In this document: positions 1 through 64,000 of the stretch, in pieces
How positions within the stretch are numbered: position 1 is the stretch's first letter
How the letters are laid out: each line of letters begins with the position of its first letter
Assembly: GCA_963770895.1 (NCBI GenBank)
Contig: CAVYRF010000001.1
Coordinates: 64,001 to 128,000 of the forward strand
Direction of reading: 5' to 3'
Length of the DNA stretch: 64,000 bases
From: an uncultured Acidobacteriota bacterium
GTDB taxonomy: Bacteria; Acidobacteriota; Thermoanaerobaculia; Multivoradales; UBA5704
Made by a program: the position numbers and the translations under genes
The notes under the pieces: generated by a model
Seen by the model: the letters and a program-made list of their open reading frames with translations, nothing else
The model's database searches: none
What the model was told of the DNA's origin: nothing

Positions 1-1411
1 GCGCGTCGTTGGACACGTCGCGCTCCAGCGGCCGGGCCTTGGCGAGCAGCACGTTGTCGGGCACAAACCCCAGCGGCAGCGAGCGCAGGTGCAGCACGCT
101 CACCACCACCAGGGTGGTGGCCTGCAGCAAGGCGAAGGCAAAGCACGCGGCAAGCGCCACCAGGACGCCGGTGGCGCGGCTCACACCCAGCGTGCGGCCG
201 GGCCTCACGGCAGCTCCCGGCTGCGCCTTGGCCGCGAGCCTGCCCGCGTACAGCGCCGGAGGCAGCGCCACGCAGGCCAGGCAGACCCCAAACGCCCCGG
301 CGAGCCAGGGGAGCCACGACAGATCCGTCGCCGGCGAGGCGACCGGCAGAACGCGGGCGGCCAGCCGCGAGGTCATGGGCACCAGCAGGGCTCCCGCGAC
401 AAAGGCGAGCGAGAGCAGCACGGCATTTTCGATCAGCACCTGGGCGGCCACCTGGCGCGGGCGCGCCCCGAGCGCCGAGCGCGTCTCGATCTCGCCGTGG
501 CGGGCCAGGACCCTGGCAAAGCACAGCGCTGTGGTGTTCGCCGCGGCGATGATCAGAATCAGCGACAGGGAGGCAAAGGCGGCGAGCACCAGCGGCCGCA
601 CCTGCTCGACCAGCACGTCCTGCAACGGCAGCGCCGCCAGCGTGTAGCCCGAGCCAGGGCCATAGACGTCGGGATGGAGGCCGCGCGTCTGCTCACCCTG
701 CAGGGCCAGCGCCGCCTGCGCCTGGCGCAGCGGACGCCGCAGGCGGGCCACTGCCGTCAGGTACTCGTTGCCCCAGCCGAAGGTCGGCGCCTTGGTGTCG
801 AGCGTGTCGGCCGTCCAGACCTCGGCCTGGTCGGGGAACTGGACGGCGGCGGGCAGCACGCCGACGACCTGGTAGCGGGCATCGTCCAATGAGATCTTGC
901 GGCCGACCACCGCCGGGTCCCCGCCGCAGCGCCGATGCCAGAACGCATCGCTCAGCACAACGCTGCGCGACGATCCGGGGACGTACTCCTCCGGCGAGAA
1001 CAGCCGCCCGACCTGGGGCTGGACGCCGAGAGTGTCGAAGAAGCCGCGGGTGACCGAGGCGCCGAAGATCTTGTCGGTACCTGCCTCCGTGGCGAGATCG
1101 AATCGCTGGCGCGAAAAGCCGCCGACGCTGGCGAAAAGATCGCGGCGGCCGGCCAGCTCGACCAGGCCCGGAGGCGAGATCGCGCCGCGGGCGACCGCCG
1201 GTTTCTGGTAGCGGCCCCACACCAGGACCAGCCGCTCGCCTTGAGGGTACGGCAGCGGCGCCCAGAGGATGCGCCGCACCGGCCCCAGCGCGGTCGCGTC
1301 CGCCGCGACGCAGAGGGCCAGCACCGCGACGATGGTAGCCGCCAGACGCCGTTCCCGGCGGATCAGCCGCAAGCTGAATGCAAGATCGCGGAGCGTGGCC
1401 TGATAGTTCAC
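1..1411 (-). CDS. ABC transporter permease, ADOP/MacB-FtsX type (5' part; runs off the window)
   Basis: Not in the ORF track because it is open at the edge. Manual translation from GTG at 1411 gives MNYQATLRDLAFSLRLIRRERRLAATIVAVLAL...LWAPLPYPQGERLVLVW, a typical N-terminus of Acidobacterial duplicated orphan permeases. Confidence 0.85.
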   Translation of the reverse strand, partial: MNYQATLRDLAFSLRLIRRERRLAATIVAVLALCVAADATALGPVRRILWAPLPYPQGERLVLVWGRYQKPAVARGAISPPGLVELAGRRDLFASVGGFSRQRFDLATEAGTDKIFGASVTRGFFDTLGVQPQVGRLFSPEEYVPGSSRSVVLSDAFWHRRCGGDPAVVGRKISLDDARYQVVGVLPAAVQFPDQAEVWTADTLDTKAPTFGWGNEYLTAVARLRRPLRQAQAALALQGEQTRGLHPDVYGPGSGYTLAALPLQDVLVEQVRPLVLAAFASLSLILIIAAANTTALCFARVLARHGEIETRSALGARPRQVAAQVLIENAVLLSLAFVAGALLVPMTSRLAARVLPVASPATDLSWLPWLAGAFGVCLACVALPPALYAGRLAAKAQPGAAVRPGRTLGVSRATGVLVALAACFAFALLQATTLVVVSVLHLRSLPLGFVPDNVLLAKARPLERDVSNDA

Positions 1412-1580
1412 GGCAGTCTGACGCAACGGCGTTCCGACCAAGGGAACCGCCCAGGGGTGCGGCGCCTTGAGCTGCGCCGCGCTCTCTTATATACGGCTGT
1501 GCCTGGCGCGGCTGCTTCGGCACCCGCTGCGCGCGCCGGCAGATGCTAGGATCCGCCCGCTGCCACTTACGTTTCGGGAG

Positions 1581-2210
1581 ATGCCAGTGCATGAGAGCCG
1601 GCTGGATCCGGTAGGCCTGTTCGGGCAGATGGACGTGTACCTGCTCGACCAGCTGTTGCGGCGGCGGATCGCTCCCGGTATGAGCGTGCTCGAGGCTGGG
1701 GCAGGTGCGGGCCGCAACCTGGCCTACTTCCTGGCTCAGGGCTACCAGGTGCAGGCCTTCGATCCCGACGCCGGCGCGATCTCAGCGGTACGGGCGCTGG
1801 CGGCGAGGCTGGCGCCGGGGCTGCCGGCCGTGAACTTTCGGCAGGAGGCGGCGGAGTCGAACAGCTTCCCGGATCACGCGGCGCAGGTGGTGATCTGCAG
1901 CGCCGTGCTGCACTTTGCCCGCGATGAATCACATTTCGACGCGATGCTGCGCGGCACCTGGCGCCTGGTCCGTCCGGGCGGCATGCTGTTCTGCCGGCTT
2001 GCCTCCACCATCGGCATGGAGCACCGCTTCATCCCCCTGGGCGGCAGGTGCTTCCAGCTGCCGGGCGGTACCGAGTGGTTTTTGGTCGACGCAGCGTATC
2101 TCCTCGATTGGGCGGCCCGGCTCGGCGGCCACCCGCTGGATCCCTTGAAGACCACCGTGGTTCAGGATCAGCGCTGCATGACCACCTGGGTGCTGCGAAA
2201 ACCCGGCTGA
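1581..2210 (+). CDS. Class I SAM-dependent methyltransferase
   Basis: VLEAGAGAGRN motif I and ICSAVLHFA; GGGAG immediately before ATG 1581. Confidence 0.85.
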   Translation: MPVHESRLDPVGLFGQMDVYLLDQLLRRRIAPGMSVLEAGAGAGRNLAYFLAQGYQVQAFDPDAGAISAVRALAARLAPGLPAVNFRQEAAESNSFPDHAAQVVICSAVLHFARDESHFDAMLRGTWRLVRPGGMLFCRLASTIGMEHRFIPLGGRCFQLPGGTEWFLVDAAYLLDWAARLGGHPLDPLKTTVVQDQRCMTTWVLRKPG

Positions 2211-2231
2211 CGGGACGGCCGAAAAAACGTG

Positions 2232-2839
2232 TCAATAGCCCCTGAGGATGGCGCGTCGGGGTTGGGCGGGCAGGGCGGCGGGTTCGAGGATGGGGAGGTC
2301 GTAGCGGTGGCGGATGCTGGAGCCGGTCTGGCGGACGTCGGCGCCGTAGATATGGATGGAGATGGCGTCGCCGGGGCCGGGGTTGGCGACGACGTGGACG
2401 TCGCCGGGGGGACCAGGGAGGTGGCGGTGCCGGCGGCGAAGAGCTGGCGCTCGCCGCGCAGCAGGCAGGAGCGGCCTTCGTGCTCGACCAGGTCGTAGGC
2501 GATCTCCTCTTCGCGGCCTTCGTGGACGCCGACGGCGCACCAGGCGACGTGATCGTGGACCGCCGTGGCCTGGCCGGGCCGCCAGACCAGGGCGACGATG
2601 GAAAAGGCGCCGTCTTCGGGGACGTACAGGACGTGCTGGCGGTAGCGCTCGGGGTCGGATTGGCGCTGCTCGGCCGTGAGCAGCTCGGGGTGTCCCAGGA
2701 AGAGGCGCAGGGTGCGGGCGGATGCCGCGGCGCGGCGGGCTGGATCGGCGGTCCGCCTCTGAATGGCGTGGATGGCGTGCGCCAGAGCTTTCAACACGGG
2801 GTTGGCGGTCTGTGGATACGATCCTGTCGAGCTCTGCAT
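2232..2839 (-). pseudogene. Cysteine dioxygenase family (cupin) protein, frameshifted at a C6 run (~2406-2411)
   Basis: N-part has VALVWRPGQATAVHDHVAWC. C-part PPGDVHVVAN...AISIHIYG is in another frame (ORF 2232..2540). One extra C restores SLVPPGDVH. Confidence 0.8.
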
Positions 2840-2936
2840 GATGCCTCCTGATCGCGTTGGCGGGCGCTTTTGGCGGGCGCCGCGTCCGTCGATGAGGGCG
2901 ATTGTAGGGAGGCAGGGTTATATTGTCGGTCGCGCG

Positions 2937-3635
2937 ATGGTTATAAACCTGTCACCTGGGGGCCGGCAGCGGTTCCGTCACGTCGACCGCGGGCGACCAG
3001 CGGCCGGCTGGCGGCGGCTGGTGACGTTGGGGCTGCTGGCGCTCGTGGGGTCGGGGGGGCTGGCGGGCTGCCGTCGCCAGCCGCCGAACCTGGATTCTCC
3101 GGGCACGACGATCGTGTGCCTGGGCGACTCGATCACCGCCGGAGTCGGCACCACGGCCGGCCACGCCTACCCGGCACTGCTGGCCGCGCGCCTGGGGCGC
3201 GAGGTGCTGGACGCCGGAGTGCCCGGCGACACCGCCGGCGCCGGGCTGGCGCGCCTGCCGCAGGTCCTGGCGCAGGATCCCTGGCTGGTGATCGTCGAGC
3301 TGGGCGGCAACGACATCTTGCAGCAGGTGCCGATCGCGGACACCGAAGCCGCGCTGGATCAGATCGTGCAGCGCCTGCTGGCCGCCCGCGTGCTGCCGGT
3401 GCTGGTCGCCGTCAGCGGCCCCTTCGGCGGCGCCCACGCCGAGATCTACGACCGGCTGGCCAGCCGCTACCACGTGCCCGTGGTGGACCGGGTGCTGCGC
3501 GACATCCTGCTGGACCCGGCGCTGAAAAGCGACGAAGTCCACCCCAACGACGCCGGCCACGCCCGGCTGGCCGACGCCATCGCCGGCGTCGTCGAACCCC
3601 TGGTGGCCGCGCGCCACCGCCGCTTCGGCCGCTAG
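2937..3635 (+). CDS. SGNH/GDSL arylesterase, probable lipoprotein
   Basis: Blocks CLGDSITAG, AGVPGDT, ELGGND and DEVHPN; LAGC lipobox. Start codon uncertain. Confidence 0.9.
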   Translation: MVINLSPGGRQRFRHVDRGRPAAGWRRLVTLGLLALVGSGGLAGCRRQPPNLDSPGTTIVCLGDSITAGVGTTAGHAYPALLAARLGREVLDAGVPGDTAGAGLARLPQVLAQDPWLVIVELGGNDILQQVPIADTEAALDQIVQRLLAARVLPVLVAVSGPFGGAHAEIYDRLASRYHVPVVDRVLRDILLDPALKSDEVHPNDAGHARLADAIAGVVEPLVAARHRRFGR

Positions 3636-3670
3636 CCGTCAGCGTGCAGCCCGGATGGGCACTCCCGCTC

Positions 3671-4012
3671 CTACCCGCAGTCGCAGAAATACGTCGGCGG
3701 CGACAGGTCGCAATGGCCGTTCGCGATGCACTTCATGCCGGTGCCGCAGCTCTCGCCGGCCAGCTTGTTCATGCACACCGGCAGGCCGCAGCCGCAGATC
3801 ATCAGCGGAGTGACGACAGCGGGCAGCGTCGCCGGTGAGAGCGTCGCCCGTGAAAGCGTCGCAGGCGCCGACAGCAGCAACGAGACACCCGAGCACGCGC
3901 TTGGCGCAGCGGGCGTGCTGGGACCGCTGGCCTCGGCGGCCAAAGCCGGCTGGACCAACCAGCCCGCGCCAAGCAAGGTGATGGCGAGGATGAGCATGAG
4001 GCGGCGAGTCAT
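3671..4012 (-). CDS. Small secreted Cys-rich protein (113 aa)
   Basis: GGAGG RBS, signal peptide ending ALA, Ala/Pro/Ser linker, and a C-terminal domain with 8 Cys. Confidence 0.7.
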   Translation of the reverse strand: MTRRLMLILAITLLGAGWLVQPALAAEASGPSTPAAPSACSGVSLLLSAPATLSRATLSPATLPAVVTPLMICGCGLPVCMNKLAGESCGTGMKCIANGHCDLSPPTYFCDCG

Positions 4013-4117
4013 GGGAACCTCCCTTCTTCCACCTATAGCAGTGCATGAACAACGATTGCCAGCGACAGGGGCGGTCGATCCCGGCGCGCAGCGTCGGCGG
4101 TCGGCCAGGCAATCCGG

Positions 4118-4185
4118 ACCTTCAAGGTGAGGCAATGCAACCACAGGGTTGCGTTGCCCTTTTGCCGTCTCATTTTGAGGACGGC
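4118..4185 (+). repeat. att-like site A (left boundary of the island)
   Basis: GGCAATGCAACC-ACAG-GGTTGCGTTGCCCTTTTGCCGTCTCATTTTGAGGACGGC. The right arm is nearly identical to site B; the inner 12 bp of the left arm is the reverse complement of the site D right arm. Confidence 0.75.
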
Positions 4186-4368
4186 CCTCCCATCCTCCGG
4201 GCCGCCCAAAGAGTCACGGTGTCCGCCCGGCATCTTCAGACCGTAACGGCTCTCGTGGACCCGGCCCCAGTCGGCCTCGGAGAGGCGGGGCGAGGTGGAG
4301 GCTGCGGAGGACTCTCGGGGAGGCCCCTGCTCGCACGTGGCGCGAATCGTGTAAAATCTTCGGGGACG

Positions 4369-4677
4369 ATGAAGAGCGAGGAGTATGTGTCGCAGCAGGA
4401 GGGTGCTTACCGCGTAGGCGGCACGCGGGTCTCCCTCGATTCCATCGTGTATGCCTTCCTGGAAGGCCAGACCGCGGAGACCATCGTCCAGTGGTTTCCT
4501 GTGCTAAGCCTCGAACAGATCTATGGCGCGATCACCTACTATCTGGCGCACCGCGCCGAGATCGACGCCTATCTGCGCGAGGGTGAGCTAGAGGCGGAGC
4601 GCCTCCGCGAACAAACCCACCGGGCAGATCCGACGTTCTACCAGAAGCTCGCCAGCGCGCGACAGCGCCAGCCGTGA
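4369..4677 (+). CDS. DUF433 family antitoxin
   Basis: RVGGTRVSLDSIV...FPVLSLEQIYGAITYY; overlaps the downstream PIN gene (GTGA). Confidence 0.85.
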   Translation: MKSEEYVSQQEGAYRVGGTRVSLDSIVYAFLEGQTAETIVQWFPVLSLEQIYGAITYYLAHRAEIDAYLREGELEAERLREQTHRADPTFYQKLASARQRQP

Positions 4678-5024
4678 CGGTCCGCTACCAAGCGGACGCC
4701 GACCTCAAGCGGGTGATCCTCTTGGCCGTGGCTCGCCAGGAGCCGGCAGTCGATTTCCGGAGCGCTGCCGAGGCGAGATTAGTGGCCCTCCCGGACAAGG
4801 ACGTCTTGGCGGCTGCTGCCGAGGCCGGCAGGTTGCTCGTGAGCCATGACCTGAGGACGATGCCTCGGCACTTCGGCGAGTTCGTGCAGTCAAGCCAGAG
4901 CCCGGGCGTCCTGCTGATCCCGCAACGCCTTCCGGTACCAGATGCGGTCGAACAGCTCATCATGATCTGGGCGGCGAGCGACGTTGAAGAATGGGTGAAC
5001 CGGATCTGTGTCCTGCCGCTCTGA
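4674..5024 (+). CDS. DUF5615 family PIN-like toxin
   Basis: YQADADL...PDKDVLAAAAEAGRLLVSHD...SPGVLLI; canonical partner of DUF433. Confidence 0.85.
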   Translation: MTVRYQADADLKRVILLAVARQEPAVDFRSAAEARLVALPDKDVLAAAAEAGRLLVSHDLRTMPRHFGEFVQSSQSPGVLLIPQRLPVPDAVEQLIMIWAASDVEEWVNRICVLPL

Positions 5025-5049
5025 GTCGCATGACGACGCGAGCGGATCA

Positions 5050-5195
5050 TGGGCGACGAGCGCATCCAGTAGCTGCACGCCGAGAGGTTTCAGCGCTCTT
5101 CTACTCGCTGATCGGCAAAGCCAGGCTTTGCCGCCTCAATCGGTCAACCTGCCTCCGCGAAGCTGTCCACACCGCCCTCCACCAGCCGGGCGTCG
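5050..5195 (+). pseudogene. Degenerate IS66 transposase C-terminal remnant
   Basis: Translates as EVSALFYSLIGKARLCRLNRSTCLREAVHTAL, resembling the IS66 TnpC C-terminus (ALFYSLI..AKL.G..P..YLRE). Confidence 0.5.
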
Positions 5196-6036
5196 TCGCC
5201 CCGGCCAGCGAGAAGGCAGCCCGCAACCCCAGGACTCCCTGGCCGTCGACGGGAGTTCCCTGTCCGGACTCGCAGCTCGACAGCACCACGAGCCGCGTTC
5301 CAATCAGGTCGAGACCCTCCACCTCCAGGCCCGTCAGCAGCCCGTCATGTTCGCCGGACTGTGGCCGGTTCGCTCCCGCCAGCGCGATGATGGACCGCAA
5401 GAACGGGTTTTCGGTGTCGAGGAGAGGCGGGAACTCGAAGAGATACCAGCCGGAGGATGGCGCCTCCCACGTTATGTTGTTCCTGCTGTGCGTAGCGAAG
5501 TGCAAGATCTCTGGTCCGTGGACCGCTTGTACCGCACCCTTGCTGGCAAGCGTTCCTGTCAGGAGCCGGTTCGGCGCCAGCCGCAGGGCCTGTGCAACGT
5601 CCTTCCCTTCGTCGTCGAAGTAGCTATCGCGGATGAAAGGCTTGAGCCGCCTCGCACTCGCAGCGTGCATGCCCAGGGTGCCCCCAGTGTCAAAATCGGG
5701 ATTTGCGATGACCATGGCGGGCGCGGGTTTCGTCTGCCCAGACAGCCCCGGCTCACCCACGTCCCGCCACGAACCGAGATAACTGATTCTGTAGCGTTCC
5801 AAGAGGTAGCGATCCGCCTCGTCGAGGAAGGCGCCGAAGGGGGCGAGCGTTAGCAGACCGTCCGCCACGATCAGCATCTGCACCGCGGCTCGCCCGTTCG
5901 TACTGGCCGCAAGTGCCGGCGCTAGTGGCGCGATCACTGCTCGGTAAAGTCTCCGCAAAGCCTGTCGGGCGGACTCCGAGCGGCGAAGTCGATCGACAGC
6001 GAGCGGCGAGTCGAGATCGGATCTGCCAGACGCCTC
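5196..6036 (-). pseudogene. CHAT domain (caspase-like) protein fragment
   Basis: ILHFATH, LVVLSSCESGQG, GLRAAFSLAGA. The 5' end is cut by IS21-like repeats and the 3' end by the IS66 remnant. Confidence 0.8.
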
Positions 6037-6207
6037 GTGGCGACCACCATTACGGGGATGGCGACCAGCCTTCCGGGGATGGCGACCACCATTCCGGCGC
6101 ACCACCCCAAAGTGGTCGCCTTCAGACTGGAATCAGTGGTCGCCTTCGATCGGAATCGGTGGTCGCCTTCGACTGGAATGGGTGGTCGCCTTCAGCCGGA
6201 ATACGCA
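6037..6207. mobile_element. IS21-family end repeats / MITE-like remnant
   Basis: Three TGGCGACCA-containing units face four GTGGTCGCCTTC..GGAAT units (~22-24 nt period), ending in GGAATACGCA, an IS21-type terminus. Confidence 0.7.
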
Positions 6208-6494
6208 CACAGTGGGCCGGAGACCCTTTTCGCTGTGGCCGCCCGAGCCCCCCTCGCGCTCCTCGACACCGCACTCGCGGACGCCGCTCCACCCCTAACA
6301 TCCCCCAAAATCGCTCTCCAGCCGCCGGCGGATGGCTTCAGGCCCCCCAAATGTGCTCCGACGACCGCAAGTCGGCGGCGAACTGCGGAATCGCTGGGGC
6401 GTGACGCCCCAACTTGCGGCCCTGCTTCATTTGCATGTACCATGCTTTGCTGTACTTGCACTCAGAAACTTGAAGCCCACCATGTGGAGGGAAG

Positions 6495-7628
6495 ATGTCA
6501 TCGTTTTGGGAGCCCGTTGTCTCGATCCTGCTGAAACAAGTCCTGAAGACGGCAAAAAGTTCGTTGTTTCAGGAGTTGAGACCAGAGCTTCTGAAAATTG
6601 AAGCTCGGCTGCTGACCATTCACACCATGGTGGAGCAGCAGCGAGCGATGTGGCTCAAGTCAGGGCTGTCGTTTATTCAGCTTGGCCAATATGGGTCGGC
6701 GCTCGAAGATCTTGTTCGCGCCGTTGCCAGCGACGACAAAAGTGCCGTAGCCAATTTCGTTTTGAGCGCACTGCTTGCGAGGGATGGCCGCAATGATGCG
6801 GCTAAGCATTATTTCACAGAAGCGTGGATGATCAACCCTTTTTGCGTCTTGCGCTTCCTTAGTGCACCTGAACTGTCCGTCACCTCGGTGGACGGCCCAC
6901 CTTCGATAGCGTGGAGATTGAGCGTCAAGACTGATAAGTCCATAAAGGCGACGTTGCCGAAACAGAAGTGGTGGGGAAAATTGATACCTGACGAAGACGG
7001 TGCGCTTTCTGCTGTTGCGTGCTCTGGAGGAAAGCTCGTCGCCTGCTGGGACAAGATCCATCAAGTCTCCCCCATCGCCTCCATAGTAGTGCCATTCCTT
7101 GGCAGCATGGCAGTGCCATTCCCTGGCGCCAGGGTAGTGTCGCTTATCGATCTCGATAGAGGAGTTTGTACATGGTCTCGTCTGGTAAAGAGAAAGATGA
7201 AATTGCTGCTTGCCACACCTAGGTACTTACTCATGCGTGATGAAGACAATCTGATCAGTTGTCTCTTGGCGGACTCGGGCGCGGACTCTGGAGAAATGAG
7301 CCCTGAGTATCTCGAGACGATTTTCTGTCCGTTTTTCGACCTTGTGCTGTCCTCAGGTGAGTACGCCGCCAGTCACAAGGTGTTCACTCTCAGCCTCGAT
7401 CAGTTTTCCAAGAAGCTAGCGTCCCAAAGGCTTTTGCACAGCGGGACGAAGATTGAAGAGAGCGAGGAAGTCGGAATAGTCGACCCTACGAGAAGCAGCC
7501 ACGATCGGATCGGAGCAAGGAATAGTTGGACGTGGGAGCCACCAACGTCAGGGCGTCTCTCGCGGGAAAAATTTTCTTGTTGCGCGAAAGTCTGGGCGAT
7601 TATGCCTCTGTTGGCACCGGGCGGTTAG
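6495..7628 (+). CDS. Hypothetical protein with N-terminal TPR-like region
   Basis: 377-aa ORF with GGAGG RBS, lower GC, and TPR-like LGQYGSALEDLVRAV...AAKHYFTEAWMINP. Confidence 0.65.
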   Translation: MSSFWEPVVSILLKQVLKTAKSSLFQELRPELLKIEARLLTIHTMVEQQRAMWLKSGLSFIQLGQYGSALEDLVRAVASDDKSAVANFVLSALLARDGRNDAAKHYFTEAWMINPFCVLRFLSAPELSVTSVDGPPSIAWRLSVKTDKSIKATLPKQKWWGKLIPDEDGALSAVACSGGKLVACWDKIHQVSPIASIVVPFLGSMAVPFPGARVVSLIDLDRGVCTWSRLVKRKMKLLLATPRYLLMRDEDNLISCLLADSGADSGEMSPEYLETIFCPFFDLVLSSGEYAASHKVFTLSLDQFSKKLASQRLLHSGTKIEESEEVGIVDPTRSSHDRIGARNSWTWEPPTSGRLSREKFSCCAKVWAIMPLLAPGG

Positions 7629-7822
7629 GGGGCTTGGTCCAGTCGATCATGGATTTCGAGGCGCGGTGACTCGCGAGGCCAGGATTACTCTACTCGCGGC
7701 GTACGCCGCCCTTCTTACATTGCTCCTCGGCTTTTGTAAGTGCGCAAATCAGCTCAAGCCAGGAAGATCTGCTGGGGCTCGCCGGGGTAGTCGGGCCGAG
7801 AAACCCGACCGCGAAGGGGTCA

Positions 7823-8287
7823 GTGATAAAAGATGCACGCACCCTCAGGGGTGTATTGCCCTTTTGCCGTCTCATCTTGAGGACGGCTTTCGAGCCACAA
7901 GCGGCCTATCCCGCAGAGCCGCGGACCATGGGCGAACGCCTACTGAAGCGGCGGCTGGACCTGGGCCTTTCCCAGCGCGAGGTGACCGAGATTCTCGGCG
8001 CGAGCGTCGGCACCCTCACTGCCTGGGAGAAGAGCCGGCAGGAGCCTGGCGAGCGGTATCTGCCTGCCATCCTGGACTTCTTAGGGTGTGATCCGCAGCC
8101 GACACCCGAAACGTTCGGCGGACGGGTCAGGGCCGCAAGGAAGGCCGAGGGACTCTCTGAGGAGGCGCTGGCCCATCAGCTCGGGCTCCAACCCGGCACG
8201 GTCACCGCTTGGGAGCGCGGCGAAATCCGCCGACCTCATCCGCAGACGAGGAAAGCCTTCGAGCGGTGGCTTGCCTCGCGCCAGTAG
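7823..8287 (+). CDS. Double XRE-family HTH protein whose 5' end overlaps att site B
   Basis: Two HTH_3 domains (RRLDLGLSQREVTEILG; ARKAEGLSEEALAHQLG). Start is uncertain (GTG 7823 or internal ATG 7928). Confidence 0.8.
   Translation: MIKDARTLRGVLPFCRLILRTAFEPQAAYPAEPRTMGERLLKRRLDLGLSQREVTEILGASVGTLTAWEKSRQEPGERYLPAILDFLGCDPQPTPETFGGRVRAARKAEGLSEEALAHQLGLQPGTVTAWERGEIRRPHPQTRKAFERWLASRQ
7833..7887 (+). repeat. att-like site B (attL/attR of the LSR1 element)
   Basis: ATGCACGCACCC-TCAG-GGGTGTATTGCCCTTTTGCCGTCTCATCTTGAGGACGGC. The right arm is an inverted repeat of the site C left arm. Confidence 0.85.
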
Positions 8288-8296
8288 GTCGGCGCC

Positions 8297-8521
8297 TCAT
8301 TCGCCGCCGAGGAAGAACGTGAGCGGCTTCTTGTAGAGGCGGGCAAACTTCTCAAGCTCGGTCGGGTCGATCCGGCGCTCCCCGGACTCCACCTTGGAGA
8401 CGAAGGACTGCGGCCGGTCGAGTTCCTCGGCGACCTGTTCCTGGGTCATGCCCGCCGCCTTCCGGGCTGCCTTGAGGCGCTCGCGCATCCTCGTGTACTC
8501 GGGGGTGTGGATGGGCTTCAT
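8297..8521 (-). CDS. XRE-family transcriptional regulator
   Basis: RLKAARKAAGMTQEQVAEELDRPQSFVSKVESGERRID. Confidence 0.9.
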   Translation of the reverse strand: MKPIHTPEYTRMRERLKAARKAAGMTQEQVAEELDRPQSFVSKVESGERRIDPTELEKFARLYKKPLTFFLGGE

Positions 8522-8567
8522 GGTATCGGGGGCCTTCCGCTTCTCGCCTCGCACTTGAAGATTCTTC

Positions 8568-8633
8568 ATCCCAGGCTCGGATAATCCCAGCATCGGATAG
8601 TGTCGCCTCCGACCGAACATCCCAAGATGGGAT
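8568..8633. promoter_or_regulatory. Three ATCCCA-N3-TSGGAT operator-like palindromes in a divergent intergenic region
   Basis: 8568 ATCCCAGGCTCGGAT, 8584 ATCCCAGCATCGGAT, 8619 ATCCCAAGATGGGAT (perfect palindrome). Confidence 0.7.
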
Positions 8634-8645
8634 GAAAGGAGGCAC

Positions 8646-8963
8646 ATGTCCGAGCCCGAAGCCCCCGAGCGCTGGCCCATCACCCGCTGCCGCGAGGCAC
8701 TGTGGGAGGCGGCCTGCCAAGTCCTCCTCCTGCGGGAGGAACTCGCGTCCCTCAAGGCAGTCCTGCCGCTCGCCGACGACCTGGACGAGCAGCTCGAATA
8801 TCGCCGGCCCTACGACCCGGCGACCGACATGCTCGTCGCCATCGAGACCGTGGTAGCGAACTTCCTTGCGCCTGCGCAGGCGGCCTTGGAGAAATCGGCC
8901 TCGGCGACCGAGGAGCGCCTCGGAGTCGAGTTTGAGGAGGAGGCGCGCAAATGGCGACCGTAA
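8646..8963 (+). CDS. Hypothetical protein
   Basis: AAGGAGG RBS; first gene of an overlapping operon. Confidence 0.7.
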   Translation: MSEPEAPERWPITRCREALWEAACQVLLLREELASLKAVLPLADDLDEQLEYRRPYDPATDMLVAIETVVANFLAPAQAALEKSASATEERLGVEFEEEARKWRP

Positions 8964-9358
8964 GCCTTCGCCTCACGCGCAGCGAGCTGGCCCGCGCTCT
9001 CGCCATCCTCCGGGTCTCCCGCGGCTGGTTGCAGCAGGATGTCGCGGAAGCCTCGGGCCTCTCCGCGGCGCTCGTCTCCCTCGCGGAGAACAAGAACGCC
9101 GTTCCGCCCTCCACGCACTCCCTGGAACTCATGGTCGAGGCAATGGGCTTTCCGATTGCGACGCTCTCCCGCGCCCGTGACTTCCTCCGGGAACTCGACT
9201 CCGAGCTGCGCCGCGGGGATGCAGGGCGGGAAGACCCCGCCGCATGGAGGTCGGCGAGTCTCTCCCTTGAGGAGCGCGATGACGATCTCCCTTTTCCCGG
9301 ACCCCGCACGACGAACTGGTTTGGTCCGCGCTGGCCGGCGCCGAGGAGGACGAGATGA
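8951..9358 (+). CDS. XRE-family HTH protein
   Basis: LRVSRGWLQQDVAEASGLSAALVSLAEN; GAGGAGG RBS. Confidence 0.8.
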   Translation: MATVSLRLTRSELARALAILRVSRGWLQQDVAEASGLSAALVSLAENKNAVPPSTHSLELMVEAMGFPIATLSRARDFLRELDSELRRGDAGREDPAAWRSASLSLEERDDDLPFPGPRTTNWFGPRWPAPRRTR

Positions 9359-9618
9359 AAGGCGAAAGAGTCCAGACCGGCGTCCGCATGGAAAAGCGCC
9401 TGGTGAAGGTCTTGAAGGCCCTCGCCGAACTGCGGGACCTCTCGCTCGGCGATCTCCTCGAATACATCGTCTGCCGCGCCTTCGAGGGGAAGGAGCCCTT
9501 CGTCGCCCATGAGGTCGGCCAGATTGTGCAGCTCATGGGCATCTATGAGCTTGATCCCGCCCGCTGCTGCCCCCGGCGGTCGCAAGAGGAGGCGGCCCTT
9601 GAGCCCAAAGAGAGCTAA
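9355..9618 (+). CDS. Ribbon-helix-helix-like small DNA-binding protein
   Basis: RVQTGVRMEKRLVKVLKALAELRDLSLGDLLE; ATGA overlap. Confidence 0.7.
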   Translation: MKGERVQTGVRMEKRLVKVLKALAELRDLSLGDLLEYIVCRAFEGKEPFVAHEVGQIVQLMGIYELDPARCCPRRSQEEAALEPKES

Positions 9619-10243
9619 GGCGATCCCGCAGGAGGAGGGGGCGCCCTCGGATGCGGAACTTCTCGCCACCTTGATCGCCGAACCGGGCGAGGACGCGATC
9701 CCCTTGGCGAAGGCTCTCATCCTCAAGTGGGGCGATCTCTTCTCGCTTCCCTCGACCACCCGCGCGATGCTCCGGCACGACGGGCTCGCCGAGGCTCAGG
9801 CGTCCCGGCTCCTTGCCGCTTCGGAACTTGCCCGGCGCCTGGCGCGCGAGGAGGTACCGCTCAGAAGGCCGCTGAACCGGCCGTACGAGGTCGCGCGCTA
9901 CCTGGCCCTGCGCTACGCCCGACGCGATCAGGAAATCATGGGCGCAATTTTCCTCGACGGGCAGCATCGTTTTCTCTCGGACGCCGAGCTTTACCGCGGC
10001 ACCATCAACAGGGCCAGGGTCGAGCCGCGGGAGGTGCTCAGGGAGTCACTTCTGCGCGGCGCTGCGTCCGTCATCCTTTTCCATACGCACCCGAGCGGCG
10101 ACCCCACCCCGAGCAGGGAGGATGTGGACTTCACCATGCGCATCGCCTATGCCGCCTCGGTTGTGGGAGTGAACCTCGTGGACCACCTGGTCCTCGGAAG
10201 CCCGGGCCGCTACGTCTCCCTCAAAGAGCGGGGTGTCTGGTGA
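9599..10243 (+). CDS. radC: RadC family JAB-domain protein
   Basis: VEPREV and ILFHTHPSGDPTPSREDV...LVDHLVLG; TTG start after GAGGAGG. Confidence 0.92.
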   Translation: MSPKRAKAIPQEEGAPSDAELLATLIAEPGEDAIPLAKALILKWGDLFSLPSTTRAMLRHDGLAEAQASRLLAASELARRLAREEVPLRRPLNRPYEVARYLALRYARRDQEIMGAIFLDGQHRFLSDAELYRGTINRARVEPREVLRESLLRGAASVILFHTHPSGDPTPSREDVDFTMRIAYAASVVGVNLVDHLVLGSPGRYVSLKERGVW

Positions 10244-10530
10244 AGGTCAAGGTCATGCTCTCCATGGACCGCGGGCTCTTCGACCTGTGCCGCGCGATCG
10301 CCCGCGCCCACGGAGTGCCGCTTGACGACCTGGTAGAGGAAACCCTGCTCGCGGCATTCGTCGGGGAAGAAGCCTTCGTCCCGAGGGAGCAGGACGAGAT
10401 CGCGCTCCTCTCGCGGCTGTATCTCTTGGACCTCCAGAGGCTCGCTGAGCTGCGCCTCAAAGGCGGGATACTCACTCGCGACCGGAAACCAAAACGCCGG
10501 AGGCGGCGCACGAAAAAGAACCCCACGTAA
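10240..10530 (+). CDS. Hypothetical protein (RHH-like)
   Basis: GTGA overlap with radC; VKVMLSMDRGLFDLCRAIARAHGVPLDDLVEE. Confidence 0.55.
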   Translation: MKVKVMLSMDRGLFDLCRAIARAHGVPLDDLVEETLLAAFVGEEAFVPREQDEIALLSRLYLLDLQRLAELRLKGGILTRDRKPKRRRRRTKKNPT

Positions 10531-10540
10531 AGGTGGGGTT
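10519..10540. terminator. Hairpin between convergent operons
   Basis: AACCCCAC-GTAAAG-GTGGGGTT. Confidence 0.5.
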
Positions 10541-10560
10541 GATGGGATGGGAAAGCGGGA

Positions 10561-11706
10561 TCACTCCCGCTCGGCGTAGGAGAGAAGGCCGCTGATTCGG
10601 TACTCGAAGGAGATGCGCTCGTCGGCGTGGGGGATCGAACGGGCGAGCGCGGTGCCGCCCTGGACGAGCTGCCAGAGGGTGCGGGCGCCGCCCTCCTCGA
10701 TCTTCGCCATTTCGATCACCGCCTCGCCCTCCTTCTTCGTGAAGTGGTGATAACGGAGCCAATCCAGAACCTTGGCGTCCGAGTCGACCTCCGTCACCGT
10801 GAGGTTCGCCGCCCGCGTGAGCTGTGCCTCCACCTCCCGGACGGAGGAGTCGGCATATGCCCGCAGATGCGGCAGCGCTTCCTTCGCGAACCGCTCCGCG
10901 GCGTTCTTCTTGTGGATGATCGTAAGCTCGCGCACGTCGGTTGCGCCCCACACGATGCGGTTGTCGCAGACGAAGTTATACAAGAACGTGGTGAGCCCGA
11001 AGGTGCGGGAGCCCACCTCCGAGTTCCAGACCATGAAGCCGCGGAAGAGATTGCGCTTCACGCCATCGGCCTCGAAGGAGACCGGGTTCTGGTCGTCCAC
11101 GAGGAAGATGAAGACATCGCGGTCGGAGGCGTAGAGGGTGGTGGCGCGCTTCGGGTTCTGCGCCGCGTAGCTTGCCGCCGGCACCCGCCAGCGGCCATCG
11201 GCGTTTAGGTCTCTGACCGCGCGCACGACCTCATGGTCGTAGATGCGGCCATAGTCGGGACCGACGAGGCAGCGCAGTTCGAGATGCCGCGCGCCGGGAC
11301 CATGCTCCTCGGTGCGGCTCATGAGCTGCACCCGGCCGGATGCCGCGAGGTGCCGGAGCCCCAGGTTCAGGGCGTGGGCTGCGAAGGCGGGACCGGCGGG
11401 AACGGTCGCGATCTCGCGGAGCCACTTTGCCGGGGTATGTGCCGCCGTGGCGAGCTGGCCGAGGCTCCAATGGGTAGGGTCGAGTTCCCCCAGCTCCTTG
11501 TGCTCGACCGTGAGCTGGCCGCCGGCGACCTCGCTTCCCCGGACGAGGAGGGAGCGGGTCGTGTCGGTGCGCACCCGGCTCTGGTGCGCACGGAGGTGGG
11601 TGGCCTCGTAGAGGTCATCGAGCGACAGGTAGCGCTCGTCGTCGGGGCGGCTGAACCACTCCTTCGAGGCGCGGGTCAGGGTCTTCTCTGCGGTGAGGGC
11701 GGACAT
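10561..11706 (-). CDS. DUF932 family protein (MGE-associated)
   Basis: EWFSRPDDERYLSL, TLYASDRDVFIFLVD, RGFMVWNSEVG, FVCDNRIVWG; AAGGAG RBS. Confidence 0.85.
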   Translation of the reverse strand: MSALTAEKTLTRASKEWFSRPDDERYLSLDDLYEATHLRAHQSRVRTDTTRSLLVRGSEVAGGQLTVEHKELGELDPTHWSLGQLATAAHTPAKWLREIATVPAGPAFAAHALNLGLRHLAASGRVQLMSRTEEHGPGARHLELRCLVGPDYGRIYDHEVVRAVRDLNADGRWRVPAASYAAQNPKRATTLYASDRDVFIFLVDDQNPVSFEADGVKRNLFRGFMVWNSEVGSRTFGLTTFLYNFVCDNRIVWGATDVRELTIIHKKNAAERFAKEALPHLRAYADSSVREVEAQLTRAANLTVTEVDSDAKVLDWLRYHHFTKKEGEAVIEMAKIEEGGARTLWQLVQGGTALARSIPHADERISFEYRISGLLSYAERE

Positions 11707-11764
11707 GGAAATCTCCTTGCCGGCGCGGGGGCCGGCCATTTATGCTGCTCGGGTTGGATTGGGG

Positions 11765-12007
11765 TTAGACGAGGCCGGCGAGGACGAGGGCGCTCGTGAC
11801 GGAGCGCGTCTCGCACTCCTCGCACCAGCCCTTGCGCTCGGCGGGTTCGACCTCAGAGCTGTGCGTGCAGCCAGGGTTCATGCAGATGCCGGGCACCACT
11901 TCATCCAGGGCGTAGGTCTGGATGAGTTCCGAGACCAACATGCCCCAAGTGCTCGCGAGCTGATCGAGCTTCGAGGCTTCGGCGTTCGCTTCGGCAGGCG
12001 TGGGCAT
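11765..12007 (-). CDS. Small Cys-rich (Zn-binding) hypothetical protein
   Basis: VPGICMNPGC...VEP...GWCEEC...SALVLAGLV; AGGAGAGG RBS. Confidence 0.75.
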   Translation of the reverse strand: MPTPAEANAEASKLDQLASTWGMLVSELIQTYALDEVVPGICMNPGCTHSSEVEPAERKGWCEECETRSVTSALVLAGLV

Positions 12008-12153
12008 ACCTCTCCTTTCTCGGCGCCAGGGCGCCGTGGGTTGTGAGGGAGCTGCCGTCAGTCTGCCGAGCAGAGGAAGAAGGTGGTAGGAGGGGAAACA
12101 TTGCGGGACCGAAAAGTAGTAGAATGCGGTCTTCTCTCCGAAGGAAGGTTTCT

Positions 12154-13161
12154 ATGAGCGACGAGCCCAAGGCACCAACTGGATTCGATCCGCAGGATCT
12201 GATTCCTTTCGCCGGAGCGCGAGACGCGGTGGATGCCTTTGCCGCCGCGCTACGGGCGCACGGAATCGAAATTGCTCCCGGTTCTGACCTCGAAGCTGTA
12301 GCATTGATAGTCCGGGAGATGGACGGCTGGCGGCTCAGGCCCAATACAGCCGAGTTGAATGAAGACATTCGCGTAGATCTTCGCCGCGTGGCGGGCTTGC
12401 TCGAATTGGTGAAGCATGTGAACGCTGAATATCTCAGAACATTGACGCTAGAGCCCTTCGTTCTTCATTTGATGCTTCTCAACGAGGCGCGACAAGTTGC
12501 CCAAAACGTGCCGCAAGTAATCGACGAGGCGACCAACAAGCTCTTCGAACTGTTCCTCGGCCTTCTTTGCTCGCGGTGCGGTACCAACCTCGCACTGGAT
12601 CACCCCGCCGCGGCACGCGGCGACAATCCTGACATCATGATAGATATTGAGAACCGCCGCTGGGGCTTTGCCTGCAAGGTGATCGAAGGGCAGTCGCCTC
12701 TCTCGTGGTTCACCCTGCTTGAAAAAGGAATAGACCAGATCGAGAAGTCGGAAGCGGAAATCGGTTGCGTCGCCTTCAATCTAAAGAATCTCATTGACCA
12801 CGATGCGCTGTGGCCGATCCTTAACGAGGAGGCTTATCGCGCTGGCACAGAGCCGCCCTATTTTGGCGCATGGCCCCATACCGGCCACATTCTAGACTAC
12901 CTGAAAACACAGGCCGAGTCCCGTCGTCTTGAATTCACGAAGATGAACACGACGGAAAAGATCAGGCAGCTGTTCGTCAACAAGAAATCAATTTCAGCAG
13001 CATTGTTCTTTCTGCCAACCGCCGCATGGGTTGAAAGTGAGGCCGGCCCGCTCCTTACAACGGCGCACGTTTTTTACCTGGCAGAATTCGAGCGCATTCC
13101 CGATGCTGACTTCAGGATCTTTTTACGACTGAACGAGGCGCTTCATCATCGCGCGACTTGA
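12154..13161 (+). CDS. Hypothetical protein, PD-(D/E)XK-like motif
   Basis: ELFLGL...DNPDIMIDIENRRWGFACK; lower GC. Confidence 0.65.
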   Translation: MSDEPKAPTGFDPQDLIPFAGARDAVDAFAAALRAHGIEIAPGSDLEAVALIVREMDGWRLRPNTAELNEDIRVDLRRVAGLLELVKHVNAEYLRTLTLEPFVLHLMLLNEARQVAQNVPQVIDEATNKLFELFLGLLCSRCGTNLALDHPAAARGDNPDIMIDIENRRWGFACKVIEGQSPLSWFTLLEKGIDQIEKSEAEIGCVAFNLKNLIDHDALWPILNEEAYRAGTEPPYFGAWPHTGHILDYLKTQAESRRLEFTKMNTTEKIRQLFVNKKSISAALFFLPTAAWVESEAGPLLTTAHVFYLAEFERIPDADFRIFLRLNEALHHRAT

Positions 13162-13223
13162 GGTATGCGTGCGCGCTCCGCACCGCTGTCAATGCCACTC
13201 ATCTTCGCGACTCGCCCAACCGC

Positions 13224-13880
13224 CTATCGCAAGAAGTCATCGGGATTTAACGATACCCGTGTCGGCTTGTGTTTGATCTTTGACAGTTGTGTGCGACTCT
13301 TGATATTTGCCAAGAATCTGCTCGCGAGATCTACGTACCGCTCGGCGATATCCCAATATCCTGAGTCCTTCCCAAGGCCGACGCAGACAGCAATGGCTTC
13401 CCGAACGGCACCGCTCTCCGGCAATGCTGCGTAATTGAACTTGGCGTCTAGCCTCAGCAGGGTCCTTAGCTCCTCGGTCGCGTCTACTGAGAGATCATGC
13501 TTGTAGGAGTTTGACAGGAGGCGAAGCACCTCCATCGCTTGGTATTCCGTGCATGCCTTGAGTTTCAGCCGCCCCCCAATTCTTTTCCAGTCCCAATTAA
13601 TCAAGCCTACTCTGAGTTCCTCTACGCGCTCCCTATATTGCTCGCCTTCGATCTCCCTACCATCATCAGCCGCGAGCGCTGCGATCCAAACCAGTTCTCT
13701 TTCAATTTGATGGCGCAGGGTTACGAGGAACATTAGGCAGAGTTCGTTGAGTAGTGGCTCGTCGTTGAATATCCACTGATCGTAGGCGAAATCCGGATCT
13801 TCGTCCCTGAGTAGCTCCGCTCGCCGCCGCTGCTCAGTCCTAATAACGGCGGTGAGTTCTTTCAGGAGTCGCACTTCCAT
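13224..13880 (-). CDS. Hypothetical protein with HEPN-like motif
   Basis: VLRLLSNSYKHD resembles the HEPN R/N...H signature; lower GC. Confidence 0.6.
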   Translation of the reverse strand: MEVRLLKELTAVIRTEQRRRAELLRDEDPDFAYDQWIFNDEPLLNELCLMFLVTLRHQIERELVWIAALAADDGREIEGEQYRERVEELRVGLINWDWKRIGGRLKLKACTEYQAMEVLRLLSNSYKHDLSVDATEELRTLLRLDAKFNYAALPESGAVREAIAVCVGLGKDSGYWDIAERYVDLASRFLANIKSRTQLSKIKHKPTRVSLNPDDFLR

Positions 13881-14418
13881 ATTTTCCTCGCATTTCTGGT
13901 AAGTGTAGAGTAGATCGGCTATCTTGACTTTGCCGCAAGCGCTGTCCCCTCCTGAGTCAGCGACCCTCGATCGTGAGTTGAGTATGGCGTGTTGTTTATC
14001 GACAGCGAAACCTTTCTGAGTCTTTCGCATTCAACAATGATGCCGCTATGTTATGCTGGTTGTATCGGATCATCTTTCCTTCTCCATATCTCTACGAGCT
14101 TGGAGAGGAGTATATCCCAAGTCCTAGGTATGCCCCGATACGGCCGACCAATCGATATTTTCTCGCGCTCCGCGAAGGCCCTCAGAGAGGGCCTTCGCAT
14201 CCCGATCGCCAACCCGGAAGGCGATGCGGGTGCCGGCGTTCCCGAGAAGCGCGGAGGCGACCTCGGGGGCCTTCACTTCGAGCTGGCGAAGGTCTTGATG
14301 GGCGAGGACGAGTCCCAGGCCGTACTTCCGCGCTCCCGCAAGGAGTTGCGCCATGCTCGCGGTCGGTAACCGTTCCGGCAACTGTCCCGCCGGCCGTCCA
14401 GCGCGGGAGAGGCGGCTC

Positions 14419-15951
14419 TCAGCGAGGCGCGGTGGTAGCGGCCCAGGCGGCGGGCGCGAGCTCGTGGAGGCGGTCGGGCGAATGGCTTGGCAGGCGCTCG
14501 AAGAGAGCGCGTAGGTAGGCGAAGGGCTCGACGCCGTGGCGCTTGGCGCTCGCGATGAGGCTGTAGAGCTTGGCGGCGCGGACCCCGCCAGCGTCGCTGC
14601 CGGCGAAGAGCCAGTTCTTGCGGCCGATCGCCACGCAACGAAGAGCCCGCTCCGAGGCGGAGTTGTCCGGGCCGAGCTCGCCATCGCTCAAGTAGCGCTC
14701 GAGGGCTGCCCACTGTCGCCGCGTGTAGCCGATGGCCGTGGCCAGGGCGCTCTTCGGTAAAACCTGTCGCTCCATGTCCTCGAGCCAGAGTTTGAAAGCG
14801 TCAAGAATCTCGCGAGAGGCCTCCTGCCGCCGAGCCAGGCGTTGCTCGAAATCCAGTTCCTTGTCGCTGGCGTCGCGCTCCACCTTGAACAGCTGGCTGA
14901 TAAAGGCCAACGCCGCGTATCCGCGAGTGTCGCCAGCGCCTATCGCCGCTTCGTGAAAGTAGCGGCGGCAGTGAGCCCAACATCCCACCTCCAACACTGA
15001 GCCAGAGGCATAGAGCGCGTCGTAGCCAGAATACGCGTCGGCTTGCAGAAAGCCTTGAAAGCCCTCGAGGAAGCGCCTGGGCCCGACTCCCTCTCGGGTC
15101 GGAGTGTAGTCATAGACGACATGGGGATGACCACGGTCGCCGAGATACACCCAGAGCCTGCCCTTGTGGGTTCCACCCTGCTCGTCGAGCACCGTGACCG
15201 GCGTGTCGTCGGTCTGAAGAATGCGGGAACCTCGGAGATCGCTCTGCATCCAGCTAACCAGGGGGCTAACCAACTCGGCAGCATCGGCAACCCAGCCGCA
15301 GAGCGTCGAACGCGACAGCGTAATGCCGTGCCGACTAAAGATCTGGCTCTGGCGGTAGAGTGGCAGGTGGTCACCGAACTTGCTGACAACGACATGCGCC
15401 AAGAGTCCTGCGCCCGGAAGGCCCTTATCGATTGCACGTGGCGGCTGGGGGGCGCGCTTGATCGACTCGTCGCAGCCCTTGCAGGCGAACACGCCGCGCA
15501 CGTGCTCAATGATCTTGAACGAAGCCGGCGTATAGTCGAGCTGTTCCGTCGTCTCCTCGTGGATCTTCGTGAGCTCTTCGCCGCAGGACGCACAACAGCG
15601 CTCGTGTTCAGGCAGCAGGTGCTCGACGCGCTCTCGTGGAAGATCCTTTGGCAGCGGCTGACGCTTCGCTACGCCATGCCGGCGATGTTTGCCCGCCTCG
15701 ACCTCTTGCTCAAGCCGCTCCAGCTGGGGCTGCGAGATTCCGAGGTCTCGCATCGCTTCAAACACCAGCTCAAGCTGCCTTGGATCCAGCTTCTCCGAAT
15801 GCTTGCGGAACAGTTTCCTGAAGAGGGCGTCCACCTCTGTCTGCAGATACGCATTCTTGCGCTCAAGCCGGTCGACCGCCCCCAACAGCTGAGCGATCAC
15901 TCCTCGCAGCAGGGCCGGATCGTCCGGAAGCGTGTTCGGATCGAGGTCCAT
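14419..15951 (-). CDS. tnpC: IS66 DDE transposase TnpC
   Basis: SKFGDHLPLYRQ, LQTDDT, LQADAYSGY, CWAHCRR, DNSASERALR. Confidence 0.95.
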   Translation of the reverse strand: MDLDPNTLPDDPALLRGVIAQLLGAVDRLERKNAYLQTEVDALFRKLFRKHSEKLDPRQLELVFEAMRDLGISQPQLERLEQEVEAGKHRRHGVAKRQPLPKDLPRERVEHLLPEHERCCASCGEELTKIHEETTEQLDYTPASFKIIEHVRGVFACKGCDESIKRAPQPPRAIDKGLPGAGLLAHVVVSKFGDHLPLYRQSQIFSRHGITLSRSTLCGWVADAAELVSPLVSWMQSDLRGSRILQTDDTPVTVLDEQGGTHKGRLWVYLGDRGHPHVVYDYTPTREGVGPRRFLEGFQGFLQADAYSGYDALYASGSVLEVGCWAHCRRYFHEAAIGAGDTRGYAALAFISQLFKVERDASDKELDFEQRLARRQEASREILDAFKLWLEDMERQVLPKSALATAIGYTRRQWAALERYLSDGELGPDNSASERALRCVAIGRKNWLFAGSDAGGVRAAKLYSLIASAKRHGVEPFAYLRALFERLPSHSPDRLHELAPAAWAATTAPR

Positions 15952-16336
15952 AGAATGGTTTCGTTCTATCAGATTCTTCTTGCGCCTGTCCACTCCCGCG
16001 ACGCCATCGGCGGCGCCTCCTGACAGTGGCAAGCTCGATCCCTTCAAGCACCATCACCAGGTCGGCGGCGGAGATCTCCGCTCTGTCGCCGGGATGGCCA
16101 GGAAACTCGAAGCGACCGGCCTCCAGGCGCTTATACCAAATCCACAGCCCGGAGCCGTCGAACGAGAGAATTTTCAGCCGGTCCCGACGCCGATTCCAGA
16201 ACACGAACAGAGCTCCCGAAAGAGGGTCCTCCAGCAGACGCTCGCGAACGGCTACCTCGAGGCCGTCGAACGACCGACGCATGTCAAGCGGCTCGCGACA
16301 GATCAGCACTCGCGTGGACAGCGGTAGCGTCAGCAC
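15863..16336 (-). CDS. tnpB: IS66 accessory protein TnpB
   Basis: PLDMRRSFDGL...LFVFWNRRRDRLKIL...YKRLEAGRF. Confidence 0.92.
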   Translation of the reverse strand: MLTLPLSTRVLICREPLDMRRSFDGLEVAVRERLLEDPLSGALFVFWNRRRDRLKILSFDGSGLWIWYKRLEAGRFEFPGHPGDRAEISAADLVMVLEGIELATVRRRRRWRRGSGQAQEESDRTKPFYGPRSEHASGRSGPAARSDRSAVGGGRPA

Positions 16337-16710
16337 CCTGCCACCTCGAGAACGCCAAGGAGACGCCGCAACGCTACCTCGTCAAACTCTCGCGGAATTG
16401 CAAGTGCAAGCCCGTCGGGCCAACGCAACTCGAAGCCGGAGCCCAAGGCCATCGGAGATTGGTCGGCGACCCGCACCTCCGTGAACCGCGGCCCGTCCGC
16501 CTGGGCGACCCTCGACGCCGGCGGTAACCGCCGATCAACTCCAGCCCTTGAGCTCCGGAGCCGCCACTGCCACCACTGAAGCGTCGACGCCTGGATCCCC
16601 CGGCGCCGACAGAACTGAGCCCGCTCCTCTCCCGTCTCAGCAAGTTCCGCCAACAACGCCTGCCACTCGCTCGCGCCACGCCGCTTCGTGCCTCGCTTCC
16701 GCTCTGCCAT
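16330..16710 (-). CDS. tnpA: IS66 accessory protein TnpA
   Basis: EWQALL...AQFCRRRGI..STLQWWQWRL; first ORF inside the IS end. Confidence 0.85.
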   Translation of the reverse strand: MAERKRGTKRRGASEWQALLAELAETGEERAQFCRRRGIQASTLQWWQWRLRSSRAGVDRRLPPASRVAQADGPRFTEVRVADQSPMALGSGFELRWPDGLALAIPREFDEVALRRLLGVLEVAGC

Positions 16711-18757
16711 GTCGTACCTCCTGGCAGAGCAGAGTGCCCGATTCCGGCTCACGGCGAAAGGTACGGTTCACCGAACGCTTACCGCGGTCGCGACCTCCTG
16801 GCACTCGTCCGCGTAGAGGAAGAAAGGCCGGCGTTCCTCCCGCTTCACCTCCTGGCGACTCATGCATGTCTGGTGGAACTTGGAGACGAGGAGACTTCCG
16901 AGGAGAGCGGCGTTCTCGTCGCCGATCGCGCCCTGCGAAAGACGCGCAAGGAAGATCTGGCCCCGGTCCACGATGGAACGCAGATCAAGCCGGCTCTCCC
17001 TGGCGCCCACGATCTGCCGTACCGTCTTATTTCTCAAGAAGCCATCGAGGCGGGTGAGGATCGCGCCCACGCTCTTGCCAGCCGCCAGAGCGAACTCATG
17101 GCGAAAGTATGAAAGGAGGTATGGGTCCTCGACCGCGGCAAGGAGCCGCTCGCGGGTCTGCCGGTCCACGAGGAACTCCCTGAGATCAAGGAGCGTGCTT
17201 CCGGGATTCTCCAGGAGCACCAAGACCGCGTTCCCCAAGACGCTCGTCATCTGGTCGCCCCAGGAGGTCGAGAAGCGCCGGAAGATGCCTACGAGATCCG
17301 AGGCAAGGAGGGTGCGCTCAAGCTCGCTGTGGGCTTCGAGGATGTTCCAGGCAACCGGGTATGCAGTGTCCGCCGGATCGAAGAGGATGGCGTCCGATAG
17401 GCGCCCCTCGGGAATGCGTCCCGCGATCTCGTCTATAAGATCGCCGTGCGGGTCGAGGACGCCCACGCCCAGGCCTTCTTCGATGTCCTGCATAATGAGA
17501 TCAATTAGGAGCGTGGACTTGCCGGAGCCCGAGGCGCCGATCACATGGAGATGCCGGAGCCGCAGATCATTCGGCAGCCGCACCGGCACCGTCTTCCCGT
17601 GGTGCACGTTCTCGCCGAGAAGAATCCCCGCGCCTTGGGAAAGTATGGGCGCCGATTTCGAGCGCCGTATCTCCCGCAGGAGCTTCGGCACCCGAACTGA
17701 AGCGCTTGGGAGGTGCGCGAGGGCCGCCAGCTCATCGCTCCCCACGATCATGCCCGGCCGGCGACTCACTCGGTCGAAGATCTGCTCGGTCGCGTCCTCG
17801 CCCTCCTCGGAGGCGAGCGGGAGAAGCTCGTTGCCGTGAGGCACGCCGAAGTGGGTCAGTGCTCCGGCAAGATCGCGCACGATCCGCCAAGCGCCGGTCT
17901 GGTCCTCACTCTTCGCCGCCACCCGGAGGCAGGCGGCATACAGAGGTCGGGAGACTTTCTCCCGCGCGGCCTTCGTGAGTTCGGGATAGTCGGCGAAGAA
18001 GGGCTCGCCGCCCCCGGTCACGACCGCGCGCATCACGCTCTCCGCCCACCGCTCGCGGACTCGCGCGAAGAGGACTTGCACGAGGCCGGCTTCGCCGGGC
18101 TCAAGCTCGGCCATCGCCCCGAAGAGCGGCAGCAAGGGATCAGGGTCGAGGGAGCGGAAGGAGGCCAAGGGCAGCATGAACTCGCGCGCCAGGCCGAAGT
18201 GTACGAGGACGGTCTCGCCCTCGTGCCTGGTCCACGTCTCACGCAACTTTTCCGACTCACCGGAGATCGAGACCTCAGGGAAGAAGGCGCGGAGCTGGTT
18301 GGCGAGAAGGCCCGCATCCGGGGCGCGGGAGACGAGCTGCACGCGGAGCTGATCCGATAGACCCAGCACCTCGAAGGCCAAGGGCAGCTCGGCGCCGGAG
18401 AGAGCGAGGAGGAAGCGCTCCGCGCTCTCCGCCTTCACCGCCTCGTCCCGCGGCAGGGAGACCACGCACTCGGTGAGCGGTTCGTCGGTCGCGAAGGTCT
18501 CTACCTCGGGCTCTTCGATCTGCGACAGCGCCGGCTCGGGCCGAGTCGGCGCGATGAGGCGACTGAGGAGACCTGGCCGGTGGCCGTCGTCCTTGATGGG
18601 CTGGAGGAAATATCCGGGGAAGGGTACGTAGGGCGGTTCGAGTGCGACCACGGAGGGAAACTCCTGCCAGCCCCGACCGCGCAGTTCCCAGGCGTAGAAC
18701 TGCTCGGTCAGGCGCTCCGGCAGGGTGGGACGGGTCATCCGCTATCCCGCGGCGCGA

Positions 18758-19438
18758 TTACCTCTTGCCGCCCGGCTGGAAAGGGATCTTGCGCGCCTCC
18801 TCGGAGAGACCGCGCACGCCTTGGGCGGAAGTCACCTGGTCGATGGCTTCCGTGACCGCATGGTGCACCGACTCGCGGAACATGATCGCGGTGTCCTCGT
18901 TGAAGTATGTCTGCGGACGGAAGATGAGGCCGTAGAAGAAGCCGGTGATCGGCATCGAGAGCACCGTAGGTTCACTTCCGGTCTCGCCATAGCGGACGAG
19001 GAACCCAAGGCCCACGAGGAGGCCGAGGAGGAGCAAGGGGCCGCCCACGACCGCTATGCACCCATGGCCTCCCTCGCTCCCAGGATTGTCGCTCGTGAAC
19101 GCACGAAACATGAAAAAGGCCACAGCCAGCATGACGATTATAAAGAGGAAGTCCAGGAGGACGCGCTTGATCTTCGCAAGCCACCAGGAGAAGAAGTATC
19201 CGGTCCCGAAAGGGGCGGCGCAGATGTCGAAGTTCAGGCCCTCGCGACTGATGCGGAGATAGGCGCGCTTGCCGGAGCCCACGCCGCTTTCCTTCCATTC
19301 CACCTCGGAGATTTTGAGGTTCGGAATCTCGCGGCGGGCAACGCCGGCTTTAACCAATTCATAAAACTCGAGCGATGAGGTCGCAAAGCCCTCGATCAGG
19401 GAGTGCCAGTGGCCTTCGACCTGCGGGTTCTTAGACAT
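18758..19438 (-). CDS. Conserved membrane protein (paralog of 54103..54768)
   Basis: FDICAAPFGTGYFFSWWL, 2-3 hydrophobic helices; directly upstream of the large ATPase. Confidence 0.8.
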   Translation of the reverse strand: MSKNPQVEGHWHSLIEGFATSSLEFYELVKAGVARREIPNLKISEVEWKESGVGSGKRAYLRISREGLNFDICAAPFGTGYFFSWWLAKIKRVLLDFLFIIVMLAVAFFMFRAFTSDNPGSEGGHGCIAVVGGPLLLLGLLVGLGFLVRYGETGSEPTVLSMPITGFFYGLIFRPQTYFNEDTAIMFRESVHHAVTEAIDQVTSAQGVRGLSEEARKIPFQPGGKR

Positions 19439-19891
19439 TTGTCTACCTCTGAATGGACAGCATCCACACGAAGCTGCGGCGATGTCAGCCTCTCCAAAAT
19501 GCAAACATCCTATACAAACCTGCCGAGGGTCGCATCGTCACATTTCCACATCTCCATATTGTCATTTGTCTTGCAGTGCGACCTCCACTTAAGATATTTC
19601 CATAGTCTATCTCGACTTCAGACAAGAATCGCGACGAAATGCGCTGCCCCGACCGCTCCAGGGGCGACGGGCCTACCGCTTTGGTAAAGGGCGAAGCGAC
19701 ACGAGAGCACCGGAACATGCGCGCATCCGGCACGCGAGACGAGGCCCCCTACTATGCCAATTGAACCCGGCCATCAGCGCACCTCGCATCGTTACGCACG
19801 CGAACTGCGAGTTGCCTCCCATCTCGAAGAACGAGTATGGATTGCGGCGAAGGTCATTAACCTATCCGCGATTTGGAAACGCGGCTAGGCA

Positions 19892-20971
19892 ATGAGCACC
19901 TACTTTAACGCCGCCGGCCTCTCGCTCCCCGTCGAGCCAATTCTTGGTCGAAAGGAATGGGCACCTACTACCGATCACTACGCGACCTATATAAACGGCG
20001 CTTCTATATTGATAACTGGAGCCGCTGGCTCGATCGGTAAGGCGCTAACACAGGATTGCATCCGCTTGGGTGGGAAGGTTGTCGCGCTCGATTCAGACGA
20101 AGAGCGATTGTTTAATCTTAAGCACGACACGATCGCCGGAAGGTGCACTATCGCTCCGGGCGACATAACTGATCGCGCTCAGATCGAAAAGATAGTGCAA
20201 CTTCATTCTCCTCAGATCGTATTTCACCTTGCCGCCCGCAAGCATGTTCCGTTTACGGAGAGTTCCGTGCGCTTCGCGACAGGCACTAATGTACTCGGCA
20301 CTCTCAACGTCCTGGATGCATGTCGAGATGCCCCATCAGTAACGCTTGTAGTGTTCACCTCCTCAGACAAGGCCATACACGCATCCAATGTCTTGGGGAT
20401 TACGAAGCGTATAGGCGAGCTTCTGTTTTTCGGCGCATCCGCCACCTCTAACAAGAGGAACATGCATGCTGTGGCGCGCTTGTGCAACGTGCTTGGCTCG
20501 TCCGGTACAGTAGTCGAGCACTTCGTGAGCAGCGCTCTTCGCGGGACACCTATGACGGTCTACTCTTCCAACTTGTCGCGCTACTTTATCTCTCTCACCG
20601 AAGCTGTCGCGCTTATTAAACTAACTGCATCCCTTTCGTCCCGATGCCTCCTAACCACTCTCCATGTTGGGTCGGCGATAATGATAGCGACGCTGGCTGA
20701 GAGGCTTGGAGAGACATTGCAGGCCCTCGGCTATCCTGCCAAATACGAGGTCATCGAGTCGCTGGATCACTCAGAATCCCGCCACGAGGCTCTTTGGTAT
20801 GACTCAGAGAAGGTAAGCATGGTGTCCGATGAACCCGGCTTGGCATGCATTCGGCCACCGGCACATCACATGATTGGTGACGGCGACTCCCTACGGGCAG
20901 AACTCGGCAAATGCGCAGATGACACTACTCTCCTTGCGATGCTAAGAGAGCTTGCGGCGGCAGCGAGCTAA
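19892..20971 (+). CDS. CapD/PglF-like NDP-sugar 4,6-dehydratase catalytic domain (Polysacc_synt_2 type)
   Basis: ILITGAAGSIG, FHLAARKHVP, TNVLGT, SSDKA, GITKRIGE, RLCNVLGSSGTV. Confidence 0.85.
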   Translation: MSTYFNAAGLSLPVEPILGRKEWAPTTDHYATYINGASILITGAAGSIGKALTQDCIRLGGKVVALDSDEERLFNLKHDTIAGRCTIAPGDITDRAQIEKIVQLHSPQIVFHLAARKHVPFTESSVRFATGTNVLGTLNVLDACRDAPSVTLVVFTSSDKAIHASNVLGITKRIGELLFFGASATSNKRNMHAVARLCNVLGSSGTVVEHFVSSALRGTPMTVYSSNLSRYFISLTEAVALIKLTASLSSRCLLTTLHVGSAIMIATLAERLGETLQALGYPAKYEVIESLDHSESRHEALWYDSEKVSMVSDEPGLACIRPPAHHMIGDGDSLRAELGKCADDTTLLAMLRELAAAAS

Positions 20972-20987
20972 GAACGGACGGCGGCTT

Positions 20988-21902
20988 ATGCAAGACTTCG
21001 TAGCCTTTCTGCGCCTCACTGCTATCGGCCTAATAATCCTCTTGGTGGCTGGAGTTCTCGTCTCGCGTTCAATTCTTGGGATTGTAACGAGCTACGGCGC
21101 TAGCGGGCCTGTATTATTTGCTCTTCTGGCCACTCTTGTTGGCCTCTTGGTAGAGCCGCTGCTGCGTCATCATCCTCTGAGCTCCGAGGTCAGAGCGATA
21201 TATGACCACGTCAAGGCGATAATGATTGCAGAAGTGGTTACAGCGCATGGGCCTGACGACTGTGAGCCCGCCATCAAGGACCTAGTGGCCACGCAAGAGC
21301 AGGCTCGCCCGCTTACGCCAGAGTTCTGGAATGTGGTAGCAAAAAGCGTCTACGACTATTTAATTTTCACGTTCCCAGGCACTGATACATATATGCGCAG
21401 AGTCAACCAGCAGATTAGGATCGCCTACTTCTACATACTGATTTGGTATGTTTACAGAGCGAGCATCTCTGCTAGTTTGCTCGCATTGGCCATTAAGTCC
21501 TTCGCCATTGCGAGCACAAACCCAATAGTTAGCTTTGTTGGTGCATTTATCGACCTTCGCTGGATAAACAGCGAAATCTTGCTTGGGCGCCAAAATATAC
21601 TTGAGCTATCGACTTCTCTCTGCATCGTCCTATTCTTGCTATACTTTCCTGCTCGATTTTTCCTGCGAGTCGGCCTAGAGACGATGTCTCTGGAGCTATA
21701 CAGTCGGCATATTGTTGTAATTCAGAACAGAGCCAAAATAGCCGAAATAACCCACCAATTGATGCGTGACGAGGTGGCTATGGCCGCCTTTGGGCGCCGC
21801 ACCTATTCTGTAAAAACTATTCTCGCGCGGAAGCCGTTGGTCTTAGGGTATTGGATTCTTTCTCCGGGACGAGATAGAATGAGAAAAGGAGTCGGCCAGT
21901 AG
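20988..21902 (+). CDS. Uncharacterised multi-pass membrane protein
   Basis: About 4-5 hydrophobic segments flanking a soluble loop; 16 nt after the dehydratase stop. Confidence 0.7.
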   Translation: MQDFVAFLRLTAIGLIILLVAGVLVSRSILGIVTSYGASGPVLFALLATLVGLLVEPLLRHHPLSSEVRAIYDHVKAIMIAEVVTAHGPDDCEPAIKDLVATQEQARPLTPEFWNVVAKSVYDYLIFTFPGTDTYMRRVNQQIRIAYFYILIWYVYRASISASLLALAIKSFAIASTNPIVSFVGAFIDLRWINSEILLGRQNILELSTSLCIVLFLLYFPARFFLRVGLETMSLELYSRHIVVIQNRAKIAEITHQLMRDEVAMAAFGRRTYSVKTILARKPLVLGYWILSPGRDRMRKGVGQ

Positions 21903-21959
21903 TTGCCATCCAGAGACGCGCACAGACCGTGGAAGACTGGCGAAACAGAGGAGAGCACA

Positions 21960-22523
21960 ATGAAACAGAAGAAAGACGCTGCCGAAACCATCTCAAGTGA
22001 AGTCCTCCTCAAGACGAAGCTCTTCGAGGTGCGCAAGGATCTCGCTCGGTTACCAGGAAGGGAAGCGGCGTCGGAGCTATTTGTAATTGGCTTTCGTGAG
22101 GCATGTTCTGTCGTCGCCCTAGACGACCAGAGGCGGATTGCTTTGTTGCGACAGTATCGTTACCCGATTAAGGATTATCTTTTGGAGCTGCCGGCCGGAA
22201 TCAGAGATGACGGCGAGTCGCGCGAGGAATGCGCTGTACGCGAATTAGAAGAAGAGGCTGGGCTGAAGGCTCGCGCCATTACGCCACTTTTGCTCGGTTA
22301 CTACCAGATGTGCAGTGTAGCCAGCCCTATGATGAACATTTTTCTTGCTGAGGACCTAGTGAAAACGAGGACCAAGCATGATGACCTGGAAATAATTAGT
22401 GAAGTTGAGTTCGTGGACTTGGAGGATGCACTGCGCAGTGTTAGGAAGGGAGAGATCAAGAGTGCATTCACAGTGATCGGTATCATACTTGCGGCGCAAG
22501 CGCTTCAAGAGAGGGGGCGATGA
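21960..22523 (+). CDS. NUDIX hydrolase (ADP-ribose/NDP-sugar pyrophosphatase-like)
   Basis: Full Nudix box GIRDDGESREECAVRELEEEAGL; LLRQYRYP. Confidence 0.92.
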   Translation: MKQKKDAAETISSEVLLKTKLFEVRKDLARLPGREAASELFVIGFREACSVVALDDQRRIALLRQYRYPIKDYLLELPAGIRDDGESREECAVRELEEEAGLKARAITPLLLGYYQMCSVASPMMNIFLAEDLVKTRTKHDDLEIISEVEFVDLEDALRSVRKGEIKSAFTVIGIILAAQALQERGR

Positions 22524-23374
22524 ACGCGAGCTGGAATCTGGCAGTTGTCAGCGATAAGGGTTCGACATCAAGCAATGACGACAGTTATTGTATCACTGCG
22601 CTTCCCGGGGGCATCAGGGTCGGTGTATTCGACGGAACTGGGACGGTTGCTAAGAAAGGGAAGCTGACTGGCGGGGATGCCGCTATTGCCGCCAGCGAGG
22701 TTGCTAGCGTTGCACCGCTCGATATGTCACCTTCTGCGATCCTGGGAATTGTTAACGCTCGTATTCGTGAAGTCAACCGGTCGGCAGGAAACGACCTTGC
22801 TGACCCAGTGACTCTGGCCGGTGCAGTGGGTGCGATCGTCACAGTTGATGCAGCCACAAGGGAGATCGAGTACGCACTGGTCGGTGACGTTACAGTTATC
22901 GTCGGTTATGCCCTCAATCAGTATAAGAGTGTTTCCGGAAGCGAGTTTAGGAAATTCTGTAGGCGCACTTACCTGGCAATGGCCGAAGCTAGGCGCAACG
23001 GAATACTCGAACCTGATGAGCAAATCGAATGGGCGCGATCTCAGTTAATAGATAATCGTCGAATGGCGAATGCGGCCGATGGCCATGGCCACGGTATTCT
23101 TAATGGAATGATCTCCGTTGCTCAATATGAGAAGGTAGGGCGGCTTCACCGGGCAGATGGTGAGTTCATGGCTATAGTGACTGACGGAATGCTGGCGCCT
23201 GCGCTGGCGATAGACTCACAGGAAGACTTGGAGGCGGACATTAATATAATTAGGGACCGCGGACTGCAAAGTCTTCTGGAATCGACGCGCGCGATCGAGA
23301 ACTCTGATCCATTGCTCTTCAGGCCAAGAACAAAGGTTCACGATGACGCGACAGGAGTCATTATTAGGTTCTAG
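22520..23374 (+). CDS. PP2C/PPM-like phosphatase
   Basis: NDDS, GVFDG, VGD, VTDG and HDDAT metal-binding motifs; ATGA overlap with the NUDIX gene. Confidence 0.8.
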   Translation: MNASWNLAVVSDKGSTSSNDDSYCITALPGGIRVGVFDGTGTVAKKGKLTGGDAAIAASEVASVAPLDMSPSAILGIVNARIREVNRSAGNDLADPVTLAGAVGAIVTVDAATREIEYALVGDVTVIVGYALNQYKSVSGSEFRKFCRRTYLAMAEARRNGILEPDEQIEWARSQLIDNRRMANAADGHGHGILNGMISVAQYEKVGRLHRADGEFMAIVTDGMLAPALAIDSQEDLEADINIIRDRGLQSLLESTRAIENSDPLLFRPRTKVHDDATGVIIRF

Positions 23375-24555
23375 ATCTGTGCCACCGGCAAACGTAGTGT
23401 GACCGTCTCCCCACTGAATGGTCGTGTCACCGCGCCATCCACCATAAGCCGCACGTAGATCTCGTGGTTCGGGAGGTTCGTGAGGTCTCTCGCCTCGAAC
23501 TCCGGGGCGAACTCCTGGGCCAAGATCCGGGCATCGGTCGGCCCCACCCGGAAGGAGATGAGGGTGCCGACGTTCCCAAGGATCGCATGCCGGATCTCCG
23601 GGTCGAGCTGGTCAAGATACTGGTTGGCGAGGATCAGGGAGACCCGGTATTTCCTCAGCTCCGAGAGCATGGCGGTCAGGTTCTTGGTGGCGAAGGTCTG
23701 GAACTCATCGAGGTAGAGGAAGAAGTCCGCCCGGCGCTCCTCCGGCAGCTCCGCCCGCGCCAGGCCATGGAGCGCGATCTGAGCTACGAGGAGGGAGCCC
23801 AAGAGCATCGCCGGCCCTTCGCCCAGCCTTCCCTTCGAGAGATTTACGAGGAGGATGCGCCGCTCGTCCATGATCCGCCGCAGATCGAGGCCCCGTGGGA
23901 CGGAAAGAACCCGGCGCATCACGGGATCGGTCAGGAATGCCCCGAGCTTGTTCTCCAATGGGGCGACGACAGTAGCCCGGAGGCTCTTCGAGTATTCCTC
24001 GTACTCCTCGCGCCAGAAGGAGCGCACGGCAGAGTTCGTGACCCGCTCAACAGCGCGTTCGCGGTAGCCAGAGTCGTGGAGGAGGCGGCCAATGTCGCCC
24101 ATGGTGGCCTCCGGCTGTTCGAGGAGGGCGAAGAGCGCATTGCGCAGGAGGTGTTCTACTCTCGGCCCCCAGGAGTCGAGCCAGGTCTTCTTGAAGACCT
24201 CCACAAGCCCGGCGACCGCGAGGGAGCGCTTCGCAGGAGGAACCGCGGCCAGGGGGTTGAAGCCAAAGCCGGAACCGGTCGCAGGATCGAAGAGGACGAC
24301 ATCCGATCGGCGCCGCTCGGGAATCCAAGCGTGAAGCCGCTCCACGAGATCGCCGTGCGGGTCCACGACCGCGCAGCCATCGCCCTTGCCGATGTCCTGC
24401 CGCAGGAGGGTCTGAAGGAGCGTGGACTTGCCGGCGCCGGTTTTGCCGATCACGTACATATGGGAGCGGCGGTCGGCGCGCCGGATGCCGAAGATACGGC
24501 GGTTACCGCGGAAGTTCGTGCGTGCGAAGAAGGAAAGATCGTGCGCGTCCGGCAT
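23371..24555 (-). CDS. Small VirD4/TraD-like ATPase (paralog of 43530..44687)
   Basis: HMYVIGKTGAGKS, DPHGDL, LYLDEFQ, LANQYLDQL. Confidence 0.9.
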   Translation of the reverse strand: MPDAHDLSFFARTNFRGNRRIFGIRRADRRSHMYVIGKTGAGKSTLLQTLLRQDIGKGDGCAVVDPHGDLVERLHAWIPERRRSDVVLFDPATGSGFGFNPLAAVPPAKRSLAVAGLVEVFKKTWLDSWGPRVEHLLRNALFALLEQPEATMGDIGRLLHDSGYRERAVERVTNSAVRSFWREEYEEYSKSLRATVVAPLENKLGAFLTDPVMRRVLSVPRGLDLRRIMDERRILLVNLSKGRLGEGPAMLLGSLLVAQIALHGLARAELPEERRADFFLYLDEFQTFATKNLTAMLSELRKYRVSLILANQYLDQLDPEIRHAILGNVGTLISFRVGPTDARILAQEFAPEFEARDLTNLPNHEIYVRLMVDGAVTRPFSGETVTLRLPVAQI

Positions 24556-24607
24556 TGCCTCATCTTCGCTCGTAGCGGCGCGCGGGAAAGGCCGCTCGCT
24601 ATGCCGC

Positions 24608-25126
24608 CTACGGATTCGCGAGATGGTCCGTGCTTGCGCTGGATCGCGCGACCTGTGCCGCCGCGAGGCCGACGGCATCGAACACGTTCATGCGCGGGTC
24701 CTCCGTCATCCAGACCTTGCGCTTCCACGGCAGCCGGTCGCCGAGGTCCGGGAAAATCTCGGCGAGACGCACCGCCACCTCGTACTTGCCCTTGCCCGGC
24801 GCGAAGGTATCGAGAACGGTGAGGCGCGAGACCCTCTCGACCGGCACGCCGCGCTTCAATGCAAGGCGTTCCAGGGAGCGAATCTCCCCTCGGGCGCGCT
24901 TGCGGCGTCGGGCGCCAGGGGCCGTGGTGTCCTCAAGGACAAGGACCGCCGGGTGGTGCTTGGAGAGGAGAACTTCCACCTTGCGCACGAGCGCGCCGGT
25001 CTTCGGGAGAGCGGTCCTCTGCCCGCGGTCCACGAGGTGGAGTGGCGCTTCAAGGACGGCGAAGGCAAAGCCCGTTCTCGTAGGGTCGATGGCGATATAG
25101 GTAATGGGCGCGGGGAGGTTCGACAT
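24608..25126 (-). CDS. RuvC-like (RNase H fold) nuclease/resolvase
   Basis: IAIDPTRTGFAFAVLE, VLVLED, NVFDAVGLA. Confidence 0.65.
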   Translation of the reverse strand: MSNLPAPITYIAIDPTRTGFAFAVLEAPLHLVDRGQRTALPKTGALVRKVEVLLSKHHPAVLVLEDTTAPGARRRKRARGEIRSLERLALKRGVPVERVSRLTVLDTFAPGKGKYEVAVRLAEIFPDLGDRLPWKRKVWMTEDPRMNVFDAVGLAAAQVARSSASTDHLANP

Positions 25127-25127
25127 C

Positions 25128-25451
25128 TCAGGCGGCGCGATGGGAGGCGGAGCCGACCGATGCTCCCCGGTGTTTCTCTTTCAGCACTTCGAGCTTCCGC
25201 CGCCGCGCTTCAACCTCCCTCTGGATCGCCTCGTATCTACCGCGGAAGAGCTTCGCGACCGGCTCCCCGAGCGCGGCCTCGTAAGCAAGGCCGGATTCCA
25301 AGGAAGGGATGCGAAGTCCCGACTCGTAGCGCGACACCTTGGCCGGGGTCGAGGCGCCCAGGAGATACGCGAGCTCCTTCTGCGAGAGGTGCGCGTGGCG
25401 TCGGTAGCTTTTGAGGTAGTAGTGGAGTGGGCGTCCGTCGAAATGCATCAT
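25128..25451 (-). CDS. XRE-family HTH protein (paralog of 42639..42959)
   Basis: YRRHAHLSQKELAYLLG...VSRYESGLRIP. Confidence 0.85.
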   Translation of the reverse strand: MMHFDGRPLHYYLKSYRRHAHLSQKELAYLLGASTPAKVSRYESGLRIPSLESGLAYEAALGEPVAKLFRGRYEAIQREVEARRRKLEVLKEKHRGASVGSASHRAA

Positions 25452-25608
25452 GGCGACATGAAGAATAAGCGGCGAGCGAGGTCGTTTGTAGAGGGAGAAA
25501 TGTTCCGCGGGCGGAACGTTCTCAGAGCGCAGACTGAAAGGAGAAGATTGGAGGGGGCTATCCTGCCTGCGGCGAAGCGACGGCAGAGACAAAAACAATT
25601 ACTTTCAT

Positions 25609-25637
25609 ATTATACTACAATATTGTTATCTCGTCAA
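25609..25637 (-). promoter_or_regulatory. Sigma70-type promoter of the HTH-RuvC-ATPase operon
   Basis: TTGACG-17 nt-TATAAT on the minus strand; positionally conserved with 42450-42478. Confidence 0.75.
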
Positions 25638-25749
25638 TTGCAAGGTGAGCGAGGGCAGCCCCCGTCCGGGGACTTGAGGACATCGGGGACATTCTGCGGG
25701 AATGAGAAATGTGACGGGTTGTGTCCGGCGGACCTTTGCGCCATATAGC

Positions 25750-27081
25750 TCAGAACTCCGCCGCGGGGCGCTTCATGTCCCCCATGTCCCCGGTCGGCAC
25801 GCCGTATTTCAGAAAGAGCCTGGCGAGAATCGCCTTGTCGGAGTCCGGGATCACGAAGATGCCGCCGTGGCGCTTCTCGGGGTGAAGGCCGAGCTTGCGG
25901 CGCAGGAGCCAGCCGATCCACTTCGGAGAGACCTTGCGGTCGTAATCGTTCTCGTGGCGATCGGCAAAGAGCGCGGTTATCTCCTTCACTGAGAGCGGGG
26001 TCTCGGCGGCGGCCAGGTCGCGGATGACTTCGAGGAGCTGCGCCTCGGTCTCCATGCCGCGGTCAGCGACGAGCTGACGCTCGTAGCCGCGGGCCAGGTC
26101 CCGGAGACGCCCCCTCGCCTCCTCGTCCTCGATCGTCGCCATGAGGGGCGCGAGGATCTGCGCCAGGCGCGGCTCGAGGCCGCGATCGGCGGCGAGCGCG
26201 AGGTCGCGCGGTCTTGTGAGGTTGCGGCAGCGGAAGAGAAGGAGCTGGTTTCGGAGCTGCCTGGCCTCGTCCCTGAGCGCCGCCGGCAGGTTCAAGGGGA
26301 TGTCGTCGCGCAGGGGCCGGCCGCCCATCTCTTCGGTCAGGCACCGGGATTCGAGCGCCTTGTCCTCGAAGAAGCCACGGGTGGCGACGAGCTTGGGGCC
26401 GAAGACCGCGTAGGCCCGCGGATCGAACTCCCGGCGGTTCGTGGATTCGCTTCGCAAGACCGGGAAGCCCCTGGCGTTCCCGTTGTTCAAGATCTTCACC
26501 ACCTCGGCCTTCTCGTCTGAGAGCCGGAAGTCGGCCTCGTCGACGATCAAAGTCCCCCGGAAGGCGTCGAGGATGCGGAAGATGGGCGAGACGGTCGAGG
26601 TCCCGGAGGCGAAGATGGGCTTGTAGCAGAGGGAGCCGACCGCAAGGAGGAAGCGGCTTTTGCCGCTTCCGTAGTCTCCCCGGACCCGGAGGTAGGGCAA
26701 CTCCTCGAAGGCATCGTAGAGCCAGGTGAAGAGCACGTAGGAGGCGGCGAGTTCCTCGAAGGCCGGCGAGAGATCCACGTAGCGGTGGATGAAAGAACGG
26801 ACCGCGGAGAGCAGCTCGCCATCCGTCCCGTACTCCTCGGGCGCCGAGGGGAAGAGCACCACGTCATGTACGAGGAGGTTGTTCCTGGGGTTCATGGGCA
26901 CCAGGCGGCCGGCGGCCACCTCGACCCACGGCTCCATGGTCCAGCTCCCGGACTCGTAGCGGACGAAGGCGGTCTCGCCGGCAGCCGGGTCGTAGACCAT
27001 CTCGACCACGACGTCGCCGGGGAGAACCGCGCCGGCAGACGGGATGCCGCGCTCTCTCTTCTGCTCTTCCTTCCCGCTCAT
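25750..27081 (-). CDS. Primase-associated P-loop ATPase / helicase-like replication protein
   Basis: LRVRGDYGSGKSR, TLIVDEAD; ATGA overlap with the primase gene. Confidence 0.7.
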   Translation of the reverse strand: MSGKEEQKRERGIPSAGAVLPGDVVVEMVYDPAAGETAFVRYESGSWTMEPWVEVAAGRLVPMNPRNNLLVHDVVLFPSAPEEYGTDGELLSAVRSFIHRYVDLSPAFEELAASYVLFTWLYDAFEELPYLRVRGDYGSGKSRFLLAVGSLCYKPIFASGTSTVSPIFRILDAFRGTLIVDEADFRLSDEKAEVVKILNNGNARGFPVLRSESTNRREFDPRAYAVFGPKLVATRGFFEDKALESRCLTEEMGGRPLRDDIPLNLPAALRDEARQLRNQLLLFRCRNLTRPRDLALAADRGLEPRLAQILAPLMATIEDEEARGRLRDLARGYERQLVADRGMETEAQLLEVIRDLAAAETPLSVKEITALFADRHENDYDRKVSPKWIGWLLRRKLGLHPEKRHGGIFVIPDSDKAILARLFLKYGVPTGDMGDMKRPAAEF

Positions 27082-28037
27082 GGGCGGGGCCATTTCTCCA
27101 ATCGGTCGAGCGCGGCCAAGAAGCCCAGGCCCTCCTTGGCCCGGAGGAATGCGATCTGGTCGCCGTGAGCGCCGCAGGCGAAGCAGTGGTAGGTGTCGGT
27201 AAAGGGGAAGACAGCGAGCGAGGGGCGGCGGTCATCGTGGAAGGGACAGCGGCCCATGAGGACGCGGCCGGCGGCCTGGAGCTTCACGTAGGCGCCCACG
27301 ACCTCGGCGATCGGGACGCGCTTCTTCGCGCCTTGCACTCGCTTGTACCCGGAGGGCGAGAGTGCCGGATAGGGCGAGGGTGGCATGCTCTTCAGGGTCC
27401 GCTCCTCGGAGAGCGGCTCGGCCTGGCGCAGGAGCGCCTCGAAGTCCGCGGCGGTGCGCTTCAGCCGGACGAAGTAGTCGGTGAGGTCGCCTTTGTCGCC
27501 CACCTCCTCAGGCAACGTCACGATCCGGGCATGCTGGACAAGGTGCGCGACCCGCAGGGCGCCCTGCTTCCCGGCATCGTCCCGGTCGAAGCAGACGTAA
27601 ACCTCGGGGATACCAAAGAAGAAACGCGCCCACTCCTCGGGGAAGGCCCCAGCGCCGCCGGTCGAAGTCACCGCATGGAAGCCCTTCGTTTCAAGGACCA
27701 GGCGGTCGAACTCGCCCTCGCAGATAACGATGCGCTCCGGTTGATGCTGGAAGAACTCCTCACCGTAGAGGGCGACCCGGCTGCCGGGGGTGGACATCAT
27801 CTTTGGGCTCATGCGGTCCTCGGGATCGCGGGCCAGGCGGAAGGAGACGAGCGCGCCTTCGCGGTTCCTTACAGGGATCGTGGTGCGGAAGCCGTTCCAG
27901 CCGAGGAGGAAGCGGTGAATCACGTCATCGGAGAGTCCGCGGGTTTCCATGAGGTATGTGCGGATGCGGGCCGGGAGCCGGCGGTGGAAGCCCAAGGCGG
28001 TCGAATGATGATCGAAGACGGCACGGTCGAAAGCCAT
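27078..28037 (-). CDS. DNA primase (Toprim domain plus C-terminal CHC2 zinc finger)
   Basis: ICEGEFD, CFDRDDAG; CPFHDDRRPS...YHCFACG. Confidence 0.88.
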   Translation of the reverse strand: MAFDRAVFDHHSTALGFHRRLPARIRTYLMETRGLSDDVIHRFLLGWNGFRTTIPVRNREGALVSFRLARDPEDRMSPKMMSTPGSRVALYGEEFFQHQPERIVICEGEFDRLVLETKGFHAVTSTGGAGAFPEEWARFFFGIPEVYVCFDRDDAGKQGALRVAHLVQHARIVTLPEEVGDKGDLTDYFVRLKRTAADFEALLRQAEPLSEERTLKSMPPSPYPALSPSGYKRVQGAKKRVPIAEVVGAYVKLQAAGRVLMGRCPFHDDRRPSLAVFPFTDTYHCFACGAHGDQIAFLRAKEGLGFLAALDRLEKWPRP

Positions 28038-28116
28038 GCTCCAAGGGTAGCGACCAGGAGCAAACGGCAAAGAGGGTTTTTCTTTCCGCAGGCGGAGCGT
28101 TGCCGCATTGCCGGAC

Positions 28117-28794
28117 TCATGCCGCTTGCCGCAACTTTGCCGGATCGGAGACGCGCCGCCGCGCGATCTCGGCATAGGCCGGATCGATCTCGATACCAAG
28201 GAAGCGGCGGCCTAAATCCTTCGCCGCCTTGCAGGTGGTGCCGGAGCCGGCGAAGGGATCGAGCACGAGCTCGCCCGGCGCGCTGCTCTTCTGGATCAAG
28301 TAGCGGAGCATGTCCTCCGGCTTCTCGGTGGGGTGGTCCCGCCGGCGACCGGCGCGCTTGAAGAAGAGGACGTTCGCGTCCCGGTGTCCATTGAGACGCC
28401 GCCGACCTTTGTGCCCGAAGAGCAGATATTCGGTCCGGTTCGCGTAGTCGCCCTTCAGGTCGCCGGCCGTGTGCTGGTCCTTCACCCACACGAGGAGGCG
28501 CTTCACCTTGAACCCGGCGGCGGCCATCTCCGAGCGGAAGGTTGCCAGCCCGTACTCGTTACAGAAGACGTAGGCGTGGGTATCGGGCCGCAGTGCCCGG
28601 TACGCCTCGCGGATAAAGGGCCGAAACCAGGAGAGGTCGTCGTCGCCCACGATGGGGCGGCTGCCGGCGCGGGGCCGGTAGCGCATGCCGTAGGGCGGGT
28701 CAGTGAGAAGCAGGTCGACGGACTCGGCAGGAAGCCCGGCGAGAACCTCGCGGCAGTCGCCCAGGATGATCTTGTTTATGAGGCGGCGAGCCAT
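28117..28794 (-). CDS. N4-C/N6-A DNA methyltransferase (beta class), orphan
   Basis: LTDPPY, HPTEKP, VLDPFAGSGTT. Confidence 0.92.
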   Translation of the reverse strand: MARRLINKIILGDCREVLAGLPAESVDLLLTDPPYGMRYRPRAGSRPIVGDDDLSWFRPFIREAYRALRPDTHAYVFCNEYGLATFRSEMAAAGFKVKRLLVWVKDQHTAGDLKGDYANRTEYLLFGHKGRRRLNGHRDANVLFFKRAGRRRDHPTEKPEDMLRYLIQKSSAPGELVLDPFAGSGTTCKAAKDLGRRFLGIEIDPAYAEIARRRVSDPAKLRQAA

Positions 28795-28999
28795 GACTCC
28801 GATTCTCGGCTCCCAGAGAGCATGCGCAAAGAGAGCGCGGCGTTCCGCAGACGGAGTATCGCTTGCCTTTTTCTATCCTGGAGGTAGCCTGTCTCAAACG
28901 TCAAAAATCTCCATCCATCACAATGAATAATCATCTGTTCCGCGCACGGAAAGGATTCCCCGCTCCCTCGGCTCGATCGCGCGGCATACGCTCTCGCGT

Positions 29000-29185
29000 A
29001 TGCGATTTAAGGACAATGACCTGCGGGAGTTCGTGGCGATCTGGAAACGAGTCTTCAACGAGGAGATCTCGCTCGCCGATGCACGCCACCGCGCCTCGCA
29101 GCTCGTCACCCTCTACCTCGCGCTCGCCAAGCGCCTGCCCGAGGAAATAGACAATCCGCCAGCTCATCCACCCACCTCGTCATGA
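29000..29185 (+). CDS. Small hypothetical protein coupled to LSR2
   Basis: LREFVAIWKRVFNEEISLADA...QLVTLY; ATGA overlap with the recombinase. Confidence 0.65.
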   Translation: MRFKDNDLREFVAIWKRVFNEEISLADARHRASQLVTLYLALAKRLPEEIDNPPAHPPTSS

Positions 29186-30792
29186 AATACTTCCTCTATT
29201 GCCGCAAGTCCTCTGAGGCCGAAGACCGCCAAGTGCTCTCGATCGAATCGCAGAAAAGCGAGATGGCGCGCCTCGCCGCTGGCTGGACCGAAGGAGACGC
29301 GATCGTCGCGACCTTCGAGGAGTCCATGAGCGCGAAGGCGCCAGGTCGCCCCATCTTCGAGGAGATGCTCCGGCGGGTCGAGAAAGGCGAGGCCGATGGC
29401 GTCGTCGCCTGGCACCCGGACCGCCTGGCCCGCAACTCGGTGGACGGCGGCCGGATCATCTTCCTCCTGGACAAGGGCTCGCTCAAAGATCTGAAATTCG
29501 CAACCCTGACCTTCGAGAACAACCCGCAGGGCAAGTTCATGCTCTCGATCATCTTCGGGTACTCCAAGTATTACGTGGACTCCCTCTCCGAGAACATCCG
29601 CCGCGGCATCCGAACCAAGCTAGAAAAGGGCTGGCTCCCCAACATGGCCCCGACCGGCTACCTGAACGATCGGGAAGGGCGCACGATCATCCCTGACCCG
29701 GAGCGCTTCCCCTTGATGCGCCGCATGTGGGACCTGATGCTCACTGGCACGTACTCGCCCCGGCAAATCCTTGAGATCGCGACCGACCAATGGGGACTCC
29801 GCACGAAGAAGCGCAGGCGCACCGGCGGCAAGGCGCTCACCCTCGGCGCCCTCTACAAGATGTTCGGCCAGCCCTTCTACGCGGGCATCATCGAGCGCCA
29901 CGGGAGGACGTATCCCGGCAAGCACGAGCCCATGGTGACCCTCGACGAGTTCGAGCGCGTCCAGGCCCTTCTCGGTCGCGCAAACCGGCCGCGGCCGAAG
30001 GAGCGCGCCTTCGCCTTCACCGGGCTCATCCGTTGCGGCGTCTGCGGCTGCGCGGTGACCGCCGAGGAGAAGGAGAAACCCTCGGGTCTCCACTTCGTTT
30101 ACTACCACTGCACGCGCAAAAGGAAGCCCGGCTGCAAGGAGCCGGCTATCTCCCTTCCGAAGCTTGAAGAGGAGATCCTCAAGTTCATCTCGGAGCTATC
30201 CATCCCCGAGGAGGTCCATCGCTGGGTGCTCGCTCGGCTCGAGGAGGCCGCTGGGGAAGAGACCTCGCTCAATGCCGTAGGACAGCGCTCCGCAGAGGCG
30301 GCAATGGCTGCGGTCCTGCGGCAGCTCGACAACCTCACTCTCATGCGGGTCCGGGAACTCATCTCCGAAGAGGAGTTCGTGAAGCAGCGGGAGGCGCTAA
30401 GCCGCGAGAAGCTTCGCTTGACTCAGCAAGCGGATGCGACACCCCAAGGATGGTTAGAACCGGCCAAGATGCTCGCTTCCTTCAATCTTCGCGCCATTTC
30501 CTGGTTCCAGGCACGTGATCTCGAAATCCAGCGCCTTATCCTCGCTGTCGCAGGATCGAACTCGACCCTCAAGGGCCGGGAAGTCAATATCGACGCGGCG
30601 AAACCCTTTCAGCGGCAGCCGGGAGGCGTCGACTTTCCTAAGATGTGGAGCACTGTAGAGGACGTTAGAACCGGAATCCAGAGTCATGATCCCCAGATGC
30701 TTGATCTGATCGACAAACTCCGCAGGCTTCACGCGCTCGTACAGGATAGAGGACTGGCGGACGACACCAAGGAAGAGATGTGTGCCGTGTAA
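29182..30792 (+). CDS. Large serine recombinase (LSR2)
   Basis: YCRKSS catalytic motif, DRLARN, recombinase domain, Zn ribbon CGVCG...YYHC, coiled coil. Confidence 0.95.
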   Translation: MKYFLYCRKSSEAEDRQVLSIESQKSEMARLAAGWTEGDAIVATFEESMSAKAPGRPIFEEMLRRVEKGEADGVVAWHPDRLARNSVDGGRIIFLLDKGSLKDLKFATLTFENNPQGKFMLSIIFGYSKYYVDSLSENIRRGIRTKLEKGWLPNMAPTGYLNDREGRTIIPDPERFPLMRRMWDLMLTGTYSPRQILEIATDQWGLRTKKRRRTGGKALTLGALYKMFGQPFYAGIIERHGRTYPGKHEPMVTLDEFERVQALLGRANRPRPKERAFAFTGLIRCGVCGCAVTAEEKEKPSGLHFVYYHCTRKRKPGCKEPAISLPKLEEEILKFISELSIPEEVHRWVLARLEEAAGEETSLNAVGQRSAEAAMAAVLRQLDNLTLMRVRELISEEEFVKQREALSREKLRLTQQADATPQGWLEPAKMLASFNLRAISWFQARDLEIQRLILAVAGSNSTLKGREVNIDAAKPFQRQPGGVDFPKMWSTVEDVRTGIQSHDPQMLDLIDKLRRLHALVQDRGLADDTKEEMCAV

Positions 30793-31139
30793 GGAACAGC
30801 GGCAGATCGAAGATCGCCGATTGTCGGAATGCCTCCTAGCCTTAGCCTAGAGCCGCGACTCTTGCTTCAGAGGCGTCATGAGGTTCCACCCGCCCCCGCT
30901 CCTCAGCGCATCGCGAAAGGCCTTGGCGGGACTCATAAGCAAGTGCAGGTAGTGCGGGAGTATTGGCGCCTCAACCGCTATTCGCAGAACACGAATGACC
31001 ATGTTAATGGCATCGCGTTCGAGTGGTACAATAAAGCGGAAGCGCTCTGTTTACTACAGGCTATCATAAAAGCCCCTTCAGGGGAAAGCATCGCTGGACA
31101 TTGCGATATGCAGAGGAGCGCACCTCCGACCGAGAATGG

Positions 31140-31365
31140 TTACAGGAGGTCGTCTGAACTCCTCCTCAGTCATGCCGCTATGGCGAATGATGGCCCGCAC
31201 CGTGCCCCGAGGGAGATCCTCATGGTGCATGGCCACGACAGTGCAGAGCTTCCGCTCGGGCTGGACGAGGAGCAGATGTCTTGTCCGGCGTTGCCGGTGC
31301 TCGGCGAAGCCAGCTCGTATGAGGGCGTTGACTATTTGCTTCGCGGTGAGGCTGGGGAAGTGCTG
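31140..31365 (-). pseudogene. HicA-family toxin remnant
   Basis: FPSLTAKQIVNALIRAGF...HLLL...VVAMHHEDLPRGTVRAIIRHSGMTEEEF; no clean start or stop. Confidence 0.6.
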
Positions 31366-31428
31366 ACGGCGCCAAGGAGGTGCAATGTGCCGCATTGGGA
31401 AGTTGCTTCGGTCCGCGAACGCGGCTAG

Positions 31429-32898
31429 CAGTCCGTGGTGCAAGTAGTTGTCGCAGCACCGGGCACCTGCGACACTTGTCGTACTTTCGGAGGTTTGCCG
31501 AATGGCGATGGGCAAGAAGAAGGGCCGGCAGGGGGACATGTGGATCGCGACGGGCGATCTGGCCCGCAGCCCCGGCCATCCGTTCTACGAGCGGCTGAAC
31601 CGGGTACTTGAACAGCACGGCTTCGACGGCTTCGTGGAAAAGCAGTGCCAGGTCTTCTATGCGGAGCGAATGGGCCGGCCGTCGCTGCCGCCAGGCGCCT
31701 ACTTTCGTTTGCTCCTGATCGGCTACTTTGAGGGGATCAACTCGGAGCGAGGCATCGCTTGGCGGGTGTCGGATTCGCTGACGCTGCGAGAGTTCTTAGG
31801 GTTGAGCCTGTCGGAAGCCCCGCCGGATCATTCGACGATTTCGCGCAACCGGCGTCTGATCGACGTCGAGACGCATCAGGAGGTCTTTGCCTGGGTGCTG
31901 GGGGTTTTGGGTCAGGAAGGTCTTCTGCGAGGGCAGACAATCGGAGTGGACGCCACGACCCTGGAAGCCAACGCGGCGATGAAGAGCATCGTGCGGCGGG
32001 ACACCGGAGAGGGCTACCAGGAGTTTCTTCAGCGTCTGGCCGAGGAGTCCGGCGCAGCGACGCCGACGCGCGCCGAGCTGGCGCGGAAGGACAAGAAACG
32101 AAAGGGGAAAGGGTCGAACGACGACTGGACGCATCCGCACGACCCTGACGCCAAGATCACGAAAATGAAGGATGGCCGGACCCACCTGGCCCACAAAGCA
32201 GAGCATGCGGTGGATCTGGAAACCGGAGCCGTCGTTGCGGTGACGGTTCAGCCGGCGGATCGCGGCGATACGCAGAGCTACGAACAGACCCTGAGCGAAA
32301 CGCTAGAAAACCTGGCGGCCCTGCCCGATTCCACCTCGTTGTCCCCGCAGCCGCTGCGGGATGTCGTGGCCGACCGGGGCTATCACAGCGGCGCGGTGCT
32401 GCTACAGATGCAGAAGCTCGGCCTGCGCAGCTACATCGCGGAGCCCAAACGACCGCGCCGGAAGTGGCGAGGTCGAGTGTCCGAGCAAAAAGCCACGTAC
32501 GCGAACCATCGGCGGATGAAAGGGGCTCGCGGCAAGCGACTGGCGCGCTGGCGATGCGAGAGGGTAGAGCGCAGCATGGCCCACGCCTACGAAACTGGCG
32601 GCCTGCGACGCATCCACCTCCGCGGTCACACCAACATCCTCAAGCGCCTCTTGATTCACGAAGCAGGCTTCAACTTGAGTCTGGTGATGCGACATCGCAT
32701 CGGCCACGGCACGCCGCGAGGCCTTCAGGGGCGCCTCCGTCGTTGGCTTTCCCTCTGTTTCGGCCTTCTCGAAGCCCTGCGTCTCGACTCCTTGGCCAGA
32801 TTGAGTCGAACATGGTTGCTTCGGATCGCTCTCGCCCATCAAACCCTGATCCCCGGTTACCTAGCTCACTCCCAAAATCCGCCTTGCACCACGGACTG
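31429..32898 (+). mobile_element. IS1182/IS5-like insertion sequence
   Basis: Perfect 16-bp IR CAGTCCGTGGTGCAAG; CTAG on both sides. Confidence 0.9.
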
Positions 32899-32902
32899 CT
32901 AG
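31502..32902 (+). CDS. DDE transposase (DUF772 + DDE)
   Basis: GHPFYERLN, GRPSLPP, PPDHSTISR, VDATTLEANA, VADRGYHS, RVERSMAH. Confidence 0.92.
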   Translation: MAMGKKKGRQGDMWIATGDLARSPGHPFYERLNRVLEQHGFDGFVEKQCQVFYAERMGRPSLPPGAYFRLLLIGYFEGINSERGIAWRVSDSLTLREFLGLSLSEAPPDHSTISRNRRLIDVETHQEVFAWVLGVLGQEGLLRGQTIGVDATTLEANAAMKSIVRRDTGEGYQEFLQRLAEESGAATPTRAELARKDKKRKGKGSNDDWTHPHDPDAKITKMKDGRTHLAHKAEHAVDLETGAVVAVTVQPADRGDTQSYEQTLSETLENLAALPDSTSLSPQPLRDVVADRGYHSGAVLLQMQKLGLRSYIAEPKRPRRKWRGRVSEQKATYANHRRMKGARGKRLARWRCERVERSMAHAYETGGLRRIHLRGHTNILKRLLIHEAGFNLSLVMRHRIGHGTPRGLQGRLRRWLSLCFGLLEALRLDSLARLSRTWLLRIALAHQTLIPGYLAHSQNPPCTTDC

Positions 32903-33042
32903 GCTCTCGTCATGCCGTTCAAGCCTACCCCTGAACAGCGGGAGATATTGAAGTACCGGTGGCCCCGTGGAGTCGCAGCCTGGTCACACCTACTTCCATG
33001 CTCGTTGGTCGTAGCCTTCTCCGTAGCAGAGAGAGGACCGTC

Positions 33043-33969
33043 GTGACGAAAAAGAAGAGGAAGCACCATGATGTGTGGCAACGCTACCTAAAAGCATGGA
33101 CTCGCGGTGGCAAGATCTTCTGCCTCAGGGACGGCAAGATATTTGCGCCCAGCTTAGACGGAGTCGCTAACTGGCGAGACTTCTATAAGCCGGAGCCACT
33201 GACACCCGAAGAGGTAGCCTTCATCCAGGCCCTTACAATTCAACGAACGCAACGGCCTATTCAGAGAGAAGTCAATCAGGGCTGGATCGCATTTTTGACA
33301 TTGCCAAATAGACTACATGCCGTGCTGGACCAGGCGGGTCTGAACGCCACGCAAGGCACTGAGATCATAGACGCAGCACTTCATAATTTTGAGGAGGATT
33401 TTCACGCCAAGATCGAGTCAGAGGCGGTTGGTTTACTGGAGTCGCTACTCGCTCATGATGCGAGCTTCTTTACGAATGACGACACTCGCCTGGACTTCAT
33501 CTACTTTGTGTGCGTACAGTACACCCGCACGGCCAGAATGCAGCAGGCCATCGTGGCGGCTCTCGGCGACAAAGTCAGCGGAGTTCGCGTCGCGAACGTT
33601 TGGAGAATCTTGAGGCACATATACGCAAGCAATACTGGCTGGGTCATTTACGCTCAGAACGATGCTTGGCGCCTGATCTTTCTGGATAATCCAACCGACA
33701 CACCGTTCATTACTGGTGATCAGCCTATCATCAATACCTACGCCTCACCGGGCCAGGAGCCTGTCGATCTTGAGTTCTATTATCCACTGTCACCTAAGCT
33801 CGCGCTTCTTGTCACAAAAAGCGCGGCGGCCGCCAACGGAACTTCCATGGCACTAGCCCTGGACCAGGTGCATTGCTACAACAGGCACATAACACAAAGC
33901 TCGTATCAGCAGATTTACGCGCAATCGCGCGAGATTCTGCAGAGAATCCAGGCAGGGCTATATCGGTAA
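33043..33969 (+). CDS. DUF4238 family protein
   Basis: HHDVWQRYLKAW, QYTRT, PFITGDQP, YYPLSPKLAL. Confidence 0.8.
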   Translation: MTKKKRKHHDVWQRYLKAWTRGGKIFCLRDGKIFAPSLDGVANWRDFYKPEPLTPEEVAFIQALTIQRTQRPIQREVNQGWIAFLTLPNRLHAVLDQAGLNATQGTEIIDAALHNFEEDFHAKIESEAVGLLESLLAHDASFFTNDDTRLDFIYFVCVQYTRTARMQQAIVAALGDKVSGVRVANVWRILRHIYASNTGWVIYAQNDAWRLIFLDNPTDTPFITGDQPIINTYASPGQEPVDLEFYYPLSPKLALLVTKSAAAANGTSMALALDQVHCYNRHITQSSYQQIYAQSREILQRIQAGLYR

Positions 33970-34448
33970 CGGCGATGGGGCGTCGTCGGTTCGCCTCTCT
34001 TTGCCAGGCGGGCGCGGCCTGGTGTGGCGCTTTCTGTGTGGCTCGGTGCTCATACAGACCGGAGGCGTTACTTTAAGGGTACTGTCGCCAAGCTGGTCCC
34101 TCGCGTCAAGCCAGCCTCACGCAGGGCTTGCACTCCTCGCGTTGTCCATGAGCCATTCGGAAACAAGCGCGCGGTTTCGCGGGGTATCCTTCAGGCTGGA
34201 GTACCAGATCATCTCTTGAACGGCGCGCGGATGCCAGGTGACTTGGCCGTCGCTCCATCTACCAACGGTGTCAGGTCGCGTACTATTTCGAGGTAGGCAC
34301 GCCAGAGTGCGCCGTCTCGCTTTGATAGTTTAGGCGTACTCATCACTTCAGTTTAGGGCCGGGTGGTCCTGGCGTCCAGACCCGTCGTTTCTCGAAGACA
34401 TGAAGCTCCCATGAGCTGCTTCTTGACGCTGCGGTACGCCCAGGTATC

Positions 34449-34799
34449 ATGAGGCGTATGAAGCTCTCCAAGAAAGCTCAACTTGAGATCCAGCGCATGC
34501 GAGCTGCGTTTCCGAAGCAGCTTGCAGTACAGGTTGCCCGCTCGACCGACGGCGGCTTTGTGGCATCCGTGATCTCCATCCCCGGCGCGCAGACCCAAGC
34601 CGAGAGCTTCTCGGAACTGCTCGACATGATAAACGACGCCATCCGCACCTGCTTCGAGGTTCCCGCGAAGTACCTCGCCTATATGCCCACCTACCTGCCG
34701 TCCATCGAAATGGCGCAGCAGCTCGACGCCTATCCCGTCCGCGCGGTCGATAGAGAGATCACCCTCGTCCTGCCGCATGGCGCGAAGGGAGGTCGTTAG
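34449..34799 (+). CDS. hicB: HicB-like antitoxin
   Basis: GGFVASVISIPGAQTQAESFSELLDMINDAI. Confidence 0.75.
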   Translation: MRRMKLSKKAQLEIQRMRAAFPKQLAVQVARSTDGGFVASVISIPGAQTQAESFSELLDMINDAIRTCFEVPAKYLAYMPTYLPSIEMAQQLDAYPVRAVDREITLVLPHGAKGGR

Positions 34800-35007
34800 G
34801 GCAAGCGACTGTTCCGCAGACAATCTGAAACAGCTCGCACGACGAGCTGGTTTTGTACTTACGCCAGGCGGCAAGCACTGGCGCGTGAAGACCACGACGG
34901 GGCAGTTTGTGACGACCATCCCGCACCACACCCGCTTGAAGCGGGAACTCGTGAAGGGGATCGTGGAGCGCCTGCGGGAGTTCGGGGCCGCGATAGAGAT
35001 CCGTTGA
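34777..35007 (+). CDS. hicA: HicA-like toxin
   Basis: GFVLTPGGKHWRV...TTIPHH..LKRELVKGIV. Confidence 0.75.
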   Translation: MARREVVRASDCSADNLKQLARRAGFVLTPGGKHWRVKTTTGQFVTTIPHHTRLKRELVKGIVERLREFGAAIEIR

Positions 35008-35040
35008 GGAAAGGAGCGGCGCCGCGCATTCCGAGCGCGC

Positions 35041-35277
35041 TCAGTCGAGCATCTTGAAGTGAGGGTTCTGGCCGATGACCTCAAGGGAGTCCTGCTTGAT
35101 AATCCTCCCGCACCGAGCACAGACGTAGAGATCCTCCCATCCCGCCACCGGTTCCATTTCGTTGCCATCGCGGTCGCACGGATAGAAGCCGTCGAAATCA
35201 GGGCGGTTGCCGCATATGCAGAGCCATGCGTCCATATCCTCTGCCTCGGTCGCGATGTACTCGGTGAACGCGATCAT
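35041..35277 (-). CDS. Small Cys-rich hypothetical protein
   Basis: WLCICGN..DGFYPCD...YVCARCGRII. Confidence 0.65.
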   Translation of the reverse strand: MIAFTEYIATEAEDMDAWLCICGNRPDFDGFYPCDRDGNEMEPVAGWEDLYVCARCGRIIKQDSLEVIGQNPHFKMLD

Positions 35278-35574
35278 TGCTCTTGAGTAAAGCCACTGCA
35301 AGACTCAATGTCAAGAGGAGTCACCGTAGTCTGAGCATTGCTTCGTAGGCCCTGCCGGGGGCCCCCTCACTGCGAGGCAGGTCGGCTGATGGGCTTTGCT
35401 GGATTATCAGAGATGCGACTACACCGCGATCATTTCTCCCGATGCTGCGATGTTAGCTTTTTGCAGAAATGATGCGGCGAACGATGAGCCTTGCTTGATT
35501 GAACGTCCTCGAAAGCTATCTGACATACTGCTGCTGGGCTCCATGCTCGCGCCATCTTCCCAAAACTCTTCTAG

Positions 35575-37096
35575 GAGTCCGTCCGAGTTATCGCCTTGGC
35601 TGCGGGTCGTTGGGGGTAGGAGTCCATGGCGGGCGAGTCAGCCGGGGCGAGGTCGAGTTAGGAGTGAGATCGACGTGTAAGGGGACGGCCTGAAGAGGGG
35701 CGAGGTCATTTCGGTCTCAGGGCTTGGAGTGAGGCGCTACCGAGCCCCCTCACCAGGCCATCCTCAGCTTGAGCAGATTGTGGGCGGTGGCGAGCAAGGC
35801 CCACTCCTGCTGCACACGGGCTAAGCCGCGACAGAGAAACTGGCGGAAGCCTCGCGCGTGTTTGATCTGACCGAAGGGGGCTTCCACGATCGCCTTGCGG
35901 CGGGCATAGGCTTTGCGGCCTCGTTGCGTCTGGAGCTTGCGCTGCATCCGCTGCTTGGCGCTCAGCCCCGCTGGCGGACGGCCCCGTGGACACGGCGGCA
36001 GGGGTTCGCCATGCTTGTAGCGCCGGGTGGCGATCAGCGGCTCGATCCGATCCTTCTCCAGGCCCCGCATGTTGTCTTCCGACCAGTAACCGGCGTCGGC
36101 CAGCACCTGCTTGGGTTTGCGGCGCAACACGCGCTTGACATCCTGGATCACCGGCAGAAGCTGCTCGACATCGGTTGTGCTCGCGCTCACCCGTTGGGCC
36201 AGGATGACCTGGTGCCGAGCGTCCACGGCAATCTGCGCCGTGTAGCCCTGGATGAAACCATCTCGCGTCTTCTGGATCTTCGACTCGGGATCGGTGAAGT
36301 TGCGCTGCGCCTTGTCGGCAGGACGAGCCGATTGCGGGTCCTTGCCGGCCGCCGCGGCCTGGTCGCGGGCTTCCTGCTCCAAGGCCGCCTTGGCTTCTCG
36401 GATCTTGCGCAGACGACTCTCTCGATGCAAAAGCTCCTTGGGCAGCTCCGATCCGCTCCGATCGGCGCCGTACTGCCGATCTTCCTGCTCGTCGATCGCC
36501 GCGGCTCGATCCAGGATCTCCCGGATCTGCCGCTCCAATTCCGACTCCTTCTTCACCATCCGGCCATAGCTCATCGCCTTGTGCTTCGAGGCGTTGGCTC
36601 GGATCTTCGTCCCATCCACCGCCACTCGACCCAACTTCACCAGCCCGGCCTTGCGGCACAACCCCACCACCTGCGTGAACAGCCCGGCCAGCGCTTGGCC
36701 GTGCCGCTTACGGAAATCGCTGATTGTCCGGAAATCTGGCCGATTTCCCGCCGCCAAATAGCGAAACGCCACACTGTCCGACAGCTTCTCCGCCAAGCGC
36801 CGCGACGAGTACGTTGCCGTGCAGTACCCGTACAGCAGGATCTTCGTCATCATTCGCGGGTGGTAGGGCGGATACCCCCGCTCCTCGGCGTACGTCTCCT
36901 CGATCTCGCCAAGATCCAGCTCGTCAACCACCTCGCTCACGAACCGAGCCAGGTGACCTTCGGGAAGCCATTCCTCGATCGACGGCGGCAGCAGGAGCAA
37001 CTGGTCAGGCTCGTAGGGACGGAAGGTCTTCATAGACCCTCATTATCCAACCACTTCCCTCATCCCGGAGCCTGACCAGGTTACTCGGACGGACTC
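35575..37096 (-). mobile_element. IS1182 family insertion sequence
   Basis: IR GAGTCCGTCCGAGT; CTAG duplication at 35571-35574 and 37097-37100. Confidence 0.92.
35750..37033 (-). CDS. IS1182 family transposase
   Basis: LLPPSIEEWLPEGHLARF, PPYHPRMM, PDFRTISDFR, VDGTKIRANASKH, LADAGY, VEAPFGQIK. Confidence 0.95.
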   Translation of the reverse strand: MKTFRPYEPDQLLLLPPSIEEWLPEGHLARFVSEVVDELDLGEIEETYAEERGYPPYHPRMMTKILLYGYCTATYSSRRLAEKLSDSVAFRYLAAGNRPDFRTISDFRKRHGQALAGLFTQVVGLCRKAGLVKLGRVAVDGTKIRANASKHKAMSYGRMVKKESELERQIREILDRAAAIDEQEDRQYGADRSGSELPKELLHRESRLRKIREAKAALEQEARDQAAAAGKDPQSARPADKAQRNFTDPESKIQKTRDGFIQGYTAQIAVDARHQVILAQRVSASTTDVEQLLPVIQDVKRVLRRKPKQVLADAGYWSEDNMRGLEKDRIEPLIATRRYKHGEPLPPCPRGRPPAGLSAKQRMQRKLQTQRGRKAYARRKAIVEAPFGQIKHARGFRQFLCRGLARVQQEWALLATAHNLLKLRMAW

Positions 37097-38712
37097 CTAG
37101 GATCTGCGCCAGCGACAACCCCTCTGAAGCCGCGATCTCCAGAGCCAACTCGAAGCTTTCCATCGACATCACGCAGTAAACCCATGGATAGTCCCTGAGT
37201 GGATGGTCGGCTTCAGTGCGCGCTCTGTAACGGATCAGCTCGTTCATCATGTATACTGACTCGCCAACCACCGCCACACAGATCGGATGGGCGTTCTTTG
37301 TCGTATCGACAGCTGTTTGATATGTGGAATACTCAGGAATCCCTGCATACAAGTCGGCTGCCTTATCTCGCAACTTGAGAAACAGGTCGTAGACCTGCTG
37401 GAAGTTTTCGTCAAATATCTCTTCACTCATCGTAAACCTGGTTTCCGCCAAGACCCTGCGAGCCTTCGCCTCTACTAAAATCAGGCGCTGGCTCTGTTCC
37501 TCGACGATCGAGCAGTCCGGACCCTTCCTCTCACCTTGGGCAGAGCGGTAGGTAACTTCTGGAATGACGACAGTTCCCGGCAGGCGCTCCTTTGCCATGA
37601 GCCTTATGTACACTTCTTGCGCCGCACCCCTCGCGTTGTTATACGCTTGGCCGAAGCGTTCCTGTAGACCAAAGTGAAGGACGTCGCCAAAACTACGAGC
37701 GAACGTGCGAACGTTTAAGACCATAAAGCGCTTTTCAGTATCCCTCGCCCCGTTATCGATGCTCACTATTGGGTAGCGCTCGAGAGGGCTCAGACGCCAG
37801 CCTACCGGTCCAATCATATACGCGGGCTTTTGGGCCTCTTCCCTGATGTCGCGGATTGGCCGTGCAAACAATGAGATAAATGCCGAGAATGCCGCCTCCG
37901 AGACCCGGCACTTCAGGAGACTTGACAGTGACCTGTGGGAGAAATAGATATAGTCGCGAAGAGGTCGTGGAAACTCTATCAGTTTTGAAATAATCCACGC
38001 CTGGCGATCCTTCCTTGCAAATCCTGGAATCGTCAAGCCCATGCTGTCGAAGAGGCTTGTGGCGATCTCCCCCAACCGCTGGTGCCACAAATATACAAAC
38101 ATGTAGATCGTAGCGAGGTCTCGAAGGCTCGCGCCCAGCGTCCCCGGAATACTCGCTGCGAACTGAGCCACGCTACTACGAGCGTCCTGGGGAAAGAGAT
38201 CAATATGCTTCAGAGGCAGAACTGAAAGCAGCGCAAGAAGACGGCCTGCCGTCGAAGTGGATCTTGTTTCTTGCTGGCGAATCTGTATGTTTGCCATGCG
38301 CGACATAAATTTTTGCAGTGCATAGAGCATTTCGTCGCGAGGCTTGCCGCTTACAACCTCCTCAGCAAGGCGAGGGTCGTCAAGAGCTGAGGTCGCACCA
38401 TTGAGGACGTAGGTGAGATCGGCATATGAGAGCATGGCTGGCTTGTACGATGCTGCCTTGCTGGCAACCAATGCCTCCGAGAATAGGCGACACTTTTCGT
38501 TGTTTAGGAGGGGAAAGACCCGTGAGCCCATGCCTCCCGTGAACTCGATCGTGGAAAGCAGGCAACTGATCTCCATGACAGTGTCGAGATTGCGGGAGTT
38601 AAGCCGCGTCACAGCGTCCTCGAACGTAGGTCTCGTTTCATTTGTTAGTGGCAGTTTGCGCCTCCTTTGGTGCGCTCTATCGAACCGGCAACTAGTACTA
38701 CTGTGTCACAAA

Positions 38713-40390
38713 TCATCCGGTGTGCAGATGCCCACACCAGGGGCAGAGAGGCAGACCTGCGGCGAGGAGTCGGGCGTGATGCCATTTCCGGGTCGCCAAC
38801 GAGGCTGGCTGGTGGCGCTCAGGGCGTTGCAGAACCGCGAGGTCGGTAAGTCTCGGGTAGGGGAGCGGTGCCGAGGAAGGCAAGAGGCGCCGGGGGGAAA
38901 GCCGAGCTCGCTCGGCCGCCAGGAAAGCATAGGCGGCGATGCATAATGCGCCGTGGTGATGGAAGCCTCGCCATCCTCGGCCTTCGTAGTGGTCGAGGCC
39001 CAATTCGTCCTTCAGCTCCTGGAAATCTCGTTCGATACGCCAACGGATCTTGGCAAGCCGCACCAACTCTTCCAGCTCGACCTCTTCCGGCACCGTTGAC
39101 AGCCAGTACCGCCCTGGCTGGGAATCGCCTTGCGGCCACTCCACCAACAACCATTCCGGTTCGCGGCCCTCTCGACGCAAGTAGTCTCGATGAGCCACGC
39201 GCACCCGAAGCCTGGCGAACCGCGACACCATCAGGCCGCGGGTCCCTTCGCGCCACCGCACCGTTTTCCAAGCACCGCGAGGCAAGGTTGCGGCCAGGGC
39301 TTTCACCGTCACCGGCTGGTGATCGGCGGTGCGGCGCAGCCGAGCTGTCGGTCGGCCGCGTCCGGGGTGGGGCCGAGGCGGCAGAGGTGCTTGTCCGGGA
39401 GGCCAAACTGTCAGGTCGCCCGAAATGCCGACTGCATAGGAGAAGTGACGCGCGGTCAACGCATCTCGGAATTCTGTCGACGAGCCATATCCGGCATCCG
39501 CCACCACCGGGGCTATCGGGATCTCGTCGGCCAGCAGGCGGTCGATCTCGGCCAAAGCCAAGGCGGGTTTGGTCGCAAACTCCACCTCTTTCGGCACACC
39601 GGCAGTGGCTCGACGCTCTGTGTCGTGGGCCATCGGCTACACGCGGCGACAGTGGGCAGCCCTCGAGCGCTACTTGAGCGATGGCGAGCTCGGCCCGGAC
39701 AACTCCGCCTCGGAGCGGGCTCTTCGTTGCGTGGCGATCGGCCGCAAGAACTGGCTCTTCGCCGGCAGCGACGCTGGCGGGGTCCGCGCCGCCAAGCTCT
39801 ACAGCCTCATCGCGAGCGCCAAGCGCCACGGCGTCGAGCCCTTCGCCTACCTACGCGCTCTCTTCGAGCGCCTGCCAAGCCATTCGCCCGACCGCCTCCA
39901 CGAGCTCGGCCCAGCTCTCGGGTAGATAGAGTCGATACCCCGCAGGAACGCTGAGGGTCGGATTGACCAGCGACACGGTCACCGCGACCTGGCAATTCGC
40001 CGCTTTCCCCAAAGCCCCGCAGTATTGATGCGCGACGCCGACCGACAAGGTTCCCTTCTTGGGTAGGCCCGTATCATCGACCACCCACGCCGCAATGGGT
40101 CCGTGCCGCTCCAGTGCCTGGAGGCCATACTCTCGCGCCACCTCCAACACCCTCAGCTCGGACCAGGGCGCCTCGGCGACAAAATGATGCAGCGATTGAT
40201 GGCGCGCCTGTACGTGCAGCGGATCCACCTTGGCCGCCATCGGTTCCACGCTCTTGCGATCTCCCGGCAGAAGCAGGCCCGTGACGTACGCGCGCAAGGG
40301 CGCCCGCCGGTCGGCGTGACCGACGGCGGCGCCCAGCTGCCCGAGGTAGCTTTCGAAGCGAACAGCTTCCTGACCTTGCTGGCGGCTCAT
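38713..40390 (-). pseudogene. IS701 transposase interrupted by an IS66 internal fragment
   Basis: VDDTGLPKKG..SVGVAHQYCG..ANCQ...RLYLPESWA|insert|HDTERRA...ADAGYG...RWRIERDFQELK. Confidence 0.88.
39628..39908 (+). pseudogene. Internal fragment of IS66 tnpC without IS ends
   Basis: Reverse-complement match to ~14457-14737 of the IS66 copy in this window. Confidence 0.85.
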
Positions 40391-40656
40391 GCCACAAGCC
40401 TGGCACAAACCCCATCGCTTGGCTAGTACTTATGACACAGTAGTACTAGAGCATATATATGCAAAATCCTCACATAGAGGCGTCTTACTCAATTGGCCAG
40501 TGCGCATAGTTTAACACGAGGACTTTCCGCCCCCGGCACATTTCCCCGTCTTTGCCCTCTCTCGTCCCGCCGGCAGACTGATCGGAGTTCCCTGTAAACC
40601 AAGAGCGGCACTGCGTTGCCGCCGACCGCCGGTTACCTCCGGCAAGGAGACTTCCG

Positions 40657-40902
40657 ATGGAAAGCCAAGCTGAGACCCCTTCGCGCGTCCTCGTGCCCCT
40701 TGGAGTCGTGACCCTCACGCCGCGCACGGTAATGGTCCTGACCACCAGGGAGGCCGATTTCCTTGAATTCCTCGGCCGGCACCGGGCCGGCGATTGGGGC
40801 GAGGCGGCCGATGGCTATAGGGCCGAAAACGAGCAGTCCCTCCGCGATGGCTGTGAGCGAGCGTCGGAATCCGTCGAAATCCGAGCATGGGGTCGAGGCT
40901 GA
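40657..40902 (+). pseudogene. Truncated plasmid/ICE-type small protein (RH..GDWG family)
   Basis: PLGVVTLTP...FLGRHRAGDWG...ENEQSL; AAGGAG RBS. Confidence 0.5.
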
Positions 40903-40996
40903 GCTGTCAGCATCATCCCGCGCGTAGCGCGGCTGGTGGAGGGGGCACGGGGGAGGAGGGGCGAGGGGATATGCTGAGCAGAGCTGGGTAGAGAAA

Positions 40997-41026
40997 CGAA
41001 AGCCCCGGTAGGCGCCGGGGCTTTCG
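40997..41026. terminator. Intrinsic terminator-like hairpin
   Basis: CGAAAGCCCCGG-TAGGCG-CCGGGGCTTTCG. Confidence 0.65.
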
Positions 41027-41472
41027 CGTCGTTCCGCGACCCGCCGAAGCGAGCCTCGTCCCAACCGAGACAGTTGGAGCCTGGCACAGGCGGGCAGCGT
41101 TCGTCCAGTCCCCAGCGGCTGGAGGCGAGGTGCCTGCACTCGAGGTTCCGGTCCTTCATCCCCGTTTTTGCCGGCGGTGTGATCGTCCATTCGCCATCTG
41201 CTGTGGTTGCGACCATGGATACGCCTACGGTTCTCGGGCTTGCAGCGAGGCCGCTCGCCGGGAGCGGCACCGGGAGGCCAAGGAAGGAGAGGGCGCATGA
41301 AGCAGGACATTAGGACTTGGAGGACTTCAAAGGGTATCGCAGGAAGGGAACCGGATATACACTGCAAAGGCCCGCACCGCATAAAGAGTCATCTTCGTGT
41401 ACCCATTTCAATGTCCTCGAAGTCCTGATGTCCTGAGACTCAGGCTTTCGCTGTGTGCTACGCTCGCGAGCC

Positions 41473-42453
41473 ATGATCCTTGCCGTCGATGACTCGGGTT
41501 CCTTCGCTCAGGATTCAGAGAGGCTGAGCTTTTATGTAATGGTGCATTTCCGCCAACGCAAGACCCTCTACAAGTCGAAGCGCGCTGCCTTCGAGAGATG
41601 GCAAAGCACTCTCCCGGTGTCCCTAAAGAATGCTAAGGGGGAGATCAAAGGCTCCGCTCTTGCCGACGACCAATTGGAGATCTTCGCGAGAGAAGTCATG
41701 AGGGCGCACCCTTCCATCGGTATCACGCCGCTCGCCATCCGCCCATCCGAGAATCCGCCGGTCGTGGTCGAGAAACACCGCTCCGTGCAGCTTACGGGAA
41801 TCCGAGACGGGAGCCGCCTCTATGCGGAGCAAGGGAAGAAAGATCTTGCGCTGACCTATGAGCACTTCGGCAACTGGTATGCGAAGCTCAGCTACCCGCA
41901 ATACCTCAAGCTAAGCCTGCTCGGGCTCTGCATTACTTCCGGCCTGGTGAACACGGTGGGACACGCCGTCTCCGGCGGCTACGACGAGGAACTGCCTCGC
42001 ACAAGGTTTCTGTTGGACCGCGACTCTGTGAAGGGGCCGGAGCAAAATGCCTTCTGGCGCGAGGCGCTGCGAAGCCAGATCTTCAGCTTCACGAAGGACG
42101 ACCCTCTGCCGCTGCTCAATACGTGGAAAAGGAAGGGGCATCCCTTCCTCGCGAAATATGCGCCGCAGGGCCGCATCAACCTGAATGAGATGTTTTGGGC
42201 CTGGTGCTCATTCGTGGATTCGCACGAGCATTTGGAAATTCGAGTGGCGGATGCAGTAGCCGCTATCTTCTCGCGCTGCCTGAACGACGGAAGATGCCTA
42301 GCAGCCTACGATCTGATTGCGCCCTGCATCTTGAGGGACGGCAGGGTTCATCACCTTACCTTTCCTGACTTCGATCTCTCGGCGTATCGCCACAGGCGCG
42401 ACCGAAACCCATGGCTGAGGAGCAATATGGGTTCTACCCGACCAGAAGATTGA
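41473..42453 (+). CDS. DUF3800-like protein
   Basis: N-terminal VDDSG, EIKG, and C-terminal DSHEHLEIRVADAVA. Confidence 0.65.
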   Translation: MILAVDDSGSFAQDSERLSFYVMVHFRQRKTLYKSKRAAFERWQSTLPVSLKNAKGEIKGSALADDQLEIFAREVMRAHPSIGITPLAIRPSENPPVVVEKHRSVQLTGIRDGSRLYAEQGKKDLALTYEHFGNWYAKLSYPQYLKLSLLGLCITSGLVNTVGHAVSGGYDEELPRTRFLLDRDSVKGPEQNAFWREALRSQIFSFTKDDPLPLLNTWKRKGHPFLAKYAPQGRINLNEMFWAWCSFVDSHEHLEIRVADAVAAIFSRCLNDGRCLAAYDLIAPCILRDGRVHHLTFPDFDLSAYRHRRDRNPWLRSNMGSTRPED

Positions 42454-42478
42454 CAGGAATGACATATTTATGTATAAT
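42450..42478 (+). promoter_or_regulatory. Consensus sigma70 promoter
   Basis: TTGACA-17 nt-TATAAT. Confidence 0.8.
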
Positions 42479-42638
42479 ATGCCAGTGATCGTTCACCCTC
42501 TCGTGATTTGTTTGCCAGCGGCAGGATAGGGCTCTCGGAGTTATTCCCCCCGTCTTTCTGTCTCGCGATAACTTTTCGCCCGCGAAAAGTTTCGCCCTCT
42601 ACCGACGACCTTTCCCGCCGCCTATTCTTTGTGACGCT

Positions 42639-42959
42639 ATGTCTCACACTCACAGTCGGCCATTCAACTACTATCTCCGCAGCCACCGCCGGCACGCCCA
42701 TCTGACCCAGGCAGAGCTTGCCTATCTCTTGGGCGAGCACACCGGCACGAACGTTTCCCTCTATGAGACCGGGGCTCGCAAACCATCTTTGGATAAGGGC
42801 CTGGCCTACGAAGCCGCGCTCGGTGAGCCGGTTGCGAAGCTCTTCCGCGGCAGGTACGAGGAGATCCGTGATCTGGTCGAGGAGCGGCGGCGCAAGCTCA
42901 TGGCAGACCGGGAGAGGAGGCAGGCAAAGGTCAGCTCTGTGGTCCATTCCGCTGCCTGA
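42639..42959 (+). CDS. XRE-family HTH protein
   Basis: HRRHAHLTQAELAYLLG...VSLYETGARKP. Confidence 0.85.
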   Translation: MSHTHSRPFNYYLRSHRRHAHLTQAELAYLLGEHTGTNVSLYETGARKPSLDKGLAYEAALGEPVAKLFRGRYEEIRDLVEERRRKLMADRERRQAKVSSVVHSAA

Positions 42960-42960
42960 G

Positions 42961-43485
42961 ATGCCGAGCCTTCCGAAGAACGCCATCCTTCTCGCGATCG
43001 ACCCGACATCGAGGGGCCTTTCCTTCGCCGTCCTCGAAGCTCCCGCCTATCTCGTGAGTTGGGGCTCGCGGGAAGCCACGACCAAGACCGTCCTCAAAAA
43101 GCTGGACGAACTTTTGACCCAGTTCAACCCTGACGTGCTCGTGCTTGAGGATCTTGCCGCAGAGGGCGCTCGGCGCCGAGCGCGCGCCAAGCGCGAGATT
43201 CAAGCCATGGAGCTGCTCGCCTTCACTCGCGGGTTGCAGGTTGAGTGGGTCTCGCGGCTTGCCGTCCGCGATACGTTCGCGCCGGGAATGAACAAGTACG
43301 CGGTGGCGGTCCGACTCGCGGCGATTTTCCCCGACCTCGCGGAGCAGGTTCCCCGCAAGCGCAAGGCATGGATGCCCGAGGATTTACGCATGAACGTCTT
43401 TGACGCCCTGGGCTTCGCGGTGGCGCTCGTGGAACGCGCAGGCCAACACTCTTCAAGGCGCACGCATTCATCGCTAGGGAAATAA
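42961..43485 (+). CDS. RuvC-like (RNase H fold) nuclease/resolvase
   Basis: LLAIDPTSRGLSFAVLE, PDVLVLED, NVFDALGFA. Confidence 0.65.
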   Translation: MPSLPKNAILLAIDPTSRGLSFAVLEAPAYLVSWGSREATTKTVLKKLDELLTQFNPDVLVLEDLAAEGARRRARAKREIQAMELLAFTRGLQVEWVSRLAVRDTFAPGMNKYAVAVRLAAIFPDLAEQVPRKRKAWMPEDLRMNVFDALGFAVALVERAGQHSSRRTHSSLGK

Positions 43486-43529
43486 GCGGCATTCTTTCCG
43501 GGCAACGCACCGCCGCCGACAATGGAGCT

Positions 43530-44687
43530 ATGCCTGAGCATCTCTTCTTCTTCGCTCGCACCAACTACCGCGGCAATCGGCGCCTCTTTGGCATCCAGCG
43601 CGCTGATCGCCGCAGCCACATGTACTTGATCGGGAAGACCGGCACCGGCAAGTCCACCCTCCTTCAGACGCTTCTCCGGCAGGACATAGGGAACGGCGAC
43701 GGCTGCGCGGTTGTAGACCCGCACGGCGACCTGGTGGAGCGCCTCACCGCGTGGATACCGGAGCGGCGCCGATCGGATGTCGTTGTCTTCGATCCGGCGA
43801 CCGGTTCCGGCTTTGGGTTCAACCCCTTGGCCGCGGTTCCGCCGGGCAAGCGCTCTCTTGCGGTTGCCGGCCTGGTCGAAGTCTTCAAAAAGACGTGGCT
43901 CGACTCTTGGGGGCCGCGGGTGGAGCATCTCCTGCGCAATGCCCTCTTCGCCCTCCTCGAACAGCCAGAGGCCACCATGGGCGACATCGGGCGCCTTCTC
44001 CACGACCCCGGCTATCGCGAGCGCGCGGTAGAGCGGGTAACGAACAGCGCGGTGCGCTCTTTCTGGCGGGAGGAGTACGAGGAATACTCGAAGAGCCTCC
44101 GGGCAACGGTCGTCGCTCCCTTGGAGAACAAGCTCGGAGCGTTCCTCACCGACCCCGTGATGCGGCGGGTCCTCTCTGTACCAAGGGGCCTCGACCTGCG
44201 GCAGATCATGGATGAAGGCAAGGTGCTCCTCGTGAACCTCTCGAAGGGCAGGCTGGGGGAAGGACCGGCCATGCTCCTCGGCTCCCTCCTCGTCGCGCAT
44301 ATTTCCTTGCATGGCCTGGCCCGTGCGGAGACCGCGGAGGATAGCCGCAGAGATTTCTTTCTATACCTCGATGAGTTCCAGACCTTCGCCACCAAGAACC
44401 TGACCGCCATGCTCTCGGAGCTACGTAAGTACCGGGTCTCCCTGATCCTTGCGAACCAATACCTCGATCAGCTTGACCCGGAAATCCGGCACGCAATCCT
44501 GGGGAACGTCGGCACCCTCATTTCTTTCCGGGTGGGGCCGACCGATGCCCGTATCTTGGCGCAGGAATTCGCCCCGGAGTTCGAGGCGAGGGACCTCACC
44601 AATCTCCCGAACCACGAGATCTACGTGCGGCTCATGGTGGAGGGGACGGTGACGCGGCCCTTCAGCGGGGAGACGGTGAAGCTGTAG
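43530..44687 (+). CDS. Small VirD4/TraD-like ATPase
   Basis: GKTGTGKS Walker A, YLDEFQ Walker B. Confidence 0.9.
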   Translation: MPEHLFFFARTNYRGNRRLFGIQRADRRSHMYLIGKTGTGKSTLLQTLLRQDIGNGDGCAVVDPHGDLVERLTAWIPERRRSDVVVFDPATGSGFGFNPLAAVPPGKRSLAVAGLVEVFKKTWLDSWGPRVEHLLRNALFALLEQPEATMGDIGRLLHDPGYRERAVERVTNSAVRSFWREEYEEYSKSLRATVVAPLENKLGAFLTDPVMRRVLSVPRGLDLRQIMDEGKVLLVNLSKGRLGEGPAMLLGSLLVAHISLHGLARAETAEDSRRDFFLYLDEFQTFATKNLTAMLSELRKYRVSLILANQYLDQLDPEIRHAILGNVGTLISFRVGPTDARILAQEFAPEFEARDLTNLPNHEIYVRLMVEGTVTRPFSGETVKL

Positions 44688-44749
44688 TCAGAGCTACAAT
44701 AACTATCGATTATGGAGGCGCGCCGCTTATGCTGACCTAGCATGCCAGC

Positions 44750-45625
44750 TCAACTCTTCGTGAGGAAAGACAGCACTCCCTTGAGCGCATCGGGATAGCG
44801 ACTCGTCAGGGTCAACATTCGCTGTTCTATCTCTTCGAAGAGGAGGGTGCGTTTTCTAATTTGCTGCTCCAATCTGAGATCTTGCTCCAAGATGTTTAAC
44901 ACGGCGATAAGTCGGTCAGCAGAAATGCCTCCCAGCTTGATGATGACCTTCTCGTCAGTCGATGAAAGATGATCGGGCCTAATCCTCGTCGTCACGACGT
45001 AGGGTCCGTCATTGTAGTTCAGGCCCAATTTGTCGCAATAATATTTACTGCGAAGGGTATCGATCCCCTCGGCCGCTTCGAGGCTATCAGTCGAGTCCTT
45101 CGGTGCTTTGCGCCGAACCGTCGCGTTCGGCAATGCGTCTAGAAGCCAGATGGCTGCCTTCCGATCTCCGATCGCCGTACCAAAGCTCTGGAACGCGGCT
45201 TTTAAAGCGAATATCGCATCGAGGTCGTCTTTCTTTGCATCTTTACCTAGTGACAAAGTGGGAACCAAGAAGAGGGAGTAGGTCTGAAAATTGTCAGGAA
45301 TCGGTCGGTGCGGCTCAAGAGGTAGGGCGCTGGCCCCGCCACAATGTGGCCCCGAGCACCTCGCCGCAAGGCTCTCGAAATACCTGATAAAATAGTCAAC
45401 GCTCTCCAGCCAGGAGTCGCCAGTGATATCGCCTTTGTCGGCATCTTTGCAAAGCTTCTTGATCTTAGGTAGATCTTCCGCATGAAACTCTTCGGCTTGG
45501 TCAAGAAGCAATGCGCATTCGCGATGTATGTACTGAGCATCGGGGAGCGTATACATGGGGCCGTTCATCCGATCAATAACAGAGATCTGAAGGAGGGTAA
45601 GCGCCAAGAAATTTTTTAATAGCAT
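44750..45625 (-). CDS. Hypothetical protein
   Basis: 291-aa lower-GC ORF; start uncertain. Confidence 0.6.
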   Translation of the reverse strand: MLLKNFLALTLLQISVIDRMNGPMYTLPDAQYIHRECALLLDQAEEFHAEDLPKIKKLCKDADKGDITGDSWLESVDYFIRYFESLAARCSGPHCGGASALPLEPHRPIPDNFQTYSLFLVPTLSLGKDAKKDDLDAIFALKAAFQSFGTAIGDRKAAIWLLDALPNATVRRKAPKDSTDSLEAAEGIDTLRSKYYCDKLGLNYNDGPYVVTTRIRPDHLSSTDEKVIIKLGGISADRLIAVLNILEQDLRLEQQIRKRTLLFEEIEQRMLTLTSRYPDALKGVLSFLTKS

Positions 45626-45807
45626 TAGCCCTCCTCTTCGGGGCGCCTGATCCCTTTTACGAAGGTAACTACCAAGAAAAGTGCTAGCAGAAAGGCAATC
45701 AAAAAGAAGGTGCTAGCGAGCAGCGGGTCGCGGTTTAGCCCAATCTCGTTGCCGATCCACGCGAATACCACCGCGCAAAGAAAGGCGACGCGCTTTATAT
45801 TTTTCAT
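45625..45807 (-). CDS. Small two-helix membrane protein
   Basis: Two hydrophobic segments; abuts the next ORF. Confidence 0.5.
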   Translation of the reverse strand: MKNIKRVAFLCAVVFAWIGNEIGLNRDPLLASTFFLIAFLLALFLVVTFVKGIRRPEEEG

Positions 45808-46017
45808 CTGGCGCTACCCGAAAAGTCGAACTTTCCCCCTTGTGGACGTTCCGCGCCGCCCTTGCTAAACGAGGCGCGGCTCTCCACGCGACGACAGTGT
45901 GAAGCGATTTTAACCGTCTCCAATACAGCGTGGCAATGATATGCGGCAATTGCCACGGCTCTATGTGTGAGCCGATCGGCATTTCCGTTCGCGATGCCGG
46001 TTATACGGAACGGTCCT

Positions 46018-48699
46018 TCAGCGAAGAGACGGCGAGGCTGTCGGGGGAAAATTCCGACCGACCGGATTCGGAGGCGGCGTAGGCACGCGCTTCCGATACT
46101 CGGCCGCCTTCTCGCGATTGCCCGATGCATCGTAGAGCTGGGCAACGCGCTCAACGGCCTTCGGCCTATCAACCGGCACCGCCCGCCGGTAATAGGCGAG
46201 GAGCAACGGCTCGGCTTCCTGGAAACGCCCGATCTGTACTAGTGAGCTGCCCAAGTCAGCTCCGGTCGAGACCGTGAGGTAGGCGGACGCTCCCGCCCGC
46301 ACCTGCAAGATTCCGACCGCCTGCCGAAAGTGAGTCTCCGCCCCTTGGTAATTCTTCTGCTCGTAGAGGCTCTGTCCCTGCGCGCGCAGCACCGCGGCCA
46401 TAAGGCGGTCAGTCGGTTCGACCTTTTCGCGCGCAAAGGCATAGGCTTCGCCGATCAACCGGTCCGCCTCGGAGAATTCGTGGTCGGCCAGGAGTGCGAG
46501 CGCGAGCTGCACTTTGATCTTCTCGGTCGAGCGATGCTCTTTGCCAAGACCCGCCTCCGCAATCGCCAATGCCTCCCTGGAGGTACGCACCGCCGCTTTC
46601 ACGTCTCCCTTTAGCAGGTACAGGAGGCCAAGGTTATGCGTTGAGATAGCGACGCGCGGATGCAGCGGCCCGAGCGCGGCGCGGAACATGGCCGTAGCCT
46701 TCATCTGAAGACGCTCCGACTCGTCGAACAATCCCTTCTGCTGAAGAGCCGCCGCCACATTCGAATAGTCGTCAGCCACGATGGGATTGCGCTCACCGTA
46801 GATTTTCCTCCGCATGGCGAGGCATTCCCGAAGAAGCGGCTCGGCCTCGTCCGGCCGGTACATCGCCGTCAGAAGGCTCCCGAGGCCGCCGAGGGACTCG
46901 GCGATCGCCTCCGGGTTGGGGCTCGGCGCACTGCGGCGCAGGTCCAAGACGCGCCGCATGATCGCAAGCGCTTCGTCGTAGCGCGCCTGCTCGTCCGCCA
47001 TGATGCCGAGCTGCTGGAGGGTGTCGCCAATCCTCGGATCGCTCTGCGGGAGCCCCTTTTCGAAAACCGCGAGCGCGCGGCGGTAGGTCGCCTCCGCTTC
47101 GGCGAATCGCCCTTCCCCGCGGCGCAGCGTCGCCACTTGGTCGAGCGTTTCGCCGAGAAGCGGATCATCGTTTGCGAGGTGCTGGATCGCGAGCGCGAGA
47201 GCACGCTCCTGGGTTCCCGCTGCCTCCTTGAACAGGCCCATGTTCTGGTACATCTCGCCGATGCTGTTTAGGAGGCGAACCTCCGTCTCGGGCTCGTTCT
47301 TCAGCCGTCGCGGCAGCTCTTCGACCGCCTGGTCGAGAAGCTCCTTCGCGGTGGTCGCGCCGCGGAGGTTCTCGTGCGGGTTGGTGAGCTGGAACATTTC
47401 GATGAGCAGCGACGTGGTGGCCGCGGCGCGGGTAGCCTCGCGGGTGGCCTGGTCGCGTTCGCGCACCGTCTCCCGGTATTGCCGGAACCAGAGACCGAGC
47501 GACACGACGACAAGGACGGCGACGAGCGCCGCCACCGAAGCTGCGGCCCGGTTGCGCTTCAGGAACCTCAATGCCCGGTAGCCTCGCGCCCCGCCGCGGG
47601 CCTCGACGGGCCTGACGGCCAGGTGGTGCGCGACATCGTTCCCGAGGTCTGCCGCCGACTGGTACCGGCGGCCGGGCTCCTTGCGCAACGCCTTGGCGGC
47701 GATGGCGTCCAGGTCGCCGCGCAGGCGCTTTGCGAGTGCCGCCGCGTTCTTCGCGGGGGGAGGCGGCGAGTACGGAGCCGGAGCGTCACTTTCGCCGGCG
47801 CGCAGGGCAAGGTCGCTTACACGGGCGGCCTCCTCATGCAGGATCGCGTCGCGCAGTTCCGCGACCGTGCGTGCATGCCGGTATGGCAGCCGACCGGTTA
47901 GAAGCACCGAAAGGAGCACTCCCAAGGAATAGACGTCGCTCAAGGTTGTCGTCTCTTCTTGGCCGACCTGTTCCGGGCTCGCGAAGGGCAAGGTAAGGGG
48001 CGACGGTTCGCTGGCGCCGCTCCCGGCGGCGCCGACCTCCTTCGCGATGCCGAAGTCGAGAAGTTTCAGCTCGCTGGTCGCGGTCACGAGAATGTTCTCG
48101 GGCTTCAGGTCGCAGTGGATCACGAGCCGCTGATGGGCGTAGGCCACCGCCTCGCAGACCTTCAGGAAAAGCCGCAGCCGCTCCGGTACGCCGAGCTTCT
48201 GCCGCTCGCAGTATGCGGTGACTGGCTCGCCCTCGATGAATTCGAAGACAAAGTAGGGCAGGCCCTCCGGGGTCTCGCCGCTGTCATGGAAGGTCACGAT
48301 TGCGGGGTGGGTGAGGCCCGCGAGGCGCTTGTCCTGCGAGAGCCTTGCGGCGCGGGAGAAGAGCACTTTGAGCGCCACCCTCCGGTCGTTGTTCTTCGTG
48401 TCTCGCGCCTCATAGACCGCGCCCATGCCGCCGGCGCCGACTCGGCCCACCACAACGAAGTGGTCGATGTGGTCGCCTTGCTCGTAGTCCGGCTCCTCCG
48501 GCTCGTTGGGCAGGCCCAGGAGCCCCTTGAGGGCGCAGGTCGCGACGGGCGGGGCGTCGAGCAGGGCCTCGACCTCGCTGTGGAGTTCGGCATCGCCGCC
48601 GCAGGCCCGGTCGAGGAACGCCAGCCGGTCTTCGGCCGGAACCTGAAGCGCCTCCTCGAATATCCGCTTCACTTCGAGCCACCGTTTAAAAGGCGCCAT
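46018..48699 (-). CDS. Hanks-type Ser/Thr kinase with TM helix and C-terminal TPR repeats
   Basis: GAGGMGAVY, VALK, HCDLKPEN, DFGIAK, SPEQ, SDVYSLG; TPR array. Confidence 0.93.
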   Translation of the reverse strand: MAPFKRWLEVKRIFEEALQVPAEDRLAFLDRACGGDAELHSEVEALLDAPPVATCALKGLLGLPNEPEEPDYEQGDHIDHFVVVGRVGAGGMGAVYEARDTKNNDRRVALKVLFSRAARLSQDKRLAGLTHPAIVTFHDSGETPEGLPYFVFEFIEGEPVTAYCERQKLGVPERLRLFLKVCEAVAYAHQRLVIHCDLKPENILVTATSELKLLDFGIAKEVGAAGSGASEPSPLTLPFASPEQVGQEETTTLSDVYSLGVLLSVLLTGRLPYRHARTVAELRDAILHEEAARVSDLALRAGESDAPAPYSPPPPAKNAAALAKRLRGDLDAIAAKALRKEPGRRYQSAADLGNDVAHHLAVRPVEARGGARGYRALRFLKRNRAAASVAALVAVLVVVSLGLWFRQYRETVRERDQATREATRAAATTSLLIEMFQLTNPHENLRGATTAKELLDQAVEELPRRLKNEPETEVRLLNSIGEMYQNMGLFKEAAGTQERALALAIQHLANDDPLLGETLDQVATLRRGEGRFAEAEATYRRALAVFEKGLPQSDPRIGDTLQQLGIMADEQARYDEALAIMRRVLDLRRSAPSPNPEAIAESLGGLGSLLTAMYRPDEAEPLLRECLAMRRKIYGERNPIVADDYSNVAAALQQKGLFDESERLQMKATAMFRAALGPLHPRVAISTHNLGLLYLLKGDVKAAVRTSREALAIAEAGLGKEHRSTEKIKVQLALALLADHEFSEADRLIGEAYAFAREKVEPTDRLMAAVLRAQGQSLYEQKNYQGAETHFRQAVGILQVRAGASAYLTVSTGADLGSSLVQIGRFQEAEPLLLAYYRRAVPVDRPKAVERVAQLYDASGNREKAAEYRKRVPTPPPNPVGRNFPPTASPSLR

Positions 48700-48700
48700 C

Positions 48701-49276
48701 CTATTTCCTCCTGTCCGCACCGACGAGGTGCACGAGGAGCCTCCGCGCGGTGTCCCACTGCTCCCGGACTCTTCTGCGGGACAACCCAAGATCCTCTGCA
48801 ATCGCCCGCTCACTTAGCCCATCGAAGACCCGGAGCTTCACGATCTCGGCAAGCTCCGGGTCCTGCTCCTCGATGCTTGCCATGACCTCGAAGACGAAAA
48901 GGGTGGCCTCCGCGTCTTCGCGCAGGTCGGCGGGATGCGCCACTTGCTCCAGGGACACCTCTTGTTGATCGCCGCCGCGCTTGACGGCATCGGCCCGGCG
49001 GAGCGAGTTGATTGCGAGGTGCCTTATGGCCGCATGCGCATAGGCGAAGAACTTCTTCCGATTCGCGAGGTCCGGGAAGCGGTCGGCCAGATCAATGTAG
49101 AGCTCGTTCAGGAGGGCGGTCGGGGTGAGCGAACCGGCAGGGAGTCTCCCGAGGTGGTACTGGCACATGCGTTTCAGGGTCGAATAGAGGAGACCAATTA
49201 GCTCATCAAGACCCCCTCGGTCGCCCTCTCCGATCCGCCGGAGAAGGTCGGTGATGGTCCGTGCATCCTCGGGCAT
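48701..49276 (-). CDS. ECF-type sigma factor, kinase-associated type
   Basis: ITDLL...LTPTALLNELY...KRGGD...IVKLRVFDGLS..IAEDLGLS; coupled to the kinase gene. Confidence 0.88.
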   Translation of the reverse strand: MPEDARTITDLLRRIGEGDRGGLDELIGLLYSTLKRMCQYHLGRLPAGSLTPTALLNELYIDLADRFPDLANRKKFFAYAHAAIRHLAINSLRRADAVKRGGDQQEVSLEQVAHPADLREDAEATLFVFEVMASIEEQDPELAEIVKLRVFDGLSERAIAEDLGLSRRRVREQWDTARRLLVHLVGADRRK

Positions 49277-49595
49277 AAGCTGCACTCCCTCAGAGATTTG
49301 GCGCTTTCGCGTTCGGGCATCTTACGCTGGCACCTTCATGTCTTCAAGCGCATTTTCGCCCTCCGCTGGTCCAGCGTCCCGGCAAATCCACCTTCGGAGT
49401 CTGGACCAAAAGCACCTCGTTCCGCGCCTTCTATAGAGGAGGGGAACACACAACGACTCTGGATTGGTCACCGCTGTCGCCGTCGGCATTGCGCCATTTG
49501 GGAAGAGGCATCATACTTTACCTATTACTAACACGCATTTGGGGTTTTTCGTCGCCGACAGTCGCCGGCGAAACCATTAGAAGAGGACTAATCAC

Positions 49596-50582
49596 ATGAA
49601 CGAGCCGGTAAGTGTTCCCAAACCAGCCATTCCCCGATCGCCCCGACGGCTTTCCGTCTTAGTCGGGCTGATTCTTGGCGTTCTCTTGGTGGCCGGGGCC
49701 ATCGGCCTCTATGCGCAGCAGAAGGGGTCCGCTGCCTCTTCGCTTCAGCCTTCGTGCCTCACACCTCTCGTGGCATCGGAGTCCTCGACTTCTGCCGCGG
49801 AAGCGCAGGCATTGCTTCCAGTGATCCCACCTCAATCGAGTCCCGCCACGGGCGGATTTATAGGCGCAATGCCAGGCGAGCCCGCACCTAGCCCGGACCG
49901 CTTTCAAACAATCTTTGGGTATCACGGCCCCTACTACAACACCAGTAACCTCGACGGTCATCTCGTCGTTCTTACTCCATCTGTCTACACGTGGCCCACT
50001 GCCAGCTGGAAAGCCACAGGATTACTCCGCAATCAAACGCGCTGTCCTGTTCATGTGAACAACCTCTTCGCCAGCCTCATAGGGTCTCAAGGAGAGGTTC
50101 TCGCAACGGCAGCGGCAGAAGTCCCTGTAGCCGACCTAAGAGCCGGAGAGCCTGCGCCGTTTGTAATTCAGTCCCCGATACCAAGCAATCAGGTCAAGTC
50201 GGTTGATTGGCACATAGACTACGAATCAGCCCAAAGCCCATCGAGGCTTTTTGACCTTCAAATCTACAGGGCGCAGACAGACCCTGACGGTACCTATTCC
50301 CTCTTTGGACAGATTCGCAACGACGCTTCTGCAACCAGTTCGGCTCGGATTGTAGCAGCCTGGCTCGACCAAGAGGGCAACGGAAAAGTGCTTTACGTGG
50401 ACTCGCCACAAATGGTGTCCATCAGCGCCGGTGCTGTTAGCGCATCGCTGACCGCTGCGTTTAGCCCCACTACTACGCTAAGCGCAGGTGCTACCGACCA
50501 GTTTGAATACGACAACAGCGACCCCACCCTTGCTGCTCTCCTCGGGCAAGCGAGGCTGGCGCTCTGGGGGACTTCGAAGTGA
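49596..50582 (+). CDS. Membrane-anchored protein with FxLYD-like beta domains
   Basis: N-terminal TM helix; GLLRN...SQGEVLAT...LRAGEPAPF and a second similar unit. Confidence 0.65.
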   Translation: MNEPVSVPKPAIPRSPRRLSVLVGLILGVLLVAGAIGLYAQQKGSAASSLQPSCLTPLVASESSTSAAEAQALLPVIPPQSSPATGGFIGAMPGEPAPSPDRFQTIFGYHGPYYNTSNLDGHLVVLTPSVYTWPTASWKATGLLRNQTRCPVHVNNLFASLIGSQGEVLATAAAEVPVADLRAGEPAPFVIQSPIPSNQVKSVDWHIDYESAQSPSRLFDLQIYRAQTDPDGTYSLFGQIRNDASATSSARIVAAWLDQEGNGKVLYVDSPQMVSISAGAVSASLTAAFSPTTTLSAGATDQFEYDNSDPTLAALLGQARLALWGTSK

Positions 50583-53500
50583 AGATCAGAAAAACGCTTC
50601 TCCTCATTGGCATCTTCGCGCTGGCAGGCCAACACGCTCATGGAGCCACCGTGTATCATTTTGGTGCCGATCCTCTTGCCGACGTTCAGGAGGCAGCCGC
50701 AAACTATAACGCCTGCCCGAAGCACCTCAACACAGAACAGTTGGTCGCTCTCATGCTCTCGCCGACCTGGTGGGAGGTTGCCGGCCAGAGTGGTAACAAC
50801 ACCCCGTCTCCGATGACTCTCGGTCGCCACGACAATGGAAACATGTTGTATCTTCCGGGCCAATGGATGGCTGGGGCACCCTATCGTCGCGTTTTTTGGC
50901 ATCCGGGTATCGGCGTGTGGGAGCTGGACGACAGGTTCAAGGGGTCCTCTCTAAGCATTGAAAAATTCACTACCAGCCAAATCGCGCCTATGGAAGGCTC
51001 GGCACAGTTCGTGGCGCACGACATGTCAATGACATACTGCAATCATTACAACAGCGACGAGACCATCCCGTTGTATTGGGTGTTTAGTCCGTATTGCGCG
51101 TGCGCCAGCGACATGGCGTGCAATACCAGCAGCCAGTATCATAGGCAACACCCAGATTCCGCAAACTGCAATGCAACTTATACCAAGCTTGTAGGTGGAG
51201 CGGCTGTTATTCCTGACCCGTCCCATCCAACCGACAGCTATGGTGGTGGGAAGCCGGACTCGTGTCACTTTGCTGGTGCGCCGGACGCATCGTTCCCCTG
51301 CATCTTCGTAGACCCTGAACATAATGCTCAGGGAGATATCTCTTGGACCCAGTCTCCACCTCCGAACCCGACAAACGCGAATCCGCCCCTTGCGCTTCCC
51401 TTCTATGTGTTCTACCAGCTTGACAATACGGTTCAGCCGCCAGTGCAGTATGAATGGCGCTACTGGATGCAAGAAGTCACTTTCTACCCACAGGACAATG
51501 CGGCGAGGCGAGAGTACGGCACTGGTTCGTCAGAACAGCTTCAATGGTTTCCAGGTGGAGCCATCTCTAATTTGCGTGCAAGTAACTATGGGCTTTGCGA
51601 CGAGACTATGAAGCGTGGCGCTTGCGGCGTTCAGCCGCCTCCCCCTTCAAACCTCTCCGTCATCCTCACGGCGACTCCAGCCAGCGGGCCTGCGCCCCTG
51701 AACGGCGTTACCTTGCAAGCTAACGTGACGGGTACTCCGAACGAGACCATCAACTACACCTTCTATTGCGACCGACCGGACCACGGCACGAACATCACGC
51801 AGCCCTGGGACTATAAGCAGGACACGGTATCGCGGACTCAAATGAGGGTCCCCGGCGGGACCTGCGATTACCTGTATAAAAATCCCGGAACATACACCGC
51901 GAAGGTCATAGCCGAGCAGGGAAACGGCGCGGCGCAGAGTCAGGTGACGATTACGGTGAGCGGTGGCGGCACGTCCGGGTGCTTCCCTCTCGTACTTGCC
52001 ACGAACAACCCGGCCGGTGGCGCGGCGCCCGTGGCCTCTCCGCCGGGAAGCGACCCCTGCGCCGTGGGCGAGTACCAGCCCGGTACGCAGATCCAGCTCA
52101 CGGCGACACCGGCGAGCGGCTGGACGGTCGGCAGCTGGACCGGAACGGCGGACGACCCGAGCACTTCGGACACTAACAGCCTCGTCATGCCGGCGGCGAG
52201 CCACACGGCGACCGTGAACTATGTCCAATCGGCGCCGAGCCCCCTTACGATCACCACGACCTCTTTGCCGGATGGTTTCGTCGGCCAGCTGTACATGACC
52301 ACGCTCATGGCCTCGGGCGGTACCGGCACCGGCTACCATTGGAGCATACAGAGCGGCAGCCTTCCGGCAGGGCTCGGCGGCAACGGCCAGACCGGCGTCA
52401 TAAGCGGCACGCCGACACAGGGTGGCATCGGCAGCAATTTCACCGTGGGCGTCACGGATTCCGGCGGCGACTCCGCGAGCCGGCGGTTCTCGCTCTACGT
52501 GGAGCCGGCGGCGGGCCTCGCGATCAATTCGAGCGCTGCGGGCAGCTTCGCCTTCTTCGTAGGCAACCCATACACGCGAGCGAACTCGATCACTTATACC
52601 GCCGAGGGCGGCCAGGCGCCGTACTCCTGGAGCGCGACCGGCTTGCCGCCGGGCCTCCAGATCGATCCCGCGGGCGGCTTCCTCTATGGGACGCCCACGG
52701 CGACCGGGAGCTATTCGGCGACCATCAAGGCTGAGGACTCGACCGGCAAGACGGGCTCGCTTTCGGTGGTGCTCCCGGTCACGAAGACGACCATCACCAT
52801 CTCCGGCTCGGGAGGCCAGGTACCGGCGAACCCACCGGCGGGCCAGGTCGGGAAGAGCTATGTGACCTTCTTCGAAGCCGGCGGCGGGAGCAACGCAGGC
52901 TTCCAGTGGTCCGTACAAGGGAGCCTGCCGCCTGGCCTCGTGTCCCAAAACGGCCCCGGCTGTCCGGCAATCTGCGCTCTCGAAGTCACCGGCACGCCGA
53001 CCATGCCCGGCACCTATACTTTCACCGTTTCGGTGACCGACTCCCTCGGCGATCAAGGAAGCCAGGCCGAAACGATCGTCGTGAACTCCGGGACGCCGCC
53101 CTCGATCACGACCACCCAGCTCCCCACCGCGACAATCGGGTCCACCTACACGGCGAGCCTCGCCGCCACCGGTGGCACGCCGCCATATCGCTGGAGCTTC
53201 GTGGGCGCGAGTCCGGACCCCGGCATCACCCTCTCGCAGAGCGGCACCTTTGGCGGCGCCTCCCGAAACACGAACGACTGCCCGACCGGCTCCTCGGACG
53301 GCCTCGGCGGGCGTTGGGTCGGCACCGGCTATCCCTCGACCTACTTCCAGGTGCTCGTCACGGACGCCGCCGGCCAGAGCAGCTCGAAGCAGCTCTGCCT
53401 CGTCTCCTACTACCCGCGACCCCAGGTGACCTCGGACACGCCGTCCTCAGTCACGATCGACGGCGCGAGCCATACGTTCACCTTGAACGGCGCGAACTTC

Positions 53501-54028
53501 AGGAGCACGTCGTACATCGTCACGAACGGTGGTGGCACTCTCCCCTCGACCTACGTGGGACCGAACGCGCTCTCTTTCACGCTCTACGTCGGCAGTTTTT
53601 ACCCGCTCTGCGCGAATCCGAACGGCACCGACTGCTTTGATGCGCAGACCCTCCCGCAGTGGGTGATCGAGCCGTACTCGAACATAAGCACGACGAGCGT
53701 CGGCCTCCCGATCTACAACCCGCCGCCGACCCTAAGTTCGGTCGCGGCCGTGCTCGACAACACGAACCAGCCCTGCACCGCAAACCAGCTCTGCCAACTC
53801 GTGGTCACTGGTAGCGGATTCTCCTTCACCGGCGACACCTCAATGCTTATCGTGGAAGCGAACGAGAGCGTGACGATCGCCACCTACCCCTCGGGACCGC
53901 CGCCATGGGGACAGATCATCACGGGCGCGTTCTCCCTGCCATCCGGGACCTATACCTTGCAGGTCACGAACAATCACCAGGCGGGCGGGTCGAACGTGTC
54001 GGTATCGACGACCTTCCAAGTGAACTGA
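50579..54028 (+). CDS. Large secreted protein: unknown N-terminal domain + PKD-like + repeated putative Ig domains + IPT-like
   Basis: Signal peptide; YKNPGTYTAKV; repeated ITTTSLP..GG..Y.WS..G.LP.GL...GTPT units. Confidence 0.85.
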   Translation: MKIRKTLLLIGIFALAGQHAHGATVYHFGADPLADVQEAAANYNACPKHLNTEQLVALMLSPTWWEVAGQSGNNTPSPMTLGRHDNGNMLYLPGQWMAGAPYRRVFWHPGIGVWELDDRFKGSSLSIEKFTTSQIAPMEGSAQFVAHDMSMTYCNHYNSDETIPLYWVFSPYCACASDMACNTSSQYHRQHPDSANCNATYTKLVGGAAVIPDPSHPTDSYGGGKPDSCHFAGAPDASFPCIFVDPEHNAQGDISWTQSPPPNPTNANPPLALPFYVFYQLDNTVQPPVQYEWRYWMQEVTFYPQDNAARREYGTGSSEQLQWFPGGAISNLRASNYGLCDETMKRGACGVQPPPPSNLSVILTATPASGPAPLNGVTLQANVTGTPNETINYTFYCDRPDHGTNITQPWDYKQDTVSRTQMRVPGGTCDYLYKNPGTYTAKVIAEQGNGAAQSQVTITVSGGGTSGCFPLVLATNNPAGGAAPVASPPGSDPCAVGEYQPGTQIQLTATPASGWTVGSWTGTADDPSTSDTNSLVMPAASHTATVNYVQSAPSPLTITTTSLPDGFVGQLYMTTLMASGGTGTGYHWSIQSGSLPAGLGGNGQTGVISGTPTQGGIGSNFTVGVTDSGGDSASRRFSLYVEPAAGLAINSSAAGSFAFFVGNPYTRANSITYTAEGGQAPYSWSATGLPPGLQIDPAGGFLYGTPTATGSYSATIKAEDSTGKTGSLSVVLPVTKTTITISGSGGQVPANPPAGQVGKSYVTFFEAGGGSNAGFQWSVQGSLPPGLVSQNGPGCPAICALEVTGTPTMPGTYTFTVSVTDSLGDQGSQAETIVVNSGTPPSITTTQLPTATIGSTYTASLAATGGTPPYRWSFVGASPDPGITLSQSGTFGGASRNTNDCPTGSSDGLGGRWVGTGYPSTYFQVLVTDAAGQSSSKQLCLVSYYPRPQVTSDTPSSVTIDGASHTFTLNGANFRSTSYIVTNGGGTLPSTYVGPNALSFTLYVGSFYPLCANPNGTDCFDAQTLPQWVIEPYSNISTTSVGLPIYNPPPTLSSVAAVLDNTNQPCTANQLCQLVVTGSGFSFTGDTSMLIVEANESVTIATYPSGPPPWGQIITGAFSLPSGTYTLQVTNNHQAGGSNVSVSTTFQVN

Positions 54029-54035
54029 AGGTGGG

Positions 54036-54067
54036 ATTTGGGCGGCGCCAGATGGCGCCGCCCAAAT
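54036..54067. terminator. Perfect 15-bp inverted repeat after the surface-protein gene
   Basis: ATTTGGGCGGCGCCA-GA-TGGCGCCGCCCAAAT. Confidence 0.55.
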
Positions 54068-54102
54068 GGCTCAGGTTCGAGAACGATTAGGAGGCATCTG
54101 CC

Positions 54103-54768
54103 ATGCGTAAGCCGCAGGTCGAAGGCCACTGGCACTCCCTGGTCGAGGGCTTTGCCACCTCATCCCTGGACTTCTACGAGCTGGTAAAGGCCGGCATTGC
54201 GAGGCGGGAGATCCCCGACCTCAAGGTTTCCCAGGTGGAGTGGAAGGAGAGCGGCTTGGGCTCCGGCAAGCGCACCTACCTGCGAGTTAGCCGCGAGGGC
54301 CTGAACTTTGATATCTGCGCCGCGCCCTTCGGCACCGGGTACTTCTTCTCCTGGTGGCTCGCACGCATTCCGCGCGTCCTCTTGGACTTCGCCTTCATCT
54401 TCGGCTGTTTCTGCGCTTGGTGGCTCATTGCCCTCGTCCTCCTCTCGGGGAACCGGGAGGGCCATGGCTGCGGCGTGATCTTCGCCCCCTTCGTGCTCTT
54501 GGCGCTCATCCTCGCCCTCGGCTTCTTCGTCCGCTACGGCGAGAGTGGCCTGGAGACGACCGTTCTCTCCATGCCGATCACCGGCTTCTGCTATGGGCTC
54601 ATCTTCCGCCCGCAGACATATGTCAACGAGGACACCGCGATCATGTTCCGAGAGTCGGTCCACCACGCGGTCACGGAAGCTATCGACCAGGTGACCTCCG
54701 CTCAAGGCGTGCGCGGGCTCTCCGAGGAGGCGCGTAAGATCACCTTCCAGCCGGGCGGCAAGAGATGA
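54103..54768 (+). CDS. Conserved membrane protein
   Basis: AGGAGG RBS; paralog of 18758..19438. Confidence 0.8.
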   Translation: MRKPQVEGHWHSLVEGFATSSLDFYELVKAGIARREIPDLKVSQVEWKESGLGSGKRTYLRVSREGLNFDICAAPFGTGYFFSWWLARIPRVLLDFAFIFGCFCAWWLIALVLLSGNREGHGCGVIFAPFVLLALILALGFFVRYGESGLETTVLSMPITGFCYGLIFRPQTYVNEDTAIMFRESVHHAVTEAIDQVTSAQGVRGLSEEARKITFQPGGKR

Positions 54769-54785
54769 CCGCCGCGGGATAGAGG

Positions 54786-57779
54786 ATGAGCCGTACCACC
54801 CTGCCGGAGCGCCTTACCGAGCAGTTCTACGCCTGGGAACTGCGCGGTCGGGGCTGGCAGGAGTTTCCCTCCGCGGTCGCGCTCGAACCGCCCTACGTAC
54901 CCTTCCCCGGATACTTCCTGCCGCCGATCAGGGACGACGGCCACCGGCCGGGACTCCTCAGTCGCTTCCTGGCACCGCCTCGGCGAGAAGAAGAAACACC
55001 AGAGCTTGAGGAACCCGAACCGGAAGCGTTCCAAACCGACGAGCCCTTGATCGAGTGCCTCGTCTCCCTGCCGCGGGACGAGGCGGTGAAGCCCGAGAGC
55101 GCCGAGCGCTTTCTCCTGGCCCTCTCCGGCGCCGAGCTGCCCTTGGCCTTCGAGGTGGTGGGCCTCTCGGATCAGCTCCGCGTGCAGCTCGTCTCCCGCG
55201 CGCCGGATGCGGGACTCCTCGCAAACCAGCTCCGGGCCTTCTTCCCCGAGGTCTCGATCGCGACCGAGCCGGAAGGGTTGCGGCAGACGTGGACGCGCAC
55301 GCAGGGCGAGACCGTCCTCGTCCACTTCGGCTTGGCGCGCGAGTTCATGCTGCCCTTGGCCTCCTTCCGCTCCCTCGACCCCGATCCCTTGCTGCCGCTC
55401 TTCGGCGCGATGGCCGAGCTCGAACAGGGCGAGATAGGACTCGTCCAGGTGATCTTCCAGCGGGTCCGTGAGCGGTGGGCCGAGAGCGTGATGCGCGCTG
55501 TCGTGACCGGCGGCGGCGAGCCCTTTTTCGCGGACTACCCGGAACTCACGAAGGCTGCGCGGGAGAAGGTTTCCCGGCCCCTGTATGCCGCCTGTCTGCG
55601 GATAGCAGCAAAGAGCAGCGATGCGAGCGGCGCCTGGCGGATCGTGCGCGACCTGGCCGGAGCCGTGACCCATTTCGGCGTGCCTCACGGCAACGAGCTT
55701 CTCCCGCTCGCCTCCGAGGAAGGCGACGACGCGACCGAGCAAATCTTCGAGAGGGTCAGTCGCCGGCCGGGCATGATCGTAGGAAGCGATGAGCTGGCGG
55801 CCTTGGTACACCTCCCGGGCGCCTCAGTGCGGGTGCCGAAGCTCCTGCGGGAGATACGACGATCGAAGGCGGCGCCAGCGCTCTCGCAAGGATCAGGCAT
55901 CCTTCTCGGCGAGAACCTCCACCACGGCAAGACGGTGCCGGTCAGGCTTCCGAATGATCTGCGGCTCCGGCATCTCCATGTGATCGGGGCCTCGGGCTCG
56001 GGCAAGTCCACGCTCCTCATCGATCTCATCATGCAGGACATCGAAGAGGGCCGGGGCGTCGGCGTCCTCGATCCGCACGGCGATCTCATAGACGAGATCG
56101 CGGGGCGCATCCCCGAGGGGCGCCTATCGGACGCCATCCTCTTCGATCCGGCGGACACTGCATACCCGGTTGCCTGGAACATCCTCGAAGCCCACAGCGA
56201 GCTTGAGCGCACGCTCCTTGCCTCGGACCTCGTAGGCATCTTCCGCCGCTTCTCGACCTCCTGGGGCGACCAGATGACAAGCGTTCTTGGGAACGCGGTC
56301 CTCGTGCTCCTTGAAAACCCCGGAAGCACGCTCCTTGATCTCAGGGAGTTCCTGGTGGACCGTTCGGCCCGCGAACGGTTGCTTGCCGCGGTCGATGATC
56401 CATACCTCCTTTCATATTTTCGGCATGAGTTTCAGCTGGCGGCCGGGAAGAGCGTGGGCGCCATCCTCACGAGGCTCGATGGCTTCTTGAGAAGCAAGAC
56501 GGTGCGCCAGATTGTCGGCGCTCGTGAGAGCCGGCTTGATCTTCGCGCCGTCGTAGACCAGGGGCAGATCTTCCTTGCCCGGCTCTCCGAGGGCGCGATC
56601 GGGGAGGAGAACGCAGCGCTCCTCGGAAGCCTCCTCGTCTCCAAGTTCCACCAGATCACGATGAGCCGGCAGGAGGTGAAAAGAGAAGAGCGCCGGCCCT
56701 TCTTCCTTTACGCGGACGAGTGCCAAGAGGTAGCCACTTCTTCCATGGCGCAGCTCCTTGCGGGAGCGAGGAAGTACGGCTTGGGACTCACGCTTGCCCA
56801 TCAGGATCTCCGCCAGCTAGAAGCGAAAGCTCCCGAGGTCGCCTCGGCCCTTCTCGGGAACGCCGGCACGCGCATCGCCTTCCGGGTCGGTGACCGGGAC
56901 GCGAAGGCTCTCTCCGAGGGTCTCTCCTTCTTTGGCGCTGGCGACCTCATGAGCCTGCGAGTTGGGGAGGCCATCGCCCGGATCGACAACTCGCAGGGTG
57001 ACTGCAATCTAAAGACGCATCTTCTGCCGGCGGTGGCGCCAGAGACGGCCGCCGAGCGGCGCGAGGCGATCACCGCTCGCTCGCGCGAGCGCTATGCCGT
57101 GCGGCGTGAAGAGCGGCAAAGAGCGGCTGAGTCGGAGCCAGAGGTCACACGGCCGGCAGCTCCACGCACGGAAAGGACGCCACCGCCGGTCCCGACCAAG
57201 CCAGCACCCACCCCGCCGCAACCGGCACCGGCCCGCGAGCGCGGGACTCCGCCCATCGCGCCTCCGCCCCTCGGCCGCGGTGGGCCGGAGCATCAGTACC
57301 TCCAAGAACTCGTGAAGCGCTGGGGCGAGGCCAAGGGTTACCGGGCGACGGTCGAGGAACCGTTGCCGTCCGGCGGCCGGGTGGACGTGGCTCTGCGGCG
57401 CGAGGGGCATTCCCTCGCTTGCGAGATCTCGGTCACGACTGGCGCCGAGCACGAAATTGGGAACGTCCTGAAATGCCTTGAGGCGGAATTCGATGATGTG
57501 GTCCTCCTCTCGCTCCATCGCGGCACGCTCGGCAAGGTGCGGCAGGCGGCGGAAACCAGGGTGGCCGAGAAGGACCGGGGCCGTCTCCACTTTATGAGCC
57601 CGGAGGAGTTTTTCACGTTCCTTGACGCTCCGGCGCCGGCTGCGACCGAAACAACGGTAGGCGGGTACAAGGTGAAGGTGAAGTACCGGCCGGCCGAGGG
57701 CGAAGCGGCGACGAGGAAAAGCAAGGCGGTCTCGGAGATACTGCTCAAGAGCGTGAAGCGGATGAAAAAAGAGGAATAG
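54786..57779 (+). CDS. Large VirD4/TraD-like ATPase with C-terminal restriction-endonuclease-like domain
   Basis: GASGSGKS, YADECQ, Pro-rich linker, then H..LQ...EE...GRVDVAL...ACEIS. Confidence 0.88.
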   Translation: MSRTTLPERLTEQFYAWELRGRGWQEFPSAVALEPPYVPFPGYFLPPIRDDGHRPGLLSRFLAPPRREEETPELEEPEPEAFQTDEPLIECLVSLPRDEAVKPESAERFLLALSGAELPLAFEVVGLSDQLRVQLVSRAPDAGLLANQLRAFFPEVSIATEPEGLRQTWTRTQGETVLVHFGLAREFMLPLASFRSLDPDPLLPLFGAMAELEQGEIGLVQVIFQRVRERWAESVMRAVVTGGGEPFFADYPELTKAAREKVSRPLYAACLRIAAKSSDASGAWRIVRDLAGAVTHFGVPHGNELLPLASEEGDDATEQIFERVSRRPGMIVGSDELAALVHLPGASVRVPKLLREIRRSKAAPALSQGSGILLGENLHHGKTVPVRLPNDLRLRHLHVIGASGSGKSTLLIDLIMQDIEEGRGVGVLDPHGDLIDEIAGRIPEGRLSDAILFDPADTAYPVAWNILEAHSELERTLLASDLVGIFRRFSTSWGDQMTSVLGNAVLVLLENPGSTLLDLREFLVDRSARERLLAAVDDPYLLSYFRHEFQLAAGKSVGAILTRLDGFLRSKTVRQIVGARESRLDLRAVVDQGQIFLARLSEGAIGEENAALLGSLLVSKFHQITMSRQEVKREERRPFFLYADECQEVATSSMAQLLAGARKYGLGLTLAHQDLRQLEAKAPEVASALLGNAGTRIAFRVGDRDAKALSEGLSFFGAGDLMSLRVGEAIARIDNSQGDCNLKTHLLPAVAPETAAERREAITARSRERYAVRREERQRAAESEPEVTRPAAPRTERTPPPVPTKPAPTPPQPAPARERGTPPIAPPPLGRGGPEHQYLQELVKRWGEAKGYRATVEEPLPSGGRVDVALRREGHSLACEISVTTGAEHEIGNVLKCLEAEFDDVVLLSLHRGTLGKVRQAAETRVAEKDRGRLHFMSPEEFFTFLDAPAPAATETTVGGYKVKVKYRPAEGEAATRKSKAVSEILLKSVKRMKKEE

Positions 57780-57814
57780 GGAGGGGAGGAGCCCGTAGCC
57801 CGATCGGAAGAAAT

Positions 57815-57829
57815 ATCCCAAGATGTGAT
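57815..57829. promoter_or_regulatory. Operator-like palindrome upstream of LSR1
   Basis: ATCCCAAGATGTGAT, one mismatch from the 8619 site. Confidence 0.65.
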
Positions 57830-57879
57830 ATTTTCTTTTGGCTGAGGTAGACGGGAACTCCGCAGGAGAGCGAGTGGCT

Positions 57880-59496
57880 ATGACCAAGGCAAAGCAAGCC
57901 GACGAACCGGCCCCGAAGCGCGTCGCGATCTGGATCAGGGTCTCGACCGAGGACCAAGCCAAGGGCGAGAGTCCCGAGCACCACGAGCACCGCGCCCGAG
58001 CCTATGCGGAGGTGAAGGGCTGGCAGGTGGTGACCCTGTATAACCTGGCCGGCGTCTCCGGCAAAGCCGTCATGGCCCACCCGGAAGCCCGCCGGATGAT
58101 GGAGGACGTGAAGGCCGGCCGCATCTCGGGCCTCATCTTCTCCAAGCTCGCGCGCCTGGCCCGCAATACCAAGGAACTCCTCGACTTCGCGGAGTTCTTC
58201 AAGGCGGAGGGCGCCGACCTCATCTCCCTTCAGGAGTCGATCGACACCTCGACCCCCGCCGGCCGCTTCTTCTACACGGTCGTGGCCGGCATGGCGGCCT
58301 GGGAGCGCGAGGAGATCGCCGAGCGCGTCTCGGCCTCTGTCCCTATCCGCGCGAAGCTCGGCAAACCCCTCGGCGGTGCCGCGCCCTTCGGTTACCAGTG
58401 GCATGAGCGGCGCCTCGTGCCCCACCCGGAGGAAGCGCCGGTGCGCCGACTCATCTACGAGCTGTTCCGCGAGCACAAGCGCCTGAAGACCGTCGCGCAG
58501 ACCTTGACCGCGCGCGGCTACCGCACGCGGCGGGGCGAGCGCTTCACGGATACGACGCTGCGCCGCCTCATCGAGGACCCGACCGCGAAAGGCGCGCGGC
58601 GGGCGAACTACACGAAGTCCCGCGGCGACGGCAAGAGCTGGGACTTGAAACCGGCTGCGGAGTGGGTGACCGTCGCCGTGGAGCCCGTCGTCTCCGCGGA
58701 GCTGTGGACGGAATGCAACGCCCTCCTTGCAGAACGGACGCGCACGCGGAAGCCTCCGACCAAGCGGCCGGTCCACCTCTTCACCGGGCTCGTCCACTGC
58801 ACCTGTGGTGGGAACTTCAAGGTTCCCTCAAGCATCCCGAACAAGTACGTCTGCGACGGGTGCCGGCGGAAAATCCCGATCACCGACCTCGAACGGCTCT
58901 TTCAGACGGAACTTGAACGCTTCGTCCTCTCGCCCGCAGCCGTGGCGGCTCACCTCGCCGACGGGGATGCGGCACTCGTCGGGAAGGACGCACTGCTCGC
59001 GTCGCTCCTCTCCGAGCGGGAGCGCCTCGCGGCAGAAGCCGAGAAGCTCTACCGCCTCTACCTGGCCGACTCTCTCTCGGTCGAGAGCTTCGGGGCGAAG
59101 CACCGGCCCCTTGAGGAGCGCCTCCGCCAGCTGGATGAGGAGGTGCCCCGCCTCCAAGGCGAAATCGACTTCCTCCGCATCAGCCTCCTGAACCAGGCCG
59201 AGGTCATCTCTGAAGCTCGCGATCTCTACCACCGCTTTGAGGATTTGCCTTTCGAGGACCGGCGGGCAATCGTCGAGGCGATCGTGGAGCGCATCCAGAT
59301 CGGGAGGGAGGAAATCGAGCTGACGCTCGCCGCCCTCCCTTCCTTTCCCAAGATGACGGCATTTGGGCAACACACCCCCAGGGGTTCATTCATAAGTTGC
59401 CACCCTGCCGCGTCACCCTCCGAGGACGCAAGGCGGCGACCTCAAGAACGTGGCGATGTGATAGCGTCTGATGCGTGCGCACCACACTCGACATAG
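57880..59496 (+). CDS. Large serine recombinase/integrase (LSR1); reads through att site C
   Basis: WIRVST, KLARLARN, GAAPFGY, Zn ribbon CTCG...YVCDGC, coiled coil. Confidence 0.95.
   Translation: MTKAKQADEPAPKRVAIWIRVSTEDQAKGESPEHHEHRARAYAEVKGWQVVTLYNLAGVSGKAVMAHPEARRMMEDVKAGRISGLIFSKLARLARNTKELLDFAEFFKAEGADLISLQESIDTSTPAGRFFYTVVAGMAAWEREEIAERVSASVPIRAKLGKPLGGAAPFGYQWHERRLVPHPEEAPVRRLIYELFREHKRLKTVAQTLTARGYRTRRGERFTDTTLRRLIEDPTAKGARRANYTKSRGDGKSWDLKPAAEWVTVAVEPVVSAELWTECNALLAERTRTRKPPTKRPVHLFTGLVHCTCGGNFKVPSSIPNKYVCDGCRRKIPITDLERLFQTELERFVLSPAAVAAHLADGDAALVGKDALLASLLSERERLAAEAEKLYRLYLADSLSVESFGAKHRPLEERLRQLDEEVPRLQGEIDFLRISLLNQAEVISEARDLYHRFEDLPFEDRRAIVEAIVERIQIGREEIELTLAALPSFPKMTAFGQHTPRGSFISCHPAASPSEDARRRPQERGDVIASDACAPHST
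59349..59393 (+). repeat. att-like site C inside the LSR1 3' end
   Basis: CAAGATGACGGCATTTGGGCAACACACCC-CCAG-GGGTTCATTCAT. Confidence 0.85.
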
Positions 59497-59717
59497 CAGA
59501 CGATATCCTCCTAGCAGTGAAGGAGAGAGCGCGCCGGCAGAGGCGCAGTTCAGGGGAGGTGCTCTCCGACCTCGCTCGCGAAGCCTTGACCCGGCAGGGC
59601 CACGCCGGCCACGCCGCCGAACCCGAGGCCTTCTACGGCTTCCAGCCCCTCCCTCGCCGGGGCGCCGTCATCTCGAACGAGATGGTCGACCGTCTCCGTG
59701 AGGAGGATCTCGAATAG
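59475..59717 (+). CDS. vapB: VapB-type (RHH) antitoxin
   Basis: MRTTLDIADDIL..VKERARRQRRSSGEVLSDLAR. Confidence 0.85.
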   Translation: MRTTLDIADDILLAVKERARRQRRSSGEVLSDLAREALTRQGHAGHAAEPEAFYGFQPLPRRGAVISNEMVDRLREEDLE

Positions 59718-60145
59718 TGCGCGCTCTGCTCGACGTCAACGTGCTGCTCGCCTTGCTCGATCGCGATCACGTCGATCACGGTCGCGCCCGCGAGTGGATC
59801 TCGACCGAGATCCACTTGGGCTGGGCCTCGTGCGCCGTGACGCAGAACGGCTTTATCCGCGTGGTCAGCCAGCCCCGCTATCCGAGCCCGGTCTCTGCGA
59901 TGGCAGCGGTCGAGCTTCTGCGCCGAGCGACGGAGACGGAGTACCATGAGTTCTGGCCTTCATCCGTGAGCTTCCTGGACGGGGGACGTATCGACGCGAG
60001 CCGCGTTCACGGACCACGCCAGGTGACCGATGTCTACCTCCTCGCTCTTGCCGTGGAGCGAGGAGGCCGGTTCGTCACGTTCGATCGTTCGGTGCCCACC
60101 ACCGCGGCCCTAGGGGCAGGGAAGCGCCATCTCCTGGTGCTGTGA
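59717..60145 (+). CDS. vapC: VapC-type PIN toxin
   Basis: LLDVNVLLAL, QVTDVYLLALA, VTFD. Confidence 0.9.
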   Translation: MRALLDVNVLLALLDRDHVDHGRAREWISTEIHLGWASCAVTQNGFIRVVSQPRYPSPVSAMAAVELLRRATETEYHEFWPSSVSFLDGGRIDASRVHGPRQVTDVYLLALAVERGGRFVTFDRSVPTTAALGAGKRHLLVL

Positions 60146-60309
60146 GGGTGAGTGATCGGCCCCGGGGAGCCGTGCGATCGCAACCTGCGGACTGCCATGA
60201 CGCCATGATTGCCGCCACCGCCCGGGTGCGCGTCCTGCGCCTTGTAAGCTGCACCGGAGCGACTTCAAGTCCTTTGACCAGACTGCGACCCGAGAGCGGC
60301 GCGTCGAGG

Positions 60310-61299
60310 ATGCCCTGTACCTCCAACGCCATTGTCGGTGTGGACTTCGGCGCACCTCGGCGCGCATGCGACCAGCGCCGGAAGATAGTCGCAATTGCCG
60401 CGTATCCCACCGACTGGTGCCGCTACCGCATCGGCGCGACCGGGATGAACGCGCGCCTCGCCGATGGCCCGCCTGGCTGGACCGCGAAGGAGCTGCTCGA
60501 TGAGTTGCTCACTCGGCCCGTTCGCATCGCCGCCTTTGACTTCCCTTTCTGCATCCCGGACGCGCTCCTGCGGGACGAGCAGTTCGCCGCCGATGTCGGC
60601 TACGAGTACGGTGCGTTCCGCGGCTGGAGGGCCTTCAACTGGTTCGTCGCCCAACAGTTGGCGCTCGGCGATCCACTGGACTTCCGTCCGTTTGAGGCGT
60701 GGCAAGCGAGGGCCAATCGCGCGCGACTATGGACCAAGCGCGCGACCGACATCGCGGCTGGCGGCCAGCCGCCTCTCAAGGACAAGTTCCAGGCGACCTT
60801 CCAGATGACACTCCTGGGGAACGCGCTTCTCGCGCGCCTGTGGGAGTCGCATCGGTATCGCGTGCTGCCGTTCCCCGGCGGCCGCGGCACGGGCGAGGTC
60901 ATCGAGGTCTATCCGGGCGCCACTCTCCGGCAGATGGGCTTGGCGAACTACAAATCGCGCCCCAATGAAGCCATCAGCCTCTGCATCGCAGCCTGCGAGG
61001 CCGCCGGTATCAAGCTCGACATCGACCACCGCGTGGCGCGCTGCTGCCGCTACTACAGCTCGGGCACGAGGACTCCCGACTACGATGCCGCCGACGCGTT
61101 CGTTGCTCTGTGCACCGCGATCCTCCACGCCGAGGGCGCGTGCCATGAAGCGATTGATGGTGATCCGTTCCTCAAGGAACGTGAGGGAGCCATCTGGGTG
61201 CCAGCTCGCCGTCGTGATGTTCGAGAAGATGCAGGCGCTCCTCCACGGTCCGGAACTCTTCCCCGCGGATCAACTTGGGTAAAGCCACCTTCAAAGTGA
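60310..61299 (+). CDS. DUF429-like predicted RNase H-fold nuclease
   Basis: IVGVDFG, AFDFPF, IEVYPGA, DAADAFVA; the 3' end runs into att site D. Confidence 0.7.
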   Translation: MPCTSNAIVGVDFGAPRRACDQRRKIVAIAAYPTDWCRYRIGATGMNARLADGPPGWTAKELLDELLTRPVRIAAFDFPFCIPDALLRDEQFAADVGYEYGAFRGWRAFNWFVAQQLALGDPLDFRPFEAWQARANRARLWTKRATDIAAGGQPPLKDKFQATFQMTLLGNALLARLWESHRYRVLPFPGGRGTGEVIEVYPGATLRQMGLANYKSRPNEAISLCIAACEAAGIKLDIDHRVARCCRYYSSGTRTPDYDAADAFVALCTAILHAEGACHEAIDGDPFLKEREGAIWVPARRRDVREDAGAPPRSGTLPRGSTWVKPPSK

Positions 61300-61342
61300 G
61301 ACGGCAAGAGGGCGACACACCCCCAGGGTTGCATTGCCCTTT
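61286..61342 (+). repeat. att-like site D (right boundary of the island)
   Basis: CACCTTCAAAGTGAGACGGCAAGAGGGCGACACACCC-CCAG-GGTTGCATTGCCCTTT. Confidence 0.75.
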
Positions 61343-62076
61343 GTGGCCCAGAGAGCCCCGAGGAGCGCATCGCGCCTTTCGCCGGTGTCCCCCTTTCTCG
61401 ATTCGGAACAGCGCGGCAGACTCAGCCGCGGGGGACACCGGCGCGGGCCTTGCTCCCAAGGTCTACTGCGGGCGCCGGCAGGTGTGCGCGCGACCGCAGG
61501 AATTGCCGGGCGCCCGACACACCATCAGGCTGCGGCTGCCTGGTTGCTCCAGGGGAAGGTGCTCTATCGCAGCGCTGATCGCCGATGCCGAGTGATCATG
61601 ATGTTCCAAATGGAACCGTTGCTCTGACGCTACCTTGCAAGACGTGCCCGCCTCTCGGTTCGAGGACGCACAATCGAAACATCGTTCTCTAGGGAAAGGT
61701 GCGCCCAAACAGCATTCAAATGATAAGGCGCCACGGATACCATGCTCCGGGCGCTCTCCTCGACCGACGGTCAAGGCACCTCCGCGCCAGCGCCCGTCAC
61801 CAACGGCGGGAGCAAGCCCCCCGGCCCGATCGCGGTCGCGCCGTCAGGCGCGCCGCGGTCGGGCCAACCCATCGCAAAGCCCTCCGCACTTCTCAGTATC
61901 CGTGCTGAGATGTCGAAGGGTTGGCGCGGTCAAAGCGGATTTTCTTGGTCGCCAAGGGTGCTGAAGAGGCGGGTTAGCCGGCAGAAGCGAGGCGGAGCGC
62001 ACCTGGGCTGCGCTTCCTGGTGGCCGTCCTCGCCTTGCTTGGCTACGACCTGCGGCCAGCTTGCGGTTAGGCTAGC

Positions 62077-64000
62077 TTAGTGTCCCGCCGCTCCGGAGCT
62101 CCCGGTCGCTGCGCTTGCAGTCTTCAGGTAGCGCAGGCACCAGGCGTGGATGAGGCGGCGCCGGGTGGCTGAGAGGTCGCGTGTGCGCGGCATGTAGCCG
62201 TAGTGGTCCCAAAGCGGTCGCGAGGTGCGCTGCAGGAGCAGCGCTGCCATTTGCGGGTTTTCCCACTGCTGCGGCTGGTTGAGCGGAATAACCAGACTCA
62301 TCGCCGGATACAGCAGGTAGTAGTTGCGCAGGACCTCGGCGAAGAGGACGTCATATGTCAGCTTGTCGTTGCCGATCGGCTGGGCGGCATCTGGATCCTG
62401 ATAGTACTGGCTGTAGTCCCGGTCGTTTGGCAGGATGCGGAGACTGACCGGGAGAATGGCCGTGGTGTCGAGGCTCTGGTACTCCTTCGGCGGCGCGTCC
62501 TGACCGGGGACGGTGAAGGTGAACAGGCGGTTGCCCGGCTGGCTCACGTCGACGGTGAGGGGATCGCCCGGCTTGAAATGGGTGGTCAGCTGCTCCAGCG
62601 GTCCGGGTTTCTGGTTGGGCGTGGTGTCGTAGGCCCAGACGGTGATCGGCGGGCAGTCGGCGGCAGAGAGCTCCTTGCCCTTGCGGAAGACCCGGATGGT
62701 CGCCGGTTCTTCGGTCGCGCTCTGGCTGAGGAACCTGGATGCCAGCTGCGGCTCGCCGTCCTTGGGGAGGATCTGCTCGCCGAAGAGGCCGCTCTGATCC
62801 GAGGCGATCAGGTAGTCGAACTCCTTGAGCAGGTCCGCATCGCCCTCTTTGGCGTGCAGGACCACCGCGAACTCCCCCGCCTCCAGGTCTGCCGGGGCGA
62901 TGCCTTGGAGCGGAAAGTCGAAGATCCAGCCGCGCGCGTCTCCCGCCGCCGTGTCCTGGTAGTCGACCGTGCCGATCTGGTGGTCGCGCCCGCCGGCGCG
63001 GAGCACCAGGCTCACCTGGCCGAAGTCGTACTTCGCGTTGTCGCCGGTCTGCAGCGGCACGAAGTTGCCCTGATAGCGATCCGGGAACGCGCCCGAGAAG
63101 TCGACCGAGATCTGATCCTTGCCGGTGTGCAGGATCGCCGGCGCCAGCGCGAAGGGCGGGAAGTTGCCCATCTCGCCGGACGGGATGGGGAAGGTGCTGC
63201 CGGATTGGTTGAGCAGCCTGCCGGTCGGCACCGACTGCATCTCGCCCTCGAACCAGGGGGCCAGCGTGCCGACCAGCTCCAGGTAGTCGGGGTTGGTGCC
63301 CTGCTTCGTATACAAATCGACCATCGCGTCGTACCACGTCTGGTCCGGATAGGCGAAGGTATTGATCGGTTGCAGCGGCCGGTAGAGGTAGTAGCGGAAC
63401 ACCAGCCCCGCCAGCTTTTCGCCGCCCGGCCCCTGCGGCGGCAGGTAGTCGAGGATCGGCTGTCCCGTCAGCTGCGCCAGCGGTACGACGCACTGGAAGG
63501 CGCCGCCGGCGCCGTTCGGCCCGCTCAAGTTGGTATTGCGCTGGAAATTGATCCACCGCGTCACCGCCTTGCTCGGCTTGCCGCTGAACAGCGCCTTGCC
63601 ATCCAGCTCCAGGGTCAGCGCATCGCTGAACACCTGGCTGCACGGCGAATCCTCCGGATTGACATCGATCAGCATCGCCTTGCTGCCGCCTGCGCCCGGC
63701 CCGCTCTTGAACGACAGTTGGGCGCCGACCAGTTGGCTGGCGTCCGCTCCGCCCTGGGGGCGATCGCCGCTCTGCACCGCGACCACAGTCACCCCCGTCA
63801 TGGTGAGCCCCATGTCGCCGTAATAGTTCCATTCGCCCGGAATCCGCGGCACCATCTTTTCCGCCGCCACGGAAGCAGCCGCGGCGGCTCCTCCCACCAC
63901 CCCTTGCGTCCCGCCGCCCACCGGCTCGGCGTGCTCGGAGCGCGTCGTCCGCGCCACCGCCGGGGCCGCGCTGCCCGACTGCGGCGGCGGCACGTAGAAG
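62077..64000 (-). CDS. Large protein resembling VioB/RebD-like family (5' end outside the window)
   Basis: WNYYG, AMLIDVNP..SQVF, VLRNYYLLYPAM and YMPRTRDLS..RR.LI..W motifs; host-like GC. Confidence 0.5.
   Translation of the reverse strand, partial: FYVPPPQSGSAAPAVARTTRSEHAEPVGGGTQGVVGGAAAAASVAAEKMVPRIPGEWNYYGDMGLTMTGVTVVAVQSGDRPQGGADASQLVGAQLSFKSGPGAGGSKAMLIDVNPEDSPCSQVFSDALTLELDGKALFSGKPSKAVTRWINFQRNTNLSGPNGAGGAFQCVVPLAQLTGQPILDYLPPQGPGGEKLAGLVFRYYLYRPLQPINTFAYPDQTWYDAMVDLYTKQGTNPDYLELVGTLAPWFEGEMQSVPTGRLLNQSGSTFPIPSGEMGNFPPFALAPAILHTGKDQISVDFSGAFPDRYQGNFVPLQTGDNAKYDFGQVSLVLRAGGRDHQIGTVDYQDTAAGDARGWIFDFPLQGIAPADLEAGEFAVVLHAKEGDADLLKEFDYLIASDQSGLFGEQILPKDGEPQLASRFLSQSATEEPATIRVFRKGKELSAADCPPITVWAYDTTPNQKPGPLEQLTTHFKPGDPLTVDVSQPGNRLFTFTVPGQDAPPKEYQSLDTTAILPVSLRILPNDRDYSQYYQDPDAAQPIGNDKLTYDVLFAEVLRNYYLLYPAMSLVIPLNQPQQWENPQMAALLLQRTSRPLWDHYGYMPRTRDLSATRRRLIHAWCLRYLKTASAATGSSGAAGH

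Follow-up and report, generated by a model that had tools for sequence, protein, structure and literature searches.

The stretch of DNA analyzed here, which we call the window, comprises 64,000 nucleotides of a metagenome-assembled genome (G000) from an uncultured Acidobacteriota bacterium. Four related sites lie in it, all on the + strand, with central CA dinucleotides at 4144, 7846, 59379, and 61324 (sites A, B, C, and D), within 1 base of the four same-orientation sites reported in a preliminary description of this DNA. Site A (4118-4185, center 4144-4145), a putative attL-type junction, has AGGCAATGCAACCA and GGGTTGCGTTGCCC on the two sides of the CA; its outer left arm is unique, and its right arm is a P-type element arm with a hairpin leader. 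Site B (7812-7887, center 7846-7847), the predicted attL of a core island, reads GATGCACGCACCCT and GGGGTGTATTGCCC around the CA and joins an X-type left arm to a P-type element arm on the right. Site C (59355-59420, center 59379-59380), the predicted attR of the same island, consists of GGGCAACACACCCC and GGGGTTCATTCATA; the left arm is a P-type element arm that is also the 3' end of a recombinase gene, LSR1, and the right arm is X-type. In site D (61297-61342, center 61324-61325), a putative attR-type junction composed of GGGCGACACACCCC and GGGTTGCATTGCCC, a 26-nt P-type element arm directly follows the stop codon of a 385-aa ORF, and the right arm is P-type-like for 17 nt and then unique.

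The core island between B and C (7848-59378) is ∼51.5 kb long. Its first gene (7823-8287, + strand), with a leader continuous with the P-type arm of site B, encodes a regulator of the XRE family that has two HTH domains (Pfam HTH_3 in two stretches, E = 7.2e-18). At the opposite end lies the large serine recombinase LSR1 (57838-59496, + strand; Pfam Resolvase E = 1.2e-31, Recombinase E = 1.5e-18, no Zn_ribbon_recom match reported). The LSR1 ORF crosses site C, so that its last 37 codons come from DNA to the right of the crossover. The preliminary description named LSR1 alone; the core holds two large serine recombinases, the second of which (29182-30792) has the Resolvase, Recombinase, and zinc-ribbon domains, all three. 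The core also contains coupling-protein-like ATPases, DUF932, IS66 and IS5-type transposases, and internal inverted duplications. A Pfam scan of 32 ORFs found no relaxase and no VirB4, the conjugation-related content being the coupling-protein-like ATPases and DUF932 only. No directionality factor was identified.

Outside the core island, the A-B and C-D segments measure 3,700 and 1,943 bp between centers, together 5,643 bp (∼5.65 kb). The first segment begins with TA module 1 (4045-5024), made up of a DUF433 antitoxin-like gene (4045-4677, + strand; Pfam DUF433 E = 1.4e-8; orthologue at L051:4569-4943) and a DUF5615 (PIN-like) toxin candidate (4674-5024, + strand; Pfam DUF5615 E = 1.9e-5). 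The true start of the DUF433 gene is probably at ∼4300, because the orthologue in a sister species (G007) is 124 aa long. Further cargo of A-B is a CHAT-domain protein gene on the - strand (5101-6105; Pfam CHAT E = 5.3e-39), a stretch of which only a ∼150-bp dispersed repeat was found in the nine other genomes of the genus, and a TPR-repeat protein gene (6495-7628, + strand; weak TPR matches, all under Pfam cut-offs). In C-D, TA module 2 (59471-60145, + strand) pairs a small antitoxin candidate (an 80-aa ORF; placed at 59471-59701 or 59475-59717) with a PIN toxin at 59717-60145 (Pfam PIN E = 1.2e-9). It is followed by the 385-aa ORF (60142-61299, + strand), to which Pfam assigns no function, with a sub-threshold DUF429 match only. 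The Pfam content of the two segments is limited to TA, CHAT, and TPR, with no transfer genes; a six-frame domain scan of both revealed no Resolvase or Phage_integrase domain, and tblastn of the two large serine recombinases against them gave no match. The A-D unit had been described as free of a recombinase and endowed with two PIN-type TA pairs, and both statements hold. The ORFs that end just before A and D were compared because both end in PS[KR], and they are not homologous.

An unsupervised repeat search of the window recovers the relatedness of the four sites, pairing A with B over 49 nt (88% identity, in the right arms) and C with D over 36 nt (83%, in the left arms). The pattern CAGGGNTNNNTTGCCCTTT matches only A, B, and D in the window, and a left-arm pattern matches only C and D; with 100 shuffles per pattern, the mean expected count is 0.00 and the observed count was never reached. 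The four sites are thus far beyond chance, in keeping with the single att family that had been proposed for them. A half-site matrix scan of 8.16 Mb gave 12 sites above 22 bits, the 99.999th percentile lying at 9.3 bits, but nine of these 12 are training sites, for which the matrix is circular, and three are new. Significance therefore rests on the unsupervised repeats, the shuffles, and a genus-wide arm search with a reversed-pattern control, in which the P-type arm occurs in five of the nine other genomes of the genus and in none of 82 genomes of ten other genera, with no match for the reversed pattern. Outside the genus, the att family is not seen. The proposed motif scan of the genome and its relatives thus yielded X-type sites and a genus-limited P-type arm, and no empty A/D site. 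Neither Rfam models nor a tRNA search matched anything in the window, so the target is no tRNA or known RNA.

Pairing between arms separates the element sides from the rest. Combinations of element-side arms pair as palindromes at 19 to 23 of 26 positions (D-left/B-right 23/26, D-left/A-right 22/26, C-left/B-right 20/26), and all other arm pairs at 9 to 14. The two reconstructed sequences quoted in the preliminary description, A-left with D-right and B-left with C-right, are correct. However, the "perfect" A-left/D-right palindrome provides no independent evidence, because A-right differs from D-right at one of the 12 quoted bases and A is already a near-palindrome; over 26-nt arms the A-left/D-right score is just 14/26. 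Taken together, the four sites are best explained as putative crossover junctions of one large-serine-recombinase att family.

For B and C, the comparisons go further. Their arms are palindromic, the CA center is common to all four sites, and homology breaks at the center. The reconstructed B/C target is intact elsewhere in the same genome, at C1:1999658, where the neighboring 384-aa ORF is unrelated to the 385-aa ORF of the window, and further X-type palindromes lie at C2:3481504, C2:3487683, and C2:5379811. A second unoccupied X site is found in the sister species G007 (contig C524), upstream of the orthologue of TA module 2 and with a left flank that differs from B-left. Window homology to this site starts at 59383, and identity is 0.38 in the 50 nt to the left of the center and 0.76-1.0 to the right. 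At the level of sequence, these results establish B and C as the predicted attL and attR, respectively, of the ∼51.5 kb island that ends in LSR1, as had been proposed. The reconstructed attP of the island (C-left plus B-right) is a long P-type palindrome between the LSR1 3' end and the XRE leader, and its predicted target is a palindromic X-type site. The ∼36-nt left arm of site B recurs in two other genomes (G004 and G007), and Logan contigs join each side of site B to other partners; in one soil-metagenome contig, what follows the B-left flank (512 nt, three mismatches) is not C-right but another X-type right arm. The Logan comparison covered four soil runs and window positions 1-12000, that is, the A/B side, and stretches without cover in some runs (e.g., run X2 beyond 8000) carry no information.

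We favor, with somewhat less than even confidence, an explanation in which A-D is a CIME/ΨSCC-like nonautonomous island into which the larger LSR1 island integrated. A and D would be a second attL/attR pair with the same P-type element-side arms and, as such a pair around recombinase-free DNA, would make the 5.65 kb of A-B plus C-D a nonautonomous, att-bounded, TA-rich island. An internal X-type site, immediately before the second TA operon, would later have received the LSR1 island. Because the A-D island lacks a recombinase, any movement of it would depend on LSR1-family enzymes, which could act in trans or else in cis, moving either the complete A-D composite or sub-composites (A×C, B×D), and the TA pairs beside the arms would stabilize the island. 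Support for such movement comes from a contig of the sister species (G007:C816), to which window 4138-5049, including TA module 1, is 88.8% identical over 919 bp. The right arm of site A equals the arm of this contig at 38 of the 38 bases shown, and the left arms differ: in G007, TA module 1 and its arm are joined at the center to an X-type left arm, not to A-left, and the crossover marks a rise in identity from 0.47 to 0.86. The presence of TA module 1 with its arm in another species, with another outer arm at the crossover, speaks for site-specific mobility of a module that itself encodes no recombinase. Small recombinase-free TA modules also lie between such sites in G008:C353 (2.77 kb), G003:C5 (2.3 kb), G000 C2:3490695-3492523 (1.8 kb), and G008:C46 (0.74 kb).

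The proposal of a nonautonomous satellite, made in the preliminary description, is therefore upheld as far as a putative attL/attR-type pair around recombinase-free, TA-rich DNA is concerned. The A-D segments share with CIMEs attL/attR sites related to those of the autonomous element and the lack of recombinase and transfer genes, but neither an empty target site nor an excised or transferred form was seen. The A-left/D-right pattern has no match in the nine other genomes of the genus, its one match in G000 being A itself; seven orthologous GDSL loci in relatives carry no att-family site; and no A/D joint occurs in the Logan soil contigs over window 1-12000. No A-D circle or A-D-only strain was found among the genus genomes, the orthologous loci, and the A/B-side soil contigs. 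Homology with relatives ends at ∼3640, ∼500 bp to the left of A, and resumes about 3-8 kb past the window end, which puts the right-hand synteny break at least 5.7 kb beyond D. The nonsyntenic region extends beyond both A and D, and this comes close to what had been named as evidence against an A-D island, namely, boundaries in relatives that are unrelated to A and D. Synteny could not define the empty site, because the gene found next to the GDSL gene in relatives is located on a different contig in G000 (C2:3077739-3078872). The 385-aa gene has 18 relatives on metagenome contigs, and the 17 loci scanned have no att-family site; the remaining one (L094) was left out, as it holds only the gene start at a contig end. 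Site D has no support from the comparison with relatives. The lack of an empty A/D site, the position of A and D within the variable region rather than at its edges, and the separate travel of the TA modules all count against a clean A-D element.

An LSR-bearing island associated with a recombinase-less TA island would be a hitch-hiking arrangement of a known kind, here in an uncultured soil Acidobacterium. Recombinase-less islands that ride a helper integrase are known for tyrosine-integrase ICEs and staphylococcal SCC, and the A-D island would extend them to large-serine-recombinase islands of soil Acidobacteriota, whose mobile elements are, to our knowledge, little studied. A literature search on mobile elements of this genus turned up none. 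PMC5704250 defines the CIME and sets out a model of CIME-ICE accretion for ICEs of the ICESt1/ICESt3 type in Streptococcus. The likeness to those elements is that they, too, lack integration and transfer genes, have attL and attR related to those of the resident integrative element, and form a composite with the latter. CIME-ICE systems use tyrosine integrases, target a tRNA or gene end, and form tandem arrays with three sites, whereas the A-D locus has a large serine recombinase and four sites, with the big island inside the small one and a cargo that is mainly TA pairs. A composite of a ΨSCC with an SCC carrying ccrC and an SCCmec is described in bioRxiv 10.1101/336396. Such composites are likewise serine-recombinase islands in which ccr-less elements with the same repeat and att sequences lie beside recombinase-bearing ones. 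The SCC recombinase is ccr, and LSR1 is likened to it as a serine recombinase, with no Ccr type implied. SCC arrays are tandem and occupy a single chromosomal site in rlmH of a staphylococcal host; the predicted target at the A-D locus, in the genome of an uncultured Acidobacteriota bacterium, is instead a palindrome between the LSR 3' end and the XRE leader of related elements, and the A-D/B-C layout is nested, not tandem. The sites also amount to a natural collection of related attP/attB variants. Their palindromic arms are unusually long, several are demonstrably used in more than one combination, and they would be useful for studying recombinase site choice and the persistence and spread of TA pairs.

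An alternative that we consider unlikely is stepwise cassette accretion in the style of SCC composites, in which the A-B and C-D segments or single TA operons would be independent small modules, with half-sites from a small set of arm types at their ends, inserted successively into earlier junctions, and A-D would never have been one element. The two TA modules are also found separately in G007: TA module 2 (which matches G007:C524 at 94.2% identity over 886 bp and a copy at G000 C2:3492626-3493023 at 89%) is flanked on its own by two X-type sites in G007:C524 and has at least two further copies in other G007 contexts. Homology with G007 stops at 5049 for TA module 1 and at 60268 for TA module 2, so the remainder of each segment differs, and a soil contig agrees with the window over positions 4052-5200 but not beyond. 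Many arm combinations occur among genomes and soil contigs, and an antitoxin-type or XRE gene leader comes after every right arm. However, the inner borders of the modules, at 5049 and 60268, showed no att-family site; D-left plus A-right is the best long palindrome bar the island's own attP, as expected of two ends of one element; and in G007:C816 the two TA modules keep their order and orientation behind one P-type arm, 2.2 kb apart, with Lcl_C but no large island between them.

Alternatively, A and D might be fossilized junctions left by an earlier island of this family, from which the recombinase and transfer genes were deleted and in which the TA operons were kept because their loss is selected against, leaving an immobile relic with nonfunctional sites. 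Decayed elements beside functional ones are described in PMC5704250 as the usual finding for site-specific islands. The locus lies within a rearranged, repeat-rich region, the outer arms A-left and D-right have no intact counterpart, and the core island carries broken copies of its own right-end module. Against this, the arm shared with G007:C816 is kept at every base shown, and the adjacent leader is down to 0.40-0.56 identity; no remnant of an LSR precedes D-left, itself a clean 26-nt arm. The TA genes of G000 and G007 are 90-100% identical in 50-nt bins, far closer than the flanking core genes at 78-82%, which indicates recent transfer, and they stand in different contexts in the two species. 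We rate a relic as unlikely, slightly behind accretion.

More speculative, and in our estimate doubtful, is a genus-wide exchange network in which P-type and X-type serine-recombinase islands would be sister families that use each other's palindromes as targets. Both families would set their att palindromes between the recombinase 3' end and the XRE leader, and the network would capture, reshuffle, and stack small TA modules bounded by few types of arm, functionally an LSR-run cassette system and not merely a collection of decayed islands. Integron cassette arrays are small gene modules, often TA pairs, that are bounded by recombination sites and accumulate at one locus, and the likeness here lies in small TA modules so bounded and so gathered. 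An integron, in contrast, combines the tyrosine recombinase IntI, attI, and a promoter with promoterless attC cassettes that point one way; the window has no Phage_integrase domain, and the A-D and related modules have no single platform site, carry their own regulators or HTH genes, and occur in both orientations. The integron-like reading offered in the preliminary description consequently fails: a platform recombinase and its primary site are missing, and the modules, which are self-regulated TA operons, face in both directions.

Finally, it is highly improbable, and already disfavored, that the palindromes are repeated operators or terminators upstream of XRE or antitoxin genes and not recombination sites: the arms are GC-rich hairpins followed by TTTT, and a conserved leader with an HTH gene follows each right arm, but none of the four sites passes the criteria of a terminator scan, and at A, B, and C homology starts or stops precisely at the central dinucleotide, both among copies and across species. 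A CA-centered site, GGGRTTCAT, also lies just past the 3' end of the gene in LSR homologues from other phyla (Caulobacter, Sphingobacterium, and Flaviaesturariibacter).

The genome holding the window (8.16 Mb, 71% G+C, three contigs, with the window at C1:64001-128000) carries four att-family sites in the same orientation, as the preliminary description had proposed, with the central CA at 4144 (A), 7846 (B), 59379 (C), and 61324 (D), all on the plus strand. The inner arms of all four are 14 nt long and quasi-palindromic. A repeat search made without prior knowledge of the sites matched A with B (49 nt, 88%) and C with D (36 nt, 83%); the motif CAGGGNTNNNTTGCCCTTT is common to A, B, and D, a left-arm pattern of 29 nt is common to C and D, and neither was matched in 100 shuffles each. 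It is the inward-facing sides that are alike, the right sides of A and B and the left sides of C and D, the hallmark of two attL-type and two attR-type junctions that share their element-side (attP) arms. Palindromic pairing of all non-element arm pairs is 9-14/26.

The inner pair encloses a core island of 51.5 kb, with the large serine recombinase LSR1 (57838-59496) at its right end. Joining C-left to B-right gives a long palindrome (20/26 paired), the P-type attP, and B-left and C-right restore a palindrome of a second kind, the X-type. B and C are convincingly attL and attR because X-type sites stand intact elsewhere, homology with a sister species (G007) steps at C, and sites lie at the ends of LSR homologues. 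Intact X-type sites are found at C1:1999658, beside a truncated DUF885 gene, at C2:3481504 and C2:3487683, and at C2:5379811, the 3' end of LSR2; this homologue is 69% identical to LSR1 and lies in a paralogous island whose right-end genes are ordered as in the window. On G007:C524, an unoccupied X site is followed by an orthologue (94.2% over 886 bp) of TA module 2, the pair behind C; at C, identity to the window rises from 0.38 over the 50 nt preceding the center to 0.76-1.0 beyond it. The LSR homologues of Caulobacter, Sphingobacterium, and Flaviaesturariibacter (50-58% identity) have a CA-centered GGGRTTCAT site just past the gene end.

P-type elements insert into X-type palindromes, which serve a sister island family as its own att regions, as follows from arm combinations that recur across genomes of the genus, an LSR end in G003, and soil contigs. 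In G003, a P-type right arm adjoins the 3' end of an LSR gene; further partners of the window's B arms are seen in soil contigs, in one of which the B-left flank (512 nt, 3 mismatches) continues into another X-type right arm. Within the genus, 5/9 other genomes contain the 30-nt P-type arm (reversed-pattern control, 0), as against 0/82 genomes from ten further genera of its family; the left partners of this arm belong to a few recurrent types. Small recombinase-free modules between att-family sites recur as well, and those with readable genes are of TA type. One is G008:C353 (2.77 kb); those in which genes were read are G003:C5 (2.3 kb, HEPN-like toxin candidate by eye), C2:3490695-3492523 of the window's genome (1.8 kb, nucleotidyltransferase by Pfam with a HEPN-like partner by eye), and G008:C46 (0.74 kb, XRE and PIN by eye).

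The outer pair carries these arms as well. A-right consists of the P-type right arm and its hairpin leader; in D-left, a clean P-type left arm of 26 nt immediately follows the stop codon of a 385-aa ORF. The two pair at 22/26, as good as the core island's own attP. The 12-nt perfect palindrome of A-left and D-right described earlier is correct as sequence but weak as evidence, since A-right and D-right differ at only 1 of 12 bases and A is already palindromic by itself. That A is probably a true junction is best supported by comparison with G007:C816, where the same arm as A-right (38/38 bases shown) and a DUF433/DUF5615 module (88.8% over 919 bp) are joined at the center to an X-type left arm beside ordinary oxidoreductase genes; at the crossover, identity rises from 0.47 to 0.86. 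Further on lie two Lcl_C genes and, 2.2 kb away, a TA module 2 homologue, with no large island between. One soil-metagenome contig bridges A (window 4052-5200, 7 mismatches). Comparative support for D is absent, with no att-family site near relatives of the 385-aa gene on 17 scanned metagenome contigs.

The A-B and C-D segments total 5,643 bp and encode DUF433 and DUF5615 (PIN-like) behind A, a CHAT protein, a TPR protein, a small ORF with PIN, and the 385-aa ORF; the two PIN-type TA pairs claimed for them are present. They are also free of recombinases, with no Resolvase or Phage_integrase domain in six frames and no tblastn match to either LSR. Between the window's genome and G007, the TA genes are 90-100% identical in 50-nt bins and flanking core genes 78-82%, a difference that points to recent horizontal movement.

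Our best-ranked but tentative reading is that A-D is a non-autonomous island resembling a CIME or ΨSCC and that the LSR1 island integrated within it; we put the chances of this reading somewhat below even. The concept is already in print: the CIME definition and an accretion model have been published for tyrosine-integrase ICEs (PMC5704250), as have SCC composite islands with ΨSCC (bioRxiv 10.1101/336396); a literature search found nothing on such elements in Acidobacteriota. Against a single A-D element, the expected empty site did not appear, the A-left/D-right pattern occurring in 0/9 other genomes of the genus, and seven GDSL loci of relatives are free of att sites. Homology with relatives stops ~500 bp left of A and is regained only some 3-8 kb beyond the end of the window, and dispersed repeats crowd the DNA right of D. 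The two TA modules are also found apart in G007, TA module 2 there lying between two X-type sites, and G007 homology ends at 5049 and 60268, borders that show no detectable att-family site. Accretion of independent modules, cassette by cassette, is unlikely, if still a serious alternative. The "integron-like" form of the cassette reading falls, as the defining features of an integron are not found here. That A-D is an immobile relic of a decayed island is less probable again. Regulatory palindromes, in place of recombination sites, are scarcely credible beside the identity steps at A and C.

The GDSL-lipase gene (3053-3640) abuts, in six genomes of the genus, a gene that in the window's genome lies at C2:3077739-3078872, so the island locus coincides with a large rearrangement or replicon exchange. 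Right of D, a ~155-bp repeat at 61366-61522, containing a 14-nt inverted repeat, has 6 other copies in the genome (77-89%), and a ~53-nt repeat at 61816-61870 has about 50 (87-96%); neither matched an Rfam family. Within A-B, a ~150-bp dispersed repeat (6057-6208) contains three 23-nt tandem units (6125-6202); it recurs at least 8 more times in the genome (74-86%) and is also present in six others of the genus. The DUF885 gene (C1:1998824-1999612) is reduced to its C-terminal half (profile positions 264-532), and its truncated end is separated by ~30 bp from the X-type site's left arm; the site is centered at 1999658, and beyond it lie a degenerate XRE gene and a PIN_3 gene. The paralogous island (C2:5348651-5381094) holds LSR2 and homologues (50-91% aa) that are colinear with the right-end genes of the window; past C2:5379811, a 1.28-kb module is followed by a P-type arm at C2:5381094.

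The core island itself encodes a two-HTH-domain XRE regulator (7823-8287) immediately behind B, along with three coupling-protein-like ATPases, DUF932, a Ser/Thr kinase, and one IS66 and two IS5-type transposases. We call it an ICE-like island and not a proven ICE because neither relaxase nor VirB4 was detected among the 32 ORFs scanned. The LSR1 ORF crosses C, and its last 37 codons therefore derive from DNA right of the crossover. In the rebuilt attP, the reading frame runs on without a stop into that of the XRE gene and terminates only at 8287 (660 codons vs 552 when integrated). High G+C content may produce such an extension by chance; if it is not chance, the LSR1 C-terminus would change on excision. 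A second large serine recombinase (29182-30792; Resolvase, Recombinase, Zn_ribbon_recom) has no P- or X-type site beside it and has a 53%-identical homologue in the paralogous island (C2:5362456-5363949). The core island also carries inverted partial duplicates of its own modules (14175-19432, 23395-24555, 43530-44687, and 54103-57779), among them a p221 and coupling-protein pair repeated on the other strand (76-91% aa identity) and split by IS66 (14419-16047); a second ATPase pair is 92.5% identical. Given these inverted duplicates, the "core element" is a mosaic drawn from two or more related islands.

Follow-up and report, generated by a model that had tools for sequence, protein, structure and literature searches.

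A mobile element in a soil bacterium carries its own attachment (att) site within its integrase gene, which raises the question of what integration and excision do to that gene and its product. The initial annotation of the window (the whole 64,000-nt stretch of DNA analyzed here) held that excision would join a serine integrase in frame to a double helix-turn-helix (HTH) domain. We put at roughly 75% the probability that the gene of this large serine recombinase (LSR) contains its own attP, that integration cuts the gene, and that excision rebuilds an open reading frame (ORF) of 646 codons. This reading involves the following features:

7823–8287, plus strand: ORF of a linker and tandem XRE-type HTH domains, 154 aa from GTG 7823
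57880–59496, plus strand: LSR1, integrated form of the large serine recombinase, 538 aa from ATG 57880
7823–7887, no strand: site B, probable attL; target left arm 7823–7845, CA 7846–7847, P-type right arm 7848–7887
59345–59431, no strand: site C, probable attR; P-type left arm 59345–59378, CA 59379–59380, target right arm from 59381
7846–59380, plus strand: integrated element, ~51.5 kb, from Pfam matches and inverted repeats I1–I9

LSR1 matches the Pfam domains Resolvase (PF00239, E=1.2e-31, residues 16–158) and Recombinase (PF07508, E=1.4e-18), and Pfam Zn_ribbon_recom gave no match on it. In an alignment of 108 rows, the column of the catalytic serine (S22) and the cysteine columns C307, C325, and C328 are invariant. 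Domains, fold, and att sites mark LSR1 as a large serine recombinase, for which catalysis of attP × attB is predicted. Its residues 1–500 are encoded by the element, and the final 38 aa are a reading of the target side. The ORF at 7823–8287 matches Pfam HTH_3 (E=7.2e-18) in two stretches and aligns to the C-termini of fused homologs; the split integrase gene probably has its downstream half here.

Both sites contain CAGGGGT (7846–7852 in B, 59379–59385 in C) in the same codon phase, as had been annotated: AGG 59380–59382 is codon 501 of LSR1, and AGG 7847–7849 lies in the HTH frame. The 7-mer alone occurs at chance level (seven matches in the window versus 7.05 expected), so the signal resides in the flanking arms. 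There the proposed near-palindromic attP was recovered: the 34 nt left of CA in C and the reverse complement of the 36 nt right of CA in B share 28 of 34 positions with one 2-nt gap. This score was matched by three of 20,000 random 36-mers of the window, which are presumably other arms of the same type. The symmetry center is CA, a non-palindromic dinucleotide, and the B/C arms show the imperfect palindrome and the 2-bp non-palindromic crossover by which att sites of the LSR class are recognized. In three relatives inserted in comM, CA was the sole base pair common to attL, attR, and the rejoined comM target. Joining the left side of C to the right side of B gives 500 + 146 = 646 codons with no stop, just as the initial annotation had predicted.

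Such an open frame across attP might be incidental: the integrase would functionally end near residue 490, the HTH would be an independent regulator that has a start of its own, and high G+C content and the palindromic arms would explain the uninterrupted reading. The window has a G+C content of 62.7% and many long spurious ORFs, its HTH ORF could start independently at GTG 7823 or ATG 7928, and palindromic arms limit the peptide that is read through them. However, the frame was maintained across the att sites of relatives in five of the five split pairs examined, namely the window's B/C, H3/LSRc in the same genome, and L004/L063, L012/L062, and L013/L064 from relatives inserted in comM. In the last three pairs, CA occupies codon positions 1–2 at both junctions, and the rejoined target, called as comM by Pfam, gives the ComM motif.

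One-piece homologs of LSR1 with a fused C-terminal HTH_3 pair also exist, and they too speak against an incidental frame. Searching with a linker-HTH profile returned 37 longer proteins, 26 of which are single ORFs of 630–690 aa that carry resolvase, recombinase, and two HTH_3 domains plus the same junction motif as B/C. Three of the best 120 LSR1 homologs listed (633–648 aa) carry HTH_3, and their junctions resemble both halves in the window. The fused relatives are rich in K/N/I, which suggests low G+C content. At the DNA level, the locus L011 is one ORF of 685 aa that encodes resolvase, recombinase, and a pair of HTH domains and encloses an intact palindromic attP; its flanks have no Pfam match indicating plasmid, phage, or chromosome. 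Fused genes are located on contigs of 170–206 kb in the cases of P0127/L011, P0136, and P0141. Just before the first HTH stands M, I, F, or L, for which the codons ATG, ATT, TTC, TTG, CTT, and CTG are used; with codons so varied there is no conserved internal start. The linkers of P1 and P2 differ by a compensated −2/+2 frameshift around GAGGACGG, which argues for selection to keep the frame open, and the conserved linker peptide is predicted to form a strand. We therefore regard an incidental frame as very unlikely. The anatomy and the frame are direct observations, as is the family-wide conservation of both states.

In the tree of LSR cores, fused forms are scattered among unfused ones, with 10 label changes of which at least five are forced by strong branches; LSR1's own 31-row clade contains no fully fused form. 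P0025, the closest fused relative of LSR1, is absent from this tree, and its first HTH is degenerate. Most integrated relatives have short target-derived tails, and C-termini across the family are chimeric, extending 2–67 residues past the last invariant proline. A search of plasmid and phage collections found no close relatives (in IMG/VR only two), and no close fused relative in any of them.

Structure prediction places the crossover between domains. In the AlphaFold (AF2) model of the fused protein P0117 (pLDDT 87.6), strands 292–319, long helices 338–441, and closing strands 455–470 correspond to the zinc-ribbon/coiled-coil region. The LSR fold ends at strand 464–470; residues 473–490, the crossover region, are disordered and are followed by a strand (494–500) and then by two HTH domains. 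Foldseek matched the SPbeta, phiC31, Bxb1, and LI integrases, with SPbeta, phiC31, and Bxb1 at the top. As modeled, the crossover lies in a disordered linker past the complete recombinase fold, so integration would strip only the HTH module. A complex prediction of LSR1 residues 290–500 with the linker-HTH scored 0.09 (mark 0.32), which gives no answer and is not evidence either way.

In the mechanism that we propose, the CA crossover would separate a complete recombinase of ~487 aa, made up of catalytic, recombinase, and zinc-ribbon/coiled-coil domains, from the linker strand and two XRE-type HTH domains. Upon integration, the enzyme would retain all canonical domains and gain a target-encoded tail, and the linker-HTH half would be displaced by 51.5 kb, to the opposite end of the element. 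Which of two integrase isoforms is made would then reflect whether the element is integrated or excised, with long Int-HTH present only as long as attP exists. In the attP state, the tethered HTH might repress int or transfer promoters; alternatively, it might add contacts to flanking DNA that favor attP × attB. The short form, together with a putative directionality factor, would perform excision. A switch for directionality or autoregulation, as suggested in the initial annotation, may thus be the function of the split. Upstream of LSR1 lies a candidate operator:

57811–57833, no strand: AT-rich 7-N9-7 inverted repeat

In the 8.16-Mb genome, this repeat occurs only upstream of LSR1 and its paralog LSRb, apart from two matches with one mismatch, and no conservation was seen in more distant relatives. 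Another candidate binding site for the HTH module is an inverted repeat within the P-type right arm of B (7865–7886). The likeness between the int upstream region and attP is no greater than expected by chance, since 25% of random windows reach the same score, and a promoter/terminator scan of 7400–9000 found nothing.

The HTH module could instead work as a free protein: in the integrated state it would act on the truncated integrase in trans, as either an inhibitor or a directionality factor, and the split itself would be the directionality switch. The initial annotation had called the HTH half orphaned. It is indeed detached from the integrase, but the target arm of site B supplies an in-frame GTG at 7823 with a Shine-Dalgarno-like run (GAAGGGG) just before it, and H3 likewise receives a target-side GTG and a GAAGG-type ribosome site in the HTH frame. 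The HTH genes H2 and H3 are intact despite the loss of their integrases or their reduction to a fragment, and engineered integrase-RDF fusions are tools mentioned in the literature. Linker-HTH loci were found in metagenomes at 80 places: six are fused in frame with an LSR, 27 have an antisense comM upstream, four have an upstream LSR out of frame, and the remainder are other or too short. This distribution favors the split-gene reading, although the four out-of-frame loci speak against it. Against action in trans, in the comM-inserted copies read at the sequence level, the HTH frame stops ~7 codons upstream and has no conserved start, and the module in the 27 comM-inserted copies is probably untranslated. 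Moreover, XRE HTH domains are DNA binders, and no serine-integrase RDF is known to be of the XRE HTH kind. Action in trans thus seems improbable to us, if less so than an incidental frame.

The state-dependent tethering that we favor can be set beside known systems. LSR1 shares the resolvase, recombinase, and zinc-ribbon/coiled-coil fold with the phiC31, Bxb1, SPbeta, and LI/A118 integrases, and its att sites, like theirs, are short imperfect palindromes centered on a non-palindromic dinucleotide. It differs from these systems in having attP as part of the integrase ORF and a tandem XRE HTH that is joined to the enzyme only while attP exists. Our literature search found no description of an attP inside a serine integrase with a state-dependent HTH tail, and the layout is apparently new to the literature.

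In the "suicidal" tyrosine integrases of SSV-type archaeal elements, the recombination site also lies in the integrase ORF and integration splits the gene, according to PMC7253208. There the split leaves two inactive pseudogenes, whereas in the LSR1 element the entire catalytic and DNA-binding core is retained and the enzyme loses just an accessory module; LSR1, a serine recombinase with its crossover past the complete fold, falls outside the SSV type. Mycobacteriophage BPs and phages of Clusters G, N, and P have attP inside a gene, and integration alters the C-terminus of a regulator, as passages of PMC9262239 describe. The BPs and LSR1 elements are alike in that a gene product is tied to the integration state. 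In the BPs type, the integrase is a tyrosine recombinase, attP lies in the repressor gene, and an ssrA-like degradation tag is lost; in the LSR1 element, it is the gene of the serine integrase that contains attP, and the exchange concerns an entire DNA-binding module. The tails inspected have no LAA-type ending, and with attP in the integrase gene the element is not of the BPs type.

A further parallel is sr1WO of Wolbachia phage WO, an LSR described in 10.1101/2021.11.04.467296 as integrating in a magnesium chelatase gene; the far end of the prophage carries HTH_XRE regulators and RadC/DUF2466. [quoted passage not shown] In one WO record, the WOVitA1 recombinase (KX522565) has no fused HTH, and the next gene is unrelated and on the opposite strand. 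We take this recombinase not to be an sr1WO.

Serine integrases are central tools of genome engineering, and how they choose between integrating and excising is being actively studied by structural methods, as recent cryo-EM entries show. If our reading is right, the family would display a new principle of directionality or self-regulation, in which the state of the substrate determines which domains the enzyme carries. Database proteins of the LSR1 family carry chimeric, target-derived C-termini, attP can be read directly from the integrase gene, and many members target a conserved comM site.

Sites B and C are likely to be the left and right junctions (attL and attR) of one integrated ICE-like element. 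Besides a module of XRE regulators, RadC, and DUF932, it contains two inverted copies of T4CP-like ATPase modules (domains TrwB_AAD_bind and TraG-D_C), a primase, a methylase, a surface protein, a kinase/ECF sigma pair, several IS, and a second LSR. No relaxase or VirB4 was detected among the 40 element ORFs scanned by Pfam, many of which have no Pfam match at all. With inverted duplicated modules and several IS, the interior is rearranged, and mobility may be lost. Public runs with matches were confined to Logan contigs of soil metagenomes, with at most 0.48 of the words; four runs placed on 57800–61500 left LSR1 almost uncovered with no contig bridging C. No circle junction was seen in them, and at this coverage they are uninformative on excision.

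The sites A and D named earlier are present outside this pair:

4131–4185, no strand: site A, outer attL, CA 4144–4145, repeat families D9 and I12
61284–61338, no strand: site D, outer attR, CA 61324–61325, repeat families D15, I12, and I13

In the same repeat search of the window, site B belongs to families D9 and I13. The P-type right arm of A is 88% identical to that of B, with no HTH gene behind it; the left arm of D is also of the P type, no integrase gene lies upstream of it, and 60142–61299 is DUF429-like (Pfam). Joined, A-left and D-right would form a perfect 12+12 palindrome. Judged from the sequence, what the element targets is a "landing pad" that itself resembles an att site and lies within a second att-flanked element (A/D), one without an integrase. 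Since the target has this att-like character, the tail of LSR1, earlier called junk, is the linker, now decayed, of a different HTH gene.

B and C might instead be hybrid junctions, formed by successive recombination among att-like sites of several related resident elements (nested or tandem accretion), in which case the 51.5-kb interval would be composite and perhaps not one excisable unit. The outer pair A/D has P-type arms without an integrase, contig C2 has P-type arms without an HTH at three further places, and the interval contains a second LSR and inverted modules that are 85–87% identical. B-left and C-right lie in one frame, like the junction of C-terminus and linker in another LSR subfamily (P0026, P0018). 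On the metagenome contig L154, junction B recurs with an HTH 98% identical to that of the window; the LSR upstream of it is intact, belongs to that other subfamily, and is out of frame by one base. Hybrid junctions therefore exist, and junction B may be older than the LSR1 event. Yet C-left and B-right are mutually the best palindromic partners, as one attP would give, and an uninterrupted B-left/C-right site exists in the same genome (C1:1999649-1999710, 93.5% identical to C-right over 62 nt). One soil contig also appears to join B-left-like sequence to C-right, with a loose end of 30 letters only. Accretion is the least improbable of the alternatives but still unlikely, and recombination between B and C would yield the fused ORF even so.

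A more speculative reading, which we offer as doubtful, is that a preferred target of an attP in the Int-HTH linker is the equivalent linker of a resident HTH gene, either free-standing or linked to an integrase. Partners would be exchanged at each integration, giving control of directionality and immunity without a classical directionality factor and building nested arrays such as A-B-C-D. If so, an incoming integrase would be joined to a resident HTH, as in P0025, an incoming HTH would be placed behind a resident start codon, as at site B, and the recombination event itself would rewire the integrase isoform and the expression of the regulator.

Beyond the outer sites, the left-flank GDSL gene has some match in 29 of the 31 genomes (G000 counted), and the right flank of the outer element has a match, mostly weak, in 10 of the 31. 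The right flank also holds a REP-like hairpin repeat, unrelated to the att sites.

The initial annotation placed sites B and C in the reading frames of a tandem HTH ORF and the large serine recombinase (LSR) LSR1, respectively, and proposed that joining C-left to B-right, the two attP half-arms, fuses the two frames. In the present analysis, B and C are read as attL and attR of an integrated ~51.5-kb element. The features concerned are as follows.

Site A, 4131-4185: outer att site, paired with D, bounding a 5.6-kb unit
HTH ORF, 7823-8287 (+): 154 aa from GTG, with two HTH_3 stretches (Pfam)
LSR1, 57880-59496 (+): 538 aa from ATG 57880, with Resolvase and Recombinase domains (Pfam)
Site D, 61284-61338: outer att site, paired with A, bounding the same 5.6-kb unit

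Re-reading of the sequence confirmed both sites and the common in-frame core: codon 501 of LSR1 is AGG (59380-59382), and the in-frame AGG of the HTH ORF lies at 7847-7849. The motif CAGGGGT alone is at chance level in the window (7.05 expected, 7 found). The flanking arms exceed chance: when the 36 nt that follow CA in site B are reverse-complemented and aligned to the 34 nt that precede CA in site C, 28 positions are identical with one 2-nt gap, a score reached by just 3 of 20,000 36-mers drawn at random from the window. The arms are symmetrical about CA, a non-palindromic dinucleotide (7846-7847 in B, 59379-59380 in C), and this geometry gives the joined C-left/B-right sequence the appearance of a serine-integrase attP. 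Rejoining would yield 500 + 146 codons without a stop, as had been predicted for a ~646-aa ORF.

With LSR1 as query, 5372 of the 8000 candidates scored reached E<=0.001, and most of the 120 matches listed were about 500-530 aa. Three of these 120 (P0044, P0074, and P0117; 633-648 aa) carried HTH_3, in the order recombinase, '...GQ(H/R)N...', 'ALPFCH..L(K/R)', '...YPRELRT.GDHIRKKR', and two HTH domains. The first stretch matches the pre-crossover end of LSR1, 'FGQHTPR', and the post-crossover stretches match the start of the window HTH ORF, 'GVLPFCRLILRT' and then 'YPAEPRTMGERLLKRR'. A profile from the alignment of the linker-HTH part (A1) was run against longer proteins and gave 37 matches; 26 (three partial) were single ORFs with LSR domains and HTH_3. 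One fused gene was readable at the DNA level (locus L011): its 685-aa ORF (2980-5037) encodes Resolvase, Recombinase, and two HTH domains and contains an intact palindromic attP, with a 12-nt outer block common to both arms.

The source genome (8.16 Mb, three contigs) also carries LSRb (an integrase paralog, 69% identity), LSRc (an integrase fragment), three more full-length HTH genes (H2, H3, H4), and a truncated copy, H5. H3 and LSRc are on one strand, 22 kb apart, with a 16-nt core in common and identical codon phase. The region C2:4620595-4642588 of this genome (G000) is a decayed 22-kb sister element, with the H3 gene intact at one end and the integrase reduced to its last ~74 codons at the far end. 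An HTH partner was sought in five genomes with close LSR1 relatives, and a full-length partner was present in three. In these three pairs, CA occupies codon positions 1-2 in the attR integrase frame and the attL HTH frame alike, and joining the two halves of the target restores the ComM motif ...AAMNPC.CG. In two of the three (L004, L013), the reverse-strand ORF beside the integrase is ComM/Mg-chelatase, truncated at profile position 158 of 207. Conservation of frame across att sites was found in 5/5 pairs (B/C, H3/LSRc, and the three ComM-target relatives), a count that leaves out the two genomes without a clear HTH partner. The window-type and H3 linkers differ by -2 and +2 indels flanking a common GAGGACGG; because these indels compensate each other around GAGGACGG, they argue for selection on the open frame.

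A single metagenome scan with A1 gave 80 loci: 27 had antisense comM upstream (attL in comM), 6 had an LSR fused in frame, 4 had an LSR out of frame (L154, L180, L217, L220), about 31 had other upstream sequence, and in about 12 the upstream sequence was too short to sort. In the example comM attL copies whose sequence was read, a stop about 7 codons upstream closes the HTH frame and the start codon is unconserved; the codon for the residue preceding the first HTH varies by copy (ATG, ATT, TTC, TTG, CTT, CTG). Because of these features, the HTH module seems to be translated solely within a longer ORF. A metagenomic protein, P0155, comprises the N-terminal part of ComM through the AAMNP motif, fused in frame to the linker and two HTH domains; it looks like an opposite-orientation insertion, in which the comM promoter would drive the HTH module.

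In a second alignment (A3; 108 rows, including 17 fused forms added deliberately), the unfused rows (n=90) had tails of 2-67 aa (median 22) beyond the invariant proline 487, and 50 of 69 short tails bore the comM-antisense signature. On the LSR-core tree the fused label changes 10 times, and strongly supported branches force a minimum of 5 of these changes. Because the label is scattered through a 77-row clade, there seems to be a single family that occurs in a fused and an unfused state, not a fused and an unfused subfamily. The 31-row clade of LSR1 itself contained no fused row; P0025 (84% identity, first HTH degenerate), the nearest relative in fused form, was outside the tree.

Fused P0117 was modelled with AlphaFold (114-row alignment, mean pLDDT 87.6). 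In the model the zinc-ribbon domain closes with strands at 455-470, the conserved linker forms a short strand at 494-500, and two HTH domains, both helical, occupy 514-565 and 577-632. Residues 473-490, which derive from the left att arm and the crossover, are disordered (pLDDT < 50). Foldseek matched the SPbeta, phiC31, Bxb1, and LI integrases. Given a crossover in this disordered segment, integration leaves a complete canonical integrase.

The site geometry, the common frame, and the existence and conservation of both states are established by these analyses, and the integration-state switch proposed in the initial annotation is plausible. In this putative switch, the long integrase-HTH isoform would be made only in the excised state and the short integrase isoform in the integrated state. 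The tethered tandem HTH would most likely either repress promoters of int or transfer in the free element or make extra DNA contacts beside attP that favour integration. Lambda integrase binds arm DNA, and the latter contacts would be comparable in logic. A candidate operator for the former use is the AT-rich 7-N9-7 inverted repeat that precedes LSR1 (57811-57833); genome-wide, it occurs only there and upstream of LSRb (C2:5378222-5378244), besides two one-mismatch matches, and its conservation does not extend to distant relatives.

According to PMC7253208, integration cuts SSV-type archaeal integrases into inactive halves, whereas integration here leaves a complete canonical integrase. [quoted passage not shown] Phage WO sr1WO resembles elements of the LSR1 family in its Mg-chelatase target and far-end XRE/RadC module, as described in a preprint (10.1101/2021.11.04.467296); the recombinase of one phage WO record examined has no fused HTH. 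No serine integrase with an ORF spanning attP or with a state-dependent HTH module was described in the full texts searched, which cover only a minority of subscription journals, or in passages of PMC12884075 and of the phage WO preprint; given this coverage, the absence is not proof.

The insertion point of the window element is outside comM. B-left and C-right, the target halves, would rejoin as a near-palindromic att-like site that, in one frame, resembles the C-terminus-linker junction of another LSR subfamily (P0026, P0018). The same genome holds an uninterrupted target copy (C1:1999649-1999710), with an HTH remnant and a PIN gene behind it, and one soil contig, judged from a 30-letter loose end only, seems to join B-left-like sequence directly to C-right. 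B-left, a flank that also precedes H3, supplies GTG 7823, preceded by GAAGGGG and in frame with the HTH ORF. The metagenome contig L154 (1021 nt) has an HTH 98% identical to that of the window and an identical B-type junction; upstream is an intact integrase C-terminus of the other LSR subfamily, one base out of frame. Because L154 pairs the B junction with that subfamily, it indicates that hybrid junctions between LSR subfamilies exist.

The target is located in the 5.6-kb A/D unit, which is split by the inner element. On the element side, the arms of A and D match the B and C arms in type, and A-left and D-right would rejoin as a perfect 12+12 palindrome. The genes identified in the unit (DUF433/DUF5615, CHAT, TPR protein, VapBC-like, DUF429-like; Pfam) include no integrase. 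Contig C2 has three more element-side arms of this type that lack an HTH gene; one lies 1.3 kb past LSRb, mirroring the placement of site D. We read this arrangement as a probable nested insertion into an integrase-less att-flanked element carrying a landing pad, with a tentative order of insertion. Between the CHAT and TPR genes, a 32-nt unit occurs in three overlapping copies (6125-6202; 23-nt spacing, 84% identical). The right flank contains a REP-like hairpin repeat (61366-61545; GGTGTCCCCC ... GGGGGACACC), with at least 6 further copies on C2.

In mid-element, adjoining IS copies, a second, distinct large serine recombinase is encoded (29182-30792; 536 aa, Zn_ribbon_recom), with a 72% identical copy at C2:5363026-5363949. 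The T4CP-like ATPase modules form two sets, inverted relative to each other (16787-19429 vs 54109-56737; 23402-25523 vs 42567-44677), 72-92% identical by segment and 85-87% over the two longest, and the large ATPase is interrupted in its left copy by an IS66 (14419-16047). The element has the look of two related elements that have merged or been rearranged.

Follow-up and report, generated by a model that had tools for sequence, protein, structure and literature searches.

A four-gene operon predicted to encode a dehydratase, a membrane protein, a Nudix hydrolase and a PP2C-fold protein in the variable slot of an integrative element

The window analysed here, a stretch of 64,000 nucleotides from an uncultured Acidobacteriota bacterium, contains a compact run of four genes (A–D) whose combination raises a question: do the encoded proteins act together on a nucleotide sugar, do they form a conflict system, or are they unrelated passengers of a mobile element? 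A preliminary description of this DNA had called them an NDP-sugar dehydratase, a membrane protein, a Nudix protein and a PP2C-like phosphatase, and all four calls were upheld.

A foreign block in the variable slot

The four open reading frames lie co-oriented on the plus strand within 19892–23374 (Table 1). Their tight spacing, already noted in the preliminary description, was confirmed, with gaps of 16 nt between A and B and 57 nt between B and C, and an ATGA overlap between C and D. C and D are each preceded by SD-like motifs, and D is probably translationally coupled to C through the ATGA. Each frame is open over its full length, and the starts agree with those of homologues. The Pfam matches of A and C, the homologues of B and D and the PP2C fold of D demonstrated that all four are genuine genes.

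Table 1. Features of the operon block and its surroundings (window positions)
Feature	Position	Strand	Basis or remark
IS66 transposase	14419–16047		
T4CP/HerA-like gene, beyond orf248	16768–18738		ends early beside IS66 element
Left border, conserved backbone gene orf248	18758–19504	-	76% identical to orf221 (54103–54768)
Leader of unique segment	19430–19891	.	462 nt, GC 0.548, without conserved ORF
Gene A, 359 aa, predicted PglF/WbpM/CapD-type NDP-HexNAc 4,6-dehydratase	19892–20971	+	PF02719
Gene B, 304 aa, predicted 4-TM all-helical membrane protein	20988–21902	+	hydropathy, AF2
Gene C, 187 aa, predicted Nudix hydrolase, ADP-ribose/NDP-sugar pyrophosphatase clade	21960–22523	+	PF00293
Gene D, 284 aa, predicted divergent PPM/PP2C-fold phosphatase	22520–23374	+	fold, acidic motifs
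Right border, T4CP-like ATPase, 435 aa	23371–24678	-	TrwB_AAD_bind, T4SS-DNA_transf, TraG-D_C

The GC content in 1-kb windows was 0.50–0.54 in the cassette versus 0.645–0.675 in the flanks, and the GC3 of the four genes was 0.53–0.59 versus 0.755–0.900 in eight flanking genes, in agreement with the low GC relative to the backbone described earlier. By self-comparison, backbone similarity on the left stopped at 19429, within a gene that is 92% identical to the copy in G003. On the right, DNA similarity began at 23402. The right-border ATPase is 92.5% identical to a copy at 43530–44687; its final residues are encoded in cassette-side DNA, and it overlaps the stop codon of D by 4 nt. Farther to the left, T656 is 91% identical to residues 1–652 of T997. 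Positions 19430–23401 thus constitute a discrete foreign block of ∼4 kb that carries one four-gene operon. The common GC3, the exact bounds of backbone similarity and a metagenome contig that spans the left joint (19365–20151) argue for a single acquisition.

Cassette DNA was found in three DNA sequencing runs, all from one soil study, and in no RNA run; the same DNA runs gave identical low-depth contigs across the cassette, and no cassette-free form was seen in them. The host is a high-GC soil bacterium. Promoter and terminator scans gave signals at chance level only, and no convincing flanking repeats were found. The leader had no match in Rfam, and its two small ORFs had none in Pfam.

Two conserved backbone genes of an integrative element flank a variable slot, and the block stands there in place of what the slot normally carries. 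The view that the genes occupy a variable cargo slot was correct: the block is bounded by backbone similarity, and the content is swapped between copies of the element. Five other copies of the slot held two other kinds of content, one with a Ser/Thr kinase-TPR protein, an ECF sigma factor and an Ig-domain surface protein, the other with a CBS protein, a metalloprotease and a PG-binding protein. Typically, the slot carries a Ser/Thr kinase with an ECF sigma factor. For these other contents, PADLOC returned nothing beyond generic kinase-domain matches and no recognised defence system; they are envelope or regulatory genes.

Predicted classes of the four proteins

A matched PF02719 (Polysacc_synt_2) with an E value of 9.4e-54 (183 bits versus a cut-off of 20.2). 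Its best solved relative was PglF/WlaL (5bjw/5bju, E 1e-35, A residues 12–272), with an alignment that begins in the linker immediately after the PglF TM region. A itself starts at this linker, with an in-frame stop two codons upstream. It is 28–37% identical to 29 relatives from the phylum, mostly in open frames of ∼640–700 aa; 14 of 15 relatives had 264–500 in-frame residues upstream of the match, and the remaining one had 54. Six-frame and tblastn searches upstream of A for a relic of the CapD TM domain, with the N-terminal parts of 14 CapD proteins, returned only noise (best E 0.064). B as the missing anchor of A was considered and rejected, as CapD TM domains had no sequence similarity to it. 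A is predicted to be a soluble extended SDR of the PglF/WbpM/CapD type, a 4,6-dehydratase without the N-terminal membrane anchor.

A carries TGAAGSIG, SDK and LxxxK, and retains every column that is invariant in the 29 CapD relatives, including GxxGxxG, S/T-D-K and xxxK. TDK...Mx3K without the catalytic Tyr is the signature of the PglF/WbpM type, and the soluble part of WbpM is active without its anchor (PMC8987622). A has SDK...Lx3K: it keeps the Asp and the two Lys and likewise lacks the Tyr, with Thr replaced by Ser and Met by Leu. In the substrate domain it departs at many columns that are nearly invariant (among them F197L, G198C, P209E, Q214S, T224Y and H225S), suggesting that its substrate may differ from that of its CapD relatives. 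No other CapD-type gene was found in the host at E ≤ 1e-20, implying that A may bring a new activity.

B was found to have no match in Pfam, NCBIfam, PADLOC or PHROG. Its family comprised 14 proteins at E ≤ 1e-3 among 1.84e9 representatives, with B homologues at E 1e-45 to 1e-47 whose N-termini agree with the ATG start of B, and B thus appears to belong to an undescribed, very rare family. The conserved motifs EPxLRxHP, RVNxQxRxAYFY, FPARFF and ELxSRH, with Arg, His and Glu, are placed at the predicted cytoplasmic face. The structure prediction that the preliminary description had advised gave a confident four-TM model (AF2; pLDDT 84.5, pTM 0.76) but no informative fold match. Foldseek returned no PDB match at E ≤ 1e-3, which does not make the fold new; the best hit of a VIA structure search was non-specific (Z 7.8), and the Atlas gave unnamed clusters only for B.

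The sole Pfam match of C was PF00293 (NUDIX; E 8.1e-16), and its score against NCBIfam NudE was 73.7 bits, under the cut-off of 169. The best PDB match was the Mycobacterium tuberculosis ADPRase Rv1700 (1mk1; E 4.5e-16), aligned over nearly the full length (residues 8–179). The Nudix box Gx5Ex7REUxEExGU is intact (GIRDDGESREECAVRELEEEAGL), and 14 sequences all share E86, R94, E95, E98 and E99. A loop Glu serves as the base in some ADPRases. C and P0011, a homologue 81% identical to it, have Pro at this column; the other aligned relatives have Glu in 12 of 12 cases. C is therefore predicted to be a Nudix enzyme of the ADP-ribose/NDP-sugar clade with an altered specificity or catalytic loop.

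D scored only 16.4 bits against PF13672 (PP2C_2), under the gathering cut-off of 24; P0005, which is 55% identical to D, and distant relatives of D carry PF13672 in precomputed tables. The AF2 model (pLDDT 78.6, pTM 0.84) matched PPM1B, Stp1, PstP, RsbX and tPphA in Foldseek with a probability of 1.00 and TM scores of up to 0.76 by target. Of 149 PDB matches at E ≤ 1e-3, the highest-ranking were without exception PPMs, and the Atlas neighbours were PP2C_2 clusters of ∼285 aa. D21, D38-G39, D222-G223 and D275-D276 are invariant in six sequences; we take these to be the acidic metal-binding motifs ED, DG, DG and DD/DN. D and P0005 have no basic residue before the N(E/D)D motif. A complex prediction for A and D with B as the partner gave a score of 0.00 against a mark of 0.32, which speaks neither for nor against binding.

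Recurrence of the genes elsewhere

Conservation of the four genes together, which the preliminary description had made a test of its proposal, has so far not been borne out. The full set was found in none of 60 relatives and, by a search with the B profile, in none of 400 other genomes of the phylum. A marginal match to this profile within an 895-aa frame in one of the 400 (E 2.8e-4) was disregarded. No relative was found in a genome-contig search with B alone or with a three-sequence B profile, and viral contigs searched with the B profile, P0005 and P0011 gave none. A plasmid collection contained no match to the cassette DNA or to B; it held one 31% match to D, on a Brevibacillus megaplasmid and adjoining a Metallophos_2 gene, and for A ordinary CapD genes only (∼33% identity). 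Around 29 CapD loci in the phylum, no homologue of B, C or D was found within ∼1.5 kb.

A metagenome search with the D profile returned distant relatives only (22–33% identity) and one 55% match over just 37 residues; the contig of P0005 was absent from these matches. L026, considered as a close homologue of D, turned out to be a frameshifted actinobacterial PP2C-like gene and was rejected. None of 28 metagenome loci of distant D relatives held all four genes, and a Nudix gene lay 14 nt upstream of the relative in one of the 15 loci judged. The distant relatives adjoin sigma factors or housekeeping genes, and PP2C relatives on Streptomyces plasmids come after sigma-factor genes. P0011 and P0005 are both JGI proteins on two contigs, the longest of 3322 bp; C and D probably recur together on one metagenome contig. 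The two closest homologues of B are on contigs of 1331 and 2220 bp that are in neither the C nor the D match list.

Possible functions and known systems

Our preferred reading, put forward tentatively and with more doubt than confidence, is that the operon is a horizontally acquired, self-contained module for the conversion and turnover of a nucleotide sugar at the cytoplasmic face of the membrane. The evidence bears on the enzyme classes alone; we infer the substrates, the order of the steps and the role of B. The anchor-less A would oxidise and dehydrate an NDP-HexNAc (UDP-GlcNAc-like) to an NDP-4-keto-6-deoxy sugar. C may then cleave the pyrophosphate of this product or of a related NDP-X to NMP and a sugar phosphate, and D, coupled to C, may take off the phosphate or regulate the set. 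B would receive, transfer or export the product, its conserved Arg/His/Glu cluster resembling a phosphate-binding site. The net outcome could be an unusual 6-deoxy-keto or amino sugar of the envelope, or a controlled drain of the UDP-HexNAc pool. Conversion of an NDP-sugar to sugar-1-phosphate and then to free sugar by a Nudix enzyme and a phosphatase is chemically plausible, and it needs a PP2C-fold enzyme that acts on a small molecule, for which we know of no precedent. The proposed module is favoured by the operon layout, the single acquisition, the motifs and classes of A, C and D, the probable recurrence of C with D, and the envelope or regulatory nature of the other slot contents. Against it count the lack of the four-gene set elsewhere, the contigs of the closest B homologues, the departures in the substrate domain of A and the missing loop Glu of C. 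PP2C enzymes are known as protein phosphatases, and this, with the sigma-factor and housekeeping contexts of distant D relatives, is counted against it too. A further point against it is that a 4-keto sugar would find no partner enzyme here: a scan of the 48 larger ORFs in the window turned up no domain of an aminotransferase, a reductase, a glycosyltransferase or a flippase. This bears out the earlier view that the genes are no standard glycan locus of the O-antigen, capsule or Pgl kind.

The preliminary description had also suggested a signalling or anti-phage system. As a compact, rare and foreign cargo in a slot whose content differs between copies, with a membrane protein of an undescribed family, the operon could be a conflict system (anti-phage or between elements) in which the soluble enzymes detect or produce a signal derived from a nucleotide, or deplete an essential UDP-sugar or ADP-ribose-type pool, and B is the membrane effector that arrests the cell or the invader. 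C falls in an ADP-ribose-type Nudix clade and matched the generic Nudix candidate PDC-S07 of PADLOC over the Nudix box, although weakly (E 1.2e-5). However, PADLOC-DB 2.0 had no match for A, B or D, the other slot contents are not recognised defence systems, the cassette encodes no nuclease, sensor NTPase or known effector domain, the distant D relatives have housekeeping contexts, and literature searches on Nudix and PP2C proteins in defence yielded no such system. A defence role is thus possible and unsupported, and we consider such a system unlikely. A variant in which the genes are a new kind of conflict module on a mobile element, where A makes a reactive keto-sugar nucleotide from a UDP-HexNAc, C and D process it, D being then the first PP2C to act on a small molecule, and B is its sensor or is gated by it, the derivative being a signal or poison that settles the fate of the cell or of an invading element, seems very doubtful. 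We also regard it as improbable that C and D, perhaps with B, serve in phospho-signalling or housekeeping as a protein phosphatase paired with a 'house-cleaning' Nudix enzyme, with A as an unrelated passenger and no four-gene pathway. The coupling and probable recurrence limited to C and D would fit this, as would the sigma-factor genes before the Streptomyces plasmid relatives and the kinase and ECF sigma factor usual in the slot; yet the four genes are alike in composition inside one bounded block, only 16 nt separate A from B, and the cassette has no kinase, anti-sigma factor or STAS partner.

Given the wealth of IS elements and truncated backbone genes in the region, a decaying or non-functional mosaic of a truncated capD fragment and hitch-hiking genes was also weighed. 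The lack in A of the membrane domain found in most of its relatives, and the deviations of A and C at otherwise conserved positions, would agree with decay. It is nevertheless quite unlikely, as the frames are full-length with homologue-matching starts, A, C and D retain their catalytic motifs, no TM-domain relic lies upstream of A, and confident folds were predicted for B and D. In antibiotic sugar pathways, a 2,3-dehydratase of the Nudix superfamily comes after the 4,6-dehydratase, and the EvaA subunits are described as two-domain (PMC8987622). That C is such an enzyme, acting on the 4-keto-6-deoxy product of A in a classical deoxysugar route, is extremely improbable: C is a single domain of 187 aa with PF00293 only and relatives in the ADP-ribose pyrophosphatase clade, and a ketoreductase, an aminotransferase and a glycosyltransferase are all missing.

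Should the four proteins work as one set, they would represent a portable route of minimal size for making or destroying an unusual nucleotide sugar, in which no glycosyltransferase takes part. A membrane-protein family without relatives of known structure would also gain its first function, and the ability of a PP2C fold to act on a small phosphorylated metabolite would be put to the test. Should the genes be unrelated passengers, the block amounts to ordinary orphan cargo. The integrative element of soil bacteria described here has a defined swap slot, which is a good place for finding further accessory modules.

Compared with the Tyr-less UDP-GlcNAc 4,6-dehydratases PglF (Campylobacter jejuni, 5BJU), WbpM and CapD, A likewise has the PF02719 domain, the NAD motif, the S/T-D-K triad and the non-Tyr xxxK dyad, but it differs in having no membrane domain, in the Ser and Leu changes of the signature, in its substrate domain and in lying outside a glycan cluster. 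C resembles Rv1700 (1MK1), NudF and Escherichia coli NudE in its near-full-length alignment and complete Nudix box. It differs from ADP-ribose and ADP-sugar pyrophosphatases in scoring below the NudE cut-off, in the replacement of the loop Glu by Pro and in its coupling to a PP2C gene. D is similar to bacterial PPM/PP2C enzymes (tPphA, PstP, Stp1 and RsbX) in fold and acidic metal motifs, and differs in its score below the Pfam gathering threshold and in standing without a kinase, sigma or STAS partner. GDP-mannose mannosyl hydrolase is a Nudix enzyme of the colanic acid cluster. There and in the EvaA-type pathways (PMC8987622), a Nudix-fold protein likewise stands beside an NDP-sugar 4,6-dehydratase. 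Those proteins belong to full glycan or antibiotic clusters with transferases, whereas the present operon consists of four genes only, including B and a PP2C-fold protein.

A GC-poor cassette in a variable slot

Self-comparison of the window showed that positions 16787-19429 match 56737-54109 at 85% identity, and 23402-25540 match 44677-42554 at 77%. Because the diverged copies end at 19429 and begin again at 23402, the unique segment was placed at 19430-23401; it contains four genes and a 462-nt leader, and nothing more. The genes, collectively called the cassette, encode a PglF/CapD-type dehydratase (A), a membrane protein (B), a Nudix protein (C) and a predicted PP2C-fold phosphatase (D). 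The tight, co-oriented spacing noted in the preliminary description was borne out, with gaps of 16 nt between A and B and 57 nt between B and C, and an ATGA overlap between C and D. For B, C and D, the start positions match the N-termini of the respective homologues. The lower GC content of the cassette was confirmed as well: in 1-kb windows it was 0.50-0.54, compared with 0.645-0.675 alongside, and GC3 was 0.53-0.59 in the four genes versus 0.755-0.900 in neighbouring genes (n = 8). The four genes therefore look like a single acquisition from a donor of lower GC.

The flanks consist of integrative-element backbone, with two kinds of T4CP-like ATPase and a conserved 220-250-aa protein, together with a primase, a DNA methylase, serine recombinases and many insertion sequences. 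Two diverged, partly broken backbone copies were observed in the window (42554-59496 and 16768-30792), in which T4CP-like proteins (385/435 aa), orf221/orf248, T4CP/HerA-like proteins (997/656 aa) and serine recombinases are paired. The 656-aa copy stops early beside an IS66 element (14419-16047), and a 286-bp stretch (14452-14737) is 99.65% identical to 39628-39912. The surrounding mobile DNA (9509-11739 and 32959-33969) encodes RadC-like JAB, DUF932 and DUF4238 proteins, as is typical of the accessory gene content of integrative elements. In the 435-aa T4CP-like gene, the final residues are encoded by DNA beyond the backbone similarity (23371-23402), placing a recombination joint inside its 3' end; its stop overlaps that of D by 4 nt. 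Among contigs from metagenome runs, which may derive from the sample behind the window assembly, one spans the left joint, and another diverges at 19422, as a sibling copy would.

Five other slot copies were compared, namely the second copy in the window and four from two congeneric genomes (L038-L041). In each of the five, different content comes after the same T4CP-like gene, and both borders (T4CP-like and orf248-like) were seen in three (the second copy in the window, L038 and L039). The variable cargo slot proposed earlier is thus real, with three kinds of content over six copies. A Ser/Thr kinase-TPR protein occurs in four of the five other copies. An ECF sigma factor and a large Ig-domain surface protein complete this set in the second window copy and L039, and in L040 and L041 the kinase-TPR gene is accompanied by insertion sequences or other extras. 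This usual set, comprising a kinase with TPR of ~920-1000 aa, the sigma factor, an uncharacterised protein and a ~1150-aa He_PIG/PKD surface protein, looks like an element-borne signalling unit controlling the surface protein. The L038 block is likewise GC-poor (0.53-0.59).

Coordinates of the cassette genes, the slot borders and other slot contents (window positions unless a locus is named)
Feature	Position	Strand	Description
orf248	18758-19504	-	left slot border
Gene A	19892-20971	+	ORF
Gene B	20988-21902	+	ORF
Gene C	21960-22523	+	ORF
Gene D	22520-23374	+	ORF
T4CP-like ATPase, 435 aa	23371-24678	-	right slot border
Usual slot content	44750-54028; L039:148-8223; L041:2003-7940		kinase-TPR set
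Alternative slot content	L038:2093-6465 (same-genus genome G003)		CBS-domain protein, 799-aa reprolysin-like metalloprotease, protein with two peptidoglycan-binding domains

The four cassette proteins

Protein A matched Pfam Polysacc_synt_2 (E 9.4e-54), and its closest solved relative was Campylobacter PglF/WlaL (E 1e-35), with the alignment starting at the linker after the PglF membrane domain. A carries an NAD motif, an S-D-K triad and L-x3-K. The PglF/WbpM signature is given in PMC8987622 as TDK...Mx3K, without Tyr; A likewise lacks the Tyr and keeps the Asp and both Lys, but Ser replaces Thr and Leu replaces Met. A was aligned with 29 CapD relatives of the same phylum (28-37% identity), most of which sit in open frames of ~640-700 aa. 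It retained every invariant column and differed at many substrate-domain columns that are otherwise near-invariant. Upstream of the match, 264-500 in-frame residues were present in 14 of 15 relatives examined. A has an in-frame stop two codons before its start, and no membrane-domain relic was found upstream. These features suggest that A is an anchor-less PglF-type dehydratase that is apparently competent. At E<=1e-20, no other CapD-type gene was found in the host genome; of the 300 other genomes of the phylum that were searched, 141 have such a dehydratase.

Protein B gave no match in Pfam, NCBIfam, PADLOC or PHROGs. Only two homologues, at 38-40% identity, were obtained among 5.8 billion clusters, and a profile search of 1.84 billion representatives yielded 14 proteins at E<=1e-3. 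The predicted structure is confident and all-helical (pLDDT 84.5) with four hydrophobic spans, and conserved Glu/Arg/His motifs sit at helix ends that the inferred topology would place in the cytoplasm. Fold searches with Foldseek and VIA-align returned no informative match. B represents an undescribed family of membrane proteins in which a cluster of basic and acidic residues is conserved.

Protein C is a Nudix protein (Pfam, E 8.1e-16) whose closest solved match was Mycobacterium tuberculosis ADPRase (E 4.5e-16); it scored 73.7 bits against NudE, under the cut-off of 169. By sequence, C was assigned to the ADP-ribose/NDP-sugar pyrophosphatase clade. Its Nudix box is complete. Where 12 of 12 aligned ADPRase-clade relatives have a loop Glu, C and its 81% homologue have Pro, preceded by a one-residue insertion (C residues about 120-135). 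C is thus a predicted NDP-X pyrophosphatase with a changed loop, and the substrate or the cleavage site may be new in its subfamily. D scored 16.4 bits against Pfam PP2C_2 (cut-off 24); its model (pLDDT 78.6) matched PPM phosphatases at probability 1.00 in Foldseek, and acidic motifs are invariant across its small family. The model indicates a PP2C-fold phosphatase, predicted to be coupled to C. On a Brevibacillus laterosporus megaplasmid (NZ_CP011076.1, L042:1888-7206), this PP2C subfamily is again paired with a nucleotide-phosphoesterase: a 278-aa PP2C_2 protein with 31% identity to D precedes a Metallophos_2 phosphoesterase, with a gap of 16 nt. The gene for a small RelA/SpoT-type alarmone synthetase is located 3 kb upstream.

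Recurrence and possible function

Cassette DNA was absent from 60 related genomes, in which only the final 100 nt (backbone) and one 35-nt chance-level match recurred. No credible match to the B profile emerged from 400 other genomes of the phylum; this tally and that of 300 genomes for CapD include the unpublished genomes G083 and G108, on which none of the individual claims depends. Neither plasmid nor viral collections yielded the four-gene set. Distant D relatives at 28 metagenome loci had no homologues of A, B or C beside them; the neighbourhoods were varied and housekeeping-like, with a Nudix gene as upstream neighbour in one of 15 judged. The only positive sign of recurrence concerns C and D: the 81% homologue of C and the 55% homologue of D are both JGI proteins recorded on two contigs of up to 3322 bp, and judging from the shared contig count and length they are probably adjacent on one contig. 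The contigs of the B homologues differ from these in size. On joint conservation, whose absence the preliminary description named as refuting it, the whole set was not found in the collections searched; the relevant contigs are short, and the C/D pair probably recurs. The four-gene cargo operon is real, foreign and very rare, and occupies a defined swap slot.

Its description as something other than a standard glycan locus was upheld. We tentatively suggest that the cassette could be a self-contained module for nucleotide-sugar conversion and turnover at the membrane. A would make an NDP-4-keto-6-deoxy-HexNAc, C would cleave an NDP-sugar to NMP and sugar phosphate, D would dephosphorylate or regulate, and B might take up, transfer or export the product; all four arrive as one foreign operon in a host without its own CapD-type enzyme.

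That the cassette is a conflict system in which B is the effector seems unlikely: the other slot contents include no recognised defence system, PADLOC matching only generic kinase domains, and the signalling or anti-phage role first considered gained no support. It is similarly doubtful that C and D, perhaps with B, act together in phospho-signalling or house-cleaning and that A is carried as a passenger. That the cassette is a decaying mosaic appears somewhat less probable again, and an EvaA-like deoxysugar route is very improbable, as C fails features of the EvaA family. The main appeal of the cassette lies in the orphan membrane family of B and in the way Nudix and PP2C genes are, unusually, coupled next to one for an anchor-less PglF-type enzyme.

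In the portions consulted of the literature on Nudix and PP2C proteins in defence, and on Nudix proteins and dehydratases in nucleotide-sugar or deoxysugar routes (PMC10250203, PMC8987622; otherwise mostly abstracts), this combination was not described. The gene combination is new, but one occurrence is not enough to define a system; its parts fall into known enzyme families, as divergent representatives, and one undescribed membrane family.
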